In this document: piece by piece, positions 1 to 60,740 of the stretch | How positions within the stretch are numbered: the first letter of the stretch is position 1 | Layout of the letters: each line of letters opens with the position of its first letter | Virus record (IMG/VR): IMGVR_UViG_3300044825_002458 | Span: 1 to 60,740 of that record | Reading direction: 5' to 3' (one strand) | DNA from: a virus | Taxonomy: Duplodnaviria; Caudoviricetes | Length of the DNA: 60,740 nt | Notes under the pieces: model-generated | Databases searched by the model: none | Seen by the model: only the letters and a program-made list of their open reading frames with translations | Told to the model about the DNA's origin: nothing | Position numbers and translations under genes: made by a program

Positions 1-172
1 TGCCGGGTGTTGCGGGTAGCCCGGGTAGGACCACGATTAACACGACATCATCAACCGGCACTGGTGGTTCGCCAGGTCCGTGGATTCGGCATCCAAGCTC
101 GGTATCACTTGTGTACTCACTACAGGGACTTGGGGCAGTTGCCGGCGGTATCGAGGTGTACTAATGAAGCTC
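1..172 (+). repeat. Terminal direct repeat (circular assembly overlap), copy 1
   Basis: Identical to 60569..60740 except A45 vs G60613; the gene ending at 60732 continues into the ATG at 164. Confidence 0.95.
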
Positions 173-1252
173 ACAATCTGCGACGGTGCTAAGTCACTGC
201 TAGACTTCAACACTTACCGTATCGCAAAGCTGTGGAAGATTACTCGTAGAGACGGCTGGGTTCGCCGATACACCAGTCACAATCGAGCAATCGAGTTCAT
301 GGGTGAGGCGTTCTACCCCACTAAAGGTGCCGCGGGATCCGCCTCTCATCGCGAGACAGGGTTCAAAGGTCAAAACTTCGAAGCCATCGGCGTCATCAGT
401 GACGATGATATTACCGCTGAAGACCTGGCGAATAACAAGTTCGACGGTGCTCGGGTGTACCAGTGGCTGGTTGACTGGAAGTTCCCGTTCTTTGGTTACT
501 TCAATTACGCAGTGATGGTCATAAAAGATCATGACTTCGATGGGTCATCTTGGAAAGCCCAAGTAGAAGGCCCCGCTGCATGGCTAGAGCAAAGCATCGG
601 TGACGTCTATGACCCAACTTGCCGCCGTAGGTATGGAAAAGTTGGCTGTAATCGAATCATCGACACTGACTCGGCGGCTACTCGTAGTCAACAGCTCTAT
701 GATGCCAATGGTACTCCAACCACAATGGGGTCAATCAATGGTCATCCACAAGAAATCCTGAACGAAGCTAATCAATTGATGGGCTGGAAGGACAGGTGGA
801 TGAAGGTCACCGGCGTTCGAGTGGCCACACCGCCAATTGGTGAAACCAATTCGGACGTATCATTCTACCTCAATACCTCAGACATTGCCAACGACTACGC
901 TTCGAACGATCCCTCTGCAATTTCAGCGGGCACGGTTGACTTGTTCGACCTCCAAACCGAAGGTGGATGGTTTACTTACGGTACACTGAAGTTCGACACA
1001 GGGGCTCTAGCTTCTACATTGATCCACGAGATTCACTTGTATGAGCAACCGTATACTTCACCGTATATCAAAGTAACGCTTAGAGTCCCGCAACTTACAG
1101 CACCGAACGTCGGCGATACCGTTACTTTGATTACAGGCTGCAACCGGTCAATGGATCATTGTAGGCTCAAGAATGGTAATCAGAAGTTCTTTGGCGGGTT
1201 CATCTTCATACCAGGCCCCGACGCTATCTACCAGAGACCTGGTTCCATCTAG
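164..1252 (+). CDS. GTA-like baseplate hub protein (DUF2163/BR0599 family)
   Basis: LWKITRRDG..YTSHNRAI N-terminus, CRRRYG..GC and GCNRS..HCR..N.KFFGGF.FIPG C-terminus; ATG at 164 overlaps the previous stop (TAATG). Confidence 0.85.
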   Translation: MKLTICDGAKSLLDFNTYRIAKLWKITRRDGWVRRYTSHNRAIEFMGEAFYPTKGAAGSASHRETGFKGQNFEAIGVISDDDITAEDLANNKFDGARVYQWLVDWKFPFFGYFNYAVMVIKDHDFDGSSWKAQVEGPAAWLEQSIGDVYDPTCRRRYGKVGCNRIIDTDSAATRSQQLYDANGTPTTMGSINGHPQEILNEANQLMGWKDRWMKVTGVRVATPPIGETNSDVSFYLNTSDIANDYASNDPSAISAGTVDLFDLQTEGGWFTYGTLKFDTGALASTLIHEIHLYEQPYTSPYIKVTLRVPQLTAPNVGDTVTLITGCNRSMDHCRLKNGNQKFFGGFIFIPGPDAIYQRPGSI

Positions 1253-1709
1253 TGAGTTCGAAGTACCGCTCTCACTGAACGAGCAACGTCGAGTTGACTT
1301 GATACGGTATGTTGATACCGTCTTAGTTGGTAAGAAGTGGGTTCACCAGGGCCGTAACCCCGTATCGGGGTTCGACTGTATCGGATTCATCCTACTATGT
1401 TCATGGTACCTTGGCGAACGTACCAAAGACTTTACCGCGTATGGCGAAGAGCCCAAGTCGTCGCTACTTGTAGCTAACACCCAGGAAAGAGCGGTAAGAA
1501 TTTCGCTGAGCCAGTCCATACCAGGTGATTTCTTCATTTTCTGGGTCAATGAAAATACCCGACGTCCTCGACACTTTGGCATGCTCGGTTATAATCGTGC
1601 CGTGTACCACTCAGATCGACGACTCGGCGGCCTAGCTAAGGACCTAAATTCCGAGCAGCTGAATAGGGTCGATTCGGTTTGGCGATTCAAGTCGCTTTCA
1701 ATGGACTAG
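1173..1709 (+). CDS. NlpC/P60 tail-tip peptidase
   Basis: WVHQGR...GFDCIG, PGD, HFGM and YHSD catalytic motifs; lies between hub and megatron; true start uncertain. Confidence 0.85.
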   Translation: MVIRSSLAGSSSYQAPTLSTRDLVPSSEFEVPLSLNEQRRVDLIRYVDTVLVGKKWVHQGRNPVSGFDCIGFILLCSWYLGERTKDFTAYGEEPKSSLLVANTQERAVRISLSQSIPGDFFIFWVNENTRRPRHFGMLGYNRAVYHSDRRLGGLAKDLNSEQLNRVDSVWRFKSLSMD

Positions 1710-1715
1710 GTAGGT

Positions 1716-4700
1716 ATGGCAACTATCGCCTTAGGAATAGTCGGCGGATACCTAGGTGGGCCGTATGGGTCGCAGATCGGTATGGCAGTGGGGGCCTATA
1801 TCGATGCCCAGTACCTATTTCCATTGATGAACTCCACCGACCATCCGCCGTCCGTCAATGACTTCGGATTGTCGGGCCTATCGCCGGGTTCTCCCATCAT
1901 CATTGCGATAGGCGGTAAGTGTAGGTTCCCCGGTCAGTACATCTGGACAAGCGAAGTACGCGAACTTGAGTCATCACAGGGCGGAAAGCACGGTGGTGGC
2001 CAGCAAGCGTATATGTGGGACTACAATGTGGATATCGCAGTCTCACTCGGTGACGGTCCGTACTTTGTTGGTACACTTAACTCGGACGATGGGCTTCAAA
2101 AAGTACTAGCCGATAATCAAGTCATCTATGACACTAGCCCCCCGCCAGTAGCCGCGAGCAATGACTTTGAACTCGAGTCGTATGCTCAAGTGTGGATTGA
2201 CCCAACCACCGGGCAAACTCGTGTCACTATCAAAGTCCTAGTGATCCATGAGGGAACTAGTGGAATCGACTTGTCAGTATTCCGAGTAGGAGCTCAAGTT
2301 GGTACAGTTCAGATGGGCTCAGGTGTCACTGGCTCACCGTCGTATCAATACAACAACAGCCCAAGCTTTCCGCTGGTTGTCTTGAGCGCGGGTAAAACTC
2401 ACCCGGTAACTGGGAAGAGCTTCCTCAAGCTTCGTGGTGATACGTATACTTCAGTAGCGTTCGAGAGCACTCCCGCGTATGGGGGCGTCGCCGTTCTCGG
2501 CGGTCCACTCACTGAAGCCAGTGTATTCTACTGGGACCCCCAGGTATTCTCCACCTCATCATTCGCAAGTCTGACGTTCTACCCTGGCGAAGGCCTCGAG
2601 GCGTATAATCCCGCGCGGCAACCGATAGATGGTACCATCTTCGCAGAGATCAACGAAGGTCAGTCTATTGGTCATGCATTTGCAGGCCTAGCGTACTTCA
2701 AGATCCTCAATCTCAATCTGAATCCCTATGGCAATCGATTCCCGATGTTCGAGGTGATTGCCAAGCAACAGGTACACTCATATCAATCGGCTCTCGCGTA
2801 TGTCTTTAATCGCGGCGGCATGTTGGACAGTCAGTACGACGTTAGTAAAGTAGACCCATACTTAATGGGCGGATACATCATTAGGGGACCGATGGCTATT
2901 CGAGAGGCTCTTCAGCCACTAGCGGTAGCCATGGACATCCTCGGTCAGGAAGACGAAGACCGGATTCGACTGTTCAATCGCACTAACGCGGAAGTGGTGG
3001 TAATCGACGACGAGGATATCGGCACTGCACCGCCGGGCGAGCAGTCAGCATTTCCGGTTAAGTTCACCAACGTCAACAGTTCAAAGAAGGCTAGTCAGTT
3101 TGTTGTCAGCTTCAATGACATCGACAATGACTGCCAGCCTAATTCGGTAAGGGCCATTCGAGTCGATGTTGACCCTCTGCAACAACTTGTAAACCAGATC
3201 ACCCTACCGATCTCGATGACTGTTCTTGAAGCCCAGCTTATTGCTGACAGGTTGCTATGGCAAAGCAATCAGCAGGCTAAGCGGTTTCAGATGCAGTTGC
3301 CGTTCAAGTACATTATCGTAGGCGAGAACACCAAGATCCAATTCAACGCATTCGGTAAGACGTGGGTTGGGTTGGTTCAAACCGCCGAGCTCTCCGCTAC
3401 TTCGGGCTGTATCCAGGTTGAGGGCTTTATCGATCACCAGATTGAGTTCACGGCTCAGTCATCCAACTACTCCGAGAGGTCTGGTAACGTCGATAGGCCA
3501 AGTCCACTTAGTAACCCGCTCATTACCGGCATTGTCGATGTAGCGGGCCTGTTCGAGGAGGACCTGGATATCCCGGGTGTGTACTTGCCCACTACTCAGT
3601 CACACCCCGGATCACTCGGCGGTTCGGGGGCAACTGGCGGCGTCCTGTTCTATAGTGAGCATGATGCAGAGGACTATCGCCAAGTAAAGGTACTTCCCCA
3701 GAATGCCCGGATCGGTCGAACGACCGATGTTCTCGCTCCTGGTCCTATTGGTATCTGGGACACTACTTCAACCGTGAACATCGTTCTCGAGGGTGATGCG
3801 ACGCTGGAGAACAGAACTGAGGACGAGGTGCTCAATGGCGCTAATCATGGAGTTATTGGCGGCGAGGTAATCGCGTGGCAACACGCCACACTGGAGAGTG
3901 ATGGGTCATGGACACTGAGCCAACTACTTAGAGGCTTACGAGATACTGATGATGCGATAGCTCTTCACGCAGTGAATGACGGCTTTTACCAAGTCGATCG
4001 GAACACAAGGAACTTTGTCCCGCTCCATCGCGCGAACTTGGTCAATAAGACCATCGACTTCAAGTTTGTACCCACTCGAGGGCTGGTCGATGATGCTCAA
4101 GTAGTTACTGTAACCGTAAGAAGTCAAAACGCCAAGCCGTTTAAGCCCACATCTCTTACAGTCTCACCCGCTACTAATGGGTGGCTGATCGGTTGGGAAC
4201 CAGTAACCAGGGTCTTCTACGACATGTTCGGCGAGCAGTTGTGGACTGACTTGGAGACTAGCGAAGAATACAGGCTCGAGCTATTTGCTGACGGTTCTAA
4301 CGTACTGACCGATATCCCCGCCCTAACAATATCCGCTAGATCTACTGAGCACAATCTCACTAATGCTGAGGTTGAGTCTGCCTTTACTTCGATACCGACA
4401 TCTTTCATTGTATCGGTAAGGCAGCTTGGTCGAGCGGGTGTCTCAAAGCCTGCTTACACAGATGTAGCTGGTAGTAGCGGCGGAACTAGCACTGTCGACC
4501 CGTTCGAAAGCACATTGGTGACCGTGCCGCTCGCTAATGAGTTCAGCACCACCAGCGAAACCCCCGTTAACGTAACGGGGTTGGAATTCACACCCCAACC
4601 GGGTAGCACATACCTTGTAGAGGTGTACTTGATTATTCGATCGGAAGAGCCGATTGTTACAACGCTACCGGGGATCGTCATCCCGACTGAGATGACGCCA

Positions 4701-4736
4701 TCCGGACACTGGATGCAGGTCTTCGACAACAACTAG
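1716..4736 (+). CDS. GTA-like tail tip/megatron (central fibre) protein
   Basis: MATIALG..GG..GGP.G..IG..VGAYID N-terminus, AFAGLAY..NL.PYGNRFP motif, VLNGAN...IGGEVI..LSQLLRGLRDT motif. Confidence 0.85.
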   Translation: MATIALGIVGGYLGGPYGSQIGMAVGAYIDAQYLFPLMNSTDHPPSVNDFGLSGLSPGSPIIIAIGGKCRFPGQYIWTSEVRELESSQGGKHGGGQQAYMWDYNVDIAVSLGDGPYFVGTLNSDDGLQKVLADNQVIYDTSPPPVAASNDFELESYAQVWIDPTTGQTRVTIKVLVIHEGTSGIDLSVFRVGAQVGTVQMGSGVTGSPSYQYNNSPSFPLVVLSAGKTHPVTGKSFLKLRGDTYTSVAFESTPAYGGVAVLGGPLTEASVFYWDPQVFSTSSFASLTFYPGEGLEAYNPARQPIDGTIFAEINEGQSIGHAFAGLAYFKILNLNLNPYGNRFPMFEVIAKQQVHSYQSALAYVFNRGGMLDSQYDVSKVDPYLMGGYIIRGPMAIREALQPLAVAMDILGQEDEDRIRLFNRTNAEVVVIDDEDIGTAPPGEQSAFPVKFTNVNSSKKASQFVVSFNDIDNDCQPNSVRAIRVDVDPLQQLVNQITLPISMTVLEAQLIADRLLWQSNQQAKRFQMQLPFKYIIVGENTKIQFNAFGKTWVGLVQTAELSATSGCIQVEGFIDHQIEFTAQSSNYSERSGNVDRPSPLSNPLITGIVDVAGLFEEDLDIPGVYLPTTQSHPGSLGGSGATGGVLFYSEHDAEDYRQVKVLPQNARIGRTTDVLAPGPIGIWDTTSTVNIVLEGDATLENRTEDEVLNGANHGVIGGEVIAWQHATLESDGSWTLSQLLRGLRDTDDAIALHAVNDGFYQVDRNTRNFVPLHRANLVNKTIDFKFVPTRGLVDDAQVVTVTVRSQNAKPFKPTSLTVSPATNGWLIGWEPVTRVFYDMFGEQLWTDLETSEEYRLELFADGSNVLTDIPALTISARSTEHNLTNAEVESAFTSIPTSFIVSVRQLGRAGVSKPAYTDVAGSSGGTSTVDPFESTLVTVPLANEFSTTSETPVNVTGLEFTPQPGSTYLVEVYLIIRSEEPIVTTLPGIVIPTEMTPSGHWMQVFDNN

Positions 4737-4752
4737 AAACGAGGTAACTCAC

Positions 4753-5178
4753 ATGGCAGCAGGAGCTTGGACTTTCACGAATGCGGGCCGCACGGCCCTT
4801 CTCGATGGTACGTTTGACCTGAACAGCGACACCTTCAAGTGCGCGCTGTTTCTCAGCACGTCTAACATCGGCTCGGGCAGCACGACCTATGCCGGTTTGA
4901 CGAACGAACATGCGAACGCGAACGGCTACACCACGGGCGGCATCGGGGTCACGCTGACGCTCTCGGGTACGACCGCTGTTACGGTGGACATCTCCACCGA
5001 CCCGGTGTGGACCGCATCGGGTGGCAGCATCACGGCTCGGTACGCTGTCATCTACGAGGTGGGAGGCAACGTTCTGTGCTACTGTCTGTTGGACAACACT
5101 CCGGCGGACGTCACTGCAACGAACACCAACACGCTCACCGTCGCAGCGAACGCTTCCGGCGTTTTCACACTGTCCTAG
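4753..5178 (+). CDS. Virion structural protein (DTFKCAL-type small tail/fibre-associated family)
   Basis: G.FDLNSDTFK.AL...NE.ANANGYTTGG....WTASGGSITARYAVIY motif is common in phage virion genes; SD-like GAGGT upstream. Confidence 0.6.
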   Translation: MAAGAWTFTNAGRTALLDGTFDLNSDTFKCALFLSTSNIGSGSTTYAGLTNEHANANGYTTGGIGVTLTLSGTTAVTVDISTDPVWTASGGSITARYAVIYEVGGNVLCYCLLDNTPADVTATNTNTLTVAANASGVFTLS

Positions 5179-5196
5179 TAGCAGCGGGAGCCGGTC

Positions 5197-6462
5197 ATGG
5201 CAATCACCTTCTTCGGAGCTGCATCTGTTCCCGCTGACGGCGCAGCAACGACCAACGCGACAACCACTATCACGTTGACCCCACCTGCCTCGATGCAGGA
5301 CGGGGATTTGGTGATTGTCTCTCTCCTGCAGAGGGGCACTGCCACATTCTCAGTCGGCGTCGCCGGTGGACAGAGTTGGAACTCCGTCGGTAGGTCTACT
5401 GACACTAACATCGCGACTGAGACCTACTGGTGCAGGTTCAATGGGACCTGGGGAGCAAATCCGAGGTTTGACTTCTCTGCGGGAACGTGTACTAGCGCGG
5501 TGATGCACGTCTTCCGCCCGAGCACATCCACGAATCTCTGGAAGGTCGACGTAAATGCCGATCAAGCGGCATTCAGCGCATCCACTTCGGCTCGGACGAT
5601 CACTGGTCAAACGACAACGATGCCCAGCACCGTCTCGTATGCGAGATGGGTGACCGCCGACGATAATACCTGGGGTTCGTTGACTGGAACTGGCTGGTCG
5701 GTTGCGGGCGACGCGCAGTATCGGAATACTTCGGGCAGCGACCAATCGTTGTCGATGGCTTACTTCATCGGCACATCAGCAGGCGCTACCGGAAACGTGA
5801 GCAAGACTGAGTTGACACTCGGCGGAGATGCCGGTGTGTCTCTCATAATGTCTTTCGGCGAATACGTAGATACTACCGTAACGCCGGACACGATCGACAT
5901 TGGGCTTACTACGTATGCTCCAACAGTCTCGACTACTTCTAACGCCTTAGTCGTTCCTGACGCCGTCGACCTGGGCACTACGGGCTACTCCCCGACTGTA
6001 ACCGCGACCGATCACAAGGTAGTAACACCTAACGCCGTAGATCTTGGGATCACGCCGTATGCTCCGACAGTCTCAACTCCAGCAGGCGATAGCAAAGTAG
6101 TTACTCCGGATACAATCGATCTGGGTATTACTCCTTTTGCCCCAGCGGTATCAACATCCGACCACAAGACGGTAATTCCAGACCCCGCAGCGTTGACGAT
6201 CGCTGCCTATGCCCCGACCGTATTGGCATCCGGCAATATCGTCGTTACGCCGGGTACTGCATCACTAACTATTTCGACGTTCGCGCCGTCGGTAGGCGGC
6301 ACTGATCTCCTAAGGTATATGGCTATAGGCGGTTGTGTTTTAGTAACCGGCCTATCGCCGACTGGTCAAGTTCAGGTCACAGTAGCTTCGGAGGCGGCTG
6401 GGACCATCATGTCTGTACTACCCGGATCTTTCATTCGATATCGTCGAATGAGTCAGCCATAG
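5197..6462 (+). CDS. Tail fibre/adhesin-like protein with ~26-aa tandem repeats
   Basis: Thr/Ser/Gly-rich beta domain followed by ~6 V(V/T)P(D/N)xxDLGxTxYAPTV repeats. Confidence 0.6.
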   Translation: MAITFFGAASVPADGAATTNATTTITLTPPASMQDGDLVIVSLLQRGTATFSVGVAGGQSWNSVGRSTDTNIATETYWCRFNGTWGANPRFDFSAGTCTSAVMHVFRPSTSTNLWKVDVNADQAAFSASTSARTITGQTTTMPSTVSYARWVTADDNTWGSLTGTGWSVAGDAQYRNTSGSDQSLSMAYFIGTSAGATGNVSKTELTLGGDAGVSLIMSFGEYVDTTVTPDTIDIGLTTYAPTVSTTSNALVVPDAVDLGTTGYSPTVTATDHKVVTPNAVDLGITPYAPTVSTPAGDSKVVTPDTIDLGITPFAPAVSTSDHKTVIPDPAALTIAAYAPTVLASGNIVVTPGTASLTISTFAPSVGGTDLLRYMAIGGCVLVTGLSPTGQVQVTVASEAAGTIMSVLPGSFIRYRRMSQP

Positions 6463-6469
6463 GTAAAGC

Positions 6470-6952
6470 ATGTCCGACCCCCAAACTTTTCTCCCCCGTC
6501 AAGAATTCGCGGCCTTTCAGCAAACGGTTCAGCGGTCATTCGACGACGTTCACCAGGAGTTCGCCGCCTCTAGGGCCGAATGGAAACGCGACTTCGGAAC
6601 ACTGGCCCAAAAGATCGACTCTCTTACGACGCGGGGGACCGATTGGAAGGCCATTTTCTCCGCAATGAGCGTCGCGGTATCAATCATTGGCGCAGTGGGC
6701 GGGGTGGTCGCGTTCGCCATCTTCGCACGAGTAGACGCCGCCGACCTACTTGCACGTGAACGGGACAATACTCAAGCCGAGCGCCTCATCTCGATCTCCA
6801 GGAGGGCAGATGAGCTTGAGTCCACAATGCGCCGGAGTTGGACAAAGGAAGACCACGTTACTTTCACCCAAAAAGAGCTCGACAAGCAAGACCGCTTGTT
6901 AGAAGAGCTTAGGGCTAGGCTTCGAGCGGTCGAAACCGGAGAAAAGAAATGA
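6470..6952 (+). CDS. Single-TM coiled-coil membrane protein (possible lysis protein)
   Basis: One hydrophobic segment (AIFSAMSVAVSIIGAVGGVVAFAIF) flanked by coiled coils. Confidence 0.5.
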   Translation: MSDPQTFLPRQEFAAFQQTVQRSFDDVHQEFAASRAEWKRDFGTLAQKIDSLTTRGTDWKAIFSAMSVAVSIIGAVGGVVAFAIFARVDAADLLARERDNTQAERLISISRRADELESTMRRSWTKEDHVTFTQKELDKQDRLLEELRARLRAVETGEKK

Positions 6953-7614
6953 CTACCACATCAAAGCTTGGATTCAGTCGGTTAGTTGATGGTGCTCGAC
7001 ACAACTTGATCCGGGTCAATGAAGCGCTTGAGCTCATTGATGCGTTAATCGGGTGTCGGATTGCCACTGCGGAACTAACCGACGCGCCTCCTTCGTCACC
7101 CGCTAGTGGAGACGCGTACATCGTTGGAGCCTCGCCAACTGGCTTGTGGGCCGACGCCACAGAAGGTCATCTTGCAGTGTGGGTGACCACTCGTTGGATG
7201 TTCATTGACCTTGACACCGCGGGCCTTGCAACGTTGATTGATACCAATGACGGTAAGATCAAGATCAAGGAACCAGGTGAAGCCAACCTGGTGAGCGTCA
7301 TCCCCGACTACTCAATCGGCACGGCTCAATGGACGGGCCAGTTCACCAGCGACGGCCGAAAAATCTACCGTCAGAAGTTCACATTCTCGGGGTTCACCGA
7401 TCCCGGCGAAGAGGTCATCGAGCATTCACTGGCCCTTGATCTGAGCGAGACGTATGTCGAGCACATGCAAATCCTAACGGCCTCTTCGGTGAAGTCGACG
7501 TTCGGCAATGGCTTCTCGGTATACGTGGACTCCGCGTATGTGGGGCTGACTTCAACAGATACCCCATTGGATCACACGTTTCATGTCTGGATTCGATACG
7601 CATTGACAGCGTAG
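6949..7614 (+). CDS. DUF2793-family tail-associated protein
   Basis: VNEAL..IDAL...PPSSP.SGDAYIVGASPTGLWA...GHLAVW...W.F motif. Confidence 0.8.
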   Translation: MTTTSKLGFSRLVDGARHNLIRVNEALELIDALIGCRIATAELTDAPPSSPASGDAYIVGASPTGLWADATEGHLAVWVTTRWMFIDLDTAGLATLIDTNDGKIKIKEPGEANLVSVIPDYSIGTAQWTGQFTSDGRKIYRQKFTFSGFTDPGEEVIEHSLALDLSETYVEHMQILTASSVKSTFGNGFSVYVDSAYVGLTSTDTPLDHTFHVWIRYALTA

Positions 7615-7706
7615 GAACGTGCCAAGAGCATGCCAGCACGTCGCGTGTTGCGTTTCTCATTCTAGAACGACTAGAATGACTAGTGCGTCATTCTCAGCGT
7701 CTAGAA

Positions 7707-8108
7707 TCAGCTGCCAAGCGCTTTGATTGAGACGCCCAGCGCTCGAAGCTCTTCCACCGCAGCGGGGTTTTGACATACTACCCGCATAGCGGACTCAAGG
7801 AGATCCAGTTTCTCGTCAGCCGCCTTAAGCTGTCTCTTCAAGTCAATGACTTGGTTAGTCAAGATAGTATTCTGAGCCTTGACGCACTTGTCCGACTTGT
7901 TAACCAAGGCTTCTTTGAGCTTGTCGGCCAGCTTCTCAACCTTTAGCTCGAGCCCTCTATTGGCCGATTGAGTGTTGTGTAGGGCCGCGTGAGACTCAAG
8001 CAATGCCTCGAGTACCGGAATCTCAACCTCTACGAATCGACTCCCTCGAGCTTTTGACTTTGAGCAAGCGGCGTGCAGCTTTGCTCGTTCTAGCCATGAT
8101 TTAGTCAC
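7707..8108 (-). CDS. Hypothetical coiled-coil protein
   Basis: GTG start after GGAGG, overlapping the upstream stop. Confidence 0.6.
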   Translation of the reverse strand: MTKSWLERAKLHAACSKSKARGSRFVEVEIPVLEALLESHAALHNTQSANRGLELKVEKLADKLKEALVNKSDKCVKAQNTILTNQVIDLKRQLKAADEKLDLLESAMRVVCQNPAAVEELRALGVSIKALGS

Positions 8109-8641
8109 GGCGTTACCTCCCCGAGCTTCGCGAAGGCGTCTTCCAGCGCACTGTAGCCGCAGGTGCATCCACGCCAGTGCTGCGTTGCCTCGCAGACGTC
8201 GGTGTGCCCGTCGAGATCGAGGGCAGCCCGCGCGATCGCCACGAGGGCTTCGTAAGTCTCGATCTCCACCGGGATCACTCTCTCTTTCGGATACCAGTGG
8301 CGCATGTTTCGAGCCGCGACGGAAAGTTCGTCGAGCACCTTGATGGGGTCGGTCACAGTGTCCCCCCCTTGGCCGACTTCATGCATCGGGCGGTAGTCGG
8401 CGATCCAGCCAAGATCGGAAACCCGGTTGCGATCAGGTACAATGCCGAGCCTCCTGTGCGGTTGTTTCGACAGCCAATCCGTGAACGGGATGCTGAGGGT
8501 GCGATAACCGGGCTGGTTCTTCCAGATTGAGAAACCCCATATGTTCTTCGACCCGTCACGATGCGTGAGGATCTGGAACCAGTAAGGCCACACGGAACAG
8601 GCGTAGAAGCCATCGTCGAGCACCTTGGTGAGGTCCGCCAT
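8105..8641 (-). CDS. Hypothetical protein
   Basis: ORF in a tightly coupled - strand chain. Confidence 0.55.
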   Translation of the reverse strand: MADLTKVLDDGFYACSVWPYWFQILTHRDGSKNIWGFSIWKNQPGYRTLSIPFTDWLSKQPHRRLGIVPDRNRVSDLGWIADYRPMHEVGQGGDTVTDPIKVLDELSVAARNMRHWYPKERVIPVEIETYEALVAIARAALDLDGHTDVCEATQHWRGCTCGYSALEDAFAKLGEVTP

Positions 8642-8820
8642 TAGAAGAACCTCCAGTTAGCGAGCGGCGCGGTCATCACGGCCACGAGTCCGACAGGTCC
8701 GAGGACCAGCGTCGCCAACAACGCGACCCACCATGGCGTCAGGCACCACAGAACGACGACACCGGCGAGGCACAGGACGCCGAACGCCAAGTGCGCGAGC
8801 GGCAGCAGTAGGTCAGCCAT
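8641..8820 (-). CDS. Small two-TM membrane protein
   Basis: MADLLLPLAHLAFGVLCLAGVVV... hydrophobic; GGAG SD upstream. Confidence 0.55.
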   Translation of the reverse strand: MADLLLPLAHLAFGVLCLAGVVVLWCLTPWWVALLATLVLGPVGLVAVMTAPLANWRFF

Positions 8821-9028
8821 CGGTCGTCTCCTTCGCGTCTCTCGGGTCAACTGGGAAAGCCTTCTCGATCTCGTGCATCACGGCATCCAGAATCAGGTTC
8901 CTGAGTTTGTGCCTGTCGATGACGAGGCCACTCCACCGCGACCACTCACTCTGCCGCGCGTAGATGAGCTGGTCAATAGCGGTGAGGATGCTGCGCTCCA
9001 TGTCTGCGATGAGTCGTTGATTAGCCAT
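8813..9028 (-). CDS. Hypothetical protein
   Basis: Coupled ORF. Confidence 0.5.
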   Translation of the reverse strand: MANQRLIADMERSILTAIDQLIYARQSEWSRWSGLVIDRHKLRNLILDAVMHEIEKAFPVDPRDAKETTDG

Positions 9029-9161
9029 CGGTCGCCCCCACTGAGTTTCGCGGGGCGTTCCACGCTACGTGTGCCCATTCGGGCCAGTCCGTATTGCTCT
9101 CGCGGACCTCGCGGGTCATCCGGAACGCTTCGATCACTACTGGCTTCTTGCGGAACTTCAT
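9021..9161 (-). pseudogene. Truncated KFRKKPVVIEA-type (PGDYG-like) phage protein
   Basis: Typical MKFRKKPVVIEAF..PEW N-terminus after GGAGG, but stops at 46 aa without the usual TLEG/GDWII/YPCKPDIF C-terminal half. Confidence 0.5.
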
Positions 9162-9259
9162 CACTCCTCCTTCGCCGTTTCGATGGGAACTGTGTTGCAG
9201 GACGCTGGACTTGATGTCCTCGCTGGTGTTGGTAATCTTCGGTTCTTCTGAGTTACTGG

Positions 9260-9475
9260 TCACAGGTCATCTCCTTTGATTTCTCTTACGTGCTCTTGAG
9301 AACTGATTGGATTGGTAATGAGAGTATGGCCATTGTGCATAGCCCACCACGCGGTCTTCGCGATGAACTGCCTACCAAGGGAGTTTGTGAACTCAACCTT
9401 AGTCTGGCGGATCAACTCATTATGGGAGTTGTAGACCCTCAGCCTAACAAAGATTGGATTACGCTCCGACATTTG
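9260..9475 (-). CDS. Hypothetical protein
   Basis: MSERNP.. start after GGAGG; coupled ORF; start approximate. Confidence 0.5.
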   Translation of the reverse strand, partial: QMSERNPIFVRLRVYNSHNELIRQTKVEFTNSLGRQFIAKTAWWAMHNGHTLITNPISSQEHVREIKGDDL

Positions 9476-9659
9476 ACCTCCAGTACTCAATGACAATCGC
9501 AACGATTACCGCTGCGATCATGAACCCCATAGAAACTAGGTTGACCACATCCACAAAGTTCAACAGCTGATGCTTCCACATCAAGTAGAAGGCTCTACCG
9601 AGGGCCGAAACTGCAATCAGCCCGGCTACTACGGTGGTAATCAAAGTGGTGAGAGTCAC
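9459..9659 (-). CDS. Small two-TM membrane protein
   Basis: Two hydrophobic helices. Confidence 0.55.
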   Translation of the reverse strand: MTLTTLITTVVAGLIAVSALGRAFYLMWKHQLLNFVDVVNLVSMGFMIAAVIVAIVIEYWRSNVGA

Positions 9660-10582
9660 TTTGAACCTCCTGCGGATCGAGCTCCGCCCTTATGACCGAG
9701 CTTCCTCAAAGTCGCCCTGATCTTCCGAGCAGTCGACTCATCGCCTCGCTCCTTGGCGATCTTCAACTGCTTAATCATCGAGTCCAAGTTACCCTTGTCG
9801 ATCGTGAGCGTGAGCTTCTCACCGCGTTCGCCCTTCTTAGCCCTGACCGAGTCGTATACGGCGCCTTCGATGAGCGACGGTACCTTACCCTCGAGCGCCA
9901 CGTGTTGAGCCGTCAAGTCGATGGCGAATGTTACTCGAGGACCTCCGGGCTCATCGCTTGTCATGTCGCAGTGGCGAGGCCCGCCCGCGGTGATGGACGC
10001 TGCTCGATGCTCCATCAACTTCGAGATCAGCATATCAAGAGTGCGGAGATTCTTAACGTGAATGATCGGCGACGATGCCAGCTGAGTCAGCTGGTCTAGG
10101 ATCGTCATCTTCCCATTGAGTTGTTGCCAGATGAACTGATTCGCCGCCGCCGTGATGTCCGCACTGAGCGACGACATGTCTTCACGCGGGTCTCGGTCGA
10201 AGTAGACGATCGACTTGATCGAGTACGACTTGCCAGACCACTTGCAGAAGATGTCGATGCAGTAGCATGGAGCTGCTAGGTGAGAATGCTTTGACCTAGT
10301 CTCGGTCATCCTCCACCACCCGTGGAATTCCACCTGTTGCCCATCCACAGGAATGTAGAACCTGAAGTTGATGTCCTTCATCCCTGCCAAGTCATACCAG
10401 ATGATCTGGTACTGCTTGAACCCGCGACTGAGCGGAGACAGCTCCTTGTGCTTCATCGTGAGTTCTTCGCCATCGTCGAATCGGACGACCGCAGTAGTGT
10501 CCGTACTGCTCAGCACTAGACCCTCATAGGGGTCGCCGTCGAACATGGCGCTTACTCGAATACCCTGCTTGATCTGACTCAT
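9656..10582 (-). CDS. Protein with N-terminal Tudor-like domain and C-terminal RKIRATLRKLGHKGG module
   Basis: RVSAMFDGDPYEG.V......VRFDDGE N-terminus; shared C-terminal motif. Confidence 0.7.
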   Translation of the reverse strand: MSQIKQGIRVSAMFDGDPYEGLVLSSTDTTAVVRFDDGEELTMKHKELSPLSRGFKQYQIIWYDLAGMKDINFRFYIPVDGQQVEFHGWWRMTETRSKHSHLAAPCYCIDIFCKWSGKSYSIKSIVYFDRDPREDMSSLSADITAAANQFIWQQLNGKMTILDQLTQLASSPIIHVKNLRTLDMLISKLMEHRAASITAGGPRHCDMTSDEPGGPRVTFAIDLTAQHVALEGKVPSLIEGAVYDSVRAKKGERGEKLTLTIDKGNLDSMIKQLKIAKERGDESTARKIRATLRKLGHKGGARSAGGSK

Positions 10583-10896
10583 GACCGTTTAGCCTCCGCT
10601 TTCGCGATTTCGTCCTTGATCTGGTTAATCACTCGCTCACAGCGGTGATACGTAAGTGTGACTACCAACATGTCTACACATGATGCCCAAAGCTTAGACA
10701 TGAGCTTCCTTGCTTCGTCGTCTTCAGCTTTGTTGACCATCTCCATCACAGCGTTCCTCAACTCAATGACCAGTGATGCCCCCGTAGGTGACAACCAGAT
10801 ATCGAGTCTATTGTTGAGGTTCATCCGGTGACCCTCTTGAAGTGTCTCGAACGTCACCTTCTTGAGCCTCAAGACCGCTAGATCGGTTGTGCTCAT
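10579..10896 (-). CDS. Hypothetical protein
   Basis: ATGA-coupled ORF. Confidence 0.6.
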   Translation of the reverse strand: MSTTDLAVLRLKKVTFETLQEGHRMNLNNRLDIWLSPTGASLVIELRNAVMEMVNKAEDDEARKLMSKLWASCVDMLVVTLTYHRCERVINQIKDEIAKAEAKRS

Positions 10897-11522
10897 TTTG
10901 CCCCTCCCTTGTGACCGAGCTTCCTTAGCTTGGCCCTGATCTTCCTCTTCTCCGAGGCATCCGTCGACTGTCGAAGTTGGTTAACCAACGTCTCGACATC
11001 CCCACTCATCGGAGCCCTCGAGGTTTCTACTTTCTTGGCGGTTGCCTCGAGGTGATAAGCCTTGGCAATGACCTGTCGATCTTCCTCGCTCAATTGAGTT
11101 CGTTCCAACCTGTCGGTCGTGAGCCGTTCACGATTCAACTCTCTCATTATTGGACCTACCTTGTAGATTAGTTCGGCCATGGTTGTTGAGAAATCCTCGC
11201 GCATCGGAGGATACTTGGTACCACCGCCTGCTTCAGCGACCTTAGTACCTAGTGCGGTTAATTTGAACGCTAGCCTGTTCCCCGCCCACTTCCACTGCAT
11301 GATGAGCTTCTTGGCCTTCAGCGCACCGAGCGCCTTCTCGAACCCTTCCCTCTGTTCTTGCAGTGGGCGATTGATCCAAGGATTCGGTAAGAATCCAAAA
11401 CGGGGCTCACCGAACTCAATCTGGCGGATCCCCTTGTTCCCATAGTAGCCGAGGAACATCATCAAGCTATGCTGAGGTTGTGACAACCCTAGTCGCATCG
11501 CGAGAGAGGTATCAGCGTTCAT
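10893..11522 (-). CDS. Putative winged-helix-like protein with C-terminal RKIRAKLRKLGHKGG module
   Basis: ALGALKAKKLI..FKLTALG resembles a MarR/PadR-type wing; shared C-terminal motif. Confidence 0.6.
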   Translation of the reverse strand: MNADTSLAMRLGLSQPQHSLMMFLGYYGNKGIRQIEFGEPRFGFLPNPWINRPLQEQREGFEKALGALKAKKLIMQWKWAGNRLAFKLTALGTKVAEAGGGTKYPPMREDFSTTMAELIYKVGPIMRELNRERLTTDRLERTQLSEEDRQVIAKAYHLEATAKKVETSRAPMSGDVETLVNQLRQSTDASEKRKIRAKLRKLGHKGGAK

Positions 11523-11586
11523 TCAGATTATCATAGCGTTGGCATTTTGAAAGTCGAAGCCGAAATCGACAATTTCAAAGCCTACG

Positions 11587-11614
11587 AAAAAGCCCCACTT
11601 TCGCGGGGCCTTTT
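11587..11614 (-). terminator. Rho-independent terminator
   Basis: - strand GCCCCGC-GAAA-GTGGGGC-TTTTT downstream of 11649..11870. Confidence 0.8.
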
Positions 11615-11648
11615 CATCTCAGACGGTGCCGGTTTTACCGGCGATCAG

Positions 11649-11870
11649 TCACTTGCCTTCCTTGCGCAGGCCACCGGTGTGTCCGCGCGCACGGAGCTTC
11701 GCGCGCAGGCGACGCTTCTCGTCCGCGTCGGTCGCCTCCTCGAGCGTGGCGAGCAGCTGGTCGACGGTGCGCTCGTCACGGGGACGACCCGGCGAACGTG
11801 CCTCGTCCGACTTCGCGCTCTTCTTGGTCTTCGGGGACTTCTCGGCGGTCTTCTTGCTCTTCTTGGCCAT
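11649..11870 (-). CDS. Small basic histone-like protein with AT-hook-like PGRPR and RRLRAKLRARGHTGG module
   Basis: Lys-rich N-terminus, strongly biased codons, own promoter and terminator. Confidence 0.75.
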   Translation of the reverse strand: MAKKSKKTAEKSPKTKKSAKSDEARSPGRPRDERTVDQLLATLEEATDADEKRRLRAKLRARGHTGGLRKEGK

Positions 11871-11927
11871 TGGTATTTCTCTCGGGGTTTGGGTCAGATG
11901 CTTGGGGAGGAGTTCCCCGTTGCGATG

Positions 11928-11963
11928 AGTTGAAGTATAGACTGAGGTCTCGTTACTTCAACT
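11928..11963 (-). promoter_or_regulatory. Sigma70-like promoter overlapped by a 10-bp inverted repeat
   Basis: - strand TTGAAG-16nt-TATACT; AGTTGAAGTA(11928-37)/TACTTCAACT(11954-63). Confidence 0.6.
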
Positions 11964-11971
11964 ATTAAAAT

Positions 11972-14071
11972 CTAGAACCCCGCAACTTTTTTCAATCGCT
12001 TCGACCATTGGATAGTCTTAGTACCCTCGACGAGTCTATTCGACCTAGCCAGCTTAATCGCCTCGTCAAGGTCAATGCCGACCTCCTTGGGGTCGACCTT
12101 CTGTGACCATCGCTTGATTACCACCTCAGCATCGACAATGATCGGCATGAAGAAGTCAGTATGGTTCTCCATTAGCCTGATGATGGTGGGTACCAGTACT
12201 CTCTGCTCAGACCTAACCATCTCAATGACCAGCTCGTCATGCACCGTCAGGATGACTCTTGACTTGTATCCGCCCTTCCTCAACATGTAGGCAATATCGA
12301 CCAAAGCTCGTTTCATCAAATCCGCTGATGTGCCTTGACAGTCATAGTTCAGGCCCTTGTATGCAAACCTGACAGGTATGTGGTACCGCCTACCGAACGG
12401 ATTTCGAATGTATCCATTACGGGACAGCTCGACCTTCAGATTGTTGGTGGTTCGTCGAACGCTGGGGAACTCATCATGGTATACTGACAACCACGACCTA
12501 GTTTGATCAGCCGTGGTCGGGAATCCATCCCTTGTCATTGTCTCCGCCAGTGTGTCGGCGCCCGATCCATACAACGGACCGAAGTTGACCTTCTTAGCGC
12601 GCTTTCGCTGCTCGTCAGTAACATCCTCCGGCCGACATCGATTGATCTTACTTGCAGTGTGGCGGTGGATATCGTTCAGGATGGCTTTCACCATCTTTGG
12701 GTCTTGGGCGAAGTGTGCGAACAGCCTCATCTCGACTTGTGAATAGTCGAAGTGCCAGTGGACTCGCCCCTTTCGGGGAATGAAGCATTCACGAGGCCCC
12801 AGCAATCTTGGCATGTTCTGAAGATTGGGCTCGGATGACGAGAACCTCCCCGTCTTGGCTTCAGCTTGATTGAACGAGCAGTGGATAATACCAACTTCTC
12901 GACCACTCGGCTCAACCTCAACATCGGTAGCCATTTGAAGCATGTTATCGTAGTATGTGCTAACCATCTTCGATAACTCGCGGAACTTCAATACGAACGG
13001 AGGGAGCAATTCACTCGTACTCAGCTTGTTAACTCTAACCGCCTTCTTGACCTCTCGATAGAACTGAGGGAATAGCCACCCTTTCTCGCCAGATTCACGG
13101 ATAACCGATTGAAGAGGTGGACTGACATACTGGATCATGGCGTACTCGTCGAACGACCATCGACCGCCGCCCCTCACCTGACCAGACTTGTCTTTCTTAG
13201 GCTTAGTTCGATGCTTAAGCTCGATACCAACCTTGTTGAACGCAGCCTCCATTTGAACAGGGCTACCAGGGTTGAACGACTCGATCTCGAGCGGTATTTG
13301 AACTTTGACCTTTTCCCCCTTTACTCGCTTGGTCTTGTTCTTCATTATCGTGAGCTTACCCACGACCTTATTCAACTGGTCTTTCAGCTTAGCCACTCCA
13401 ATAAGTGACCTCTCCCTCAGTTGCTTTACTCGAGTCAAGTCGATAGGGACACCTCGATCTTCCATATCGACACAGTCGAACATCAGCTGTTGCTCAGTTC
13501 GATACAACGCTTCACACGTCTCTCTGATTCTACTTCGGAAAATCTCGTAGAGATAGATTGTAGATTCGACGTCCCACAGGTTACGACGTTGAACGATCTC
13601 GATTGGGGCATCGCTGAAGTTAGGTGCCCTACCATGTTCGAGCATGAAGCGACGCCGATTGGCTTTGAGCCATTCGATGATCTCGTCCTTATCACCCGGG
13701 TCCCTATCCGCGAACCGAATAGCCAACGATCGGAGGTCGTGGTTTGGCAACAGCGAGTTAACAAGCTTGCTTTGAATCAGTGTGCAGTGAGTCCTCGCTC
13801 GAGGAAACTTTACACCCTCAACGCCAAGGAACTTGATCTCGGTCTTCATGTTGTGACCGACGAACTCGTTACTTGTGTTACTTACCTGGCGATTCAGCCA
13901 CTCGATCGAGCTCGGTGTGATTCGAGTAAACCCGTATTCACCCTTGTTGGTGAAGAAGCTGAAACAGAAGGCTCTGTTGCCCTTATAGACGTTAAGGCCG
14001 TTTGTCTCTACGTCAATAGCGACGATACGACCATGAAGATCGGGGAATTCACATGCTTCAGTACCTCGCAT
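11972..14071 (-). CDS. polA: DNA polymerase family A with 3'-5' exonuclease
   Basis: ExoI DVETNG; TGRFSSSEPNLQN; motif A DYSQVEMR; motif B RKRAKKVNFGPLYG; motif C TVHDEL. Confidence 0.95.
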   Translation of the reverse strand: MRGTEACEFPDLHGRIVAIDVETNGLNVYKGNRAFCFSFFTNKGEYGFTRITPSSIEWLNRQVSNTSNEFVGHNMKTEIKFLGVEGVKFPRARTHCTLIQSKLVNSLLPNHDLRSLAIRFADRDPGDKDEIIEWLKANRRRFMLEHGRAPNFSDAPIEIVQRRNLWDVESTIYLYEIFRSRIRETCEALYRTEQQLMFDCVDMEDRGVPIDLTRVKQLRERSLIGVAKLKDQLNKVVGKLTIMKNKTKRVKGEKVKVQIPLEIESFNPGSPVQMEAAFNKVGIELKHRTKPKKDKSGQVRGGGRWSFDEYAMIQYVSPPLQSVIRESGEKGWLFPQFYREVKKAVRVNKLSTSELLPPFVLKFRELSKMVSTYYDNMLQMATDVEVEPSGREVGIIHCSFNQAEAKTGRFSSSEPNLQNMPRLLGPRECFIPRKGRVHWHFDYSQVEMRLFAHFAQDPKMVKAILNDIHRHTASKINRCRPEDVTDEQRKRAKKVNFGPLYGSGADTLAETMTRDGFPTTADQTRSWLSVYHDEFPSVRRTTNNLKVELSRNGYIRNPFGRRYHIPVRFAYKGLNYDCQGTSADLMKRALVDIAYMLRKGGYKSRVILTVHDELVIEMVRSEQRVLVPTIIRLMENHTDFFMPIIVDAEVVIKRWSQKVDPKEVGIDLDEAIKLARSNRLVEGTKTIQWSKRLKKVAGF

Positions 14072-14463
14072 CCGGCGTCCCTCAATAAGTTTCGGCCTTC
14101 GGGGTCTCGGTAGTCATCTAAATAGACTACCCTTCTGATACCTCGTTGAATTATACGCTGCGCGCACATTATGCACGGTGAGTGAGTTGAGATCATGGCC
14201 AAATTAGTCTCAACACTACGAGCCCTAAGAATTGCGTTCTCCTCTGCATGAAGACACATGCATGCTCCTTGAACACCAGTGCACCGATGGCGTGGGAGTC
14301 CCTTGGCCGGCCCGTTGTAGCCGATCGACACAACTTGTGTCAGATCGGCGGTAGTGATTATCGCACCCACCTTGGTTGGGCGATTGCAGGTCGATCGACT
14401 GCTCCACAATAGCGCAGTGACCATGTGGAGCTCAAGTCGAGTCGGACGTTCATCAGAAGACAT
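14008..14463 (-). CDS. dCMP deaminase (ComEB-like)
   Basis: RSTC.R..VGAII, GYNG, HAEENA, SPCIMC zinc motifs. Confidence 0.92.
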   Translation of the reverse strand: MSSDERPTRLELHMVTALLWSSRSTCNRPTKVGAIITTADLTQVVSIGYNGPAKGLPRHRCTGVQGACMCLHAEENAILRARSVETNLAMISTHSPCIMCAQRIIQRGIRRVVYLDDYRDPEGRNLLRDAGCEVLKHVNSPIFMVVSSLLT

Positions 14464-15250
14464 TGCGATCCTTCAAGTCTCGTCGATATGCATGTAGAGA
14501 GCCAGTGAAGTAGGTGAACGTGCCGATCTTCAGATCCAGCTCTGACGCGACGAGGTCTTGGAACATCATTGCCAACAAGATGTCGACCAGGAAGTGAGTC
14601 AACAGGTCGCACGACCTCATCGTGTAGATCAAGTCGACCGCCCCTTCTCGCGACAACAGTTGGTAGTACATCGAGCAAGGGATTCGGCCAACACCCCCCG
14701 CAAGGTTCTGGTCCTGAGACAGTTGAATGTCCAGCCCATCCCCTCCGTTTCGATACACCGGTGCGGATGGCACAGACAGTCCGTTGAAGATCGAGATGAT
14801 GCACTGGCGACTGTCGGCATTGTCCCTCAGTCGTCGCAAGACCGGCTTGAGTTGCGGTACGATACGTTCCGAGTAGGTGTAGTGGAACTTACCCTCTTCG
14901 TCACAGAAGTCATTCCACACCGACTGTCGGTGCTTCGACGAGTTCCCCGGATTGAGCGGGCGATTGCGATAGAAGCGATCATGGAACTCCTCGGTGATGT
15001 AGTTGTAGACCTCATTGACTTGTTCTTCACCGATCAAGTAGGCCACCAGCGAGGTAATCTGAAACTGAGTGACTATATCTCGGCTACCACTGATCTGGAA
15101 CCCATAGGCTCGAAGCTCCTTGGTAGTGAACTCTTCGGGGTCGGTAGCGACCTTGTTCTGCATGCTGGAGGGACGGGTAATGATACCCATCTCCCAGAGG
15201 TCTCGTTCGACTTCGCGGACCGCTTCCTTGATGTTCTGATAGATTCGCAT
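14453..15250 (-). CDS. Thymidylate synthase-family enzyme, probable dCMP (hydroxy)methylase
   Basis: YTYSER, SRQ, RIPCSMYYQ, MRSCDLLTHFLVD, GSLHAY; Asp at the ThyA N177 position. Confidence 0.85.
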   Translation of the reverse strand: MRIYQNIKEAVREVERDLWEMGIITRPSSMQNKVATDPEEFTTKELRAYGFQISGSRDIVTQFQITSLVAYLIGEEQVNEVYNYITEEFHDRFYRNRPLNPGNSSKHRQSVWNDFCDEEGKFHYTYSERIVPQLKPVLRRLRDNADSRQCIISIFNGLSVPSAPVYRNGGDGLDIQLSQDQNLAGGVGRIPCSMYYQLLSREGAVDLIYTMRSCDLLTHFLVDILLAMMFQDLVASELDLKIGTFTYFTGSLHAYRRDLKDRNVF

Positions 15251-16149
15251 CAGACTGCCTTTTCGAAGCCCAGAGCTTCGACTTTGAGGGTTGGTGGAAC
15301 GTTCTTCTTGCTGTGACCCATATGCTCCATCCAGCGGCGTTTGATCCGCTTGAATGGGCCGTACTTCTCGTGGCTGAGCATGTCGTTACCGTGCTCCTTG
15401 TATGCCTCAAGGATCTTCAAGTACCAGATGGTCATGTGGTACCAGGTGGGGCTCATCGAACTACGCTTCTTTTTGAGCCCCTCCCTACCGAGGTTCGCGA
15501 GCGACTCAAGCTCCTTGAACAGGTGTTTCTTCGAAAACACATACGGGAGGGTCTTGAAGCAGTGAAGCTGCTGAGATGTGATGAACCACCGGAATGCGAT
15601 GTCGCCCTCGTACCCGCTCTTCTTGGCGATCGCTGCCGCAATCCGATTAGCGATTGCAGCATCGAGCAGGGCCATGTAGCCCATGTATGTGGTCCTCGAG
15701 TAGATCGTGAGGCACGGTGAGTTCGGATCCTTCGGGGATCCCCGGAATGTTGCTCCCATGAGACATCCGCCCCATCGATGCTTCTTCGCGTATCGATCCG
15801 GGTCTCGGAACATCATGTTCGCAGTGGCACCTTGACGAGACTCGCCCGTCACGATTTCCACTGCCTGATCGATGAATCGACTCAGCGGCTCGAGGGGCAC
15901 ATACTCACGAATGAGGCGACTCCACCGCGACCGATTGAGCCACAACTCACGACCTACGTCGAGGTCGAACTTGTAGTCCGGAGTGTAGAGGCAAGTGTGA
16001 TAGAGGTGGGTCTCGATGTTGAGGACTGCGTCCGGCGCAGGGAGGTCGATATGGCCATCGACGGCATTGCTCATCAGCTCGGTCATATCCGAGCCCTCAA
16101 TGAACCACATGCCGTATCGATGGTCAAAGTTACTGTATGCGGTTCCCAT
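15250..16149 (-). CDS. Divergent second thymidylate-synthase-fold protein
   Basis: HRWGGCLMGATFR...LTIYSRTTYMGY..LD...RWFITSQQLH parallels TS PC..R..MRS.D..SLH; start at 16149 coupled to the upstream stop. Confidence 0.55.
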   Translation of the reverse strand: MGTAYSNFDHRYGMWFIEGSDMTELMSNAVDGHIDLPAPDAVLNIETHLYHTCLYTPDYKFDLDVGRELWLNRSRWSRLIREYVPLEPLSRFIDQAVEIVTGESRQGATANMMFRDPDRYAKKHRWGGCLMGATFRGSPKDPNSPCLTIYSRTTYMGYMALLDAAIANRIAAAIAKKSGYEGDIAFRWFITSQQLHCFKTLPYVFSKKHLFKELESLANLGREGLKKKRSSMSPTWYHMTIWYLKILEAYKEHGNDMLSHEKYGPFKRIKRRWMEHMGHSKKNVPPTLKVEALGFEKAV

Positions 16150-16898
16150 CAGTAGTTGCTCCGTTGGCGAAACTGATTGACCGCATGCTTCTTGTGGTAG
16201 AAGATGAAGACATCCTTCATGCTGAGCCCCATGAACGAGATGATTCCAAAGAGCTCGTACCAGGCCGCCAGGAACATGGATCGGAACATCGCCGCGTCTG
16301 TGGCCATCTGGGATTGCTTCCACGGCTTGTTCTTGAGTGTGTTGGCGGCAAGCCCCAGATACCGGATCGTATTCCACAGCATACGATCACATGCAACCGG
16401 ATCGGACGCCACCGCCTCGGGATTCAATGACCTACGGAGCGTCGAAGTCGCGGTGAGCCCGCTTCGTTCGAACGACTTAGTCGCCATCCGAGCTACGTCG
16501 GTCGGCGAAACCATCGCGATGATGGATGCCTCGGTCATGAAGTGAACGGCATCGATCAGTTCTTCTACGCAGTGGCGGAAGCTCGATGAAGTGCCTTCCT
16601 CCACTTCACCGTATGTCGGATAGAACTCGAACGCTTCGGCCAACTCCTCAGTGGCTCGCCAGAACATGTCCTTCAACCGAGCTTGGACTTTGGAATCATC
16701 GATCGAGTAAGCCGGCCACTGGATGTCGGACATTGAAATGGCGTATTCGCCAACCTTGGTTGGAATCACCGCCCCATTACGAGCCTCAATGGGCTCGTAC
16801 TTGTGGATCAAGGCCATCTGGCCTTCGAAGATCTTGACTACCATCTCGTAGTCGGTGACCGGGATGTTGAGAGGGTTTTCCACGTCGTCGATGTTCAT
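16149..16898 (-). CDS. All-alpha (MazG/dimeric dUTPase-like) dNTP pyrophosphatase, possibly dCTPase/dUTPase
   Basis: EELAEA...EELIDAVHF, LKNKPWK, YHKKHAVNQFRQ.SNY motifs. Confidence 0.8.
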   Translation of the reverse strand: MNIDDVENPLNIPVTDYEMVVKIFEGQMALIHKYEPIEARNGAVIPTKVGEYAISMSDIQWPAYSIDDSKVQARLKDMFWRATEELAEAFEFYPTYGEVEEGTSSSFRHCVEELIDAVHFMTEASIIAMVSPTDVARMATKSFERSGLTATSTLRRSLNPEAVASDPVACDRMLWNTIRYLGLAANTLKNKPWKQSQMATDAAMFRSMFLAAWYELFGIISFMGLSMKDVFIFYHKKHAVNQFRQRSNY

Positions 16899-16901
16899 GG
16901 T

Positions 16902-17357
16902 TCACTTTCCTTGTTCAAGCATTGCCGAGCCGAGTACACAGTACCCGACGATATCGGTAAGGGTGTCTACGATGGACTCATTGAGGTTGTTAGTCGATGG
17001 GTTCTTGCTGAGGTTCTCGAATCGATCGACCTTGCTACCGATCCGCATGAACATACCCGCGTGACCCCACTTAATCAGTCCGCTGTCGCCGTATGCGATA
17101 TGCTTGCTCATCAACATATTGGCGAACTCACTCAAGTCGAGCATATCGCCCGACTTATTCAATTGCGCCAGAGCCAGTCGAGCAAGCTCGCAGTAGTATT
17201 TCCGAAACATCTGACGAGTTGATGTCCCCGCTCTGATCTGCTCAGAGATAGAGTCAATCGCCATCGTCAATGTGTGCAGTGGAAATATCACCGCCTCACA
17301 TCCCGCTTGGAGGTCCCAGAAAGTTTTCTTGATGTAGTCGATGTTTGGCAACAGCAT
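16902..17357 (-). CDS. DUF1599 / nucleotide-modification-associated domain protein
   Basis: KHIAYG......G..GM.MRI.SKVDR.ENL......ESI.DTL.DI.GY motif. Confidence 0.75.
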   Translation of the reverse strand: MLLPNIDYIKKTFWDLQAGCEAVIFPLHTLTMAIDSISEQIRAGTSTRQMFRKYYCELARLALAQLNKSGDMLDLSEFANMLMSKHIAYGDSGLIKWGHAGMFMRIGSKVDRFENLSKNPSTNNLNESIVDTLTDIVGYCVLGSAMLEQGK

Positions 17358-17358
17358 G

Positions 17359-20208
17359 TTACTTCTTCCTTTTTGCCTTGGTTCGATTCTGTTCGAATTC
17401 CCCGAGCCATTTGATGAACTCGGGATTCACACTATACTGAGATCCCCGGATGTGATTAACCGCGCGGTGACTGACCAGTGTGCTAAGCAGTCGGCGCGCG
17501 ATCATTGGATCACCGCTAGTCACGTTGGCCAGTGTATCGGGTGAAACCTCAGACACCGACCCAAGCAACATCAGCAGTGACGTATCGTTGGACAACAAGT
17601 CATCGAGCTCCCTAGCGAGCTTCTCTTTTTCCCGAATACCAGCTTGAGTCGAATATCGATCATAGCCGGCAGTAGGTTTCGAGTAGAAGGTGTCGATCAA
17701 CATGGAGGCGTATTTGACGTGCTCTTGTTTCACGATGAGCTTTTCGCCGCTCTTGTCGCATGAGTAGACGCGCGCAGCGATTGCTGCTGCAATCTTAGCG
17801 ATTTTGAATCGAATGTTAGCTCCCTGGATGAGAGGGATATCGCATGCTGGGTATTTCTCCATCAAGAAGATAGATTCTTCAGTGATGGTCTTTAGAGCTA
17901 CGTCGGTGAACTTGATCTGATCTTCAGTCCTAGACCATGCCCACAGTATGAGGTTCCTGAATGCCTCCACATCGAACTTATCGCTGTCGTCGGTGTTCGG
18001 TATGGTGAAGGTATTGATCTCGTCAGTGTTTACCTCATCATCGCCAATGAACAAAATGTAGTCGAATCGACGGATGTCTTCGACTGCTCCGATTAGTTCC
18101 TTGGCCGCTACTACACCATACGGGTAAGACGAGAGCAATCTACCAGTCCTTGTATTTGAGAGCCAGATCATTCGAGTCAATGCCTCGGCTCGATCATTAC
18201 GGACTTTTGTTGACTCCGCCACACCCTCGCTTCGGATTCGAGTCAACTTGCCGATGTCATTCACAGACATTGAGCTCATCTCGTCGATTAGCACCAGTCG
18301 ACCATTATTCATGGGTAACAAGCCCCACCGAATGATCCACTGCTTTCCGATGGATTCAACCGCTGCAACAAGACCGGCGTATGTCGACCCCTCACCCGAT
18401 GCTACTTGGCCTAGTCCATAGTAGTCAAGCAATCCCTCAGCGATTGACCCCTTACCCGTCGCTGAGTCACCGAGCACCAGGATATCGAGCATACCACGCT
18501 TGAGCCTCATCCCATTCAACGAGAAGCTCTTGACCGAATGGAATACAAGGTCAACGGATATATGGAGATCGGACCTACCTGGGATCTTGGTGATGTTCCT
18601 CCACTGCCAGTCAGCAATCTCCTTGATCTTTTCTTCTAGTGAGTTGTTACTTGAGACTGAGAACAGCGCTGATAGTCGTTTGCGATCGCGTGGGCTCAAC
18701 TCGAACGCTTCAACATCGGTCATGCTGATTGAAGCTCGAGGCGCAACGATTGATGCCAGCTGATTGTTCGGATCGGGTAGTACTCGACCCTCAAATGTGT
18801 ACTCTCGAGTCGGTAGTGTTCCTAAGTCGGCAGGGACTAGTGTGTTCGCAGTGACGTGGCGCCTATGACCAGATCCGATGGCGGGATTCAAGATGAGCTG
18901 AGTCAAGTACTGCCTAGATACAACCTCAACCTGACACCCGCACTCCGGCGTAGCGAACGAGAACCCAGCTTTGTTCTTCAGCTTGGTCATTATGGACGAT
19001 TTGCTCCCGCCCACATATTCCAAGAAGTCAAGCTCGTTCGGGGTAATGGTTACTTCTTTGAACTCATGATCCGTGTCTTGCATTGGGCACGTATCACAGG
19101 TCTTCTTACAGGACACACGTGCGGTATGTGGTACGACAAACGGAGTCATTGACTCGCCTGCAATACGAGCCTTGAACTTAACCTCTCGTTCGATCAAGGA
19201 GCTGTCGCTGACGACGATATCGAGCGGAGCCTCTCGAACATCTTGATCTACCACCGAGTCCGGGTTCTCGAGTTCAGGCTGAAGCTTGTCCATCTTAGCT
19301 TCCCAAGCATCGGCGGACCGCATCAGCTCGGACCCCTTCATCCAGTCCGATACGTCTTTGCCAGCATGCTTTGGAATCTTGATCCGGTATACCGCTTTAG
19401 CGATCGACCGAAGGGCCTTTAACGGTCGAGTCCAGAACCTATTACCGTCTTTGTCGTTGTCGTAGGCAATAACCACATCTAAGCCGCGGAAGTCTTCGTT
19501 GTACTCGTCGTTCCATGACTTGACTCCCGCGGTGCACGTTATCGCTGCAATACCAATGGATATTAGAGCAAGTGTGTCCCACTCACCTTCGCAGAGAACA
19601 ATGCGCCCATTACAAGTCTCCTTGGCCATAGCAAAGGAGGAAAATGGATACAGCTGTGTCGGTGACCCGAATGATCGACTTTCATTTGGGTCACGGTAGT
19701 TAATCATCTTCGGGCGACCCTTCGCCTTGGCGTCAACATCGTATTGCTTGGTGTTGATGACCTGTCCCCACCGGTCGTAGATGGGGAACACAATACGGCG
19801 GCCGTTGTATCCGAGGTTCATTCGGTCTCGGACTTCGTCGCTGACCATTCGACCTTCGATGTAGCTCTTCATCGGTTGACTCTGAGCTAACAAGCGCTTC
19901 CACTGCCTTACCTTCCTCGGTTCGATCGTCGGGTGGATGAACTCAGAGTAGATCTGGCTAGCCGCATCTTCGTGGCTTACCTTGTTGGCCTCGCTGTGGA
20001 ATTTGACGATCGATCTTCCCGCAGCGGAACAGCCATGGCAATAGAATGCACCTGTGTCCTTATTCAGATGCAAACTTGGAGTCTTCTCGCTATGGAAGAC
20101 GCACAGCACTCTAGCTTCGATTGCGTCTGGCCATCGGATCTCACCGAACACCCTCGAGTAGTATTCAGAGGGCGAAACTTTCTTACGGACGTAATCAGCG
20201 AGGCTCAT
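17359..20208 (-). CDS. Primase-helicase fusion: CHC2 zinc finger + TOPRIM + MCM-like AAA+ helicase
   Basis: CVFHSEKTPS..FYCHGC; LCEGEWD and AYDND; LDILVLGDSATGKGS, GLVAAV, LIDEMSSM, RRFD. Confidence 0.88.
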   Translation of the reverse strand: MSLADYVRKKVSPSEYYSRVFGEIRWPDAIEARVLCVFHSEKTPSLHLNKDTGAFYCHGCSAAGRSIVKFHSEANKVSHEDAASQIYSEFIHPTIEPRKVRQWKRLLAQSQPMKSYIEGRMVSDEVRDRMNLGYNGRRIVFPIYDRWGQVINTKQYDVDAKAKGRPKMINYRDPNESRSFGSPTQLYPFSSFAMAKETCNGRIVLCEGEWDTLALISIGIAAITCTAGVKSWNDEYNEDFRGLDVVIAYDNDKDGNRFWTRPLKALRSIAKAVYRIKIPKHAGKDVSDWMKGSELMRSADAWEAKMDKLQPELENPDSVVDQDVREAPLDIVVSDSSLIEREVKFKARIAGESMTPFVVPHTARVSCKKTCDTCPMQDTDHEFKEVTITPNELDFLEYVGGSKSSIMTKLKNKAGFSFATPECGCQVEVVSRQYLTQLILNPAIGSGHRRHVTANTLVPADLGTLPTREYTFEGRVLPDPNNQLASIVAPRASISMTDVEAFELSPRDRKRLSALFSVSSNNSLEEKIKEIADWQWRNITKIPGRSDLHISVDLVFHSVKSFSLNGMRLKRGMLDILVLGDSATGKGSIAEGLLDYYGLGQVASGEGSTYAGLVAAVESIGKQWIIRWGLLPMNNGRLVLIDEMSSMSVNDIGKLTRIRSEGVAESTKVRNDRAEALTRMIWLSNTRTGRLLSSYPYGVVAAKELIGAVEDIRRFDYILFIGDDEVNTDEINTFTIPNTDDSDKFDVEAFRNLILWAWSRTEDQIKFTDVALKTITEESIFLMEKYPACDIPLIQGANIRFKIAKIAAAIAARVYSCDKSGEKLIVKQEHVKYASMLIDTFYSKPTAGYDRYSTQAGIREKEKLARELDDLLSNDTSLLMLLGSVSEVSPDTLANVTSGDPMIARRLLSTLVSHRAVNHIRGSQYSVNPEFIKWLGEFEQNRTKAKRKK

Positions 20209-20242
20209 GCTTTCACGTTGACTCCGACCAGTTCAAAGTAAA

Positions 20243-20424
20243 GCACCGCTGCCCCCGACGTAATGGCTCATGGGATTCGATATACCCCCAGGTCAAGGGG
20301 GTCGAGTATGGACGTGGGCGCGGCTACCAGAGCGTTTTGGTCTTACCACATCCACACGACGAGATTGCTCGTCAGGCCATGAGCGCTCGACCGGTCAGAA
20401 TCGTTACGTCGAGAGCAGCGGTAC
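20243..20424 (-). ncRNA. Putative structured RNA (multibranch) between the SSB and primase-helicase genes
   Basis: 21-bp outer stem, 8-bp second stem, 12-bp inner stem and further hairpins; mismatches on + become G-U pairs on -. Confidence 0.65.
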
Positions 20425-20465
20425 AAGTATCAAAGAGCGATTGTCCCAGTCGGTGGCTAGAAGGG

Positions 20466-21542
<1,077 letters not shown>

Positions 21543-21545
21543 TTG

Positions 21546-22316
21546 CTAGCCCTTGTTGGTTTGGGTTTGGAACGTGTTGTAGAACGCCTTGCCGTCCAGA
21601 CGCTCCAAGCCATCTGGGCGGTTTCGACGAGTTCGGTCTTTAGCGTATACCGCCTCCGAAGGTTGCGTAACCAGGGTGCGGATCTCGATCGGCTTTCCGT
21701 TCTTCTTGGCGCGAGAGAATCCACAGTACCCCGCCACAGATACCAACGGAACGATCACCTTCCATGCGCTCTTGCCCATGTCAGGCATCGTTCGATCGGT
21801 CTCGATGATGCGCGTCTTGACGGTTTTGATCGTCTCGTGGGCGATGAAGACAATCCCCGTATCCAACGCCTTCAAGCGCCCGAGGAACGTCAAGAGCTCT
21901 TTCTTGAATGCTCGCCAGCCCTTTGCAAACCCCGCATCGCCCAACGAGTCGATGCCGAGCTTCTTGCATACGTAGTCTTCGGCGGCATTCGCCCAGTCAT
22001 CTACGTGGTCCACAGCAATGATGTTGTACTTCGGCGAGTCCTTCGACTCGAGAAGCTCCAGGACCTTCAAGAAGTCCAACCATGTCGAGCACTCGATCGC
22101 CATGGTCTTCAAGTGTCGTGTGCCTCGATCCGTGGACATGAAGAGGACGTTATCGTCCATATCGTTCACGAAGGTCGTCTTCCCCACACCGGGCGGCCCA
22201 TAGAAGAGCATCACTTCGTCTTTCGGGCCGCGGGACTTGATCGACTTTTTCGTCGGCAAGTTCGAGATGGAGCTTTTTGCTCCGAGTGGCTTCTTGAGCC
22301 GAAGTGCCTGTTTCAA
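21546..22316 (-). CDS. Sak4-like AAA ATPase / annealing protein
   Basis: FYGPPGVGKTT, TDRG, IAVDH, VFIAHE, YAKDR. Confidence 0.85.
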   Translation of the reverse strand: MKQALRLKKPLGAKSSISNLPTKKSIKSRGPKDEVMLFYGPPGVGKTTFVNDMDDNVLFMSTDRGTRHLKTMAIECSTWLDFLKVLELLESKDSPKYNIIAVDHVDDWANAAEDYVCKKLGIDSLGDAGFAKGWRAFKKELLTFLGRLKALDTGIVFIAHETIKTVKTRIIETDRTMPDMGKSAWKVIVPLVSVAGYCGFSRAKKNGKPIEIRTLVTQPSEAVYAKDRTRRNRPDGLERLDGKAFYNTFQTQTNKG

Positions 22317-22395
22317 AGGGAAGCTCCTGTGTCAGTCAGAACGCGATCGACAATAACGAATGGCAGTTACAATTGCACGTTCTGAGAAAGAATGG

Positions 22396-22647
22396 TTAGA
22401 CCTTTGACCTGATCCGGTGGTTAAGTTCAGTCATCCCACAGACTGAACATACCGCATTCCCATCGATGACCTTGAACTGGTGACCGCATCGATGAATGTA
22501 GCCGAAAGCCAGCGAAGCCACCAATGTGGAGGCTTCAAACTTCGGCCTATCACCGATAAACCCGCATGAGCATTCACACTCGGTGGTCATGACCTTGGCC
22601 TGATCCCAAATCGCTGCGAGGTCAGAGAGTCTAGATTGTCGGCTCAT
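22396..22647 (-). CDS. Small Cys-rich (Zn-ribbon) protein
   Basis: CECSCG, CGH, CSVCG. Confidence 0.55.
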   Translation of the reverse strand: MSRQSRLSDLAAIWDQAKVMTTECECSCGFIGDRPKFEASTLVASLAFGYIHRCGHQFKVIDGNAVCSVCGMTELNHRIRSKV

Positions 22648-23740
22648 CTCCAAGCTCCCGGTGCATCGACTCGATTTGCGTAAGACCGAGCGATGTCCCC
22701 TTGTCGAGACCTCTTGTGCAGAGGTCGTGATACTCACACATCTTGAAGTAGGCATTACAGTGAGAGTCGTTGGTATACCAGGCATTAGGCTTCGTTACGA
22801 AGCTTGTGTTACAGAACTCAGTAAACTGGGCATGAGTCAGCAAGAGATTCAAGCAGAACTCAGCCAACTGAGACCGAGTGAACTGAATCCTCTCGCGGTA
22901 GAAGTACTTGCTTGGCTGAGAGGTGTAGTCTGCAATAACCCGATCCCTGAACTCAGCCAACGGTTCGTTGCTCTTTCGCCTGAGCTTAGACTTTTGGGTC
23001 ACGTTGTAGACAATGCCCGATACTGGTTCTTCGGTAAGCATACTCAGGGCCAATTGATACCCTTGGATCTGAGTGTCCAAAGCCAGCCGTTGGATGTACT
23101 CGGGGGTGATGAGCGAAGCGGTCTTATGCTCGAGGCCCCAGTTCGTCTTCTTCTCCCTGAAGACACCATCGATCGACCCCGCATAGAAGAATGGACCCAT
23201 GTCGATCAAGAACTGGCGCTCGATGCCGATGTCTCGATCGAAATCCCACACCTCGCGATCACCCTCGTAGATCTTCGCATATCCATTGAGCATACCTTCG
23301 AAAGTGTTGACCTGCATCTCCATCTTCACTGCATCTTCTTCATCGAAGAGCGCCGCGCTTGTTCTCATCACTTCGGTGAGTTCCTTCATGGCCATGGTAG
23401 TGATCTTGGCCATAGACGACTTCTTCGACTTGTACCACTTGCCAAGGCACTCGTGGAACTTAGTACCTACGGCCAGCGCGGGCGATCCAACTCGAGGCAC
23501 TAGCCTCATCAGATACTTCCAGAAGAACTTCCGCGGACACTGCCTAAAGAGTTTGACGGATGAGGCCGTCCAGATCATCTTTTCGGGGATGATGACCTCA
23601 CCATCAAACGGATTGTGGATGATGAGCCTTCGTGTCTCGGGTGGAAGCTTAGCATTGAGCTTCTCAAGGAACTTGCTCGATGCCTTAGCGGACACGACAT
23701 GCGTATCGGCTTGAAGCCCCAGTTCAATTGGATTGACCAT
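22631..23740 (-). CDS. PD-(D/E)XK (RecB/Cas4-like) exonuclease
   Basis: QCPRKF, GTKFH, IE, GSIDG, EHKT, QIQGY, C....MCEY..LC. Confidence 0.88.
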   Translation of the reverse strand: MVNPIELGLQADTHVVSAKASSKFLEKLNAKLPPETRRLIIHNPFDGEVIIPEKMIWTASSVKLFRQCPRKFFWKYLMRLVPRVGSPALAVGTKFHECLGKWYKSKKSSMAKITTMAMKELTEVMRTSAALFDEEDAVKMEMQVNTFEGMLNGYAKIYEGDREVWDFDRDIGIERQFLIDMGPFFYAGSIDGVFREKKTNWGLEHKTASLITPEYIQRLALDTQIQGYQLALSMLTEEPVSGIVYNVTQKSKLRRKSNEPLAEFRDRVIADYTSQPSKYFYRERIQFTRSQLAEFCLNLLLTHAQFTEFCNTSFVTKPNAWYTNDSHCNAYFKMCEYHDLCTRGLDKGTSLGLTQIESMHRELGDEPTI

Positions 23741-24087
23741 CAGAATGGCTCCTCAATCAAGTAGTGCTTCATGGTGTCGATACCCTTTGCGGTACTCACT
23801 TCGCGAGCACTACGGATGATTCTGAACTTACGCTGGTTGAACCAGACTGGTTGACCATCGCTCATGTCGGTCTTGAAGTGGAAGTTGAACTGGGCCACTT
23901 CGATTTCGCCACTCGGATACTCCTTCAAGAAGCGAGTGATTTTGACACCGCTCTTCCGTTCGTAGTGTCGGAGGATTGCGTCGATGGTTTCGCCGCACGG
24001 TTCGCCATGCACACAGGGGAACGGGCTAACACATTCACCGTTAGGCAGGATGAAGCAGTTGTCTCGGATCTCTTTGAACTTGGTCAT
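23740..24087 (-). CDS. Hypothetical protein
   Basis: ATGA-coupled; ECVSPFPCVHGEPC. Confidence 0.55.
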   Translation of the reverse strand: MTKFKEIRDNCFILPNGECVSPFPCVHGEPCGETIDAILRHYERKSGVKITRFLKEYPSGEIEVAQFNFHFKTDMSDGQPVWFNQRKFRIIRSAREVSTAKGIDTMKHYLIEEPF

Positions 24088-24515
24088 TGGTTTGGTTTGT
24101 GGGGAGTTGGCCAGATGTATGGGAGATTGTTTGGCTCGACCCATCCGTATCGACCGTACCAGGTTGGGTCTTTTCGCAGGAGGTTCGATCGATGAGAACT
24201 GTGGAAGTCTTCGTAGAAAATCCACCAGGGCAGCTCAATGCGATCGGGTAAGTCGAACAACTTCATGGTGTTTCGAAAACCTCGCCTACACCACTCGACG
24301 ATCGCTAAGTTGTGATAGAGCTTCAGCGCGTCCAGCTTACCATCCCACATTATCCTAGCCGGGTGGTTTGCCCAACCTTTGACTACCTCACCCGATTGGA
24401 TCTTGATAGTGGCGTTAACAAGCTGCATGGCCTCTACTCTTTGTTTGCCCAGCCTCTTGTTGTCGAGCGATTCGACCGATCGACGGAAGCACGGGTATGG
24501 TAGAAACGTTTGCAT
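24084..24515 (-). CDS. Pyrimidine-dimer DNA glycosylase-like protein (MSMEG_6728/DenV-related)
   Basis: MQTFLPY..F..S...LD.KRLGKQRVEA.Q, NHPA..MW, H.SHRSNLLRKD..WY, PYIWP. Confidence 0.9.
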   Translation of the reverse strand: MQTFLPYPCFRRSVESLDNKRLGKQRVEAMQLVNATIKIQSGEVVKGWANHPARIMWDGKLDALKLYHNLAIVEWCRRGFRNTMKLFDLPDRIELPWWIFYEDFHSSHRSNLLRKDPTWYGRYGWVEPNNLPYIWPTPHKPNQ

Positions 24516-25924
24516 TACTTGAACAGGTCTTGTGGTCGTTGACCGAGCCGTAGTTGTTTGAGGATAAAGTCAGCCAGATCTGTCTTCTGACGGACAGACT
24601 CCAGTGACTTCAAGTCAGGTGAACCCTCAGTCACAAGATCATAGTAAGTGATAGAACGATGCTTCTCAGATCCAATTCGTCTGATTCTTCGTTCTGACTG
24701 CAGCCTTGACATAACGCGATCGCTGTGAGAATAGTAAATCGCGGTATCGGCTACAATCAGCTCGTTCATCCCAATGCCCGAATCAGCCTGGCCTATGAAC
24801 ACTCGGACTCTCGGATTGTCTCGGAATTGTCTCCTTGCCTCATCCTTCTGATCCTTCTCCTTACCGTAGAACCGGACATTGCTCACTTTCGCCTGACTCA
24901 GCGTTTCACTGATCTTGTCGATCTCCGCAGTGAAGGCCGCCCAAACCACTATTTTCTTCTTCCTTGCAAGTTCGTTCTTGATGAGGTCAATCAGCAATGC
25001 CATCTTTGAACACTTGAGGTATTCAGGCTTACCCCGAGCTTTACCCTCTACCTTAGGAGGGTATACGAAGCCCCCTGCAATATGCCTAAGCTTAGACAGC
25101 TTGACTATAACGTGGTCGATGTCGAATGATCCGCCTTTGAACTCGTACTCCCATTCTTCAATCACCTTCTTAGCCCTTCGGCTTTGTTCAGGCGTCATTT
25201 CCACTGACCTCATCAGCCTACGAACCGGCGGTAGTTTCAGAACGTCGTCCTCATGGACATGGAACGCGATTGTCGATAACAGTCGGGGAATCGTTCGATG
25301 ACTTTCGCTCTTGACTATCCACATAGGCGGAGCCGGAGGCCTTAGCTTGATGAAGAAGCGGTTCATGAACGACCACCAACTAGTACCGAACGTATGACCG
25401 CCGTCTATCACCATCGCCTGTGACCAGATGTCCTCCCATGCGTCGTTAGTGAGAGGTGTACCTGACAACACAAGTCGCCTAGGAATTCGCTGACTGATCT
25501 TGACCACCGCTTTGGTCTGAGCAGCTTTCCACCTCTTGATGAACTGTGACTCATCCGTTATCAAGCAATTGGCATCGAACTCGATAGCTTGATCTTTACT
25601 AGACCTAGCCCGCCCATACGTCAACATGAGCCACTTGGTCTCAGGCGGCATCTTCTTCCAGTCCTTTGGACTTTCGATTCGATGGATGCGTGAAGCATCC
25701 TCACCCTCTCGCTCAAGCTCGGACTCCCAGGTCAAGAAGTCATCACGACGGCAGATGATCAGGACCCGCTTAAAGGACCTTGCATATCGAATCGACAGGA
25801 TGGTCTTGCCCGTACCGGGGGCCATGAACACACCCGCTCGACCTCTTCGCTGAATAATAAACTTCAGCGCATCCTGCTGATACGGCTTTAGCTTCCGATA
25901 TCCTTCAACAGCCTTGACTTCCAT
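24515..25924 (-). CDS. SNF2-like helicase
   Basis: PYQ, GTGKT, DESQ, LSGTP, GIGMN, QSERRIRRIG. Confidence 0.9.
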   Translation of the reverse strand: MEVKAVEGYRKLKPYQQDALKFIIQRRGRAGVFMAPGTGKTILSIRYARSFKRVLIICRRDDFLTWESELEREGEDASRIHRIESPKDWKKMPPETKWLMLTYGRARSSKDQAIEFDANCLITDESQFIKRWKAAQTKAVVKISQRIPRRLVLSGTPLTNDAWEDIWSQAMVIDGGHTFGTSWWSFMNRFFIKLRPPAPPMWIVKSESHRTIPRLLSTIAFHVHEDDVLKLPPVRRLMRSVEMTPEQSRRAKKVIEEWEYEFKGGSFDIDHVIVKLSKLRHIAGGFVYPPKVEGKARGKPEYLKCSKMALLIDLIKNELARKKKIVVWAAFTAEIDKISETLSQAKVSNVRFYGKEKDQKDEARRQFRDNPRVRVFIGQADSGIGMNELIVADTAIYYSHSDRVMSRLQSERRIRRIGSEKHRSITYYDLVTEGSPDLKSLESVRQKTDLADFILKQLRLGQRPQDLFK

Positions 25925-26892
25925 TTACTAACCTTGGGCTTTACCTTGAACTTGGTAACAAAGTTGGCCACGCTCATCATCTCACGAGTGGCTTTACCCG
26001 CGAATCGATGGAACTTTGGGTTTATCAGTGTACCGTCCGGCTCAATGCGTTCAGCCCTTACTTCAACTTTCCTCCCCCGTAGGACGTTGATGTTGTCCAT
26101 CTCAGCCAGCAGCTGAGGCATGTCCGGTGGGAACTTGGTCACTTCCAATTTGAACCTATCCATCGATACCACGATCGATCGGATATACCCGCCAGACGAA
26201 TAGGTCCACTCGACTACTTTACCGAATACCGAGACAAATGGCTTTACTAGGTAAGCTCGTGAACCGCCCTGATCGTGTTTGAGAACCCAGCCCTCGATAC
26301 CCATCTCGAGGGCTTCTTTCTCTAGGTAGTTACGTCGATCGGCCACCGTGGATAGCCGCTGGAATTGAACCATGCGCTTCACGGGAATAGCGAACATGGT
26401 CGGGAACTCAAGCGAGCTTAGCTTAGATAGTCCTGCAGTGGGTGACTCCCACAGGAGTGAATTACCATCATAGTAGGGTAACCCGACCGACCATATCTGG
26501 AAGTCGTTGCCGGATTTTCGAGCTTCAGCCGCAACCCGTCGTGAGAACCCGGGTACCATCAGTATACCCTCAACTGCACTCTTTGGTGGTATACGGTCCT
26601 GGATCATTTTGTACCATGGGTGGTTTACGAAATGCGGGAATCGGTAGGTGTATTCGAAATCATCGTCTACCTTATCACCAAGCACCGCAATACGACCCGA
26701 CGGCTGAACCCATGCAGTGACCCGAATTCCTGTTGCCCATTCCTGGATCACCGATGACATGCCTAGCGCCTGACCGGCCCACAGTTTTATCCGAGGCCAT
26801 TCGATAGCCCAATTGGATAGACCGGGCAAAGGCCTAAACTGTGGAACGGCCTGTGAGATAGGCCGTATCACTGAGCCCCGCCTCCAGGACAT
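25888..26892 (-). CDS. Degenerate ATP-dependent DNA ligase-like protein
   Basis: Motif IV EGWVLK, motif V-like VKP, OB-fold GRKVEV......G.L.NPKF.RF; motif I reads QEWATGIRV with no Lys. Confidence 0.65.
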   Translation of the reverse strand: MSWRRGSVIRPISQAVPQFRPLPGLSNWAIEWPRIKLWAGQALGMSSVIQEWATGIRVTAWVQPSGRIAVLGDKVDDDFEYTYRFPHFVNHPWYKMIQDRIPPKSAVEGILMVPGFSRRVAAEARKSGNDFQIWSVGLPYYDGNSLLWESPTAGLSKLSSLEFPTMFAIPVKRMVQFQRLSTVADRRNYLEKEALEMGIEGWVLKHDQGGSRAYLVKPFVSVFGKVVEWTYSSGGYIRSIVVSMDRFKLEVTKFPPDMPQLLAEMDNINVLRGRKVEVRAERIEPDGTLINPKFHRFAGKATREMMSVANFVTKFKVKPKVSKWKSRLLKDIGS

Positions 26893-27146
26893 TACTGACG
26901 AGCGCTCCGGAAGTTGATGATCCGGACAATCTTCCCGATGGTAGCCGTTGAGTATCCCATGATCGACGCGATCCTCGCCTGAGTGAAATGGGGTACGAGG
27001 GCCTCAACTAGCCTGACGGTCGACTCGGGAACCGGCCGGCGAAAACTTGCAGACATCTCGAAGTCGCCGGGCTTGTAGCAGTACTTACGCTTCCGCTTCG
27101 GCCGGTTGCTGTTGATGTAGAACGACGCTTCACGGGTTTTCTTCAA
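26892..27146 (-). CDS. Small HTH protein
   Basis: FTQARIASIMGYSTATIGKIV helix-turn-helix. Confidence 0.7.
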   Translation of the reverse strand: MKKTREASFYINSNRPKRKRKYCYKPGDFEMSASFRRPVPESTVRLVEALVPHFTQARIASIMGYSTATIGKIVRIINFRSARQ

Positions 27147-27355
27147 CTTGGCATCTCCATTGATTGTTGATTATCGGGAGGTGATGGTTTTTCGAACTCC
27201 GGTCTAATGCCGGTTAGTTCTTGCAGCAGATCAGAGAACACCTTTGTGTTGGTGTTCACCCCTTCGATTAGTTCATCGAGAGATTGCTGTAGTTTATCGA
27301 TTCTGCGATTGAAGTCAGCCGCATATTTCAGAAGTTCATGTTGGTGGTAACTCAT
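27143..27355 (-). CDS. Hypothetical coiled-coil protein
   Basis: Coupled ORF. Confidence 0.55.
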   Translation of the reverse strand: MSYHQHELLKYAADFNRRIDKLQQSLDELIEGVNTNTKVFSDLLQELTGIRPEFEKPSPPDNQQSMEMPS

Positions 27356-27963
27356 GTGAGTAGGTTATCAGCGGATTTGGCTTTTTCAATGAGAGCGTCA
27401 CGGTCAGAGGCTTTTACTGACCTCATCAACGAGGTAACTAGTTGTTCGACTGGGCCAATCTCACCGATGATAGACCCGTAGAAGTTGATTGTGGGGATCT
27501 CATCCCATTGGGCCGCCACTGTTCCCCATGGGTGACCTGGTGATTTTATTGCCGGGTGGTCGGTCAAGGCGTTCAGGTCATACACAGTTCGCCATACGCC
27601 ATCTCTATGGAACGTGAGGTAGAACATGGCCGAGTCCCTTCGTAGGCCGTATTCAACCACACAATAGTTCGCTTGCGGCAACTTCCCATACTTGGCAAAA
27701 TGCGCAGTGATCACGGCTTGTAGGCCGCAGGGCGCAAATAGGTAACGATGCCATCGCTTGTATGCCAACAGCCTACATGCAAGGCCCATGTGTTCGACTA
27801 TCTTACCTCGAGTCGCTGATGATACGTTGAACTCTTCACCGGCTCGGTAGTAGAGCTCGGATGTTCCTGGCGTATGGTTGCGAATCACCCACTCATCTGG
27901 GGATCGCATGGCTTCTATCAGCGCATCGACTCGAGGATAGTACGTCATTTGGCGAGTCCCCAT
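27352..27963 (-). CDS. Hypothetical protein (first gene of the leftward operon)
   Basis: 203-aa ORF next to the divergent intergenic region. Confidence 0.6.
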   Translation of the reverse strand: MGTRQMTYYPRVDALIEAMRSPDEWVIRNHTPGTSELYYRAGEEFNVSSATRGKIVEHMGLACRLLAYKRWHRYLFAPCGLQAVITAHFAKYGKLPQANYCVVEYGLRRDSAMFYLTFHRDGVWRTVYDLNALTDHPAIKSPGHPWGTVAAQWDEIPTINFYGSIIGEIGPVEQLVTSLMRSVKASDRDALIEKAKSADNLLT

Positions 27964-28022
27964 GTTATCACATTTTTTCGCCCTGTTCAGTTCGCTGTTC
28001 GAAAATGCGAGCGTTTTTCGCG

Positions 28023-28209
28023 TATCATCGTGCGCGCGCGGGAGTCCCCCTCACGAATACACACGAACGAACACGCCCCACAAACCCCCATACTATACCC
28101 CTATAATACTATACTATACCATAATATATCTATCTATCTATCTATCTACTACAAACAAACAAACAAACAAACAAACTAGAGCGCTTCTCAGCGCGCGCGC
28201 ACGATGATA
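28023..28209. repeat. 18-bp inverted repeat enclosing (TATC)5, (ACAA)6 and a 103-nt G-free tract; candidate origin/control region
   Basis: TATCATCGTGCGCGCGCG 28023-40 / CGCGCGCGCACGATGATA 28192-209; no G on + from 28076 to 28178. Confidence 0.75.
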
Positions 28210-28305
28210 TGAAAAATACGCTTGACTAATTGGCATTTGAGGGCGGCATTAGGATTTTGCTAAAATAGCGGCGTATTTCGAAGGGGAGTCAGATATACTA
28301 CGGCA

Positions 28306-28818
28306 ATGGCGAAATACCTTGTCTGTGTCGACCCGTCGATCAAAGCTCTCGGATTTGCGGTATTCAAGAAGACCGATGCCTTCTGGGCGACCTGGAAGCT
28401 TGTGACATCGACCGGCATAAAACTGAAGAACAAGGATAGAGGTAATCCGTTGTCGTGGGTCGATCGGGTCGATGAAATGACTTCGATGGTAATGGACTTG
28501 TTGCTTGATGCAACAAGCGGCATCGAAAATGCGGCAGATGCTATGTTGCTAATTGAACTCCCTGACTATCGAACAGATGCGGCATCGAATACAGGCTCAA
28601 TCGAGAAATTGGTGGCATTTGTGTTCACGCTCAGGGCTATGGCTTCAAGCTTCTGTAAGGTAACATTGGTGCCTGTTAGGAAGTGGAAGGGCAATACACC
28701 TAAGTCGATCACTCAGGCAAGGGTCGCTAAGCATTGGAACTGGTCGGGCCGTGACCATAATGAGGCCGATGCGGTAGGTATCGGTGACTGGGCAATTCGC
28801 AAGGCTAAGTTGGTCTAG
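28306..28818 (+). CDS. RuvC-like Holliday junction resolvase
   Basis: VDPSIKALGFA, LIE.P, WKG..PK, HNEADAVGIG. Confidence 0.85.
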   Translation: MAKYLVCVDPSIKALGFAVFKKTDAFWATWKLVTSTGIKLKNKDRGNPLSWVDRVDEMTSMVMDLLLDATSGIENAADAMLLIELPDYRTDAASNTGSIEKLVAFVFTLRAMASSFCKVTLVPVRKWKGNTPKSITQARVAKHWNWSGRDHNEADAVGIGDWAIRKAKLV

Positions 28819-28995
28819 CCGTCTCATTCCACTAAATCCGTTTTGTTCGGGATTGACAACTCGGTAAAGTTCGACCTAGAGTGAATCGATCACTAATGGC
28901 ATGTTGCCGTTGGTGTTCTTTGGAAGCATGAGCGGAGTGCCGCCCCACGCTATGACTGGTTGGAGTAGCGTGGGGCCTTTATTCCGATACCGCAT

Positions 28996-29535
28996 ATGAA
29001 GTCGAAGTCCGAACCCTCAAGTCCGGAGATCCCCGAGTACAAACTGAATAGGGGTGAAAAGGTGTCGGGTAGCTTGAAGGATCGAATCGCCCAATGGGAA
29101 AGGATCTGGCCCTCTCCCGAACAGGCTTGGAAGACTCGTTTCCTGAAGATCTTCGCCAAGACCAAGAACATGGGTCGCGCCATCGTTTCGTGCGGCACTA
29201 ATCGCGCAGCGATCAACCGGGAACGAAAGTTCGACTCGGCTTTCGATTCGGAACTCACCGACCTTTGGGAAAGCTTCGTCGATGACCTCGAGGCATCGGC
29301 CATGGATCGGGCCACACACGGTACTTTCAGGTTCCACTATGACCGCGACGGTAACATGACTTCCGTCGAACGAAAGTACGAGACTCAGCTCACTATCTTC
29401 ATGTTGCAGGCCAACCGGTCCAAGTACAACATCAAGGTGGACGACGGTACAACGCTCGAGGACGTGGTCAATAAGTTCCATGCCATCACTCAGCGTCTGA
29501 AGAACAGTGTCCCTGAACTGCCTTCGAAGAACTGA
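28996..29535 (+). CDS. Terminase small subunit-like protein
   Basis: W..RFL..F....NM......D.AF......W....DDLE.....RA..G......KYETQL.IFMLQA.R.KY pattern. Confidence 0.7.
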   Translation: MKSKSEPSSPEIPEYKLNRGEKVSGSLKDRIAQWERIWPSPEQAWKTRFLKIFAKTKNMGRAIVSCGTNRAAINRERKFDSAFDSELTDLWESFVDDLEASAMDRATHGTFRFHYDRDGNMTSVERKYETQLTIFMLQANRSKYNIKVDDGTTLEDVVNKFHAITQRLKNSVPELPSKN

Positions 29536-29589
29536 GATTCTTTTGCCGGGGGCTGATTCTTCATAAGTGTCACCATATACTGGTGCACT

Positions 29590-30033
29590 ATGTCGACTCA
29601 AGAACCAGCCACCCGCGTCTGTCGCGAGTGTCGTCAAGAGCTGGCTATCGAGAACTTTTCCATAGTCAATTCGTCGCGTGCAAAGACGTATCGACGGAAT
29701 ACTTGCATAGAGTGCCGAAAGAAGTACGTTCGGCAAATCCGCAAGACGAACCGTTCGAAGTACACTAAGCGGCAAAAGTCTCGTCGTCAGTTCCGTAACC
29801 GGCTTTACCGAGACATGGTAAGGCTCTTGTTCGAGCTCAATCAGAAGGGGGTACTACCTCCCCACGGCATTGCGCTCCTTCACGATCTCAAGGCAAAGGT
29901 CACCTCAAGTGGAAATACCGAAGTCACCCTCCCAGCTCCTCAACCTGCTGAAGCAAATCCCGTCGTGTCGGAAATGCCCCGGCCTGAGCAACCCGGTATC
30001 GCCGTGGCTCCCCTCGACCAGCCCGCTGGCTGA
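29590..30033 (+). CDS. Zn-finger protein (CxxC..CxxC) with basic helix
   Basis: RVCRECRQE...F...CIECRK, like the N-terminus of HNH/EndoVII proteins but no nuclease domain. Confidence 0.6.
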   Translation: MSTQEPATRVCRECRQELAIENFSIVNSSRAKTYRRNTCIECRKKYVRQIRKTNRSKYTKRQKSRRQFRNRLYRDMVRLLFELNQKGVLPPHGIALLHDLKAKVTSSGNTEVTLPAPQPAEANPVVSEMPRPEQPGIAVAPLDQPAG

Positions 30034-30544
30034 GCTCATTCCCCAGCCCCCTTTTGGGAAGTTGGTCTTGATACTCCCAAGCCCTTCGCCAAAGGACCCC
30101 GAGTCAAGGCTTACCATATCGTCTACTCCTAGTGCCGTGGCGATCAGGAACGCCCTGCGATTTGCGGTGGACGGGATCGATCCGATGATGGCATACATGA
30201 CTTATTTGACCAAATGCCCGTCGAACATCCCCGACGATGGCACTGTTCAATGTGTCAGTACTTGCATGTCGGAGTACCTGCTGCACGAACTCAAAGCCCT
30301 CGACCCGGATACCATCATCGTATTCGGCGCCAAGGTTTTTGGTGCAGTGGCAAAGAGGGCGAACCCTCATATCTCATTTGTCAATGGCCGAATCATCATC
30401 TGCCCTGGTCCTCAGAAAGAAGTGACTATCTGTTCGATGTTCCACCCGAGGTACTACTCCTACGCTCATCGTAGCATCGCTGAGTTTGAAGTAGTGTTCA
30501 GTTCGCTTGCGCAACGACTCAGTGAAAGGAAGAAGTCAAAATGA
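29870..30544 (+). CDS. Family-4 uracil-DNA glycosylase-like protein (degenerate active site)
   Basis: CRKC, KC, C..YL..EL....P..IIVFG, FHP retained; GEAPG motif reads LPSPS; start uncertain. Confidence 0.7.
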   Translation: MRSFTISRQRSPQVEIPKSPSQLLNLLKQIPSCRKCPGLSNPVSPWLPSTSPLAELIPQPPFGKLVLILPSPSPKDPESRLTISSTPSAVAIRNALRFAVDGIDPMMAYMTYLTKCPSNIPDDGTVQCVSTCMSEYLLHELKALDPDTIIVFGAKVFGAVAKRANPHISFVNGRIIICPGPQKEVTICSMFHPRYYSYAHRSIAEFEVVFSSLAQRLSERKKSK

Positions 30545-30634
30545 GCACCGAAGAAGATGAATCAAGGGCCTGGTTGTTTGTGACCTGTCCGATCTGTCAT
30601 CAAGAAGTCCGTCGATCCAATTGGGAGCGACACT

Positions 30635-31027
30635 ATGACGACCACCAAATCGAGACCGATCAACATTCGAATTAGCCTCCACGACTCTCAGTTCTTCCCG
30701 ATGATGACCCCCTCCAAGCACATCGTAGTGGCTAGGGGGCTGAGGGAAAAGGTAGATGGTTGTTACTGGCAGTTCCATACCTCTATACGAGACCCGGAAT
30801 TGGCATTGGTGTTCCAAGACCTGTCGTTCAACCTGTTCTTCGGGGAGACCGCAGTAACAGCTCGCACTCGCAGAAGATTCGCTCGAGCGGACATCGACAC
30901 AATGACCCGAATCTTCCAGGACAGCATGCAAGGCAATGACCCCAACTACTTCAGGTATGGAATATTGGTCATCCCCCTCAACTGCCCTGATCTTAACTTC
31001 AAAGTCTTCATGGAACCTAACTCGTGA
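30635..31027 (+). CDS. Hypothetical protein
   Basis: ORF in the + strand block. Confidence 0.5.
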   Translation: MTTTKSRPINIRISLHDSQFFPMMTPSKHIVVARGLREKVDGCYWQFHTSIRDPELALVFQDLSFNLFFGETAVTARTRRRFARADIDTMTRIFQDSMQGNDPNYFRYGILVIPLNCPDLNFKVFMEPNS

Positions 31028-31236
31028 CAAACGAAGATCCTAAACCTCCCCGTCTCTCTATGGATGCAGCGGTCGTTGCTAAGCTCTTCGCGGCATTGAA
31101 CGCAGCGAAGACCTCACCCGCATCGTTCACGATCGAGGCCACTAACCCCGATGGAGTTCAGGCATTCAGGGTGTTGGTCATGAGCGAAGGACTGTATCGG
31201 CAAATTGCCGCGGTCTTCAGCGCTCCGCCCAAGTAA
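31024..31236 (+). CDS. Hypothetical protein
   Basis: GTGA-coupled ORF. Confidence 0.5.
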   Translation: MTNEDPKPPRLSMDAAVVAKLFAALNAAKTSPASFTIEATNPDGVQAFRVLVMSEGLYRQIAAVFSAPPK

Positions 31237-31365
31237 AAAGCCAGTCCTCTTTTCGCTAAGAGGAGTTGTTACTTGCAAGAGGTTGTAGCGGTAAAAAGCC
31301 GCTCCCTCGCTCCCCGCCGATCACCCCGGCGTTTAGCGAGCAAACAAGGAACTGCCTCAGCAGAA

Positions 31366-31409
31366 GTTACGACTTCGTAACAGACATTTTGGCGTTACGA
31401 ACTCGTAAC
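31366..31409. promoter_or_regulatory. Pair of GTTACG-N4-CGTAAC palindromes
   Basis: 31366-81 and 31394-409. Confidence 0.75.
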
Positions 31410-31582
31410 AGTCGACGGCGTTTAAAACGTCCCCCTGGTCACGATCGTCTGCACTACGTATCACTACACACATAGAATTTTGGCAGCTACAATCGACCGA
31501 TAGACGCCGGAGGTCATATCGGTGGCAATGCGTCGAACGCGTCGAACACTAAGTTCCGCAGTGGCTACGAAAAAGCCCGCAG

Positions 31583-31789
31583 TCATCGGCGAGTATAACC
31601 GCATCGACGAAGACGGGCGATCACCTCGCGGACCTTGGCAATGTTCGCAGAGGGGTAGACGACTTCCCACGGGTAGTCGGGATTGAGGCTGTATGCAACC
31701 ACAACCCACTCCCGATCGAACATCTTGGACCGGCGGATACGGTAGTGGTTGTATTTGCGGACAACGTCGATGTCGATTACGGGCATCAT
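31583..31789 (-). CDS. Hypothetical protein
   Basis: Coupled ORF. Confidence 0.5.
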   Translation of the reverse strand: MMPVIDIDVVRKYNHYRIRRSKMFDREWVVVAYSLNPDYPWEVVYPSANIAKVREVIARLRRCGYTRR

Positions 31790-32124
31790 TCTAGTTCACT
31801 CGCGGCGGTAAGTAAAACGGTTACGATATGCGATTGCTCCACGGTAGGCAACTGATTCCATTCGCCTATGTTCTTCACGCCTTCTACCTTCAGATCGACG
31901 TTACGCCTCACTGCGTCCATTGCCACAATCGTAATGGTCAGGTTGGGGGAGCATCGTTGAATCGATCCGGGCAGATTCCACCTCACTGCCGATTCGCTAT
32001 GGACCACTACAGGCTTATTGTAGGCATCGACTGCGAGATGTTCGCGCACCCATTTTGAGGCATGACCCATTATCTCCGCCGCTCGCCTCAATGTTGCAGC
32101 GGCGATCGATCGAATGGTAGCCAT
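31786..32124 (-). CDS. DUF6197-like phage protein
   Basis: L..AA......W.....A.D.....V...S..A.RW...G.I....WN......V...L..AA pattern. Confidence 0.55.
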   Translation of the reverse strand: MATIRSIAAATLRRAAEIMGHASKWVREHLAVDAYNKPVVVHSESAVRWNLPGSIQRCSPNLTITIVAMDAVRRNVDLKVEGVKNIGEWNQLPTVEQSHIVTVLLTAASELE

Positions 32125-32196
32125 CAGATTGGCCAGAACAATGCGATGGCCAAGAAGAAGAGGATGAACAAGATGGACAGCATCTCGTTCACTCGT

Positions 32197-32436
32197 TCAC
32201 GTTGTCGGGTGTTCATTGCCGGTCTCCGTGCGGTATGCGAGTAGGTGGAGGTTGAAGATCGTTCGGGGTTCCTTGTCCTTTTTCTTCTCGTCCGGGGGAA
32301 CGACCGAATAGGAAGTCAGGATCCCGGTGAGGAACGAAGTCGAATGAACGCCTACTACCTTGTAGGCATTACCCGCCTTCAGTCCTTGAGATGTCACGGT
32401 TGCGACGATTGTATCGCCTTTGTCGAACGCGGTCAT
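32197..32436 (-). CDS. Hypothetical SH3-like protein
   Basis: MTAFDKGDTIVA...GL..G..YKVV. Confidence 0.5.
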   Translation of the reverse strand: MTAFDKGDTIVATVTSQGLKAGNAYKVVGVHSTSFLTGILTSYSVVPPDEKKKDKEPRTIFNLHLLAYRTETGNEHPTT

Positions 32437-32699
32437 TTGTTGTTTGCCCCCCACAGGCCTGACTTTACCATGTCCTCGATGTTGCTGAGGTAATCGTCGA
32501 CCTCTGCGAGGATGTCCGTTAGGTCATCTTCGTAATACCTGTGGTAGGTATTGAGCTCGGCCATTTGCCACAAGGCATTATCGCCCAGCTCCTTCAGTGC
32601 CAACTTGATACGTTCGTTCGACGCGATTGCCGCATTGATCCTCACCCGGAACGTCCGATATGAAGTCAACAGGTTGCGGAGTTTCTGCTGCTGGCTCAT
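32433..32699 (-). CDS. Hypothetical helical protein
   Basis: MSQQQKL start after AGGAGG. Confidence 0.55.
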   Translation of the reverse strand: MSQQQKLRNLLTSYRTFRVRINAAIASNERIKLALKELGDNALWQMAELNTYHRYYEDDLTDILAEVDDYLSNIEDMVKSGLWGANNK

Positions 32700-32911
32700 T
32701 TGATCCTCCTGACGGTAAGAAGAAATCGCCTGTCGCTGATGTCCATAGTGAGGGTGTAGTCGCTGCTTGCCCACCACGCCATGGCCTGTAGCAACAGGTC
32801 ACGGCGATCATCGCGGACAGAACGGCTACCCAAGTCATTCATCAAGGCGTCTAGCGCTTCGTCGATGAGTTGAGTAACCGCTCGAGGGCCCGCTATTTGT
32901 GGTTCTTGCAT
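32696..32911 (-). CDS. Hypothetical protein
   Basis: Coupled ORF. Confidence 0.5.
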   Translation of the reverse strand: MQEPQIAGPRAVTQLIDEALDALMNDLGSRSVRDDRRDLLLQAMAWWASSDYTLTMDISDRRFLLTVRRIK

Positions 32912-32991
32912 CGTTCGTTTACCTTACGCTGTATCGTAACACTATGATCGTAATGGGGGCATATGCCAACATCAACGCCCCCGGTGTTATT

Positions 32992-33477
32992 TTACGCAGT
33001 GGAACGATTCGGCAGAATCAATTCCTCGGCAAAGGAGTAGAACGAAGTAGCGCCAATGACCATGTGATCCAGGAGTGGCACTCCTAGTAATTCGCCCGCC
33101 GCTCGCAAGCGATCGGTAATCAGGCGATCCTCCTTGGATGGTGATGGGTCACCCGATGGGTGATTGTGTGCCACGATGACACCGGCGGCGCAGCAGTGAA
33201 TGGCGGGACAGAACACCTCTCGAGGGTGAACCGTAACCGCTTCTGCCGTGCCAATGGACACGTTGTGGACCGCGATGACGTTGTTCCGTGTGTCCAGGTA
33301 GAAGGCAATGAAGTGTTCTCTCGGTTCTCGACCGATCATTGCGAACGCGATCGACTGCAGATCGTCGGCCCGTTTGACTCGCTGCACGGCGTAGCCTGTA
33401 TTGGGCTCGAGGGCCAGGGTCACACGAGGTGGGCTGCAATTCGGCCTGTGGACTTGGTCACGTTTCTTTGGAGGCAT
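32992..33477 (-). CDS. radC: RadC-like JAB domain protein
   Basis: REHF....LDTRN, VHPREVF, HNHPSGDPSPSKED, LLDHMVIG. Confidence 0.92.
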   Translation of the reverse strand: MPPKKRDQVHRPNCSPPRVTLALEPNTGYAVQRVKRADDLQSIAFAMIGREPREHFIAFYLDTRNNVIAVHNVSIGTAEAVTVHPREVFCPAIHCCAAGVIVAHNHPSGDPSPSKEDRLITDRLRAAGELLGVPLLDHMVIGATSFYSFAEELILPNRSTA

Positions 33478-33487
33478 GATTCTCTTT

Positions 33488-33733
33488 TCAGGGTTGATGG
33501 TTGTTACTTCGTGATGCAGAGGATTTGTCAGATCGCGGCTGCCGATGCACAAAGGTGAGGCATGAGTAGTGGACCGCATACTCTTTGCCGTCTTTGTCCA
33601 TCCGCACCATCAGATATCCGTGTTTGGTCTTGCGGGCATTTGTGACAATGCCTTGGCCTTTGGGCTCACCCCAGTACCTTGCCTTTACTTCCACGATGTC
33701 GTGGAATTCGAACTTAGGTATGGGGGGTTTCAT
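33488..33733 (-). CDS. Hypothetical SH3-like protein
   Basis: Small beta-rich ORF in the chain. Confidence 0.5.
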   Translation of the reverse strand: MKPPIPKFEFHDIVEVKARYWGEPKGQGIVTNARKTKHGYLMVRMDKDGKEYAVHYSCLTFVHRQPRSDKSSASRSNNHQP

Positions 33734-33917
33734 CGCCGTTGGCCAGGTACGGGTTAGGCGAAGGTGGCTTCAGGGCAAATACCGTCCAGTACCCGTCTTC
33801 GATCGCCCCATCGGAATCTTCGACGAAGTAGACCGCGTCCGAGTAAGTATCGAAAGGGCCTATGAAATTGTAGCCGTCAATTAGGCTACCCACTGCGAGT
33901 AGGAACTTGTCACCCAT
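33714..33917 (-). CDS. Hypothetical protein
   Basis: G..F.GPFDT...A motif; AAGTAACAAC leader. Confidence 0.55.
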   Translation of the reverse strand: MGDKFLLAVGSLIDGYNFIGPFDTYSDAVYFVEDSDGAIEDGYWTVFALKPPSPNPYLANGDETPHT

Positions 33918-33950
33918 GGTTTTCTTGTTGCTCCTGTTGGTTGTTACTTG

Positions 33951-34163
33951 TTAGAGCTTTCTTTCCCAATCGGGGAAATAGGCCTTCATCATGGCATCGG
34001 CCATTACTACGGCCATCCGGAGTGGATATCCGTCCGATCGAATGATCCTTGCTAGCCGTGCCCAATGCTGCCCCGGTGTAAGGTCAAGCGCTGGGTCGGT
34101 CAGTTGGTCAAGGAATCGATCGCCCCATTCAGCAAGCAGAGAATAGAGGTATTCGTCATTCAT
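33951..34163 (-). CDS. Hypothetical protein
   Basis: GGGGG SD-like sequence upstream. Confidence 0.5.
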   Translation of the reverse strand: MNDEYLYSLLAEWGDRFLDQLTDPALDLTPGQHWARLARIIRSDGYPLRMAVVMADAMMKAYFPDWERKL

Positions 34164-34171
34164 GATCCCCC

Positions 34172-34426
34172 CTAGTAGTCGTATGCCGGGAGGTGGTTGT
34201 GTGCCCAGCGTCGTGATGTCGCAGCGACGACCCGCGCCTTGAAATCCGCGAAGTCTCGATACCCCATCTGTTGAATGAGCTCGTCTGCCCTTTTGCTGAT
34301 CGACCTAAACAACTGACCGGCACATTCCGAACTTCCGAACGTGTCCAAATCTTCGTATTGCTTGTGGACGTCGATCCAGAACGCATTCCAGCGCACTACG
34401 TGACTGCCTAGTGACTTCTTGTTCAT
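34172..34426 (-). CDS. Hypothetical protein
   Basis: AAGGA SD and AGTAACAAC leader. Confidence 0.55.
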   Translation of the reverse strand: MNKKSLGSHVVRWNAFWIDVHKQYEDLDTFGSSECAGQLFRSISKRADELIQQMGYRDFADFKARVVAATSRRWAHNHLPAYDY

Positions 34427-34454
34427 TGTCGTTCCTTTGTTTGCTTGAGGGTTG

Positions 34455-34706
34455 TTACTCGAGGTCTCCTTCGAACCTGTACTGATGGCATTTCACGCAG
34501 CGAGGGCCTACGTCTTCGAACATCCGCCATTTGTGGTCACAGATACCAGCCCAGGAACTAGACCCTGAGAGTGTGTTATACAGGTCGAGCCGGGCCTGGC
34601 AGAAGAGTGTATACAACGCCGGGCTGAGGGGATGGCATGCGGCTTTCATGAAGCTTCGCCATTCGTCGAACGATTGCGCATCGCTCAGTTTTCTTTGCTC
34701 GTCCAT
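34455..34706 (-). CDS. Hypothetical protein with C-terminal Zn ribbon
   Basis: CDHKW......CVKC. Confidence 0.55.
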   Translation of the reverse strand: MDEQRKLSDAQSFDEWRSFMKAACHPLSPALYTLFCQARLDLYNTLSGSSSWAGICDHKWRMFEDVGPRCVKCHQYRFEGDLE

Positions 34707-34808
34707 AGGTTGTTACTTGCGTAGGATTGTTTCGTGGGAATGCCTGTCCGTGTGCGGTTTCATTATGCAGTGGTGATCGGCTGCAAACAAGGCGAGGGCA
34801 CCGGGGAA

Positions 34809-34856
34809 GTTACGACTTCGTAACAGACTTTTTGGCATGTGTTACGATGGCGTAAC
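34809..34856. promoter_or_regulatory. Pair of GTTACG-N4-CGTAAC palindromes
   Basis: 34809-24 and 34841-56; 34806-36 is nearly identical to 31363-93. Confidence 0.75.
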
Positions 34857-34878
34857 ATACGTTGGTACGGATGCCGTG

Positions 34879-35118
34879 TCAGTCGGAGAGTGCCGCATGG
34901 AACAAGGTAATGCGTGCATCGGCGGGCAATGATTGCCTCACTGCCGTCAATACGTCGAACATATCGCGGCAATTATGTACCCTGCCCGACCGTTCGCATT
35001 CTACGACATCGAGACCATCGACGGAGTAATTGACGGAGTAATCGAATGTGTTGACCGTGTGTTCTGGGCCGATGAAAAGGTCGACGCGTTTGCCTCGATT
35101 TACTTTGAGAAGTTCCAT
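34879..35118 (-). CDS. Hypothetical protein
   Basis: AAGTAACAAC leader. Confidence 0.5.
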   Translation of the reverse strand: MELLKVNRGKRVDLFIGPEHTVNTFDYSVNYSVDGLDVVECERSGRVHNCRDMFDVLTAVRQSLPADARITLFHAALSD

Positions 35119-35250
35119 TGCCTGGTTCTCTTTTTGCTTGAAGGAGTTGTTACTTGTGAACGTATGCCCATCGTTTTTCTGCCGTCCCCCGTCGCGTATG
35201 TGTTGAGGGGGTTTGAAATAGCAGATTTAGCGGATGGATAAAAAATGTCC

Positions 35251-35320
35251 GTTACGAGATCGTAACGCCATTCTGTCATGCGTTACGGGGTCGTAACACG
35301 GGCCGTTACGAGGTCGTAAC
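35251..35320. promoter_or_regulatory. Three GTTACG-N4-CGTAAC palindromes
   Basis: 35251-66, 35282-97, 35305-20. Confidence 0.75.
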
Positions 35321-35344
35321 GCCATTTTGGCATAATGCGTCGCG

Positions 35345-35377
35345 AAAAATGCCCCCGTGATTTTCGCACGGGGGCAT
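35345..35377 (-). terminator. Rho-independent terminator
   Basis: - strand ATGCCCCCGTG-loop-CACGGGGGCAT-TTTT directly after 35383..35697. Confidence 0.8.
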
Positions 35378-35382
35378 ATCGT

Positions 35383-35697
35383 TCACGCGATCGCGTCGAC
35401 CTTCTTCGCCTTCTTGGCCTTCTTCTTGCTGACCTTCGCGACGACCTTCTCGTCCTTCGCGTCCTTCGCGTCCTTCGCGTCCTTCGCCCCGTCGATCGCC
35501 CTCAACCCGCCGACGTGTCCCAACCGACGCAACTTCGCGCGAATGTTCTTCTGCGCACCGCGATCGCCCTTCGCGTCGCGCAACTCGACAATCGCCTGCG
35601 CGATCGCCTCGTTCCGCTGCTCCGCCGTCATCTCGACCTTCTGCTCGACCGTTTCCTTGTCGTTCTTCGTGCTCATTGCATCTACCTTTGCGCGCAT
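35383..35697 (-). CDS. Small basic protein with KNIRAKLRRLGHVGG module and DAK repeats
   Basis: Shared motif, Lys-rich tail, own terminator. Confidence 0.75.
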   Translation of the reverse strand: MRAKVDAMSTKNDKETVEQKVEMTAEQRNEAIAQAIVELRDAKGDRGAQKNIRAKLRRLGHVGGLRAIDGAKDAKDAKDAKDEKVVAKVSKKKAKKAKKVDAIA

Positions 35698-35769
35698 CCC
35701 TGCGCGACTTTTGTTTGTCCCGAATTATTGCGCACGACGTGTGCGCCCTTGTTCGAAACGAATTCTGTG

Positions 35770-36093
35770 TTACACGTCGTCGTTTGCCATCAGCGCAATC
35801 GCGACGTGCATACGTGTCGTTTGCACGGTTGCGCGCGCAACGTATGCGTTTGCGTCGTATTCATCGCATTCGATCGCGTGCAACGTTTGCGTCTGTACGT
35901 TGCGCAGCACGACGTTGCATTGTGTGCGTGCCACGTATGCAAACAACGTCGCGCAATATATTACGCGGATGTTCGGCACGTGCAACGCGTCAATTGCGTC
36001 GTCGTCGTCGTCGATCATGCCCGCGATGCGCAACGTCGTTACGTCGTTTTCATCGCATTCGATCGTGTGCGCGTGTTCGTGTTCGTGTGTCAT
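35770..36093 (-). CDS. Possible hypothetical protein encoded in the dinucleotide-biased tract
   Basis: Open frame with internal HxIECDE and AYVAR duplications; the biased composition also makes long ORFs more likely by chance. Confidence 0.35.
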   Translation of the reverse strand: MTHEHEHAHTIECDENDVTTLRIAGMIDDDDDAIDALHVPNIRVIYCATLFAYVARTQCNVVLRNVQTQTLHAIECDEYDANAYVARATVQTTRMHVAIALMANDDV

Positions 36094-36629
36094 TGTGTTG
36101 TGTTGTGTTGTGTGCGTCGCGTCGTGCGACGAACGACACAATGCAAACGTCGTGCGACGCGTCGAAAAATGCGCGAAAATATTTCGATTGACGTAACTCG
36201 TTTAAATATAACGAGTTGTGTCGTTGCGTGCGATCATGCACAAAATCGATGCATCGCGTTATCGTAGACGAGTCGTAACACAATACGTGTGTGTCGCAAC
36301 GTGTGTGTTTGCAACGCATTGCACTCGTGTTATCGATACGATATCGTAACAGTTTCACAAGCGGGAATTTCGTCGAGCGAGATTGGTCGAAAACGCACGG
36401 GAAAATAATGCGGGAAATGTTGATGACGAGACGGTTCGGCGGCACGGAATTTGTGCGCGTATACGGCACGGCGATTGCGTCGTGGTCGTGGCATGGTCAT
36501 TGCGATGCATGATTTTTTCGATTTTGGAGTTGACATGCGTCCCCCCCACCCCCCTATTTTTCGCGATTGTAACGCCCGACCCCTACCCCCACGCGGTAGC
36601 GAGTTTGGGGCCCCTAACCAACCTGCATA

Positions 36630-36863
36630 ATGAGCAACCATCGTTACTCTACTCGTGAAGCTGCTTTCATCGATGAGGACGGCTTCCGGAATGCACCGTG
36701 TGAGTGTTCCCGTAAGTCGTGCCGATTCGCATGGGTTGCGCACGGTGAGACTCCCTCTGGATCACATGCCCCGTTCACCAAGATCGAGTGTCCTAAGTGT
36801 CACCGTCGAACGGGTGAAGAAGCGGAGCATCGTTATGCACCTACTCGGCGACTAAAGGGCTAG
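36630..36863 (+). CDS. Small Zn-ribbon protein
   Basis: CECSRKSC...CPKC, immediately upstream of TerL. Confidence 0.5.
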   Translation: MSNHRYSTREAAFIDEDGFRNAPCECSRKSCRFAWVAHGETPSGSHAPFTKIECPKCHRRTGEEAEHRYAPTRRLKG

Positions 36864-36871
36864 CGTCCCAG

Positions 36872-38362
36872 ATGACACCCACTGCTCGTACCGCCCGCTC
36901 CCGCTCCCGTCGCATCTCTTCTCCAATAACGCAGGGTCCAGCGCCGCTCTACTCTTCGTCCCTGTCTTCTGCGGAGTACCTGGAACAGACCCTTAGCGAG
37001 GAATTGACGGAGAAAGGCCGTCGCCTGTGGACTCCGTTTCGTTATCACCCCGTCCAAAGTGCGCTCTGGTCTTCCAACGCGCGTTTTCGTATGGTGCCGG
37101 CGGGACGACGTTCGGGAAAGACTGCAATCGCAAAGCGCTTTGGAGTGTTGAGCGCTGTTACTTGCACACTCCCCGATGGTTGGTTTGTGTTCGCAGCGCC
37201 GGTTCAGAAACAAGCCGTCCAGATCTATTGGCGAGATCTGAAGGCGATGATCCCCAAGTCGTGGCAACTTCGTAGGCCGAGCGAATCGGATCGAACCATC
37301 TTCTTGATTAATGGTGCAGAGATCCAGGTGATTGGACTGGATGTGCCGGAACGACTCGAGGGTCGGCCGTTGGATGGGATCGTGATTGATGAGTATGGGA
37401 ACTGCCGAGAGGAGGCGTGGGACGCGAATATCCGACCTGCCTTGTCCACGCCAGATCGTCCGCCGGGGTGGGCGTGGCTGATCGGAGTGCCGGAAGGTCG
37501 TAATCACTACTACGATCTCTGGCAGGATGTGATATCGACGCCCGACGATGAGGAATGGGCGGGGTTCACGTGGTCTTCACGAGACATCATGGACCCCAAG
37601 GAGGTTGAGTCGCTGCGGAAGAAGCTCGACCCGAAGACGTTCTCCCAGGAAGTGGATGCAACGTTTGAGTCGTTCGATGGGGCTGTCTACTATGGCTTTG
37701 AGCGAAAGGTGCACGCCGGGACTAGGCTCCGTTACCGCCCCACCGAGCCCTTATACATCACCTTTGACTTCAACGTGGAACCTGGCACTGCGAATATCGT
37801 GCAAGAGGGTCCACCGACTCAAGGCTCGCTCCCGCAATCTGTCTTCCAGAAGTTCTCGGCCAGCGTTACACAGGTGATTGACGAGATCCATGTCCCAGTG
37901 GGATCTTCGACCCCGAGAGTGTGCCACGATATCTTGGCTAAGTATCGAAACCACAAGGGACCTGTGGTGATGATTGGCGATCCATCTGGTGGTAACCGAG
38001 AAACTAGCCAGACGGCGGGTACTGATATTGACTTGATCAAGCAGATATTCCGCCCGGTGTTCGGCGAACGCTTGCGTAATGCGTTCTCCTTGAGCAAGGT
38101 GCCGGTAAAAGCGAGGATTAACTCCGTCAATGCTCGTATCCAGTCGACCGATGAGAAGTACCACTTCCAGATCGACCCGATGACCTGTCCCCACACAGTC
38201 AAAGACTTCGAAGGTGTGATGGTGTTGAAGGGGACGGCGGGTATACCAGATAAGCGAAAGTGCGAGAAGGAGGGTATTGGTCACCACACGGACGGCATTG
38301 GCTATTACATTCACCGAAAGTTCCCCCTCCGTCGCCCAACAGCCCTATTGCAATCGGCGTAA
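36872..38362 (+). CDS. terL: Terminase large subunit
   Basis: AGRRSGKT Walker A, IVIDEYG Walker B, DFNVEP, GDPSG, HHTDGIGY nuclease motifs. Confidence 0.93.
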   Translation: MTPTARTARSRSRRISSPITQGPAPLYSSSLSSAEYLEQTLSEELTEKGRRLWTPFRYHPVQSALWSSNARFRMVPAGRRSGKTAIAKRFGVLSAVTCTLPDGWFVFAAPVQKQAVQIYWRDLKAMIPKSWQLRRPSESDRTIFLINGAEIQVIGLDVPERLEGRPLDGIVIDEYGNCREEAWDANIRPALSTPDRPPGWAWLIGVPEGRNHYYDLWQDVISTPDDEEWAGFTWSSRDIMDPKEVESLRKKLDPKTFSQEVDATFESFDGAVYYGFERKVHAGTRLRYRPTEPLYITFDFNVEPGTANIVQEGPPTQGSLPQSVFQKFSASVTQVIDEIHVPVGSSTPRVCHDILAKYRNHKGPVVMIGDPSGGNRETSQTAGTDIDLIKQIFRPVFGERLRNAFSLSKVPVKARINSVNARIQSTDEKYHFQIDPMTCPHTVKDFEGVMVLKGTAGIPDKRKCEKEGIGHHTDGIGYYIHRKFPLRRPTALLQSA

Positions 38363-38382
38363 TCTACGTCTACAACCTCCGA

Positions 38383-40536
38383 ATGGATCGAATGGACATG
38401 ACTACCAACACAGACCGTGCAGTTCGCGCGAGAGCGCTCCTGTTCTACATTGCCTTGTTCGCCATGCTTGCCCTGGCGTTCACGGCATCTGTGTCCGCAC
38501 AGACCATCAACATCGCTAATCCTGCTAGCAAGGAACAGACGCGATGGGTGGTTGCCCCAATGCCACTGTCCCAGGCCGCAGCGTTGCCCGCTGCATGTCT
38601 GGCGAATGGGAAGTACCCCGCCTACAAGGCGCAGCAACTCGGTGTGACGACCCAGCTGTGGCACATCAAGTGCACGGTACCGGCCAAAGGTACCTTGTCA
38701 CTGACTACCTGGGCGCCGATCCCTCCCACGATCCCTCCCACCGCCTTCACGATGACTCCGTGGGTGCTTGACAATCCGAACCGAGTGGTCATGCGCCTGG
38801 TCATCTATGAGGGGAACGTGTGGAAGTCGAACATCGAGCTGAAGGCCGGCACGATGGTTCGAAGCTCGCAGGTGTCACAGACCTGGGAGTTCCGTGGCAA
38901 TACGGGCGCACCGAGCCAAGCGGCTAGGGGATACACGTTCACTCTGTGGACTACCTTCTGGGAAGGTCAAGACGCAGTGGACATGGAGGGGGTTGCTATT
39001 TGGAGCAATCCGCTTTCACCCAGTTGGTCACAGGGAAACGTCAAGCTCGACCTGGTCAGCGGTGCTTGGCCGATCGACGGTGAGCCGTTCTCGCTCTACA
39101 ACGCAGCGCCGAACGGGTTTGCCAAGTGGAACAAGGGCTATACGATCTACCGGGGTATGTTGCCCCATGGCGTTGGCATCGCCTTCCGCGGAGTCATCCT
39201 CCCGGTTGACGATTCGCCTTTGCCGATCTCGTTCGAAGATCAGGACAAGCATCTGAACGACGCTGACCGCGCGCGGCTTGAGGCCGCGGCGGCGGAAGCG
39301 CCGCTCGTTGCTGCCTGTGACTGGACTCAGTCGCCGAACGATTGGATGGCTTTTGGTGAGGTTCCACGGACTACACAGAGAGCAAATCCTACTGCGGTGA
39401 TCGAGGCCACGCAGCGAGCGGGAGGGTACTTCGATCCGAGGCCCTATGCTAACCACGGCAAGCACGACGATACAGGCGATCAGCTGCCATTCGGTGCCAC
39501 GAAGGATCTCATTGCGCTGCAAGGTGACCCATGGAGGGTCTACGAGCTACAAGACAGCGCCCTGGATTATTGGCGCCGAGCCGCACACCACCGAGAACTC
39601 GATGGTCGTCGCGTAACCAAGGCCATTCGACCGGGTGTTCAGACATGGCAGATGAACATCGAACCGCGAATGAGCCCTGACACCTTTGGTAAACCAGGCG
39701 GTTCGAACAACTACGTCCCAGACCTGACCATTGGGCTTCGCCACTTCTACGCGGACGACCAGCACCGCGGAGACGCCTACACACTCTGTGGCTACGCACT
39801 CAGCGGCTCCCCGCTGTTGCTCGAATGCATCCACGATATGATTACCGTGGACGAGATGCGTGCGATGCCAGCGAGAGGATGGTTCGATGCCCCTCGAGCC
39901 ACCGGTCGTCTCATGCAGAGCTGGGCGAAGATCGCTACGATCACCAACGGTGCTGACCGAGACCTTGCGCTGAGCCTTGGCCTCGCAGAACTTGCCGATC
40001 GTCAACGCGATCAGGACAAGTGGCACTACAATCCGGTTCGCGTGGTCGAGTGGAAGGACCCGGATCCGCGAGTGTTGAGCGGTGCGCGCTTCAGTGTGCC
40101 GTGGAATGATGGGCTGTGTGTCCTGGGCGCGTTGGAGGAACGACGGGCCTTCATTCGCCTCGGCCGCCTCGAGGACGCCGAGAAGTTCACCGAGTTCGCC
40201 GCGTATCTGGGCACTAGCATCATCAAGTGGTCAACCGTTACTGACTCGCGGACGGGCGATGTGTTGCCGATCAACGGCCTGAAGTGGCTCGATGGCGGCG
40301 CCGCGAACCCTGCGTCCTACTACGTCTACCCTCGAGCCGGTGCTGCCACTGATAACGCAGTGGATATGCTGGTTGGGTCGCTTGGATGGTGGAAGTGGTA
40401 CTCTGGCCCGTTGTTCGTTGCCAAGTCGCCATCACTCAATGTCAACGTGGATGATCGAGCGAAGGCCGAAGCCATCTGGCAAAGGACCGTCACGAACCCC
40501 GACCTGTCCACGCTCGAGTGGACGGCTGTGAAGTGA
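38383..40536 (+). CDS. Large exported protein of unknown function (signal peptide)
   Basis: RARALLFYIALFAMLALAFTASVSA|Q Sec-type signal; Trp/Tyr-rich, helical C-terminal half. Confidence 0.7.
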   Translation: MDRMDMTTNTDRAVRARALLFYIALFAMLALAFTASVSAQTINIANPASKEQTRWVVAPMPLSQAAALPAACLANGKYPAYKAQQLGVTTQLWHIKCTVPAKGTLSLTTWAPIPPTIPPTAFTMTPWVLDNPNRVVMRLVIYEGNVWKSNIELKAGTMVRSSQVSQTWEFRGNTGAPSQAARGYTFTLWTTFWEGQDAVDMEGVAIWSNPLSPSWSQGNVKLDLVSGAWPIDGEPFSLYNAAPNGFAKWNKGYTIYRGMLPHGVGIAFRGVILPVDDSPLPISFEDQDKHLNDADRARLEAAAAEAPLVAACDWTQSPNDWMAFGEVPRTTQRANPTAVIEATQRAGGYFDPRPYANHGKHDDTGDQLPFGATKDLIALQGDPWRVYELQDSALDYWRRAAHHRELDGRRVTKAIRPGVQTWQMNIEPRMSPDTFGKPGGSNNYVPDLTIGLRHFYADDQHRGDAYTLCGYALSGSPLLLECIHDMITVDEMRAMPARGWFDAPRATGRLMQSWAKIATITNGADRDLALSLGLAELADRQRDQDKWHYNPVRVVEWKDPDPRVLSGARFSVPWNDGLCVLGALEERRAFIRLGRLEDAEKFTEFAAYLGTSIIKWSTVTDSRTGDVLPINGLKWLDGGAANPASYYVYPRAGAATDNAVDMLVGSLGWWKWYSGPLFVAKSPSLNVNVDDRAKAEAIWQRTVTNPDLSTLEWTAVK

Positions 40537-40549
40537 CGGTCCACTGTCG

Positions 40550-40843
40550 ATGGATGACCAGGACTTCGATCCCGATCTCGACCCGATAGGTAGCGGAGAA
40601 TCTCGAGTAATCTCAGAGGTCTTCGGTATCCCCTACGACTTGCCTATTAGTATGGAACGTAAGCTGAAGCACGACATCTACACCTGTAATGCCTACCGAA
40701 TCTGGTGGGCGTTACACAGTCGAGTTACTTTTGGCAAGTTCAACTCGAACTCATGGTGGGGTAAGCGACTTGCTCGTGACTATGCAAAGGCCGAGACCCA
40801 GATGTCTCAGATTGCCTTCGAGATCATAGAACAGCTGAGCTAG
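40550..40843 (+). CDS. Hypothetical protein
   Basis: ORF in the late operon. Confidence 0.5.
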   Translation: MDDQDFDPDLDPIGSGESRVISEVFGIPYDLPISMERKLKHDIYTCNAYRIWWALHSRVTFGKFNSNSWWGKRLARDYAKAETQMSQIAFEIIEQLS

Positions 40844-40847
40844 TCTT

Positions 40848-41294
40848 GTGGAATCAACGTCACAAGGGTTGACGACCCAGACGCGAAAGCAGACAATCGT
40901 CGGCATGATCCATCAATGCCACAGGCTACTGGTCTTTGCGCTCATTGCGGTGCTAGGCAGCTGTAGCTGGGTCTCTTCGCTGTCGGGGAACAAGGAGCTG
41001 GTTACCAGCTTCATCAACGGCGAGCAGAAGATGGCCGCGACTTTCGAGTCGCAAACCACTCTCCTGGATCGACTCATCACCCAGATCGAGTCACTCGGAG
41101 TGTCAACGGCTCAGACCGCGCCGATTCGAGCGGCCATGAACCAGAACAAGAGCAACTATCAAACGTTGCTCGATGCTCAGTTGAGCACCATGGGCGAGCT
41201 GATCGAGCTCGACTACAAGGACCTGTGGATCAGGTTCCGTAACGGCTTCTTCTCGGCTGTTACTACTCCTCCTACTCCCTCACCCACCAAATGA
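40848..41294 (+). CDS. Putative lipoprotein (spanin-like?)
   Basis: RLLVFALIAVLGS-C lipobox, coiled coil, Pro/Thr tail. Confidence 0.55.
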   Translation: MESTSQGLTTQTRKQTIVGMIHQCHRLLVFALIAVLGSCSWVSSLSGNKELVTSFINGEQKMAATFESQTTLLDRLITQIESLGVSTAQTAPIRAAMNQNKSNYQTLLDAQLSTMGELIELDYKDLWIRFRNGFFSAVTTPPTPSPTK

Positions 41295-41557
41295 CGATGG
41301 TACCCAACCAGAAGCCTCCCGCGCCCGAGACCGGCCAAGTCGATCCCAACAAGGTACCGATGAGCCTCGAGGGCTTCGATCCAACCAAGTTCGCTCATCA
41401 GAAGGTCCTGGAAGGCCTCGAAATGGTCAGCGATGAGGACATCACCAAAACCGTGGTGAAGCTCCACGAAATGCGCGGCCGCATTCGAGACGACCGCATG
41501 TTCCTGGCCTCGATGGCCTCAACCCTTGGTGCCCTGCTCAGGGGCCTGGTGATCTGA
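41291..41557 (+). CDS. Hypothetical protein
   Basis: ATGA-coupled. Confidence 0.55.
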   Translation: MTMVPNQKPPAPETGQVDPNKVPMSLEGFDPTKFAHQKVLEGLEMVSDEDITKTVVKLHEMRGRIRDDRMFLASMASTLGALLRGLVI

Positions 41558-41558
41558 C

Positions 41559-41903
41559 ATGGGACAAGTTCAAGTGGCCCTCGGTACCGTCGACTCTGCG
41601 TTCTCGCAGTTCGCCCCCATTCCGGTGATGGCATCGAAGTTCTTGGACATCGGAGAAATGACCGTAACCAGTACGGCCGCTACCTCTGGGGTCCAGGCCG
41701 ATGATGCTCACCTCAACAACAACGAACCCACAAAGGTCATCTGGCGTATCGAGGTGGACGACACCGAAGACGTCTATGCGTCGTTCGGGACTCCCCCCGC
41801 TGCCGCCAGCTCGTCAACTGGCGTTCGACTCGGCAAGGGCCGAACCCACTACTTCAGCGTGACGGCCGTCGGCGAACAAGTCTCACTGGCATCGGTAGCG
41901 TAG
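41559..41903 (+). CDS. Small beta-rich virion protein
   Basis: W.I......YASFGTPP.A.....RL..G...YF.V...G..V pattern seen in small phage structural proteins. Confidence 0.55.
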   Translation: MGQVQVALGTVDSAFSQFAPIPVMASKFLDIGEMTVTSTAATSGVQADDAHLNNNEPTKVIWRIEVDDTEDVYASFGTPPAAASSSTGVRLGKGRTHYFSVTAVGEQVSLASVA

Positions 41904-41917
41904 CTAGGAGTAGATCA

Positions 41918-43669
41918 ATGCTCGGACTAGGTCTAGGCCTTGGTGGTTCCTTGAAACGTCGTGGTTCACAACCAATCACGATTGCGTTGACTCCCAGCCG
42001 AACGAGTGGAGTCGCGCCGCTTGCGGTCCACTTCGATCTAACGGGAACAACCGGCGACAACGCGACAAACCCTTTCGCTGAGCTGGACTACTGGGCAGAC
42101 TTCGACGATCCGTCGGGTAGCTTCGACGGCGGCAACCGCGGGGCGGTTGTCTCCCACGTGTTCGATGCCCCCGGAACCTATGACGTCGTGTTCTATGTCC
42201 GCGACATCCTTGGCAACCTGGCAACGCGCGGTGTCACGATCACGGTCAGCGACCCCGACGTGGTGTTCGCCGGCACCGACACGGTTTGCGTCGCCTCCGA
42301 TGGCGACTTCACCGGAGCGCCATCTGGATGCACGCAGGTCACGTCGAGCGACTTCGACGCCGTGGCGTTGGCATACCTGGGGAGCGGCAAGCGAGTTCTG
42401 TTCAAGAAGGGGCAAACGTTCACATCTTCTGCAACGGTTGCAATCACAGCCACCAGTGCGGCCATCCTCGGGGCATGGGGGACTGTGGGAACACTGGATG
42501 CACGAGGTATCGACTCGAACGCGCCAATCGTCAGTGTGGCCCACAACAGCAACGTGCTGACGTTCGGTAGCTCGGGCTCGACAATCATCGCGAATGACGT
42601 TCGTGTGATGGATATCGACTTCCGCTACACGAATGGCGGGACGTCGGGGCACTTCGCAGCCTTCAGCTACCGAGGCGACCAACTCCTGTTCTACCGGTTG
42701 AAGAACAGCAGCGGCCAGTTCAACTACGACTTCAACCTGAGCACGTCGGTCCCCGAGACTTACGGGATCGACCCGCCTGACCTCAACTGCATCGCCAACT
42801 GCGACTTCTCCATCGGCTCACGGGGATACGGCGCCTACATCGGCGGCCTGCGGTGGATGTTGCTCAACACCGCGTTTGGGACGTCGGGGTCATCGACGCA
42901 CGGCACGCGCGTTCAGTTCGGCCGTAAGTGCCATTTCGCCGGCATGGTATGGGCCAAGGCCGCGAGCAGCACGCACAGCTTCACGATCCGCGCGCACGAT
43001 CACGTCGCCGGACAGGAGGAAGAAACGGGCAGCCGCTATCACGTCGTGGACGGATGCACGACCGACTGCGGGACTGTCTGGCCGTGGCACATCGGAAGCG
43101 AGAGCACCGGCCACGAGGAATACGTGGACGACGTGCTGGTGGATGGGTGCGTGTTCAACGTCGGGACGGGCGCGAACAACAGCTACCAGATCCACACTGG
43201 CGGACGTCGAATCACGATTGCCAACTGCACCGTCAACGTGAACGCAGGAGAGGGCATCACGTCCTGCGGTCTCGCGTTCGTCGATACTTACGGATTGTCG
43301 CCGCAGGCCGCCCCCGAGGACGTTCGGATCATCCACAACACGGTCGCGACCGACGTGACGATGAGCGGAACGATCCGGCTGCTCAACGCTACGTCCGGCT
43401 CCAACATCTTCTTACAGAACAACATCCTTTATGCCCCAGCGGCGACGACGCGGACGCTGAAGACCGGCGCGGCCACAGTCACGGTGGACCACAACCTGCT
43501 GGACATCGACCCGTCGTTTGTTGCGCTCCCTGGCGACCTACACCTACAATCCGGGAGCGCCGCGCGCGACTACGGGACGCCTGTCGCGTGGTCGTTCCGC
43601 GACGCCGACGGAGTTCTCCGAGACTACACGACGAGCCCGGACGCGGGCGCTTTGGAATACGTAGCATGA
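41918..43669 (+). CDS. PKD-domain + right-handed beta-helix protein (depolymerase/adhesin-like)
   Basis: MLGLGLGL N-terminus, SGVAPLAVHFD..W.DFDD..HVFDAPGTY PKD, parallel beta-helix repeats, DPSFV..GDLHLQSGS.A.D.G...PDAGALEY C-terminus. Confidence 0.75.
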   Translation: MLGLGLGLGGSLKRRGSQPITIALTPSRTSGVAPLAVHFDLTGTTGDNATNPFAELDYWADFDDPSGSFDGGNRGAVVSHVFDAPGTYDVVFYVRDILGNLATRGVTITVSDPDVVFAGTDTVCVASDGDFTGAPSGCTQVTSSDFDAVALAYLGSGKRVLFKKGQTFTSSATVAITATSAAILGAWGTVGTLDARGIDSNAPIVSVAHNSNVLTFGSSGSTIIANDVRVMDIDFRYTNGGTSGHFAAFSYRGDQLLFYRLKNSSGQFNYDFNLSTSVPETYGIDPPDLNCIANCDFSIGSRGYGAYIGGLRWMLLNTAFGTSGSSTHGTRVQFGRKCHFAGMVWAKAASSTHSFTIRAHDHVAGQEEETGSRYHVVDGCTTDCGTVWPWHIGSESTGHEEYVDDVLVDGCVFNVGTGANNSYQIHTGGRRITIANCTVNVNAGEGITSCGLAFVDTYGLSPQAAPEDVRIIHNTVATDVTMSGTIRLLNATSGSNIFLQNNILYAPAATTRTLKTGAATVTVDHNLLDIDPSFVALPGDLHLQSGSAARDYGTPVAWSFRDADGVLRDYTTSPDAGALEYVA

Positions 43670-43929
43670 CCGAATCAGCTCAACCGCCAGTCCCCCCCGT
43701 ACCGCCGAACAATCTCAAGCTGGTCGGCGAGGCTCTTCAGACAATCCTGGAGACCTTGGGCTCTAAGAAAGCCATGACCATGGTCTTTGGCAACGCCGCA
43801 TTCCTCAGCGCCGCGTCTGAGCTCTTGGCCAAGCACCCTGAGCTGTCAATGACCTGCGTCATCGCCGCGGCATGTATCACCTGCACCTACATTATCACGC
43901 AGGGGTATGTGGACGCGCACAAGAAGTAA
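43666..43929 (+). CDS. Holin-like two-TM protein
   Basis: SKKA+TM...TM-TYIITQGYVD, similar to SRKF..AYIIGEG.VD holins. Confidence 0.6.
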   Translation: MTESAQPPVPPVPPNNLKLVGEALQTILETLGSKKAMTMVFGNAAFLSAASELLAKHPELSMTCVIAAACITCTYIITQGYVDAHKK

Positions 43930-43935
43930 CATGCC

Positions 43936-45531
43936 ATGAAGAAGAAGACGAAGGCAACGGCGACAGACGCCAAGGTTCTCGACCTTAATAGCATCAACAA
44001 CGAGAGCTTGGCGTATATCGCCATCAAGCCGACTTGGTACAAGGTTGGCCCACTGGCGCTCACCGGTCATACCGACGAGATGAGGGCCAATCGAGAACTC
44101 TTCCTACCAAAGGAAGAACTCGAGGATAACGATAACTACAATATCCGCCTTACGCACTCGTTTTTGTATGGGGCGTATCGGGATACCATCGAGAAGTGTG
44201 TGGCTAAGCCGTTCTCGAGGGAGATCGTTGTTGACCATCCAACGGAGAAGTCAAAGCAGGTATTGGCCAACGCAAACGGTAGCGGTAAGTCGCTGAGCGA
44301 TGTGGCCAAACAGTTCTTTGCGTTTGGTGTGAACTACGGGGTAGCCCACTTGTTGGTCGATCTCCCCAAGAAGCCGATTGAGCCTGGGACTGCGCCTACG
44401 CTGGCCGACGACATTAAGGTTACTCCCACCTTCACTGTGATTAGTCCATACAACCTCATCTGGTGGCATCACGAAAAGGATCCCCAGACGGGTGCGTTGG
44501 AGCTCACGGAAATCCACATCCGTGATACCATCATCAAGTCCAATACCACCACCTACGTAGACACACAATACGTTCGGGTTACCAAGTATACCAAGACCTC
44601 ATGGGAGATCTACTTGGCCGAATCTGGTGGTAAGTTCGAACTCGATTCATCTGGCGCACATTCGTTTGGTCGAGTTCCGTTGTTCTCGTGGTTTGCCAAC
44701 GAGGAGCTTTCTCCGTTCGTCACTAAGCCTCCGCTGCTCGAATTGGCTGACCTCAACATCGCTCACTGGCAATCTTCGAGTCAGCAGCGAAACTATCTGC
44801 GGTTCATTCGGATTGGCTTCCTCTTCATCGCAGGCATTACCGAAGATGACCTGGTCAAGCAAGGTGGTACCATTCGAGTGGGGCCCACTAATGTGCTGGC
44901 CACCGAGAATCCAAACGCCAAGGCTAACTACCTTGAGCACCAAGGAACCGCCTACGATTCCGGTATCAAAGACCTGGATCGACTCGAACAGCAGATGACC
45001 ATCATGGGTCTTCAGCCGTTCATCGAGAAGGCCTCTGGTGACCCCACTGCTACTGGTCGTTCGATCACTGAGGCCAAGCATCAATCGCGTCTTCAGATGT
45101 GGTGCAAGCATTGCTCCACCGCCCTTACCGCCGCAGTGGCCTTCGGCCTCGAGGCGTCGAATGATGAAGTAAATCCGAAGTTTGCCGTCAACATCTACTC
45201 CGACTTCGGTATCTCAGTCGACAACATCCAGAAGGTCGACAAGCTGTTCCAAGCCCATCGTGAAAAGGCGATCACTACCGAGACGCTGCTCCGCGAGCTC
45301 CAACGCTACGGTATCGTCAGCGAGAAGATCGACCCCGAGATCGAAGTCGAAACCGCTGCGGAAGAAGCCAAGGTCGATTCGCTCAACTCGCTTGGCATTG
45401 GCGGCGATCCAGCCGTGAACGACCCGAACCTCGACGAGAACGGTCAACCCAAGAACACTCAGAACCCCGCCGTACCCCTCAAGAAGGACAAGAAGCCTCA
45501 ACCGTTCCAAGTGAAGAAGGCTAAGCAGTGA
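43936..45531 (+). CDS. Portal protein (DUF4055 type)
   Basis: FLPKEE.ED...Y..RL, YGVAHLLVD, KPPLLELADLNIAHWQSSS, TAT. Confidence 0.9.
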   Translation: MKKKTKATATDAKVLDLNSINNESLAYIAIKPTWYKVGPLALTGHTDEMRANRELFLPKEELEDNDNYNIRLTHSFLYGAYRDTIEKCVAKPFSREIVVDHPTEKSKQVLANANGSGKSLSDVAKQFFAFGVNYGVAHLLVDLPKKPIEPGTAPTLADDIKVTPTFTVISPYNLIWWHHEKDPQTGALELTEIHIRDTIIKSNTTTYVDTQYVRVTKYTKTSWEIYLAESGGKFELDSSGAHSFGRVPLFSWFANEELSPFVTKPPLLELADLNIAHWQSSSQQRNYLRFIRIGFLFIAGITEDDLVKQGGTIRVGPTNVLATENPNAKANYLEHQGTAYDSGIKDLDRLEQQMTIMGLQPFIEKASGDPTATGRSITEAKHQSRLQMWCKHCSTALTAAVAFGLEASNDEVNPKFAVNIYSDFGISVDNIQKVDKLFQAHREKAITTETLLRELQRYGIVSEKIDPEIEVETAAEEAKVDSLNSLGIGGDPAVNDPNLDENGQPKNTQNPAVPLKKDKKPQPFQVKKAKQ

Positions 45532-46511
45532 AAGGGCTTGGCCTGATTCGGAACAAGAGCCTAGCGCATACGATCGCGCTCCAGCGATTGAGGGCTAGCG
45601 AGGTTCAATTTACTCGAGCTGAGGTCAGCAACCTCAACGCACGAGTATACGGCCGAGTAGCCAGCCTACTAGCCAAGCTGAAAGGCCGCGGGGGCTTCGC
45701 GTCACGGAACCCCTTCGATACTTCGGCCTACCGCAATCTCATTGACGCAGTGGAGACGACGGTGTCAAGGGGATATCAGCAGCTGCTCGATCAATTTGCG
45801 ACAAAGCTTGTATCACTAGGTGAGTACGAGCTTGAGTACCAGGCCAAGCTCCTGGTCGATAGTCTCGGTATCGTCCTGAGGATGCCCAGTTCTGGTGATG
45901 TCCTTGCTTCGGTCAAGACAAGGCCAATCCACGGACTTGCCATCGGCGAGCATTTCGATAGACTTGCCGCTGCATCGATAAACTCGATCAAGGCCGAGAT
46001 CAACCGGGGGATCCTTGAAGGCCTGCAAACCTCAGACATCCTGAAGAACCTTGAGAGCACTTCGTTTGCGCTTACGGGCAACCAGGTCGAAGCTGTTACG
46101 GGTACCGCTGTAGCCCATACCGCAAACCACAGTCGCGAAGCCCTGTGGGATAGTAACGGCGACGAGATCATTGGAGTAGTGTATGTCGCAGTGTTGGATA
46201 CCCACACTACGCTGATATGCGCTAGCTTGAACGGCAACGTATATGAGCTAGACGACGGTCCCCGACCGCCGCAGCACCACGAGTGCCGTAGCACTACGTG
46301 GCCAGTTACGAAGAAGTTCGGTGCACCCAAGGTACCCGAGACCGATGAGTGGCTCAGGGGCCTAACCAACAATGAGCTCGTTGAGTTGTTCGGCGAGACT
46401 CGTGCTAAGTGGTACCAGGACGGTAAGATAAAGTCGATTAGGCAGCTAGTCGACCAGTCTAACAGACCACTTACTTTGAATGAGATTCGACGTTCCGAGG
46501 GGTTGAGGTAA
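45528..46511 (+). CDS. Minor head protein (SPP1 gp7/Mu gpF family)
   Basis: AVLDTHTT.IC..LNG, RPPQHHECRST. Confidence 0.88.
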   Translation: MKGLGLIRNKSLAHTIALQRLRASEVQFTRAEVSNLNARVYGRVASLLAKLKGRGGFASRNPFDTSAYRNLIDAVETTVSRGYQQLLDQFATKLVSLGEYELEYQAKLLVDSLGIVLRMPSSGDVLASVKTRPIHGLAIGEHFDRLAAASINSIKAEINRGILEGLQTSDILKNLESTSFALTGNQVEAVTGTAVAHTANHSREALWDSNGDEIIGVVYVAVLDTHTTLICASLNGNVYELDDGPRPPQHHECRSTTWPVTKKFGAPKVPETDEWLRGLTNNELVELFGETRAKWYQDGKIKSIRQLVDQSNRPLTLNEIRRSEGLR

Positions 46512-46541
46512 CTCCCCGGCGGCGATAATGTTTCAGTGAAA

Positions 46542-46589
46542 GGTTGGCGGGAAGCCAGCCATCGACTACCCTTGGCGGGAAGCTAAGGG
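46542..46589 (+). promoter_or_regulatory. Tandem hairpins with identical GGGAA loops in the scaffold leader
   Basis: GGTTGGC-GGGAA-GCCAGCC and CCCTTGGC-GGGAA-GCTAAGGG. Confidence 0.6.
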
Positions 46590-46610
46590 GCAACCAACGA
46601 GTAGAACCAA

Positions 46611-47438
46611 ATGCTGAAGGCGATTGTCACCGAAGACGAGTTCAAGGCGCTGTCCGATTCGGACAAGGCCCACTACGTCAAGAAGAACGGCAAGTACCAC
46701 TTGTCCGTAGAGGGAGTGGACGGCTTCAAACTGGAAGACGTCAATGCCCTCAATACCGCGCTCGAGCGTGAACGTGAGAACTTCAAGGAGGCCAAGAAGG
46801 CCAAGGCCGATCTCGAAGCCAAGCTCGAAGGCTTGGACATCGACGAAGCCAAGCGACTCATCGAACGCAAGAAGAGCGGGAAGGGTGCGCCCGACGATGC
46901 CGAGCTCCAGTCCGCCATCGCACAAGCGATCGATAAGGAGCAGAAGGCCCATACCGCGACTAAGTCACAGCTCGAGCTGACTCGTAATCAGCTCAACCAC
47001 GTGATGATCGAGTCCGAGGCAATGGCCGCCATCGTGGCGGAAGAGGGGTTCCCCAATCTTCTGAAGCCGCATGTTACTGCACGGTGCAAGCTCATCGACC
47101 TCGAAGACGGGAAGGTTGCCGTCCGTGTGGTCGACGAGAAGGGCCAGGTGCGAATGAGCATGCTGCCGGACAACAATGGCCCAATGGGCATTCGCGAACT
47201 CGTTTCGTCGATGAAGAAGGACCCCACTTTCCAACCGGGGTTCAAAGGCAAGGGGGCTAATGGCCTTGGTCGAGACCCGGCGGGCGGTCCGCTGGGAGAT
47301 GTTTCGGATCTCTCGGCCGACCCCAAGAGCCCCAAGTTCAACTTGACGGAGCTCAGTAAGCTCCAAAAGAGCAATCCCGCCCAATACAAGAAGCTGCTCG
47401 ATGAATACCGAAGCAGCCAACGGGCGGCCGCTCACTAA
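46611..47438 (+). CDS. Capsid scaffolding protein
   Basis: Y....GKY.L.VEG...EDV..L..ALERER coiled coil; directly before MCP. Confidence 0.85.
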   Translation: MLKAIVTEDEFKALSDSDKAHYVKKNGKYHLSVEGVDGFKLEDVNALNTALERERENFKEAKKAKADLEAKLEGLDIDEAKRLIERKKSGKGAPDDAELQSAIAQAIDKEQKAHTATKSQLELTRNQLNHVMIESEAMAAIVAEEGFPNLLKPHVTARCKLIDLEDGKVAVRVVDEKGQVRMSMLPDNNGPMGIRELVSSMKKDPTFQPGFKGKGANGLGRDPAGGPLGDVSDLSADPKSPKFNLTELSKLQKSNPAQYKKLLDEYRSSQRAAAH

Positions 47439-47455
47439 CCACCGAGCAGAAAGTC

Positions 47456-48460
47456 ATGGCAATCACCCGTCTGTCCGATCTCATCGTCCCGGATGTCTTC
47501 CAGGACTACCTGAGCCTGATGTCCACCGAGAGGAACCGGCTGATCCAGTCCGGCATCGTCGGTCGAGACCCGCGCATCGATGCGCTTCTCGCCGGCGGTG
47601 GCCGAACGTTCAACCTGCCGTTCTGGAACGACCTGGCGAACACCGAAGCGAACGTCTCGACCGACGATCCGGCCGTGACCGCAACGGCTCAGCCCATCAC
47701 CACTGGCAAGGACGTGGCCATTCGCCACAACCGGAACCAGATGTGGGGCGCGGCCGATCTCGAGGCGGCTCTCGTCGGTGAAGATCCGATGGCGGAGATC
47801 ATCGGTAAGGTGTCCGGCTACTGGCGCCGTCAGGATCAGCGAACGCTCATCAACTCGCTCGTCGGCCTGTTCGCGGACAACGTCGCGAATGACTCGAGCG
47901 ACATGGTGAACTCGATCGCTCTCAAGGCCGCCGGCACTCCTGGTGCGTCGAACAAGATCTCGGCCGATGCAGTGCTCGACACCCGCCAGACGATGGGCGA
48001 TGCGGGCGACAACCTGGTCGCGATCGCCATGCACTCGGCGATCCTGACGTCCCTGAAGAAGCAGAACCTCATCTCGTTCATCCCCGCGAGCGATGGCAAG
48101 GTCAACTTCGCCACGTTCATGGGGCTGTTTGTCATCGAGGACGATGGCATCACCCCCTACACCGCTACGCAGACGGTGCATCGGGTGTTCCTGCTCGGCG
48201 CCGGTGCATTCCGCTGGGGCGAAGGCCGTCCGAAGGTCCCGGTCGAAGTCGAGCGTCAGGCCACCCAGGGCCGCGGCGCAGGCGTCGAGTACCTCGTGAG
48301 CCGTCGCGAGTACATCCTGCACCCGGCCGGCTACAAGTTCGTCCCGACGAGCATCGCCGGTCAGTCGCCCACGTGGGCGGAATTGGCCGCGGCCGCTCAG
48401 TGGGACCGCGTCTACGATCGCAAGCTGATCCCGCTGGCGATGCTCGAGGTCAACCCGTAG
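47456..48460 (+). CDS. Major capsid protein
   Basis: TRLSDLIVPDVF, GG..FNLPFWNDL, DPM..I...V..YW, MHS, LHP.G, WDRVYDRK; optimal codon bias. Confidence 0.92.
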   Translation: MAITRLSDLIVPDVFQDYLSLMSTERNRLIQSGIVGRDPRIDALLAGGGRTFNLPFWNDLANTEANVSTDDPAVTATAQPITTGKDVAIRHNRNQMWGAADLEAALVGEDPMAEIIGKVSGYWRRQDQRTLINSLVGLFADNVANDSSDMVNSIALKAAGTPGASNKISADAVLDTRQTMGDAGDNLVAIAMHSAILTSLKKQNLISFIPASDGKVNFATFMGLFVIEDDGITPYTATQTVHRVFLLGAGAFRWGEGRPKVPVEVERQATQGRGAGVEYLVSRREYILHPAGYKFVPTSIAGQSPTWAELAAAAQWDRVYDRKLIPLAMLEVNP

Positions 48461-48508
48461 TAGGTAGTGACCCCGAGGCCGGTGGGTCAGACAACGCAGA
48501 GGGCCCAA

Positions 48509-48544
48509 GCCTCGGGCGTCAACAGTGACGCTCGGGGCTTGTTT
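48509..48544 (+). terminator. Rho-independent terminator after MCP
   Basis: GCCTCGGGCGTC-loop-GACGCTCGGGGC-TTGTTT. Confidence 0.7.
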
Positions 48545-48583
48545 CGTTCACCCAGACCCAAAACTCCAAACCCAAATCTACCA

Positions 48584-48925
48584 ATGAGCAAGAAGAATCG
48601 CAAGAACCCAGCAGATGAAGTCGATCCGCTGCTGGATCCCGAGGTCGAGACCGAAGTTGAGACCGAGACCGAAGATCCTGCGCCGGACCCCGAGAACCAG
48701 GCCCAGGCTGACGAACCTCGCGAATTGACACTCGCCGAGATCAACGCGATCCATCGCGAAGCCGATCGTCAAGCTCGTGAGGCCAAGACCAAGGGGCTCT
48801 CGGACGCCGAGCTCATCATCCACAACGCCAACGAGGAAGCCGGCAAGATCATTTCCGCAGCGAAGATTCGTGCCGACGGCATCATCCAGGCCGCACTGAT
48901 GCAGGCCTCACAGTCCACTAAGTAG
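48584..48925 (+). CDS. Hypothetical acidic protein
   Basis: ATG after an AC-rich leader. Confidence 0.6.
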   Translation: MSKKNRKNPADEVDPLLDPEVETEVETETEDPAPDPENQAQADEPRELTLAEINAIHREADRQAREAKTKGLSDAELIIHNANEEAGKIISAAKIRADGIIQAALMQASQSTK

Positions 48926-48932
48926 CACTCCG

Positions 48933-51900
48933 ATGACCGACTACACTCACTACTACCTCATTGTCGGCGACGGCCACATCAAGGGACGGCGAAGCCCGAC
49001 CATGGTGGATCCTGTCGTCGGTGTAACGCTTACGCACCTCGGCCCGACCCAACCGGTCGTGAACACAATCGGGCGAGGCGCGACCAGCGGCGCTGTGATG
49101 CGAGTCACCAAGATTCACAGCACAAGCCTTGTTGAGGGAGAAGCGATCGTAGCGGTCTCGATTAGTGCCTTCATCCCGGGTGAGACCATCAACTGGGACA
49201 GCGGTGGGTCGGCGACGGTCGGGGTCTTCGTGCAGGCCAGCGACGTCCCGCAGACCGCGCAGTACGCGCCCGAGCGCTACGATGCGATCACCAACGCTCA
49301 AACGCCGAGCGATGCGTCCGATACACCATGGTGGGATCAAGGCGCAAAACTGGCGCGAACCATCACTGTAGCCTCTGGGTTCACCGGCACGTTCGTCAAG
49401 GGAGATCGGTGCACCTGCACGTCGGGCGCGGCGTTCACGGTGCTCAAGGTCACGGCCGGCGCCGGCGGCACGCTCAACCTCTACGTGATGCGCGTCACGG
49501 GCTCGCCCGTCGTGAGCGACGTCATCACGAACACGACGCGGGCCGGATCCGGGACCATCGCCGCGGTGCAGTCGGATACCCCAACCGGTGCCTGGGTCCA
49601 GCACCACTGCCTGCCGAACATCGGCGGTGCTGGCGCTGACCTCTACGAGGTGATCCCGAACGGCAACGCAACGTCTCGCGTAACTAACCTGAAGCCCGGT
49701 CTCGGTCTTGACATCTGGGTAACACAGCAGGCGTTCGCCAAGCACAATGCATCCGCCTCTGGAGCGGATCGCGGTGCTCGTGTGCTCACCTATTCGACGT
49801 TCGACCAGAACACAAGCGGCGTCGATGGGAACCTCGGCGGCGTCACGATCCAGACCGTGAAATGCACCGGTACCTTCGGCAACACCTGGGTGATTGGCGA
49901 GACGGTCACGTCCGGTAGCTGGAGCGCCGTCGTCCACGGATTCAGCGAATCGAACAAGTACGTCTTCGTGCGACGCACCAACGGCGAGACGTTGGCCGCT
50001 GGTACTATCACCGGTTCAACGAGCGGAACTACGGCAACGGCCACCGGGCCCGCTTATGGGTGGCAACCCGGCAGCCTCTACTGGAACCAGTTCTGGGCGC
50101 AGCACGCGGCGGCCACCGGCGCCAGCAACGCTCTCCGTTCCGGTAGCCCCATCAAATACGAACACCTCGCGGCCATGATGTGGGAGACCGAAATTGGCCC
50201 GATCAACTCGGCCATCGGCGCCCCATGGCCGACCGAGACTCAAGTTGTGCAGGAGTGGGAGTCGTGGATCACCGCGATGCGAACGGCGCTCGGCCGACCT
50301 GACCTCCCGGTGTCATTGCTGAACATGGACGTCCGGTCGCAAGGCGGCACAATCTTCGGCGTCCCGTTCAGCTACTTCTTGCGCAGCGTCCAAGTTACGA
50401 TGCGCGACCAGATCCCAGGCATTATCCTGGTAAGTACTGATGGCTTCCAGCCAGGCACTACTGCATCGACCAATCCATCGACTCTGTTGGTCTATCGAAC
50501 TGAGGACTACATCGAACTTGGTCGTCGCCTGTGGCGCGCGATGGAGTACGCGGAATGGATCCCCGGTACTGGTAACTTTGAGCCGTTGCCAATTGTACTC
50601 GTCCTTGGTCAGTCTCAAGCCGTGAGTGCAATCCCCGGCACATTCATGGCGCTTGACTTGGACCCCGATCTCTACCCGTCCGCTTACTTCCCGGGCGTCA
50701 GTACGATCGACCCAGACGTGTGGATCTGGAATGCCAACGACCTCGTAAAGTCGTGGGAGAACCTGGACTGCGCAACAAACGGGAACACATTCTTCGGTCA
50801 AGCGCCCGGTACATTCTCGGGCATCACTACGGTATTGGCGCAGCGATTCAAGCGGCGCTTCTCAAACGATGATGGGTCGGCTCAGGTGGCTTTCATCCAC
50901 CTTCCGGTCTCAAGCGCCAGCGCATACGGCGGTGCACCGGTGCCGTGGACGTTCGATCCGCAGATCACTGGCCAGCAACAAGTCTCTGGTAACTACACAG
51001 TCACTGCTTACGCCGCAAGTGGTAGCAATCCTGCCAGAGGTCGGTTCACTGCAACCACAGGAACGTTCGCTGGATGGGATGTTGGCGGATACGTCAATGT
51101 CGCAGGTAGCGCGCTTGGTTTGCTAGGCGCAGGAGGCAACAACCACGCTAACTACAACAACGCTCAGATCTATGCTATCTCAGGTGACGGCTCATGGATC
51201 GAAATCATCGGAGCGTTTGTCAATGAGGGGCCCGAAAGCTTCACCCTGTCTTACGGACCATGGGCGTTGTGGCCTCTGGCCGAGGCGCAGATCGAGGCCG
51301 CGCTGGAGAAGTGCGTCACGCAGCTTAGGCGGATCCCGAGGCCGGCTGGGTGGGTGTGGTGGAACGGCGAGAGCGATGTTTCGGTAAGCGAGTTCTACCA
51401 AGCCGCGCTCAATCGAATCATCGAGCGCATCGACCTCGTCTTCGGGATGCGCGTGAAGGGTGACGGTCCGATCCCCGGGGCGCTTCTGGAGCTGACGCCG
51501 AACACGCCGGTCGGAACGGATGAGCAGGTCACGGCTATCATCGCGGCGCAGCGCGCCATTGCCGCGGCGCGTCCAAACACGGTCTCAATCGACACCAGCA
51601 AGCTACCGTTGCAGATCAGCGGGACCGCATGGCCTCGGACTACGCGGCAGCAGAACGGCATTCACCACACGATGCGTGGCTACCTGATGGCCGGCTACAT
51701 GACCGATAAAGCCATGGGAACGCTGACGGGTATTCCTGAACACCCCGACGGTGATGCCGCCGTCGACTTCGGCGCGGTCGGCGGCGGATACACTTCTGGC
51801 GCCGGTACCGATACTATTGGCACTGACAGCACCCTGATTATCGAAGATGGATCAGGTGTGGATGGGGCCAATGCATTCTTCGATACTCCGTATGTGGACG

Positions 51901-52349
51901 CCTACAATGACAACCACGACCAGGTTACTGAGTGGGCGGCCGGCAGCGTAGATGACAAACAGAAGTGGATCAGGCAAGGCACCGCATATGTGGCTAGGCA
52001 GTACGCTTCAAGATGGCCCGGTGTTAGGGCCTATCAAAATCAGTCACTCCCGTGGCCAAGATACGGAGTGGTCGACTCTGACGGCTATGCCGTGTCATCC
52101 TCGTCCATCCCCGTCGGTATCCTCGAGGCATGCGCGGAAGCTTCCGTTAAGGCTGCGAGCGGGGCGCTATTCCTGACCGACGAAGCCGGCGGGTCAAACC
52201 TGCAGAGTGAAACCCTGACATTGGATGTGCTCACCCTTTCTAGCGTGTTTGTCGGATCGAAGGGTAATCAAACTCGGTTTGTCTCCATCGATCAAATCCT
52301 AATGGCCGCCGGGCTTATCAATGCCGGACTGAGAGTGAGGAGGTCATAA
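48933..52349 (+). CDS. Head-tail adaptor (DnaT-like) fused to SGNH/sialate-O-acetylesterase-like domains
   Basis: C-terminal LIIEDGSGV.GAN.F...WPG.R....Q.LPWPR....IP..I..ACAE; internal VLGQSQ, WWNGESD, NGIHHT. Confidence 0.75.
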   Translation: MTDYTHYYLIVGDGHIKGRRSPTMVDPVVGVTLTHLGPTQPVVNTIGRGATSGAVMRVTKIHSTSLVEGEAIVAVSISAFIPGETINWDSGGSATVGVFVQASDVPQTAQYAPERYDAITNAQTPSDASDTPWWDQGAKLARTITVASGFTGTFVKGDRCTCTSGAAFTVLKVTAGAGGTLNLYVMRVTGSPVVSDVITNTTRAGSGTIAAVQSDTPTGAWVQHHCLPNIGGAGADLYEVIPNGNATSRVTNLKPGLGLDIWVTQQAFAKHNASASGADRGARVLTYSTFDQNTSGVDGNLGGVTIQTVKCTGTFGNTWVIGETVTSGSWSAVVHGFSESNKYVFVRRTNGETLAAGTITGSTSGTTATATGPAYGWQPGSLYWNQFWAQHAAATGASNALRSGSPIKYEHLAAMMWETEIGPINSAIGAPWPTETQVVQEWESWITAMRTALGRPDLPVSLLNMDVRSQGGTIFGVPFSYFLRSVQVTMRDQIPGIILVSTDGFQPGTTASTNPSTLLVYRTEDYIELGRRLWRAMEYAEWIPGTGNFEPLPIVLVLGQSQAVSAIPGTFMALDLDPDLYPSAYFPGVSTIDPDVWIWNANDLVKSWENLDCATNGNTFFGQAPGTFSGITTVLAQRFKRRFSNDDGSAQVAFIHLPVSSASAYGGAPVPWTFDPQITGQQQVSGNYTVTAYAASGSNPARGRFTATTGTFAGWDVGGYVNVAGSALGLLGAGGNNHANYNNAQIYAISGDGSWIEIIGAFVNEGPESFTLSYGPWALWPLAEAQIEAALEKCVTQLRRIPRPAGWVWWNGESDVSVSEFYQAALNRIIERIDLVFGMRVKGDGPIPGALLELTPNTPVGTDEQVTAIIAAQRAIAAARPNTVSIDTSKLPLQISGTAWPRTTRQQNGIHHTMRGYLMAGYMTDKAMGTLTGIPEHPDGDAAVDFGAVGGGYTSGAGTDTIGTDSTLIIEDGSGVDGANAFFDTPYVDAYNDNHDQVTEWAAGSVDDKQKWIRQGTAYVARQYASRWPGVRAYQNQSLPWPRYGVVDSDGYAVSSSSIPVGILEACAEASVKAASGALFLTDEAGGSNLQSETLTLDVLTLSSVFVGSKGNQTRFVSIDQILMAAGLINAGLRVRRS

Positions 52350-52350
52350 C

Positions 52351-52752
52351 ATGACCACCGAGTTGGATAGGAAACTTGCCAACAAAGTCGAACTTGCGCT
52401 TCGACGGGTTGGAATATCCGCGTCATTGGTCACGGTTGTTCGATCTTACAACCCGTTAACAAGCCGTACCACTACGACCGAGACAACCACCACCATCATT
52501 TGCACACCACCCGTCGGCTGCATCGTGAACAGAGGGACTCTCCCAGCGTCAGCGGAAGGTAATCAGTCTGCGCAGTCGACGGGTCTCCGTATCATCACCA
52601 CTCCGAGCTTGATGAGTAACGTTAGCCCACATATCGGAGATACCGTGATTATCTCAAGCCGCCGGTACCGCATCACATCGTATGAGCCGATCTACTCTGG
52701 CGACTTCCTACAGCTCTATAAGATCTACTTGATCGGCGTCAATGGCATCTAA
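52351..52752 (+). CDS. Head-closure protein
   Basis: YNP.T, P.IGD.V....RY.I....PI.SG....LY; position after the adaptor. Confidence 0.7.
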   Translation: MTTELDRKLANKVELALRRVGISASLVTVVRSYNPLTSRTTTTETTTTIICTPPVGCIVNRGTLPASAEGNQSAQSTGLRIITTPSLMSNVSPHIGDTVIISSRRYRITSYEPIYSGDFLQLYKIYLIGVNGI

Positions 52753-53230
52753 CTACAGAGCATGGAGCAAGCACATCCGGCTCTATGGCCAAGAGGTTAG
52801 AGGCCGAGTAAAGAGGTTCCACGGAGCTAGGTTCCTTCAGCTGGTTCGGATGGTGCTCAAGCAAACACCGAAGGATACTAGGCGAACAGTCGGTGAGTGG
52901 CAGGCAAGCGCTTACTTCCCAAAGACAGGGCTAGTCGGACACGTCCGCCCAATGTCCGAGGTCATTCAAGAAGCCCAGCAAGTTGTAGCTACCATGAACC
53001 CATTTAGTCGGACATGGTTAGTTAACAATATGAAGCATATCCGAATCCTTGAGTATGGACTGTTCATACCAAGGAATCCGGGACCGTCCAAAGATCGCCG
53101 ACCTCATCGATTTGGTAAGGTGTGGGTGGTCAATGGGTTCTCTATCCAAGCACCAAACGGTATTGTCCGCCCCGTGCTCGAATCACTTAACTCAGGTGTC
53201 GGCTCGTCATTCAAGATCAGCGGAGATTAG
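52742..53230 (+). CDS. Neck/tail-completion protein (HK97 gp10-like)
   Basis: TPKDT.R...WQ, NNM.HI..LEYG, S.QAP.GIVR. Confidence 0.8.
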   Translation: MASNYRAWSKHIRLYGQEVRGRVKRFHGARFLQLVRMVLKQTPKDTRRTVGEWQASAYFPKTGLVGHVRPMSEVIQEAQQVVATMNPFSRTWLVNNMKHIRILEYGLFIPRNPGPSKDRRPHRFGKVWVVNGFSIQAPNGIVRPVLESLNSGVGSSFKISGD

Positions 53231-53284
53231 TAGGTCTAGCGCAATCTGGGTTTGGGGGCGGGCCGACACCCCTCAACAACTAAA

Positions 53285-53710
53285 ATGGGCACTCATACTG
53301 AACTCACTAACTCCATCCAATCGCGATGGAAGACCCTGGTCGAAGATGCAATGAGCGTCCCGACTAAGTATCCAAACGTAGTATGGGTACCGCCCGATAC
53401 CGGCGAAGTGTGGGCTGACATCACAATTACAGTGGCCGCATCCGACCAGATCGACCTCGGCACTGAGGATCGAACCGTAAGGCATGTGGGCTTTGGTAAC
53501 GTCAACCTGTATTTCCAACAGGGTGGAACCTCTACCGCTCCACAAGAGCTCGTGGATCAGATCGTACCACTATTCAGAATGCTCACCGTGACAACCGAGA
53601 GCGAACTTGGTATTGTATTCCGTGTGCCTCGCGTAGCCGTCATCGGTGACTACCAACAGTGGTATGTCATTAACCTTACCCTTCCCTTTTACCTGGACGA
53701 GGTAGCCTAG
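53285..53710 (+). CDS. Tail terminator protein
   Basis: YPNV...PP....W, R..G...V.L....G.G, WY.INL..PF. Confidence 0.75.
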   Translation: MGTHTELTNSIQSRWKTLVEDAMSVPTKYPNVVWVPPDTGEVWADITITVAASDQIDLGTEDRTVRHVGFGNVNLYFQQGGTSTAPQELVDQIVPLFRMLTVTTESELGIVFRVPRVAVIGDYQQWYVINLTLPFYLDEVA

Positions 53711-53712
53711 TC

Positions 53713-54903
53713 ATGTCACAGATCGCAAGCGCATCAGTCACCCGCCTTGCCCGAGCGAAGGAGAGTACCTACGCAACGGCCCCCACCACCGGCTCCGCGT
53801 ATACCAAGATGCGGTATACTGGTGAGTCGCTGAGTCAGGAAGTTCAAACCGCCACCAGTAACGAGATCAACGACGACCGCCAGACGTCTGACTTGATCCG
53901 CACCGACCTCGGTGCAGCCGGCGGCATCAACTTCGAGTTCAGCTACGGTACCTACGACCTGGAGCTCCTGGCGCTCCTCCACGAGGACACCGGAGACTGG
54001 GTCGCGGGTGCCACCCACAACCTGGCATCTTGCAACATCACCGGCGGAAATGCACTGTCGGGCGACTGGAGCTCGTTGACCGCCCACGCTGGCAAGTTCG
54101 CTCGCATCGTTGTCCGCGCAGCGGGCCCCGGCGCCATCGAACAAACGGTGATCGCCAAGCTGAGCACAGCTACGGCGGGTGGTGCCACACTCACGCTGAT
54201 GGAAACCGCGCTGACCAACGTCACTGGCAAGGACGTCACGGTCACCGTGATGAAGATGGCCACGAACGGTGTCACCCGTCAATCGTTCACCTACGAGAGA
54301 TTCTTCTCAGACGCTGAAGGCGGCACTGGCAACTACGCCTACAACAAGGGCTATACGCCCAACTCGATCAGCCTCTCAATCTCCGCAGGGGCAATCATCA
54401 CTGGTTCCATCGAGTTCATCGGCTCGATCGAAACCGCCGAAACCGCCGCGCTGTGGACCGGCTCGCAGAACGCGGCGACCACCACCAAGGTGATGAACGG
54501 CATCGATCACGTGGAGGCAGTGCTCGAAGGCGGATCGGGGTTCAGGTTCTCGCGCCTCGATCTGACCATCGGCAACAACATCAACGCTCACAAGGCCGTC
54601 TCGATTCTCGGCGCATTCGAGCTGACCAGCGGCCAGCTTGCAGTGTCGGGGTCGGTGAGCGCATACTTCAACACCAAGGCTCAGTTCGACAAGTTCTTGA
54701 ACTTCGTGGATACCAACCTTGTGTTGATGTTCCGTGACCAAACCGGTAACGAATACGTCCTTGAGATCCCGGACGTGAAGTTCACCGCCGGCAAGCGCAA
54801 CGCCGCGGGCATCAACCAACCAGTCATCGCCGAGCTCTCATTCGGTGCCATCAAGGACCCGACGATCGGCAAGACTCTCCGACTGTTCGCGCTCGACGCC
54901 TAG
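53713..54903 (+). CDS. Major tail tube protein
   Basis: ESTY...P, MRYTGESL, SNEI..DRQ, GGINFEFS, VSGSVSAYF. Confidence 0.88.
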   Translation: MSQIASASVTRLARAKESTYATAPTTGSAYTKMRYTGESLSQEVQTATSNEINDDRQTSDLIRTDLGAAGGINFEFSYGTYDLELLALLHEDTGDWVAGATHNLASCNITGGNALSGDWSSLTAHAGKFARIVVRAAGPGAIEQTVIAKLSTATAGGATLTLMETALTNVTGKDVTVTVMKMATNGVTRQSFTYERFFSDAEGGTGNYAYNKGYTPNSISLSISAGAIITGSIEFIGSIETAETAALWTGSQNAATTTKVMNGIDHVEAVLEGGSGFRFSRLDLTIGNNINAHKAVSILGAFELTSGQLAVSGSVSAYFNTKAQFDKFLNFVDTNLVLMFRDQTGNEYVLEIPDVKFTAGKRNAAGINQPVIAELSFGAIKDPTIGKTLRLFALDA

Positions 54904-54942
54904 TAACGTCGGGCTCTCCCAAACCCAAACCCAATCACTACT

Positions 54943-55371
54943 ATGCCAAGCCTGAAGAACACTCTCCTCAACATCGAAGCCCTGGACGATGGCGTCTGGC
55001 AGACCTTCTACACCGATCCCGAGACGGGGTTGGAGATTCGTGCCAAGGTTGCGTCGGCGACTTCGCCGAACTACACCAAGGCCGTTTCGAAGATCACCCG
55101 TCGGTATCGATCCGAGCTTCGGGGAGTCGGGCAGAACATCCCGGCTGAGCTGATGAACAAGATCCAACGTGAGGCCGCGGGAGAAGCACTGCTTACCGAC
55201 TGGACCGGGATCGAAGACGACAATGGTACTACGATCACCTTCTCGAAGGAGAAGGCGATCGAGTTCATGACCGATCGAGCCTACACCGAGTTCTTCGAAT
55301 GGGTCACTGAAGTGGCCAGCAATCGATCGCTGTTCCGCAAGGAAGCAATCGATCACGCCGCAAAAAACTGA
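54943..55371 (+). CDS. Tail assembly chaperone (gpG-like)
   Basis: LLTDWTGI.D..G..I.FS.E.A; between tube and TMP. Confidence 0.85.
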   Translation: MPSLKNTLLNIEALDDGVWQTFYTDPETGLEIRAKVASATSPNYTKAVSKITRRYRSELRGVGQNIPAELMNKIQREAAGEALLTDWTGIEDDNGTTITFSKEKAIEFMTDRAYTEFFEWVTEVASNRSLFRKEAIDHAAKN

Positions 55372-55709
55372 TAGCGCGCTTCGCCTGGGAGCTCGAGTGG
55401 CTCCGAGACGAAGCGCTGCTCATACTCCTTGAGAACGAACAGGAAAATGGTCGTGAAGTCCCCGAGGATTTTGCAAACCCACCTGAGGTTCAATGGGAGT
55501 ATGTCCACTACTGGAGCTTCTTCATTACGCTCCACAACTTTCGACACAGCGCACAAGTACCAATCGCGCTGCACGACATTGAAGCTTTGCTCAACATCAG
55601 CGGTGTTAGCGACCCCGAAGATCGGATGGACTACACCACGATTGTCAGCCAAGTCGATGTCCACTTTCGTACCAAGCTGTTACCGAAGTACACGAGCGAA
55701 AACAAATGA
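55362..55709 (+). CDS. -1 frameshift extension of the tail chaperone (gpGT-like)
   Basis: Slippery A_AAA_AAC at 55362-68 just before the stop; -1 frame open (KLIARFAWELEW...PPEV..YWSFF..L...R...PI...IE...VSQVD) to a TGA overlapping the TMP ATG. Confidence 0.8.
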   Translation, partial: KKLIARFAWELEWLRDEALLILLENEQENGREVPEDFANPPEVQWEYVHYWSFFITLHNFRHSAQVPIALHDIEALLNISGVSDPEDRMDYTTIVSQVDVHFRTKLLPKYTSENK

Positions 55710-58636
55710 GCAGCAGCGACCTTCCGGCACCCGGCGGCGGTAACACACTCGTTATCGCGGTCGATAGTACTCGAGCAGTCTCGAGCGTCAACCGGCTCAG
55801 CGATGCATTCGGTACCATCGACAATCGAGCCCGTAAGGCCACGGAGGAGATCGTTCAATACGAAAGAGCCGTAGACGATGCGGGGATCCAGGTTGACGAT
55901 CTGACCAAGTTGCTTGCTAAGTTGGCGGCCGCGTATGCCGGGTTCCAAGGACTCAAGCAAGCGGTAAACAACATGGCTAGCTTTGAACAAGCGGTAGCCA
56001 ACATCGCTGCATCAAGCCACAGCGGGGCTGAAAGTTTCGAGCTCATTTCAAACAGCCTAAAGGAACTTAACCTCACTACTAGATTCTCGCTGAACGAGAT
56101 CGAAACCGCGCTCCTCAAAATCACGCGAGCTGGATTCACACTCGAAGACAGCCTTAAGATCCTACCTCAGTCGCTCACACTCGCCGCTGCGTCATTCGGA
56201 GATGTCGCAGTGTCTGCGGACACTACGTCGGATGTTATCAAGTCATTCAACCTCTCAGTGGATGATAGCAGCCGAGTAGTCGACGTTCTCGGTAAGTTGG
56301 CTAATACCACTGCCGCCGATGTTGTGGAGATCAAGGACGCTATCGCCACGGTTGCGCCCGTCGCAAATCAGTTCGGTGTATCGCTAGAGGAAGTCGCAGC
56401 GGGCATCGCCACCTTGACGGAACGTGGTATTCGCGCACGTATCGGCGGCCTTGGTCTGAAGGAGATGCTCATTCAGCTAGGCCCCGCAATGGACAAGGCC
56501 AATCCACAACGTGTAGGGTTGCTGACGGCCCTCGAGAAATTGGCTGATCGCCAGTTCACCGCATCCGAGCAAACCGCAATCTTCAGTAAAGAGGTTGTCC
56601 AGGTTACCTCAACACTGCTCAACAATGTTGCTCGGTACCGAGAACTGGTTGAGGCCTCAAAGGAAGTTGGCTCAGCGCACGAGATCGTTAACGCCCAGCA
56701 TCAGACGCTCGAGTTTGGTTTTAAGCAAGTTGGCGCAGCGGCGCAAGAGCTGTTCCTTAACTACACCGAGCACTTGGTACCGTCTACCAAGGACTTTCTT
56801 AAGAACCTCAAAGACGCGGTCTTGATATTGGCCGGTAATGATGAGGCCATGCGAAATGCATCCGAGGGCGCCAACAAGTTGGCTCGAGCTCTCGCCATCG
56901 CTTTCGACGTTGCCATCATCGTATCAGTGGTTGCTATCACCGACGCAATCGCTGGAATGATCGCGGCTTTGATTGCAGCGACCGGTCCGATCGGCGCAGT
57001 CGCGGTTGCGTTCACGTTGCTCCTTACCTACCTCACCAATACGGAAGAGAGCGTGAACAATGTGGACAAGTCATTTAGGAACCTTAAGGATACAGTAGTT
57101 GACCTGAGACTTGTTCCTGTAAGCATCGACGCCGACATCCAGAAGATTACCAAGCTGACGGCCGAGATCAACCTGGCTCGTGATACCGCAGCTAAGAGAG
57201 AAGCGGTAAACGCAAAGATGGCACAGCTCGAGGCCCTTAAACACGAGCTCGAACTGCTTAGCGATGAAGGAAGGTATGCATCAACCAGCATTCTCGAGCT
57301 GGCGCACGCATTCCGAATTGACCCCAATGATGTGGCTCAGATCGAATCGGTTCAGAATATCCTTCGTGGCTTGAAGCTGGCTAACTTTGCGCCTGACACA
57401 CCCGACAGTGCGTTCTTCAGTACCAAGGACGTCGTCCCCACCGAGGGCATCATGGCCGTTGTCAAGCAGGAGATATACCGCTTGAACGACATGATCGAGA
57501 AGGACCCGACATTGAAGATCGACGTGGTCCACCCCGACGAAGATGCCGCTAAGAAAGTTACGAAGACCATCGACGAGATCTTGGACAAGCTCCAGCAGCG
57601 AGCTGAGAATGCGGGTAACATCGACGTTTTCGATACCTACCTCAATAAGCTCAAGGAAGAAACCCAGAAGCTGGCGGGCGATAACTTCGAGCGCGCTAAA
57701 TCAAAGGCACTGATTGAAGGCGAGAACTTTGCTCGTCAACACGGCGTAAAGTTTACGAAGGATCAAATCAAGGCCATCGAGGACGAGGCCGATGCTCAGC
57801 AACGGCTCATCGAGACTCGTAAGAAAGAAGCCGACTACATTCGAATCAATCGCGAAAAGACCCAGGAAGCGATCGACCTCATTCAAGCACTTAAGACCGA
57901 GCAAGAAGCGGTTAACCTTACTAGCATCGAACGCGAGAGGCTCATTACCATCCGCCACGCAGATGCTATTGCGATGAAGGCTCAGTCCGACGAGGTCGAT
58001 GAGCTGGCAAAGAACATCAAAGAGGAAGCCGATAAACTGGCCAAGCTTCAGGCCGGTAAAGTGATTGCCGACGGCATTGTCGACCCAATCATCTCGGGCC
58101 TTGAAGATGCAATCTTCGAGTTCAACAAGCTCAATGACGTGGTTAAGAACGTCATGGAGTCAATCGCCAGAAACATCCTAAGGGAGACCGCCCTAGAGCC
58201 TCTTAAGAAGGCCCTCACTAACCTCATCTTCAGCATCGTCACTTCAGCAGCGACAGGGACTAGTAGCGGCAGCGGGAACTTCGGCGGAGTCCAGTCGAAC
58301 GGTGGAGGAGGCCTACTTGGCCCTTCTGTGGGCGTAAGCGGACATGCGGTGGGCGATACGTTCTCGGGCGGTATGGCGCGTGCGTTCAGCCGTCCAACGC
58401 TTCTGGATTCCGGTGTGTCCGGTCATCGATTCCTTCTGGGTGAGAAAGATCCTGAGGGCGCATTCCCCCTTACGCGTGACTCACAAGGTCGATTGGCCAT
58501 CCGAGGTACTGGCGGAGGCGGCACTGTCATCAATGCCAATATGACAGTAGTGGCCTCTAATCCCGCAGACTTCGGTAGGAGTCAGCGACAAGTGATGGAC
58601 TCACTCCGGTCAGCAATTCGACTTTCCATTCGGTAA
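55706..58636 (+). CDS. Tape measure protein (TP901-type)
   Basis: TTRFS..E, VDVL...AN.T, VAPVA..FGVSLEE..A.I..L...GI, helical; C-terminal GE..PE..PL.R...GRL. Confidence 0.92.
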   Translation: MSSSDLPAPGGGNTLVIAVDSTRAVSSVNRLSDAFGTIDNRARKATEEIVQYERAVDDAGIQVDDLTKLLAKLAAAYAGFQGLKQAVNNMASFEQAVANIAASSHSGAESFELISNSLKELNLTTRFSLNEIETALLKITRAGFTLEDSLKILPQSLTLAAASFGDVAVSADTTSDVIKSFNLSVDDSSRVVDVLGKLANTTAADVVEIKDAIATVAPVANQFGVSLEEVAAGIATLTERGIRARIGGLGLKEMLIQLGPAMDKANPQRVGLLTALEKLADRQFTASEQTAIFSKEVVQVTSTLLNNVARYRELVEASKEVGSAHEIVNAQHQTLEFGFKQVGAAAQELFLNYTEHLVPSTKDFLKNLKDAVLILAGNDEAMRNASEGANKLARALAIAFDVAIIVSVVAITDAIAGMIAALIAATGPIGAVAVAFTLLLTYLTNTEESVNNVDKSFRNLKDTVVDLRLVPVSIDADIQKITKLTAEINLARDTAAKREAVNAKMAQLEALKHELELLSDEGRYASTSILELAHAFRIDPNDVAQIESVQNILRGLKLANFAPDTPDSAFFSTKDVVPTEGIMAVVKQEIYRLNDMIEKDPTLKIDVVHPDEDAAKKVTKTIDEILDKLQQRAENAGNIDVFDTYLNKLKEETQKLAGDNFERAKSKALIEGENFARQHGVKFTKDQIKAIEDEADAQQRLIETRKKEADYIRINREKTQEAIDLIQALKTEQEAVNLTSIERERLITIRHADAIAMKAQSDEVDELAKNIKEEADKLAKLQAGKVIADGIVDPIISGLEDAIFEFNKLNDVVKNVMESIARNILRETALEPLKKALTNLIFSIVTSAATGTSSGSGNFGGVQSNGGGGLLGPSVGVSGHAVGDTFSGGMARAFSRPTLLDSGVSGHRFLLGEKDPEGAFPLTRDSQGRLAIRGTGGGGTVINANMTVVASNPADFGRSQRQVMDSLRSAIRLSIR

Positions 58637-58639
58637 CCC

Positions 58640-59605
58640 ATGACATTCTCCAATCAGCTGTTCCCGGTAAAGATCTCATTTGGGTCACTGGGAGGTCCTC
58701 GCCACGGCGGAGTAGTAAGTGAGCTACCGAGCGGTCAACGAAAAGTGACAGTCCGGTGGGACGGGGCACTTCGTCGATACGATGCGAAATGGGGACTCAA
58801 GACTCAACAAGACCTATACTTGGTATACAACTTTGTGTTGGCCCACAACGGAGCTGAACACACATTCCGATACCGAGACCACCTAGACTACTCGTCAAAC
58901 GCCATCGACGGAGGTAGTACTGTCATTGCGGGCGATGATCAGCTATGCGGTGTTGGCGATGGGTCGAATCGGTCATTCTTCCTATCGAAGGTATACAACG
59001 CCGGACCTGTGGAGAAAGTTCGTCGTATCCAACTACCGTGGACATCACCCGCTCCAATTGTATGGGTCGATGGCGTACTTCAAGTTGAAGGGTCAGACCA
59101 TACCATCGACTACACGACAGGCGAGATCTTGTTCGGAACTGCTCCGTCAATGGGCCTCGAGGTGACCGCCGGGTTCATGTTCGATGTGCACTGCCAGTTT
59201 ACCCAAGAAGTAGACAACTTCCTTCAAGTAGCTATCACTGGGTTCAAGGCGGGCGAAATTCCTAGCATTACCATTGATGAAGTCTCGAGCGATGCTTCGA
59301 ACAGCGTTAGTCGGTCGTTCGGAGGCAGTCGACTTATCAACCTGACTGCCGACCTCAGAATGTCGTTGAATATGGGCGAACTGCTCATTGTCAACCCCAG
59401 CGCTTCGGGGTTTTCGATGTGGCTACCCAACGTCAAAGGCCTCGGTAGCGGAAAGCTATACTTCATCATATCCAACATCTCAGCATTCTCATTCGACCTA
59501 AACAGTCATACGGGAATACTCCAGAGCACCATCGGCCCCGGCGAAACCTGGTTCATCTCACTTCTCGATAACGGCGATAATACCAAGTCCTGGGTAATCT
59601 CATAA
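58640..59605 (+). CDS. Distal tail protein (DUF2460/TIGR02217) with C-terminal extension
   Basis: FP..IS.GS.GGP, SG...R.YD, FRYRD..DY, GDG....F.L.K.Y, VTAGF.FDV. Confidence 0.88.
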   Translation: MTFSNQLFPVKISFGSLGGPRHGGVVSELPSGQRKVTVRWDGALRRYDAKWGLKTQQDLYLVYNFVLAHNGAEHTFRYRDHLDYSSNAIDGGSTVIAGDDQLCGVGDGSNRSFFLSKVYNAGPVEKVRRIQLPWTSPAPIVWVDGVLQVEGSDHTIDYTTGEILFGTAPSMGLEVTAGFMFDVHCQFTQEVDNFLQVAITGFKAGEIPSITIDEVSSDASNSVSRSFGGSRLINLTADLRMSLNMGELLIVNPSASGFSMWLPNVKGLGSGKLYFIISNISAFSFDLNSHTGILQSTIGPGETWFISLLDNGDNTKSWVIS

Positions 59606-60732
59606 TGCTCGCTGAACAATACTACGGCGGATCAGTCGATGCGGGCGTAATTACCCGCGACTACATCATTGGGCCTAAGTCGCTGGTAGTCGTCCAGCCA
59701 GCATCTGCCGGGCCATCGGTTATCCTCCCCGACCCAAACAAGCGGTACCTTGCTCGTGGTGCTCACTACCACATCGTAAACTCATCACCGACGTACTCCC
59801 TACCCGTAAAGGACCATACCTCTACCTATACTCTATTCATCATCCCTCCGATGTCGGGGGTGTTTGCAGTATGGGGCGGAGGTGTTGCAATCCACGGTTG
59901 GGTAGTCACCATTCGTAACCCAGGCGGCGCTACTATCGGATCCGCATTGGCCGCTAACGCGGAATCCATGCTGATCGAGCTGAAGTCGCCACAGTCTCAC
60001 TTTATGGTGAGGAACGCGGCCATCGCCAAGGGCTGGGATACCACGACACCATTAGCTATCATACTGCTAATTGAGACCTCAGCGGTTATCTACTCCTACA
60101 ATACTAGCGTCGCCTCAATTCGCAGTGGAGACTGGTGGCCAGCTGGTTCGTCTCTGTTCATCATCTGCAGGGGACAAGTGTATGGGAAAGGCGGCAATGC
60201 GGGGAGAGGTGGGATTGCAAGTACGGCCTCACCCGGCGGCTACCCAGGTAGTAACGGCGGGCCAGCCATCGATACCCTACTGGACACCATCGTTGTTGTC
60301 TCGGGCGAAATCAAAGGTGGCGGTGGTGGCGGTGGCGGCGGCGATGGAGCAGCTACTCCATCACTGAATCACGGCGGTGGCGGAGGTGGTGGTTGCCCGG
60401 GCGGATTGGGAGGCGCCGCAACCCCAAGTGCACACGTCGGCGGTAACTCACCCCTCTTTACATCGTCGGGTAGAATTCCGTCAGTTGCTATCAATACAAC
60501 TGCGGCAGGGGCTGGCGGCGCAAATGCCGCAGGTGCTCCGAACAATGGTCGAGGTGGAACTGGCGGATTGCCGGGTGTTGCGGGTAGCCCGGGTAGGACC
60601 ACGATTAACACGGCATCATCAACCGGCACTGGTGGTTCGCCAGGTCCGTGGATTCGGCATCCAAGCTCGGTATCACTTGTGTACTCACTACAGGGACTTG
60701 GGGCAGTTGCCGGCGGTATCGAGGTGTACTAA
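59605..60732 (+). CDS. Glycine-rich tail fibre/appendage protein
   Basis: G.VYGKGG..G.GG, GEIKGGGGGGGG and GGGGGG motifs; inserted between Dit and hub. Confidence 0.7.
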   Translation: MLAEQYYGGSVDAGVITRDYIIGPKSLVVVQPASAGPSVILPDPNKRYLARGAHYHIVNSSPTYSLPVKDHTSTYTLFIIPPMSGVFAVWGGGVAIHGWVVTIRNPGGATIGSALAANAESMLIELKSPQSHFMVRNAAIAKGWDTTTPLAIILLIETSAVIYSYNTSVASIRSGDWWPAGSSLFIICRGQVYGKGGNAGRGGIASTASPGGYPGSNGGPAIDTLLDTIVVVSGEIKGGGGGGGGGDGAATPSLNHGGGGGGGCPGGLGGAATPSAHVGGNSPLFTSSGRIPSVAINTTAAGAGGANAAGAPNNGRGGTGGLPGVAGSPGRTTINTASSTGTGGSPGPWIRHPSSVSLVYSLQGLGAVAGGIEVY

Positions 60733-60740
60733 TGAAGCTC
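60569..60740 (+). repeat. Terminal direct repeat (circular assembly overlap), copy 2
   Basis: Matches 1..172. Confidence 0.95.

Follow-up and report, generated by a model that had tools for sequence, protein, structure and literature searches.

Background

Conflict-system effector-associated domains (EADs) are small helical modules carried by unrelated proteins of one locus, and HhH and SAP are small helical binders of the DNA backbone with Gly-rich turns. The Smoothelin motif (Pfam PF12510) is found in eukaryotic smoothelins, where it is accompanied by a calponin-homology (CH) domain; a full-text literature search found no paper on its function. Among phage head proteins, gp44 of Staphylococcus phage 80alpha binds DNA without sequence preference through its basic C-terminal residues 272-331 and protects the ends of injected DNA, according to the passages of PMC7290940 that concern it. 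In our Pfam scan, Phage_Mu_F covers residues 188-300 of gp44.

Here we analyse a module of about 38 residues that recurs in four minus-strand ORFs (308, 209, 73 and 104 aa) of a 60.7-kb virus record, the whole of which we call the window. In library searches the module resembles Smoothelin alone, and at borderline strength; no other family for it was found in Pfam, PHROG, NCBIfam or the PDB. Taken by itself, the module of the 209-aa protein reaches 24.3 bits (gathering cut-off 23; E 3.1e-5, profile positions 19-46 of 50); the whole protein stays below that cut-off at 20.4 bits. Matches extend to 3 of 14 isolated modules at E≤0.1 and to 7 of 75 whole carriers at E≤1e-3. Motif and module presumably share the pattern L-x-x-L-L...D-x-x-E-R/K-R-x-I-R-x-x-[IL]-R-x-L; to our knowledge, however, the G-H-x-G-G cap that is invariant in the module is not part of the Smoothelin motif, and the 19 Pfam families matched by 75 carriers include no CH domain. 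EAD9 (PF19962) was matched by 1 of 14 modules at 14.2 bits (E 0.039), short of its cut-off of 25, and no HhH or SAP family appeared in Pfam scans of the window proteins, the 75 carriers or the isolated modules. Unlike in HhH and SAP, the Gly-rich element of the module is predicted to follow the second helix instead of joining two helices. Like the module, the gp44 tail is basic and immediately follows the MuF domain of a head protein, but by eye it has no helix-turn-helix-GHxGG pattern, so that the two resemble each other in position and charge alone.

A helical module shared by four proteins of the window

All four ORFs were found on the minus strand where a sequence-only reading had placed them (Table 1). 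The motifs it quoted are all present, although two of the four were wrongly given as protein ends, the true C-terminus lying 4-8 residues further, a trivial difference. The C-termini read ...ESTARKIRATLRKLGHKGGARSAGGSK in the 308-aa, ...ASEKRKIRAKLRKLGHKGGAK in the 209-aa and ...ADEKRRLRAKLRARGHTGGLRKEGK in the 73-aa ORF, whereas RGAQKNIRAKLRRLGHVGGLR of the 104-aa ORF is internal. Each copy consists of an amphipathic helix, an S/T-D turn, a basic helix and the G-H-x-G-G element. The amphipathic helix and the invariant His-x-Gly-Gly, both noticed earlier, are thus true of 4/4 window copies. AlphaFold2 (AF2) models the module with helices at residues 3-15 and 19-31 and a non-helical GHxGG tail (pLDDT 84.3). 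The first helix follows the amphipathic pattern h-x-x-L-L-x-x-L; the second, E-K-R-K-I-R-A-x-L-R-x-L, is strongly basic and closes with G-H-x-G-G-[L/A]. Net charge averages +6.2 over the 19 residues of helix 2 and its tail (range +3 to +9), -1.1 over helix 1, and about +5 over the whole module.

The expression [IL]RA[KT]LR.[LR]GH.GG matched the six frames of the record four times, in these four ORFs, and a profile search likewise gave four matches (E 7e-21 to 2.8e-16), with no fifth copy elsewhere in the record by either the six-frame search or the profile at E≤0.01. At the DNA level the four copies are 41-68% identical and have few synonymous codons in common, so they are old copies kept by protein-level selection, and not the product of a recent duplication or an assembly artefact.

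Table 1. Coordinates of the module carriers and of associated features in the window
Feature	Position	Strand	Description
308-aa carrier	9656..10582	-	Tudor-like N-terminal barrel, central domain, C-terminal module (profile match 9671-9790)
105-aa ORF	10579..10896	-	between two module genes; without module
209-aa carrier	10893..11522	-	module at the extreme C-terminus (about 10896-11006)
Terminator-like hairpin	11586..11610	-	GGCCCCGCGAAAGTGGGGC + TTTTT, 3' of the 73-aa gene; read by eye
73-aa basic protein	11649..11870	-	Lys-rich N-terminus, AT-hook-like SPGRPRD, then module (11658-11774)
Family-A DNA polymerase	11972..14071	-	immediately upstream of the module cassette
Terminator-like hairpin	35345..35377	-	ATGCCCCCGTG-CGAAAA-TCACGGGGGCAT + TTTTT, 3' of the 104-aa gene; read by eye
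104-aa protein	35383..35697	-	internal module (35494-35613), then DAKDAKDAKDAKDEK repeat and Lys-rich tail
Short MuF-like head protein, 327 aa	45528..46511	+	Phage_Mu_F, E 7.1e-9

Outside the module the four proteins differ. The 308-aa carrier belongs to the largest carrier family, with 19 homologues among 156 module proteins once the module is removed. Its earlier description as Tudor-like gains support at the fold level: in the AF2 model (pLDDT 78.5, with strands at residues 9-50 at pLDDT 81-94), the N-terminus aligns by Foldseek with the PHF1 Tudor domain 8h43_B (E 9e-3, probability 1.00, TM by target 0.79, rmsd 1.1 over 51 columns). The central part gave no usable match in structure searches. 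Aromatic residues occupy plausible places for a methyl-ligand cage in this sequence. A wHTH-like character had been proposed for the 209-aa carrier (189 aa from a later ATG, the start used in P0001), but nothing at the sequence or family level bears it out, as there was no Pfam, PHROG, NCBIfam or PDB-sequence match and no usable Atlas match; its N-terminal part has just 2 relatives among the 156 module proteins.

In the two small proteins, the putative AT-hook of the 73-aa protein (SPGRPRDER, a GRP core flanked by basic residues) and the DAK repeat of the 104-aa protein can be recognised as described earlier. Their genes have the highest GC3 of 37 tabulated ORFs, 0.86 and 0.89 respectively against 0.46-0.80 for the other 35; lysine is encoded by AAG only (13/13 and 20/20), and arginine in the 73-aa gene by CGT or CGC only, which agrees with the strong codon bias claimed for them. 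Each is also followed on the minus strand by a GC-rich hairpin with a T-run, as had been proposed. An automatic terminator scan lists the first of these hairpins on the plus strand only and does not list the second. The 73-aa gene has a promoter-like site at 11961-11934 and looks like a transcription unit of its own. Because they combine the strongest codon bias with their own terminator-like hairpins, the two small carriers would fit abundant architectural proteins.

Distribution across proteins and genomes

A profile of 41 positions, searched against 1.84 billion proteins, matched 420 cluster representatives at E≤1e-3 and 27 at E≤1e-10, with E-values down to 2e-20. We analysed 156 of the matched proteins as carriers, aligned 144 and scanned the 75 carriers of at least 140 aa for Pfam partners. 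The core R..LR..GH.G is present in 156/156, so that the matches are something other than generic Lys/Arg tails; the one Pfam resemblance, borderline, is to Smoothelin, a motif whose own role is not known to be characterised. Seven columns (L, R, L, R, G, H, G) do not vary across the 144 aligned proteins, which represent clusters at 50% identity; within the G-H-x-G-G element, G, H and the next G are each found in 144/144 and the last G in 142/144. In two large control scans full modules made up 0/43 and 15/72 of the matches, and chance matches to the pattern alone were cleanly separable from them.

With the module masked, the 156 carriers fall into at least 11 unrelated multi-member clusters and 96 singletons. 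The Pfam partners of the 75 longer carriers are Phage_Mu_F (9), SprT-like (7), ADPrib_exo_Tox (4), Tudor families (2, one carrier each for Tudor_2 and 53-BP1_Tudor), wHTH families (in 1) and a single protein combining Pkinase with FGE-sulfatase; the carriers also include small basic proteins, of which some have AT-hooks. The module occupies the C-terminus in 59/75 carriers of at least 140 aa, and it lies mid-protein in many small ones. Its variants track the carrier family and not the genome: the family of the 308-aa protein keeps ...RKIRAxLRKMGHxGGAR in all relatives, and the subtype of the 104-aa protein, DR-x-x-QK-x-IR, is common to P0014, P0015, P0097, P0079 and P0109. The last of these is the Ser/Thr kinase with an FGE-sulfatase domain; encoded on a 108-kb contig, it is likely cellular.

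Carriers come from phage records and metagenomes; no true module copy was found in a species-representative genome collection and none in GenBank phages. Ten virus records were searched whole, the window's included, and nine have 2-5 copies: five in G005, four each in G000 and G006, three each in G001, G002, G003 and G008, and two each in G004 and G009. The single copy of G007 is in a 45%-complete fragment. Two or more copies are also present in 5 of 8 module-bearing metagenome loci of at least 3.4 kb. The portability proposed from the window is therefore strongly supported: it extends to metagenomic proteins in the hundreds and holds in all related phage records that were examined. The domain is real, strongly constrained and portable, and several copies per genome are the rule in this phage clade. 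It is best read as an alpha-hairpin domain, about 38 residues long and autonomous, that has not been described before.

Genomic setting

In the window three carriers form a cassette just 3' of the DNA polymerase gene, and the fourth lies among small early-region genes. A position just downstream of the DNA polymerase gene is also the usual one for module copies across the ten virus records, and the synteny is conserved in L005, L008, G005, G006 and G008, where module genes directly follow polymerase genes 45-52% identical to that of the window. The short MuF-like head protein of the window does not contain the module. Its counterparts in G005, G006 and G008 (29% identical in G006) are long and module-bearing (ORFs of 1075, 765 and 761 aa); in MuF carriers the module comes right after the MuF domain, in 1-3 internal copies.

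Possible roles of the module

We tentatively favour, at a little under even chances, a role as a portable DNA-tethering domain. The module would act as a sequence-unspecific tether to nucleic acid, most likely to the backbone of double-stranded DNA, with the S/T-D turn probably capping helix 2. In this way widely differing phage proteins would be kept on DNA, from small, abundant basic proteins (in some cases with AT-hooks or Lys-rich repeat tails) and SprT-like peptidases to the conserved, roughly 300-aa Tudor-containing protein and the MuF polyvalent effectors packaged in the head. Nucleic-acid binding, as suggested earlier, is plausible on the charge, the adjoining AT-hooks and the position in MuF proteins, comparable to that of the DNA-binding tail of gp44, and from the same features we infer that the ligand is DNA. 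Small carriers are net positive in 78/81 cases, and 51/156 carriers have a further stretch of at least 40% K/R outside the module. Cores of the AT-hook-like form [RKPG]GRP are present in 12/156 carriers, compared with 3.1 ± 1.7 (at most 8) in 300 shuffles; 8 of 14 such sites lie 3-5 residues after the GG, and that of the 73-aa protein lies 5 residues before helix 1. Several small carriers, such as the 73-aa protein, P0010, P0012 and P0017, are HMGA-like in having a basic-flanked GRP core and a Lys-rich tract, sometimes with an acidic tail; the hook is, however, a neighbour of the module, and 144/156 carriers are without it. The SprT-like, wHTH, RPA_C and Tudor partners are of kinds typically met in DNA-associated proteins. 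Their co-occurrence with the module may equally mean that it adds something else, such as a protein contact, to proteins that bind DNA by themselves. No known DNA-binding fold or family was matched by the module in PDB searches (best E 2.4 by Foldseek, 0.19 by sequence), and HhH, SAP and HTH are absent from its Pfam scans. A hairpin of 38 residues may not fold on its own, and the kinase carrier P0109, which has no obvious need of a DNA tether, counts against this role. That R, A, R, H and GG are absolutely invariant goes beyond what unspecific electrostatics usually require, a hint of a specific partner or of an exact cap structure.

Such an invariant face outside the core (R, A, R, H) would suit a specific contact, and the module could then be a homotypic or heterotypic adaptor like the EADs: its copies would associate, either directly or through a DNA bridge, and bring the tagged proteins, among them the MuF effector of the relatives, together in one complex. 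One small helical module does sit on unrelated proteins encoded side by side and is conserved in relatives while the carriers change, and G005, G006 and G008 have it on the head MuF protein and on polymerase-adjacent proteins together. We nevertheless consider this rather unlikely: the net charge of the module disfavours direct self-association, its variants follow the carrier family instead of the genome, and the EAD9 resemblance is insignificant.

T4 internal proteins and encapsulin cargo are loaded via a common peptide, and the C-terminal position of the module in most longer carriers would suit a similar capsid- or portal-targeting signal, by which tagged proteins are packed in the head and injected with the DNA. 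ADP-ribosyltransferase and metallopeptidase partner domains are typical of injected effectors, several unrelated proteins per genome share the module, and it is present in MuF polyvalent proteins, which according to the relevant passages of PMC5512222 belong to the head and are delivered into the host. Against this, carriers other than MuF proteins are encoded in the replication region by the polymerase gene, not among head genes, in this phage and its relatives; MuF proteins have a head-targeting domain of their own and yet bear internal copies; and neither the mid-protein modules of many small carriers nor the likely cellular kinase fits a loading signal. We consider this reading unlikely.

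An arginine-rich helix that has small residues on its binding face is typical of RNA-binding proteins. The module might bind a conserved non-DNA host macromolecule (RNA, RNA polymerase or another hub protein) as a handle for host takeover; its presence in one probable cellular protein implies that the ligand need not be phage-encoded. Nothing indicates any particular partner, the AT-hooks adjoining the module favour DNA, and an Rfam scan of the window gave no RNA family, so that we regard a host handle as distinctly improbable. The RNA proposed at 20243-20424 as a ligand likewise finds no support. GTTACG-N4-CGTAAC and AAGTAACAAC, suggested as target sites, are real DNA motifs, but nothing ties them to the module. 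Finally, a compositional accident of Lys/Arg-rich tails, to which the basic region and some low-complexity flanks might point, is already refuted by the seven invariant columns, the profile E-values, the peptide kept while the DNA of the window copies diverged, and the clean separation of full modules in both control scans.

Conclusions

More speculatively, and with only a slim chance of being right, the DNA tether may be extended to a handle for phage 'chromatin', in which the module, as a true Smoothelin homologue, would assemble on the phage genome a set of proteins with Tudor domains, AT-hooks or Lys-rich repeat tails, along with the head MuF effector of the relatives; some of these might be packed and injected with the DNA, shielding it from host nucleases and defence systems. 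If both this role and the homology were true, the uncharacterised Smoothelin motif would gain a viral or prokaryotic counterpart and a testable function.

The module in the window phage

The window record (60,740 bases; classified in IMG/VR as a tailed phage and estimated to be 97% complete) encodes a family-A DNA polymerase, other replication-type proteins (a primase / MCM-like helicase, an SNF2 helicase, a PD-(D/E)XK nuclease and a DUF669 protein), and a portal, a short MuF head protein, a tail tube, a tape measure and GTA-like tail proteins among its structural genes; no tRNA genes were found in it. The sequence-only reading had described a motif ending in GHxGG, here called the module, in four minus-strand ORFs, and it is indeed present in all four. 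A six-frame regular expression over the window confined the motif to these ORFs, and a profile search agreed, with four matches there (E 7e-21 to 2.8e-16) and none further at E≤0.01. The four module-coding stretches are 41–68% identical as DNA and have few synonymous codons in common, which argues that the likeness has been kept at the protein level, with no recent copy.

Positions of the features discussed in the text
Feature	Record	Position	Strand
308-aa module ORF	Window	9656-10582	minus
209-aa module ORF	Window	10893-11522	minus
73-aa module ORF	Window	11649-11870	minus
Promoter-like site 5' of the 73-aa gene, overlapped by TTGAAGTAAC	Window	11961-11934	
Family-A DNA polymerase	Window	11972-14071	minus
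Thymidylate-synthase-like protein	Window	14453-15250	
AAGTAACAAC copies, span	Window	18643-37163	minus
DUF669 protein, 358 aa	Window	20466-21542	
GTTACG-N4-CGTAAC copies, span	Window	31366-36350	
GTTACG-N4-CGTAAC, three copies	Window	35251-35320	
104-aa module ORF	Window	35383-35697	minus
Short MuF protein, 327 aa	Window	45528-46511	
Long MuF protein with module	G005	29292-32516	
Long MuF protein with module	G006	18449-20743	
Long MuF protein with module	G008	26066-28348	
Degenerate module	G006	41669-42838	
Degenerate module	G006	45429-46241	
Overlapping frames, each with a module	L007 / L132	835-1929 and 840-1070	

Outside the module the four proteins differ. In an AlphaFold2 model of the 308-aa protein (pLDDT 78.5), a Tudor-like barrel is followed by a central domain and then by the module; the barrel and the PHF1 Tudor domain can be superposed over 51 columns with an rmsd of 1.1 (TM by target 0.79), and the central domain had no usable match in an Atlas search. 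The winged helix-turn-helix previously proposed for the 209-aa protein was not confirmed, its N-terminal part having no usable Atlas match. The 73-aa protein has a Lys-rich N-terminus and an AT-hook-like core, SPGRPRD, five residues ahead of helix 1, and the 104-aa protein combines a DAK repeat with a Lys-rich tail. Searches of all four against PHROGs and NCBIfam gave no match. The genes of the two small proteins are each followed by a GC-rich hairpin and T-run, have the highest GC3 among 37 tabulated ORFs (0.86 for the 73-aa and 0.89 for the 104-aa gene) and encode Lys always as AAG, a combination that fits abundant proteins. The DUF669 gene also shows very strong codon bias (GC3 0.80; AAG for 31 of 31 Lys), and its product is probably another abundant protein of the replication region.

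Conservation and predicted fold

A profile of 41 positions, built from a 14-sequence module alignment (A2), was searched against 1.84 billion cluster representatives and matched 420 proteins at E≤1e-3, 27 of them at E≤1e-10. The core R..LR..GH.G is present in all 156 proteins obtained from the profile search plus an earlier search. In a 144-protein alignment (numbered as in P0001, a 189-aa version of the 209-aa carrier), L163, R176, L179, R180, G183, H184 and G186 are invariant, with G187 kept in 142/144 and D168 in 127/144; the consensus reads s-[VI]-x-x-L-L-x-x-L-x-x-[ST]-x-D-x-x-E-K-R-K-[IL]-R-A-x-L-R-x-L-G-H-x-G-G-[LA]. AlphaFold2 predicts helices at residues 3–15 and 19–31 and a non-helical GHxGG tail (mean pLDDT 84.3). 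Mean net charge is +6.2 for the 19 residues of helix 2 plus tail and -1.1 for helix 1 plus turn. Ubiquitin-like processing at GG was considered and rejected: GG is in every case followed by two or more residues, and many modules lie within the protein.

No match to the module was found in PHROG, NCBIfam or PDB; the lowest E against PDB was 2.4 in a Foldseek comparison of its model and 0.19 in a profile search of the sequences, where the match was to designed helical proteins. Its only contact in Pfam, a borderline one, is PF12510 Smoothelin (cut-off 23 bits). Taken whole, the 209-aa protein scored 20.4 bits; its module in isolation scored 24.3 bits. Matches at E≤0.1 were obtained for 3 of 14 isolated modules, and at E≤1e-3 for 7 of 75 whole carriers (proteins with the module). 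Unlike the Smoothelin family, none of the 75 carriers has a calponin-homology domain in Pfam, and to our knowledge the GHxGG cap is not part of the Smoothelin motif. A literature search for the motif strings and the Smoothelin domain found no paper. We conclude that the module is a genuine and portable domain, a hallmark of an uncultured phage clade, found in none of the databases or papers searched.

Carrier proteins

Carriers below 140 aa account for 81 of the 156; of those of at least 140 aa, 59 have a C-terminal module and 16 an internal one. With the module masked, they fell into 11 unrelated clusters of at least two members plus 96 singletons; the largest of these clusters correspond to the 308-aa window protein with its relatives (19 members), a family of 230–280 aa (10), MuF proteins of 539–1307 aa (9) and SprT-like proteins (7). 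A Pfam scan of the 75 carriers of at least 140 aa identified as partners Phage_Mu_F (9), SprT-like (7), ADPrib_exo_Tox (4) and ATLF-like (2), with one each of Tudor_2, 53-BP1_Tudor, HTH_20, MarR_2, HTH_24 and RPA_C. Profile-matched stretches number two in four of the MuF proteins and three in a fifth, P0025.

The same scan contained a single Pkinase plus FGE-sulfatase protein, the 608-aa P0109 from a 108-kb metagenome contig, with its module between the Ser/Thr kinase and FGE-sulfatase domains. It is the only clearly cellular-looking carrier, and its module is of the same subtype as that of the 104-aa window protein, so that it may hint at the host lineage. At loci L007 / L132, two overlapping same-strand frames (a 76-aa frame and a 364-aa frame of the 308-aa family) each encode a module in a different reading frame; either these are overlapping genes, or the true start of the long gene lies downstream of the called one.

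Module copies and the polymerase cassette in relatives

Relatives of the window phage were found in IMG/VR by peptide and DNA patterns, and the profile was then run over the whole records. Their polymerases are 45–52% identical to that of the window and much of the replication region is held in common, which indicates that these records are true relatives. As a rule, genomes of this clade hold several copies of the module.

Module matches in the window and in nine other IMG/VR records
Record	Module matches	Completeness
G000 (window)	4	97%
G005	5	complete, terminal repeats
G006	4	complete; two copies degenerate
G008	3	96%
G001	3	84%
G002	3	fragment
G003	3	fragment
G004	2	84%
G009	2	fragment
G007	1	45%

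One of the degenerate copies in G006 has its His replaced (…RGIRGG…) and the other is without the GHxGG cap (…RAQGYRIS…); the cap is thus not retained in every lineage.

Module genes directly follow the polymerase gene in the window, in loci L005 and L008, and in G005, G006 and G008. The last gene of this cassette encodes a member of the 308-aa family in each of these except L008, whose record stops just past the second module gene; in two metagenome fragments, L116 and L123, a small carrier likewise precedes a member of the 308-aa family. The intervening carriers vary by phage: the 73-aa AT-hook protein and the 209-aa protein in the window, and elsewhere proteins of 132–165 aa with Tudor and AT-hook-like elements, a 283-aa protein, or proteins of 254–271 aa with Lys-rich repeat tails that resemble those of histone H1. 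A further neighbour of the window polymerase gene encodes a thymidylate-synthase-like protein (E 4.8e-13, partial match), with conserved counterparts in G005, G006 and G008 (43–46% identity); the protein may be thymidylate synthase of the ordinary kind, or else a pyrimidine hydroxymethylase, which would imply modified DNA.

In G005, G006 and G008 the head MuF protein is long (761–1075 aa, one or two modules) and has the module immediately after the MuF domain, ahead of effector-like regions that resemble ADP-ribosyltransferases in G005 and G008 and a metallopeptidase in G006. The short MuF protein of the window is without a module. These MuF fusions have been gained or lost within the clade.

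Distribution in cultured material

A degenerate DNA pattern for R-A-K-L-R-x-x-G-H-x-G-G was scanned in genome and metagenome contigs. In genomes representing 185,579 species it produced 43 matches, none a full module, against a rough chance expectation of ~35, and in metagenome contigs 15 of 72 matches were full modules. As the pattern covers only about one-third of module variants by a rough estimate, absence from cellular genomes is not proven. In tblastn searches of 50,697 GenBank phage records, the 308-aa protein had no match and the module a single chance match at E 10, with no true copy; blastn of window positions 9000–15000 against GenBank phages likewise had none, and the window polymerase is at most 31% identical to that of any deposited phage among the matches listed. 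All 20 carriers whose source was looked up come from metagenomes, none from NCBI or UniRef, and they are singletons except for one two-member cluster. The MuF protein P0003, used as a query in viral contigs, found no relative there.

DNA motifs and RNA

The sequence-only reading had also suggested, as possible targets of the module, two DNA motifs and an RNA at 20243–20424. Both motifs occur in the window, and nothing ties either to the module. GTTACG-N4-CGTAAC is present in seven exact copies and one with a single mismatch, against 0.06 expected. The copies are grouped in twos or threes between small genes of the minus strand, with three just past the terminator of the 104-aa module gene; the sites look like putative operators of a dimeric regulator. 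AAGTAACAAC has six exact and three one-mismatch copies, all on the minus strand (expectation 1.9); most of them lie in the spaces that separate small genes of the early region. The related TTGAAGTAAC lies 5' of the 73-aa gene. AAGTAACAAC is a candidate phage promoter element. The link to the RNA was not upheld, an Rfam scan of the window finding no RNA family.

How the module may act

The reading that we favour, at somewhat less than even odds, is that the module tethers varied phage proteins to DNA. Helix 2 is strongly basic, R, A, R and H form an invariant stripe, and the cap is rich in Gly; 78 of 81 small carriers are net positive, and 51 of 156 carriers have additional K/R-rich tracts. AT-hook-like cores are found in 12 of 156 carriers, compared with 3.1 ± 1.7 in shuffles, and 8 of 14 AT-hook-like sites lie three to five residues past GG. 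An AT-hook sits in the minor groove of DNA, so a module welded to one would have to lie on or beside DNA. A positional likeness is offered by phage 80alpha gp44, a MuF-family ejection protein in which we confirmed Phage_Mu_F at residues 188–300: its basic C-terminus follows the MuF domain as the module does. The passages of PMC7290940 on gp44 describe unspecific DNA binding by residues 272–331 and protection of the ends of the injected genome, and those of PMC5512222 on MuF proteins fused to effector domains describe head components delivered into the host.

That the module is a homotypic adaptor, joining carriers to one another, seems rather unlikely to us; that it is a packaging signal is unlikelier again, and that it is a handle for another host molecule we consider distinctly improbable. 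Compositional chance is extremely improbable, being excluded by the invariant columns and by control scans.

Phages rewire proteins through small portable domains. The present one, despite its sharp conservation, was not found in cultured material in the scans made. Should it prove a minimal DNA tether, its 38 residues could also make a useful fusion tag; should it prove an adaptor or a packaging signal, it would reveal how these phages select what accompanies their DNA. The module marks a clade of uncultured phages of ~50–60 kb, flags a variable cassette adjacent to the polymerase gene, and ties that cassette to head-packaged effector proteins.

Follow-up and report, generated by a model that had tools for sequence, protein, structure and literature searches.

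What occupies the 257-nt gap between the gene for a single-strand DNA binding (SSB) type protein and the gene for a primase-helicase in a phage replication operon whose flanking minus-strand genes lie 1-3 nt apart or overlap, and what might it do there? The gap (20209-20465) belongs to a virus record of 60,740 bases, estimated to be 97% complete, the whole of which was analysed and is referred to here as the window. A 172-nt direct repeat at the two ends of the record (1-172 and 60569-60740, 99% identical) makes the genome look complete with terminal redundancy, though the record is classed as 'linear'. The phage ORFs include those of a large terminase, a portal, a major head protein and a tape-measure protein, the last of which indicates a long-tailed phage and not a phi29-like one. 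A scan of 20 large ORFs brought up no RNA polymerase gene. Primase identity to the closest cultured phages is 31% at most, and near-identical DNA is present in metagenome runs from freshwater, wastewater, digesters and activated sludge (10 rows from 6 studies, 2 of them possibly the source); no RNA sequencing run is listed as containing the stretch with the element.

The gap lies in a minus-strand block of replication and recombination genes that encode a helicase, a PD-(D/E)XK nuclease, an AAA_24 ATPase, a DUF669 protein, a primase fused to an MCM-type helicase, a dUTPase, a thymidylate synthase and a family A DNA polymerase. The next gaps in this block (11972-27963) measure 79 nt (22317-22395) and 45 nt, and the first-pass annotation was right to call the gap unusually large for a tight operon: it is the largest between neighbouring genes in that part of the block. 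Its identification of the flanking genes also agrees with their PF and PHROG matches. Upstream lies the gene for a DUF669 SSB-type protein with a long acidic repeat (20466-21542, minus strand; PF05037, E 1.2e-5; phrog_6015 'single strand DNA binding protein', E 7.7e-5), and downstream the gene for a primase with a zinc ribbon and Toprim domain fused to an MCM-type helicase (17359-20208, minus strand; PF01807, PF13155, PF00493), whose alignment with relatives begins at residue 1-2. A published study (PMC13687109) describes a DUF669 protein as an SSB working with an AAA partner, which is the same gene pair as that found upstream of the element. Near its C-terminal end the DUF669 protein carries the long Asp/Glu-rich repeat, encoded at 20650-20900 by an 18-copy repeat of 9/12 nt; this may be an acidic tail as in other SSBs. 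On the plus strand, a 77-aa ORF at 20270-20503 is absent as a called gene from the protein collection.

A branched fold on the operon strand

Fold energies were computed with RNAfold and compared with those of 200 dinucleotide-preserving shuffles. Read as RNA, the minus strand of 20243-20424 (182 nt) has a minimum free energy (MFE) of -94.6 kcal/mol, against -62.2 +/- 4.7 for the shuffles (z -6.83), and none of the 200 was as good. The centroid structure equals the MFE structure and contains 65 pairs, arranged as a stalk, a side hairpin and a four-way junction. Every helix that had been proposed by eye for this strand was reproduced by RNAfold and by reading of the sequence, and the prediction that the folding energy would be better than that of dinucleotide shuffles held as well. 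This confirms that the fold is real: it surpasses chance by a wide margin, and the operon strand is the one that it favours. A 180-nt sliding fold scan was uninformative for it, the frame being too short for a stalk that encloses 182 nt.

The stalk is formed by a 5' strand at 20404-20424 and a 3' strand at 20243-20263, both on the minus strand, which pair without a bulge over 21 bp, three of them G-U; its base is G+C-rich and adjoins a U-rich tail. Between stalk and junction stands a 5-bp side hairpin (20388-20403) that is part of the MFE structure and is doubtful as a real feature, as 105 of 200 shuffles fold as well (z 0.19). The inner four-way junction (20266-20384, 119 nt) consists of an 8-bp closing stem (20384-20377 with 20266-20273 in the pair list) and three arms. 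Arm 1 (20358-20373) has 6 bp and a 4-nt loop (z -5.11, 0 of 200 shuffles as good); arm 2 (20306-20357) has 12 bp, two of them G-U, an internal loop and a 4-bp apical hairpin (z -3.00, 1 of 200); and arm 3 (20277-20305) has 4 and 5 bp with a 7-nt loop (z -1.69 alone). By itself the inner 119 nt reaches -54.1 kcal/mol (z -5.06), a value equalled by none of 200 shuffles, and removal of the stalk's 3' strand leaves its fold unchanged. The junction has few unpaired bases, and its loops are not of the GNRA or UNCG type. Two loops share the pentamer UGACC, which we rejected as a motif: it occurs 106 and 111 times on the two strands, in 16 and 20 chance hairpin loops.

When the whole gap is folded, the MFE structure gains an 8-bp outer helix with two G-U pairs, in which a possible 5' strand at 20446-20453 pairs (as 20453-20446) with a possible 3' strand at 20224-20231. 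The latter covers the first two G of the GGAG that precedes the primase start. In this model structure the outer helix is a lead only and could be due to chance.

The plus strand, read as RNA, gives a poorer fold (-84.6, z -4.80) from which arm 2 is missing. Of the 65 pairs, seven are G-U when read on the minus strand and would be A-C on the plus strand, and no helix of the minus strand is interrupted by A-C. The first-pass annotation had taken these pairs as a sign of selection on RNA and not on a DNA cruciform. The argument does tell the two strands apart, all seven imperfect pairs being G-U on the minus one. It does not distinguish RNA from minus-strand DNA in single-stranded form, because G-T pairs form in DNA too. 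With DNA parameters the minus strand still folds well (-47.2, z -6.03) and the plus strand gives a z of -4.2.

Searches against known families place the fold nowhere. The Rfam covariance models gave no match at gathering score in the whole window and none at E up to 10 in 20100-20600, and ARAGORN found no tRNA or tmRNA gene in the window, in keeping with the earlier remark that the fold was not recognizable as a tRNA, hammerhead or known riboswitch. A tRNA-like reading was further set aside on arm lengths and linkers, which differ from those of tRNA. A hammerhead was considered on the ground that CUGACGA resembles its first core strand; five of these seven bases (GACGA) are paired in arm 1, however, and there is neither a helix between the heptamer and the closing stem nor a second core strand after stem II, nor an Rfam match. 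The paired ends, long stem, branched module and length of 100-180 nt recall bacterial Y RNA (YrlA) and the pRNA of phi29. Unlike these, the element has no Rfam match at E up to 10 and the phage has no Ro/TROVE gene, and the Y-RNA reading was rejected on these two grounds.

The U-rich tail and the same gap in related phages

Directly after the stalk, the minus strand continues with a U-rich tail, UUUACUUUG (20234-20242), in which six of the first eight bases are U by sequence reading and tail scoring. This tail, overlooked in the first-pass annotation, makes the arrangement directional: its counterpart on the plus strand, which is complementary to the upstream flank, counts only two T among eight bases and is not T-rich. 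A G+C-rich stalk base followed by UUUACUUUG on the transcribed strand is what an intrinsic terminator would present, and the position fits as well. The element is in sense orientation and starts 41 nt past the DUF669 stop codon, and its stalk and tail sit 34 nt before the primase start codon, at the place where relatives carry hairpins. A scan of the gap for the sigma-70 consensus found no sigma-70-like promoter, so the primase gene probably depends on read-through from upstream.

The format is less regular. The helix is not a compact single hairpin; it encloses 182 nt with four hairpin loops, and the U-tract is interrupted (6 of 8). A terminator scan flagged at the element only a 5-bp piece, made up of the last part of the stalk's 3' strand and the tail, and over 7600-27500 the same kind of scan returned 17 sites against 17.3 in shuffles, that is, no excess.

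To place the site in a wider context, 160 loci around primase-helicase homologues were gathered, the relatives having about 30-41% primase identity. Two closer primases, 68% and 70% identical, are encoded on Logan contigs. The order of DUF669 gene followed by primase gene is kept in 40 of these loci, which comprise 29 unique gaps. Hairpins were counted in the 22 gaps of 30-400 nt, leaving aside five of 0-8 nt and two longer than 400 nt. In 20 of the 22, a T-rich tail comes after a helix of 6 bp or more, compared with a mean of 5.8 and a maximum of 11 in 30 rounds of dinucleotide shuffles; with a helix of at least 10 bp the count is 17 of 22, compared with a mean of 0.73 and a maximum of 2. A stricter script still found a terminator-like hairpin in 14 of the 22. 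These hairpins lie 8-37 nt before the primase start in most loci, and several of their tails begin much like that of the window (TTTAT.. and TTACTT.., against TTTACTTT).

The hairpins of the relatives span 17-45 nt, with three exceptions: L006 (61 nt), L084 (70 nt) and a doubtful pick in L009 (113 nt). In L006 (2898-2994) a 12-bp stem surrounds a 34-nt loop and is followed by a T-run, and in L084 (2895-2994) a 7-bp stem surrounds two small hairpins, again followed by a T-run. These two stems are possible intermediate stages toward a branched form. Five of the 29 unique syntenic gaps, those of 0-8 nt, have no hairpin, which implies that the site is dispensable. Since relatives have plain terminator-like hairpins in this position, the simplest reading of the element is an elaborated intrinsic terminator or attenuator and not a free-standing new noncoding RNA. 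Of the functions suggested earlier, control of the ratio between SSB and primase-helicase fits the hairpins at this site, and the free-standing noncoding RNA is no longer the simplest choice.

The branched form itself has no detectable counterpart in these relatives. BLAST and nhmmer searches with the element and the gap against the 160 loci found no homologue (the best match, 32 nt antisense at E 0.013, was judged to be chance). A covariance model built from the single sequence, run against the window and 99 of the 160 loci, recovered only the element and, at 29 bits, its reverse strand; it found nothing below E 0.2 in seven further loci chosen by pattern hits (L162-L164 and L165-L168) and no match in 22 whole relative records. 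The expectation of conservation in relatives thus failed at primase identities up to 41% by BLAST, nhmmer and covariance model alike. Exact-pattern scans of IMG/VR, which may leave out very near records, gave 0 matches for the stalk ends, 3 (attributable to chance) for the closing stem, and 0 each for arm 2 and arm 1, and a search of IMG/VR with a single protein brought up no close relative. Plasmids and GenBank phages gave no match to the gap; a search with a wider stretch found one match, of 237 nt and inside the primase gene only.

Run X8, from another study, contains a 12,184-nt contig that covers the whole element at about 92% identity and encodes a primase protein that is 97% identical; an independent contig of this kind indicates that the sequence is real. 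The only indel within the element is a single A after 20294, in the 7-nt loop of arm 3. The 40 substitutions listed individually all fall in primase codons at 19852-20080, and by subtraction from the tally for the run about 22 more, 19 of them transitions, fall in 20081-20639. Divergence is accordingly about 4% in 20081-20639 and about 17% in the neighbouring 229 nt. The low-divergence stretch includes coding sequence on both sides of the gap, so a recombination boundary explains it as well as selection on RNA does, and the uneven divergence across 19811-20639 could be either a mosaic boundary or local constraint. Contigs of three other runs (X4, X7 and X10) end in or beside the element, to which we attach no meaning. 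On these sequence comparisons, the element appears to be lineage-specific, with no detectable conservation beyond very close kin. A survey of structured RNAs in phages (PMC10690425) describes many candidates that contain terminators and motifs upstream of gp32; the words 'primase' and 'helicase' are absent from the main-text passages searched.

A proposed elaborated terminator and its alternatives

We hypothesize that the element is a Rho-independent terminator or attenuator in an elaborated form specific to this lineage, that it limits read-through into the primase-helicase gene, and that it is probably an RNase III substrate as well. We give this explanation about an even chance of being correct. 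In the scheme that follows, it is termination, its efficiency, cutting by RNase III and any role of the inner domain that we infer. Host RNA polymerase would transcribe the recombination genes (PD-(D/E)XK nuclease, AAA_24 and DUF669), and as it entered the gap the 119-nt four-way junction would fold first, by itself. The emerging 3' strand of the stalk would then zip onto the waiting 5' strand while the U-rich tract was being transcribed. With the inner junction already folded by the time the 3' stalk strand is transcribed, the stalk could close without hindrance from it. A fraction of the polymerases would be released, leaving an SSB message with a very stable 3' end, and read-through transcripts would carry the primase-helicase and the replication genes downstream of it. 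The net effect would be to lower primase-helicase expression relative to SSB. The 21-bp duplex is, moreover, of sufficient length for host RNase III, whose cut would separate the two messages and free the inner domain.

The element resembles known intrinsic terminators and attenuators in having a G+C-rich basal helix followed by a U-rich tract after a stop codon. It differs from them in size, with 182 nt, four enclosed hairpins and a 21-bp stalk, where the compact hairpins of the relatives take up 17-45 nt. A branched form of this kind is far outside the usual terminator format, and this counts against the terminator reading, as do the interrupted U-tract, the lack of an excess of sites in the terminator scan and the relatives that have no hairpin here. 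Most likely, an ancestral terminator hairpin gained the inner domain in its loop, either by growth or by insertion. A plain hairpin would suffice for termination, however, so that the order within the inner domain (z -5.06) is left unexplained.

The proposed processing step draws on the stalk. RNase III needs roughly two turns of near-perfect duplex RNA, and the stalk offers a near-perfect, bulge-free duplex of 21 bp, three of them G-U, which by this comparison should make it a substrate of the host enzyme. Phage RNase III sites such as those of the T7 early and late regions and lambda sib likewise place a long duplex between two cistrons of an operon, and in the processing stalks of rRNA precursors the stalk is formed, as here, by the flanks of a structured RNA. 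The RNase III sites of T7 are single irregular hairpins of about 50-60 nt that are cut on one strand. The stalk of the element is unlike them in being almost perfect and in carrying a four-way junction, and its cleavage is a prediction.

If the terminator reading is right, the loop of a terminator inside an operon has come to hold a full four-way junction, and this at the point where, in many relatives, an SSB needed in stoichiometric amounts is balanced against replication enzymes that act catalytically. The element would then be a natural test case for how much structure terminator hairpins can carry, and it would suggest that new structured RNAs may arise by growth inside existing hairpins. 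As an element of a single lineage, it warrants a modest claim.

The unexplained order of the inner domain leads to the first alternative, namely that the 119-nt junction is a working RNA module and the first member to be seen of an undescribed class of phage RNA. We consider this unlikely, though worth serious attention. In one form, a stable noncoding RNA, RNase III would cut the stalk and free a junction RNA of 119-140 nt that acts in trans, perhaps as a decoy or on a protein of the host or the phage. In another, a cis-acting domain within the terminator helix could bind a protein or the polymerase and so set the level of read-through, in which case a regulatory RNA would have taken over the terminator stem as its closing helix. 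An inner domain that is ordered by itself and independent of the stalk (z -5.06, 0 of 200 shuffles as good) is what a freed RNA would need, the 21-bp duplex is long enough for RNase III, and no known RNA family is matched. Against this, no homologue was found in the 160 loci, the 22 records, the IMG/VR patterns, plasmids or GenBank phages; the loops are not of GNRA or UNCG type and few junction bases are unpaired; and the phage lacks partner genes of the kind of Ro/TROVE or a reverse transcriptase. A functional inner domain would nonetheless mean a new class of phage RNA.

It is less probable again that the element acts through processing and translational control with no termination involved, cleavage of the stalk or the 8-bp helix in the GGAG region setting the translation of the primase-helicase. 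The helix 20453-20446/20224-20231 does cover the first two G of GGAG, 13 nt before the start codon, but it is short and includes two G-U pairs. The U-rich tail and the terminator-like hairpins of the relatives point instead to termination, and no RNase III gene of the phage's own was found.

We attach slightly less weight still to an accidental origin, in which a selfish, MITE-like insertion with imperfect inverted ends of 21 nt landed in the gap or in a terminator loop and has no function of its own. The element shares its small size and its inverted ends of about 21 nt with MITE repeats of the Correia-like kind, as the arms of the stalk can be read as imperfect terminal inverted repeats, and it is absent from all relatives with primase identity up to 41%. 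The sequence TACTT occurs at its upstream edge and again 2 nt past its downstream edge, a repeat that is too short to weigh. Unlike such repeats, it is present in a single copy in this phage, and searches of phages, plasmids and representative bacterial genomes found no copies. A degenerate scan for the stalk arms in 185,579 bacterial and archaeal species, each represented by one genome, found no inverted pair, only four isolated matches in apparent coding sequence, where by our own estimate about two were expected by chance. Moreover, the imperfect pairs are all G-U on the transcribed strand, and the interior is highly ordered, as a transposon remnant need not be.

A signal at the DNA level, such as an origin, a cruciform or a single-strand hairpin serving the adjacent primase-helicase, would suit the position directly upstream of that gene and the good fold of the minus strand as DNA (-47.2, z -6.03), but is very improbable given a gap that reads as free of iterons and of AT-rich unwinding stretches, a cumulative GC skew without a turn near 20.3 kb, relatives that hold a strand-specific hairpin with a T-tail and no conserved origin, and a better origin or regulatory candidate at 28010-28222.

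Features elsewhere in the genome

A canonical bidirectional terminator (approximately 11585-11625), with a G+C-rich hairpin between an A-run and a U-run, follows the end of the DNA polymerase gene (11972) at a distance of about 350-390 nt. A canonical host-type terminator near 11590-11620 fits use of the host polymerase.

The region 28010-28222, between divergent gene blocks, contains inverted repeats of 31 nt (87% complementary) around AT-rich tandem repeats of CTAT/CAAA, and folds with a z of -4.82. It is a candidate for a replication origin or an early regulatory region.

Within 31244-37163 the motif GTTGTTACTT(G) recurs before several small genes (families D6 and D7). The same region holds a 54-nt repeat at 31340 and 34783 and inverted GTTACGA..TCGTAAC pairs (I14). 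Any of these may be promoters or operators of the phage. In the 180-nt sliding scan, the GC-corrected folding signals are strongest on the plus strand at 35221-36330; they are overlapped by an ORF at 35335-36267, which is without a PHROG match and contains 9-nt repeats.

What the first reader, a model, noticed from the sequence alone, without database searches (positions are those of the whole stretch)
35700..36360. ~600-bp tract almost devoid of CC, CT, GG and AG (no 5'-CY on either strand)
Seen: by eye I count only about 17 CC/CT/GG/AG dinucleotides in 35761-36360, against roughly 150 expected for unbiased sequence. There are none from about 36023 to 36196, while CG, TG/CA, GC and AC/GT dominate. 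These four dinucleotides together mean C-followed-by-pyrimidine on both strands. The tract sits at the divergence between the early - strand genes and terL, where a genome end or packaging site is plausible. Inference: it avoids a context-specific base modification (possibly of the modified cytosine made by the 14-17 kb cluster) or host restriction sites, so that first-injected or packaging DNA stays unmodified or uncut. The purine-pyrimidine alternation would also be Z-DNA-prone.
Basis: partly seen in the sequence, partly recalled or inferred. Interest (0 to 1): 0.8.

Follow-up and report, generated by a model that had tools for sequence, protein, structure and literature searches.

The report
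Strand-specific C-pyrimidine-free early phage module
At the point where a phage's early and late genes diverge, about 1.1 kb of DNA, including two small genes, has been rewritten so that on each outward-reading strand a C is almost never followed by C or T, which looks like evasion of an unknown enzyme that reads very short sequence contexts.

Summary
There are 17 CC/CT/GG/AG in 35761-36360 against about 149 expected, with a 176-bp run holding none (longest elsewhere 33 bp). The tract is not one symmetric, non-coding spacer. It is the overlap of two strand-specific purges of C-pyrimidine (CY) steps. The minus-strand purge runs 36351 to 35416. The plus-strand purge runs 35770 to 36541 and stops at the start codon of the first rightward ORF before terL. 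The minus-strand purge covers two genes. One is a 107-aa acidic ORF with strong codon periodicity, whose 69-77%-identical relative has no Gly, Pro, Trp, Ser or Lys. The other is a Lys/Ala-rich gene with 1 CY where 17.5-18.5 are expected from its own protein and the genome's codon usage. Z-DNA, general restriction-site avoidance, structured RNA, hypermutation and assembly artefact are not supported. The best reading (about 0.4) is dinucleotide-level target avoidance, in the first-expressed or leading module, against an activity that reads one strand (RNA or single-stranded or nicked DNA). The agent is unidentified. Physical ends, transcripts and base modification could not be tested. No relative's DNA was obtainable, and none of 4 wider relatives has the tract.

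The parts
35416..36351 (-). Minus-strand CY-free stretch (no CC/CT on the - strand, which equals no GG/AG on the + strand). It contains 9-10 CY in 937 nt.
   Evidence: + strand RG gaps of 376 nt (35416-35792) and 239 nt (35975-36214). Equal-length windows on both strands average 116 +/- 18.
35770..36541 (+). Plus-strand CY-free stretch. It contains 8 CY in 792 nt (counted over 35750-36541). It ends at the start codon of orf31.
   Evidence: CY gaps of 217 (36324-36541), 176, 127 and 106 nt. Equal-length windows average 98 +/- 16.
35383..35697 (-). gene104: a Lys/Ala/Asp-rich small protein with conserved core IRAKLRRLGHVGGLR. The likely start is ATG 35676, preceded by AAGGTAG. Its sense strand is purged of CY, while its antisense strand is CY-rich.
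   Evidence: 1 CY observed against 18.5 +/- 3.1 (full ORF) or 17.5 +/- 3.1 (from ATG 35676) for the same protein with genome codon usage; the minimum in 20,000 simulations was 6 and 5. Ala is 18 of 19 GCG/GCA, Leu 4 of 4 TTG, Thr 3 of 3 ACG. Homologues: (7 proteins at E <= 1e-3).
35677..35769 (.). Spacer between orf107 and gene104. It has 0 CY on the - strand (11 expected) and a normal count on the + strand (13 against 12).
35770..36093 (-). orf107 (P0002): an acidic, His-rich 107-aa protein that lies wholly inside the doubly depleted block. No Shine-Dalgarno is possible upstream, which is CA-rich (ACACAACACAACACAACACA-ATG).
   Evidence: three-base periodicity chi2 43, p 1e-7; called in the record, plus homologue P0003 (69% identity). 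P0003 has 0 G/P/W/S/K; observed 5 CY and 5 RG against 28.6 +/- 4.2 and 16.2 +/- 3.0 expected. One search shows the upstream sequence.
36094..36351 (.). Region upstream of orf107, depleted on both strands (2 and 3 against 33 and 31 expected). It holds an AT-rich patch and a perfect 8-bp hairpin, AACTCGTT-N7-AACGAGTT, at 36195-36217.
   Evidence: (I12).
36352..36535 (+). Right arm. The + strand has 0 CY (23 expected), and the - strand is normal (22 against 22). It ends with GGAG-N5-ATG.
36536..36631 (+). orf31: a 31-aa Pro-rich ORF (MRPPHPP...) that starts the CY-rich sequence (29 CY against 12 expected). Its stop overlaps the ATG of the 77-aa Zn-ribbon ORF (36630-36863), which precedes terL (36872-38362).
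35846..36118 (.). Internal duplication with 188-189-nt spacing (63 codons, in frame with orf107): 35846-35930 against 36035-36118. It includes the 15-mer CATCGCATTCGATCG twice.
   Evidence: D2, D4, D6, D13.
35837..36317 (.). GCAACG(T) words: GCAACGT occurs 6 times (0.8 +/- 0.9 expected from a first-order Markov model of the tract) and GCAACG 9 times, in both orientations. They may be protein-binding sites.

Best explanation
The tract is the overlap (block B, 35770-36351) of two strand-specific purges of the step 'C followed by C or T'. On the - strand the purge covers a 258-nt upstream region, orf107, a spacer and gene104, ending about 33 nt before the gene104 stop. On the + strand it covers block B plus 184 nt and stops at the start codon of the first rightward ORF. 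In each case the purged strand is the outward-reading strand. That strand is either the sense strand of the flanking genes, or equivalently the strand whose 5' end would lie at the boundary of block B. I read this as selected target-site avoidance at dinucleotide resolution. On this reading, the leading or first-expressed module of the phage has been recoded, down to synonymous codons and amino-acid alphabet, so that one strand at a time offers no CY. Equivalently, its complement, the template strand, offers no purine-G. The avoided activity would act on single strands: early RNA, the displaced or template DNA strand, or a strand nicked or resected from an end. Shown: the depletion, its strand asymmetry and sharp boundaries, the coding status of orf107 and gene104, the synonymous-codon bias, and the restricted alphabet in a diverged relative. 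Inferred: that selection is against an enzyme's target, that the module is expressed or enters first, and whether the level is RNA or DNA. The agent is not identified.
For: (1) The size and uniqueness of the depletion. The only other long single-strand gaps in the record are a poly-Asp/Glu run and microsatellites. (2) Strand specificity with sharp edges at gene boundaries. Observed/expected CY on the - strand: gene104 1/35, spacer 0/11, orf107 5/39, upstream 3/31, then 22/22 in the right arm and 44/58 in the next leftward ORFs. On the + strand: 63/38, 13/12, 5/41, 2/33, 0/23, then 29/12 in orf31. (3) The constraint acts on synonymous sites. With the protein held fixed and genome codon usage applied, gene104 should have 17.5-18.5 CY and has 1, and orf107 should have 28.6 and has 5. 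No simulation out of 20,000 came close for CY. (4) orf107 is a real gene. It shows periodicity (p 1e-7), it is called in the record, and it has a homologue at 69% (BLASTP) or 77% (alignment) identity. That homologue contains no Gly, Pro or Trp, the three residues whose codons all carry a forbidden dinucleotide. The window's only Gly and Pro are Tyr and Thr there. P(no G/P/W in 119 aa) is 8e-9 at this phage's composition. (5) The module is promoter-proximal at the only divergence point of the genome. (6) Precedents. The location of defence motifs in the leading, first-injected region decides sensitivity to Type I R-M (PMC12455610, abstract read). T5 first-step-transfer DNA has been proposed to lack the target sites of the phage's own host-DNA-degrading nuclease (10.1101/866236, passages read).
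Against: No enzyme with CY (or RG) specificity was found. DarT1 has no consensus motif (PMC11543638, passages). By my recall, CmdT targets GA, Rho's primary sites bind YC, not CY, and known mRNA interferases use other motifs. TC is not depleted here. The purge of the + strand over 766 nt upstream of the late genes needs either a long antisense or leader transcript, or a genome end. Neither was shown, and no sigma-70-like promoter was found (0 sites; best 8 of 12 matches inside the tract). Homologues of gene104 in other phages carry several prolines (P0001, P0004, P0005, P0007), so their genes cannot be CY-free throughout. The tract was absent from 0 of 50 fetched loci of distant relatives. It was also absent from 4 of 4 whole records sharing the TS-like gene (two of them only 84% complete) and from 35.7 of 55.7 kb of the nearest deposited phage. 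Support from a relative is indirect, resting on protein alphabet only, because no relative's DNA could be obtained.
Confidence: 0.4

Rival explanations
1. One reading: the phage makes a modified cytosine whose further modification depends on the 3' neighbour (CY). On this view the tract is kept free of that context, so that this DNA stays unmodified. The mirror image is that every C in it lies in the one context that is fully modified. Either would serve early transcription, packaging recognition or protection of entering DNA.
For: The TS-like enzyme has the catalytic Cys, and Asp at the position of E. coli ThyA Asn177 (alignment). By established knowledge (recalled) this is the cytosine-specifying state, as in T4 dCMP hydroxymethylase. 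It scores far below the ThyA equivalog cut-offs (39 against 327 bits). A dCMP deaminase and DUF1599 lie next to it, and the 375-aa neighbour has TS-family look-alikes in the Atlas (a lead only). Neighbour-dependent glucosylation of hydroxymethylcytosine in pyrimidine clusters of T-even phages is classical knowledge; I recall it, and it did not turn up. In run X3 the contig over 34558-36564 has word depth 34.6 against 7-16 for its neighbours, which could reflect easier sequencing of less-modified DNA.
Against: TS-like enzymes act on free nucleotides and give no sequence context. No methyltransferase, glycosyltransferase or other DNA-level modifier was recognised among about 45 proteins scanned, although many ORFs remain unknown. 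The high-depth block in X3 starts 840 nt left of the purge, and contig depth is a weak measure. A duplex-level need does not explain why gene104 is purged on one strand only while its other strand carries 63 CY against 38 expected.
Confidence: 0.15
2. Block B (35770-36351) is a direct terminal repeat of a linear genome, and the purge serves end biology rather than defence. The strand with its 5' end at each terminus (or its complement) would lack the recognition sites of a primase or nuclease. Long single-stranded tails could then persist and anneal to form concatemers or circles.
For: The geometry fits exactly. Each purged strand starts at one edge of block B and extends 184 nt (+) or about 350 nt (-) beyond the other edge. 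The phage encodes a DnaG-type Zn-ribbon/Toprim primase fused to an MCM-like helicase, a family A DNA polymerase and a PD-(D/E)XK nuclease. By recall, known bacterial and phage primase trinucleotides such as CTG, CTA, CCC and GCT all contain CY. terL lies next to the tract. The depth of the X3 contig is raised.
Against: No ends were mapped, because only contigs were available. The raised depth is 3-4-fold rather than 2-fold, and its block (34558-36564) does not match block B. The record's own ends lie elsewhere, and contigs run through the tract. It is unclear why conserved proteins would be recoded for this purpose.
Confidence: 0.12
3. A duplex cis-acting element, such as a replication origin, packaging site, operator array or Z-DNA/cruciform-prone region, whose sequence vocabulary happens to exclude these four dinucleotides.
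For: GCAACGT occurs 6 times (0.8 expected), and there are exact repeats CGTCGTGCGACG x2 and a 15-mer x2. There is an AT-rich patch and an 8-bp hairpin at 36195-36217. Purine-pyrimidine alternation is raised. The tract folds at -0.405 kcal/mol/nt against -0.344 +/- 0.037 for random segments.
Against: Repeats cover only a small part of 1.1 kb. More than half of the purged sequence is coding, and the bias sits in synonymous sites. The arms are strand-specific. The longest alternating run is 14 nt. Folding is no better than dinucleotide-preserving shuffles: z is +0.6, with 17 of 20 shuffles folding at least as well, and -1.6, with 9 of 200.
Confidence: 0.08
4. Avoidance of CRISPR PAMs (recalled: CC for type I-F, AAG/AGG/GAG, i.e. 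CTT/CCT/CTC, for type I-E, NGG/NAG for Cas9) in the DNA that enters first and is most sampled for spacers.
For: All four missing dinucleotides are the cores of those PAMs (recall). None of the 17 residual CY steps is followed by T (p about 0.0075), so CTT and CCT are wholly absent.
Against: A PAM on either strand allows targeting, so single-strand arms give no protection. ATG, a functional I-E PAM by recall, is frequent. The host and its CRISPR type are unknown.
Confidence: 0.05
5. The tract is a mutational or compositional product rather than a selected one. It would result from context-specific cytosine deamination (CY to TY), or from a module recently imported from a genome of different composition.
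For: The phage encodes a deaminase-fold protein. The 2-kb block has higher depth than its flanks in X3, as expected for a module shared among co-occurring phages.
Against: The expected products are not enriched. TC 1.06, TT 0.95 and GA 0.77 are at or below genome values, and only AA (1.46) is raised. Reading frames are intact and conserved at 69-77% identity with the same restricted alphabet. Purging only the sense strand of gene104, with synonymous choices against genome usage, requires selection.
Confidence: 0.05

Closest known systems
[quoted passage not shown]
   Same: It is a local purge, not genome-wide, placed at the promoter-proximal early module next to the packaging genes. The region carries small, fast-evolving early genes.
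   Different: Those cases concern specific 4-8-bp duplex motifs. Here the unit is a dinucleotide class, the purge is strand-specific, and it reshapes codon choice and amino-acid alphabet. It has not been shown that this DNA enters first.
Dinucleotide avoidance in eukaryotic viruses (CpG against ZAP, UpA against RNase L; recalled, no paper read)
   Same: Selection acts at dinucleotide resolution on one strand (the RNA), and it is visible in synonymous sites.
   Different: Those biases are genome-wide and moderate. Here the purge is nearly absolute and confined to about 1.1 kb. CpG is in fact 2.4-fold enriched. No sensor or nuclease for CY is known.
Transcripts lacking mRNA-interferase sites (ACA-less or GCU-less genes for MazF and MqsR; recalled)
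   Same: The short target is absent from the sense strand specifically, within coding sequence.
   Different: Those involve trinucleotides and single genes. No CY-specific RNase is known, and here a non-coding stretch and the opposite strand are purged as well.
Strand-biased site orientation that evades Type III restriction (T7 and EcoP15I; recalled)
   Same: A strand-asymmetric sequence feature serves as a defence escape.
   Different: In that case a 6-bp site is kept but in a single orientation across the genome. Here a dinucleotide class is removed locally.
Frequent-cutting nickases with 2-3-nt sites of chlorella viruses (Nt.CviPII CCD, Nt.CviQII RAG; recalled)
   Same: They show that strand-specific DNA enzymes with sites as short as the missing dinucleotides exist.
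   Different: A strand free of CC and CT still carries RAG. These enzymes come from eukaryotic algal viruses, and no homologue was looked for or found here.

Membership tests
Restriction-site (palindrome) avoidance | Depletion of defined 4-8-bp duplex motifs, usually palindromes | tested here: not met
   ACGT 16, CGCG 13, TGCA 11, GCGC 9, TCGA 8 and GATC 4 in 611 nt, at or above Markov expectation for most. The 6-bp sites GAATTC, TGCGCA and CGATCG are visible.
Restriction-site (palindrome) avoidance | Symmetry: both strands equally affected | tested here: not met
   gene104 has 1 CY on the - strand and 63 on the + strand. The right arm has 0 on the + strand and 22 on the - strand.
Z-DNA-forming tract | Long uninterrupted purine-pyrimidine alternation, with all homopurine and homopyrimidine steps disfavoured | tested here: not met
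   the longest run is 14 nt. AA 1.46, TT 0.95, TC 1.06 and GA 0.77 are not depleted.
Direct terminal repeat / leading end of a linear phage genome | Physical ends at the repeat borders | not testable with these tools
   all runs are held as contigs only. No places were reported where molecules begin or end.
Direct terminal repeat / leading end of a linear phage genome | About two-fold read depth over the repeat | tested here: inconclusive
   the X3 contig 34558-36564 has depth 34.6 against 7-16 for its neighbours. The ratio and borders do not match block B, and contig depth is a weak measure.
Direct terminal repeat / leading end of a linear phage genome | Early genes next to the end, reading inward; packaging genes at the other side | tested here: met
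   orf107 and gene104 read leftward from the tract, and terL lies 330 nt to its right.
Avoidance of a context-specific phage DNA modification | The phage encodes a DNA-level modifying enzyme with sequence context | tested here: inconclusive
   only nucleotide-level enzymes (TS-like, dCMP deaminase) and DUF1599 were recognised. Many ORFs have no family.
Avoidance of a context-specific phage DNA modification | Modification detected in CY/RG context elsewhere in the genome | not testable with these tools
   No raw signal or mass-spectrometry data are available.
Target avoidance against a single-strand-acting nuclease or modifier (the mRNA-interferase or ZAP type of logic) | Depletion confined to one strand and visible at synonymous sites | tested here: met
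Target avoidance against a single-strand-acting nuclease or modifier (the mRNA-interferase or ZAP type of logic) | An identified enzyme with the matching specificity | tested here: not met
   Searches and the passages gave none. DarT1 has no consensus motif. From recall, CmdT targets GA and Rho binds YC, and neither fits.
Rho-utilisation-site avoidance in untranslated leaders | Absence of YC dimers (CC and UC) and a low C/G ratio | tested here: not met
   TC occurs 47 times in 600 nt on the + strand (odds ratio 1.06). The C/G ratio is below 1 on both purged strands (177/228 and 238/276), which does fit.
Structured non-coding RNA | Folding energy beyond dinucleotide-preserving shuffles, or an Rfam match | tested here: not met
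   (z +0.6 and -1.6). One search gave only a chance hit (E 0.62, 22.5 bits against a gathering score of 114).

The most novel reading that the evidence does not exclude
A phage has recoded its leading module, non-coding DNA and two protein genes alike, into a 'stealth alphabet' in which C is never followed by a pyrimidine on the exposed strand. One protein has even given up Gly, Pro and Trp. The purpose would be to make the module invisible to a still-unknown host (or phage-borne) enzyme that attacks single-stranded RNA or DNA at C-pyrimidine (or purine-G) steps. This would be the bacterial counterpart of CpG/ZAP and UpA/RNase L avoidance, and its sequence footprint would point to a new class of defence with dinucleotide specificity.
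Probability: 0.3. Interest if true: 0.85.

Novelty: new variant of a known kind. Interest (0 to 1): 0.72.

Why it matters
If the purge is a footprint of selection, it gives the exact specificity (CY on one strand, RG on the other) of an enzyme nobody has described. It also gives a ready test object: two small genes and 440 nt of spacer that can be recoded strand by strand. It shows as well that motif-avoidance scans limited to palindromes or to whole genomes miss local, strand-specific signals at dinucleotide level. It offers a simple rule, long single-strand CY-free runs, for searching other phage genomes. A protein family forced to do without Gly, Pro and Trp is a curiosity for protein evolution in its own right.

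Tried and rejected
Relatives' DNA.
- blastn of the tract against deposited phages found no match.
- terL-based scans of IMG/VR and of metagenomes returned only relatives at or below 48% identity, with no tract.
- The nearest deposited phage, MW202621, has a longest all-four gap of 35 bp in the 35.7 kb fetched.
- Scans with alignments of gene104 and orf107 picked low-complexity or N-terminal peptides and found nothing.
- Degenerate back-translated patterns of the conserved cores found nothing in IMG/VR or in genome contigs.
- tblastn of both proteins against deposited phages found no match.
- 36 loci and 4 whole records reached through the TS-like gene have no tract. The low-CY start of G002 is an ordinary AT-rich spacer with microsatellites.

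Reads. Only Logan contigs were on offer, so neither ends nor depth profiles could be read. Parts without cover in X1, X4 and X5 say nothing.

RNA. Rfam gave nothing, and folding is not above shuffles.

Promoters. The consensus scan found 0 sites. A relaxed scan gave only 8 of 12 matches inside the tract.

Protein function. PHROGs and Pfam gave nothing for orf107, gene104 or orf77. The AlphaFold model of orf107 has pLDDT 39.5 and the Atlas model pLDDT 0.36, so neither was used and no fold search was run.

Other long single-strand gaps in the record are trivial. 20670-20808 is a poly-Asp/Glu run, and 28043-28178 is (TTTG)n/(ATAG)n microsatellites.

Ideas considered and dropped.
- UV-dimer avoidance: the template strand of gene104 is pyrimidine-dimer-rich.
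- Rho avoidance: Rho binds YC, not CY.
- DarT-type ssDNA ADP-ribosylation: DarT1 has no motif, and DarT2's motif, by recall, is T-based.
- C-to-T hypermutation: its products are not enriched.

Supplementary files of papers were not consulted.
Full report
1. THE OBSERVATION

The window is a whole viral record of 60,740 bases. It is classed as linear with no end repeats, and CheckV estimates it about 97% complete. In 35761-36360 there are exactly 17 CC/CT/GG/AG dinucleotides. The record-wide share of these four is 24.8%, so about 149 are expected.

All the lowest 300-nt windows of the record lie here (0.017-0.05 against 0.248 +/- 0.033). No such dinucleotide occurs between 36021 and 36197 (176 bp), while the longest gap outside this locus is 33 bp. 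Odds ratios in the tract are AG 0.17, CC 0.21, CT 0.13, GG 0.06 and CG 2.41. AA (1.46), TT (0.95), TC (1.06) and GA (0.77) are not depleted.

The same sequence stands in contigs of two further runs, one of them from a different study. It is therefore not an artefact of this assembly.

Counting CC/CT ('CY') and GG/AG ('RG') separately shows the real structure.

- The + strand has almost no RG from 35416 to 36351, with gaps of 376 and 239 nt. So the - strand is CY-free there: 9-10 CY in 937 nt against 116 +/- 18 for windows of equal length.
- The + strand is CY-free from about 35770 to 36541, with gaps of 217, 176, 127 and 106 nt: 8 in 792 nt against 98 +/- 16.

The reported tract is the overlap. 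The edges are sharp and sit at gene borders.

Observed/expected CY by segment:

Segment | - strand | + strand
next leftward ORFs | 44/58 | not used
gene104 | 1/35 | 63/38
spacer 35677-35769 | 0/11 | 13/12
orf107 | 5/39 | 5/41
upstream region 36094-36351 | 3/31 | 2/33
right arm 36352-36535 | 22/22 | 0/23
orf31 | not used | 29/12

This gives three blocks. Block A (35383-35769) is purged on the - strand only. Block B (35770-36351) is purged on both strands. Block C (36352-36535) is purged on the + strand only.

The + strand purge ends at a GGAG-N5-ATG (36536). That ATG opens a 31-aa Pro-rich ORF whose stop overlaps the start of a 77-aa Zn-ribbon ORF, followed by terL.

The only other long single-strand gaps in the record are a poly-Asp/Glu run and microsatellites.

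3. THE TRACT IS LARGELY CODING, AND THE BIAS SITS IN CODON CHOICE AND IN THE PROTEIN ALPHABET

The ORF map shows + strand genes from 36872 through the record's ends to 7614, and - strand genes from 35697 down to 7707. The tract therefore lies at the only divergence point.

gene104 (35383-35697, -)
- It is a Lys/Ala/Asp-rich protein.
- It has a small family of homologues sharing the core IRAKLRRLGHVGGLR.
- With its protein held fixed and the codon usage of 14 long genes of this phage applied, 18.5 +/- 3.1 CY are expected on its sense strand. One is seen, and the minimum of 20,000 simulations was 6. From the second ATG the figures are 17.5 +/- 3.1 expected and 1 observed.
- Ala uses GCG/GCA in 18 of 19 codons (49% in the genome), Leu uses TTG in 4 of 4 (20%), and Thr uses ACG in 3 of 3 (27%).

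orf107 (35770-36093, -)
- It lies wholly inside the doubly purged block.
- It has strong three-base periodicity (chi2 43, p 1e-7), with the same position pattern as gene104 and terL.
- It is a called gene of the record.
- It has a homologue, P0003, at 69% (BLASTP) or 77% (alignment) identity on another contig.
- Its CY and RG counts are 5 and 5, against 28.6 +/- 4.2 and 16.2 +/- 3.0 expected.
- P0003 (119 aa) has no Gly, Pro or Trp, the three residues whose codons all contain a forbidden dinucleotide. It also has no Ser and no Lys. The single Gly and single Pro of the window's protein are Tyr and Thr in P0003.
- At this phage's composition, the chance of no G/P/W in 119 residues is 8e-9.
- No Shine-Dalgarno sequence is possible upstream of orf107. 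The 20 nt before its ATG are a CA repeat.

Neither protein has a Pfam or PHROG family. The structure model of orf107 is unusable, with pLDDT 39.5.

4. WHAT IT IS NOT

- Z-DNA. Alternation is raised, but the longest perfect run is 14 nt, and only steps with C on the 5' side of a pyrimidine are missing.
- General restriction-site avoidance. The tract is full of 4-bp palindromes, and several 6-bp sites are present.
- Structured RNA. There is no Rfam match, and folding is no better than dinucleotide-preserving shuffles (z +0.6 and -1.6). The restricted vocabulary does, however, make it fold more tightly than average genome segments (-0.405 against -0.344 +/- 0.037 kcal/mol/nt).
- C-to-T hypermutation. 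The products TC, TT and GA are not enriched, and the frames are intact and conserved.
- Rho-site avoidance. By recall, Rho binds YC, and TC is at normal frequency.

There are some repeated words: GCAACGT 6 times against 0.8 expected, a 12-mer and a 15-mer twice each, and an in-frame 189-nt duplication. There is also one perfect 8-bp hairpin. These may be binding sites, but they cover little of the 1.1 kb.

5. HOW IT MOST LIKELY WORKS

A constraint that removes one dinucleotide class from one strand, passes through coding sequence at synonymous sites, and stops at gene borders is most simply read as selection against a very short target read on single strands.

The purged strand is in each case the outward-reading one. 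Two geometries fit the blocks equally well.

(i) Two face-to-face transcripts. One starts near 36351 and runs leftward. The other starts near 35770 and runs rightward. Their first 770-940 nt would be CY-free RNA.

(ii) Block B is a direct terminal repeat. The strand with its 5' end at each terminus would then be CY-free, and its complement RG-free, for the same distance.

I could not separate them. No raw reads or RNA data were available, and no convincing sigma-70 promoter was found.

I commit, at about 0.4, to target avoidance in the leading or first-expressed module against an activity acting on RNA or on single-stranded or nicked DNA. There are two precedents for local purges of this kind. 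Type I R-M motif location in the first-injected region decides sensitivity (PMC12455610, abstract). T5 first-step-transfer DNA has been proposed to lack the sites of the phage's own host-DNA nuclease (10.1101/866236, passages).

The weak point is that no enzyme with CY or RG specificity is known to me or was found in the searches. DarT1 shows no consensus motif (PMC11543638, passages). For CmdTAC (PMC11618068) I saw only the search listing; its GA specificity is recalled.

A small hint on the target comes from the residual steps. None of the 17 residual CY steps on the purged strands is followed by T (p about 0.0075).

The cluster at 14-17 kb does contain a TS-like protein with the catalytic Cys, and Asp at the position of E. 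coli ThyA Asn177. From established knowledge of this family (recalled), that is the cytosine-specifying state. The protein scores far below the ThyA cut-offs. It lies beside a dCMP deaminase and a DUF1599 domain, and next to a 375-aa protein whose Atlas look-alikes include TS-family clusters (a lead only).

A 5-substituted cytosine is therefore plausible. However, such enzymes act on the nucleotide pool, and no DNA-level enzyme with a sequence context was recognised. The idea stays alive at about 0.15, also in its mirror form, in which every C of the tract sits in the one context that is fully modified.

The raised word depth of the X3 contig 34558-36564 (34.6 against 7-16) could reflect any of three things: terminal redundancy, a module shared among co-occurring phages, or easier sequencing of less-modified DNA. 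Its left border does not match the purge, and contig depth is weak evidence.

7. RELATIVES

The phage is nearly an orphan. terL relatives are at or below 48% identity, and primase relatives are about 30%.

The tract was found in none of the following:
- 50 fetched loci;
- 4 whole records that share the TS-like gene at 45-48% identity (two are 84% complete);
- the 35.7 of 55.7 kb fetched from MW202621.

gene104 homologues elsewhere contain prolines, so the purge of that gene is specific to this lineage. The only support from a relative is the alphabet of P0003, and its DNA could not be fetched.

8. VERDICT

The feature is a strand-specific, dinucleotide-level recoding of an early module that includes two conserved genes. 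I know of no described equivalent, and the four searches named in section 5 found none. These were limited full-text searches, and supplements were not seen. I file it as a new variant of motif avoidance, with the agent unknown.

Noticed in passing
window 34558-36564 (run X3): One 2007-nt Logan contig covers this block at word depth 34.6, while neighbouring contigs of the same phage have 7-16. Its right edge (36564) lies 23 nt past the end of the + strand CY-free stretch. It could reflect terminal redundancy, a module shared among co-occurring phages, or a library bias.
   Followed up: partly
window 14453-15250 (-) and 15250-16377 (-): The TS-like protein has Asp at the position of E. coli ThyA Asn177 and scores 39 bits against a 327-bit ThyA cut-off. 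The adjacent 375-aa protein (phrog_13667, no Pfam family) has thymidylate-synthase-family look-alikes in the ESM Atlas. Together they may be a two-enzyme pathway for a 5-substituted cytosine.
   Followed up: partly
proteins P0006, P0008, P0009: The gene104 core motif (IRAKLRRLGH.GGL) also occurs as an internal stretch of large proteins. Two of them combine a phage Mu F-like head domain with ADP-ribosyltransferase domains, so they could be injected proteins. The third combines a protein kinase with an FGE-sulfatase domain. The motif may be a portable nucleic-acid- or capsid-binding module.
   Followed up: no
window 36536-36631 (+): A 31-aa Pro-rich ORF (MRPPHPP...) begins with the run CCCCCCCACCCCCC right after a strong GGAG site, and its stop overlaps the next start codon (TAATG). 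The homopolymer run could be prone to slippage. Its role before the packaging genes is unknown, and no terS was recognised (only a 77-aa Zn-ribbon ORF).
   Followed up: no
window 28020-28210; G002 (L054) 300-420: This intergenic region holds (GC)n, (TTTG)n, (ATAG)n and GTATA-type microsatellites next to an ORF whose N-terminus resembles the ORF beside terS in G002. G002 has a similar microsatellite patch ((GC)n, (TACT)n, (AATA)n) upstream of that gene, terS and terL. The module is conserved but differently placed.
   Followed up: partly
window 20670-20808 (-): A run of about 45 consecutive Asp/Glu codons (GAC/GAG/GAA) lies on the - strand. The 375-aa + strand ORF 20121-21248 that overlaps it is probably spurious.
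   Followed up: no
window 35700-36189 (+): All three + strand reading frames are free of stop codons for about 490 nt. This is probably a by-product of orf107's lack of TCA and TTA codons and of Ser, but an overlapping antisense ORF was not excluded.
   Followed up: partly
window 29870-30544 (+), 32992-33579 (-): A UDG-superfamily ORF lies on the + strand inside the - strand early region, and a RadC-like JAB-domain protein lies among the early genes.
   Followed up: no
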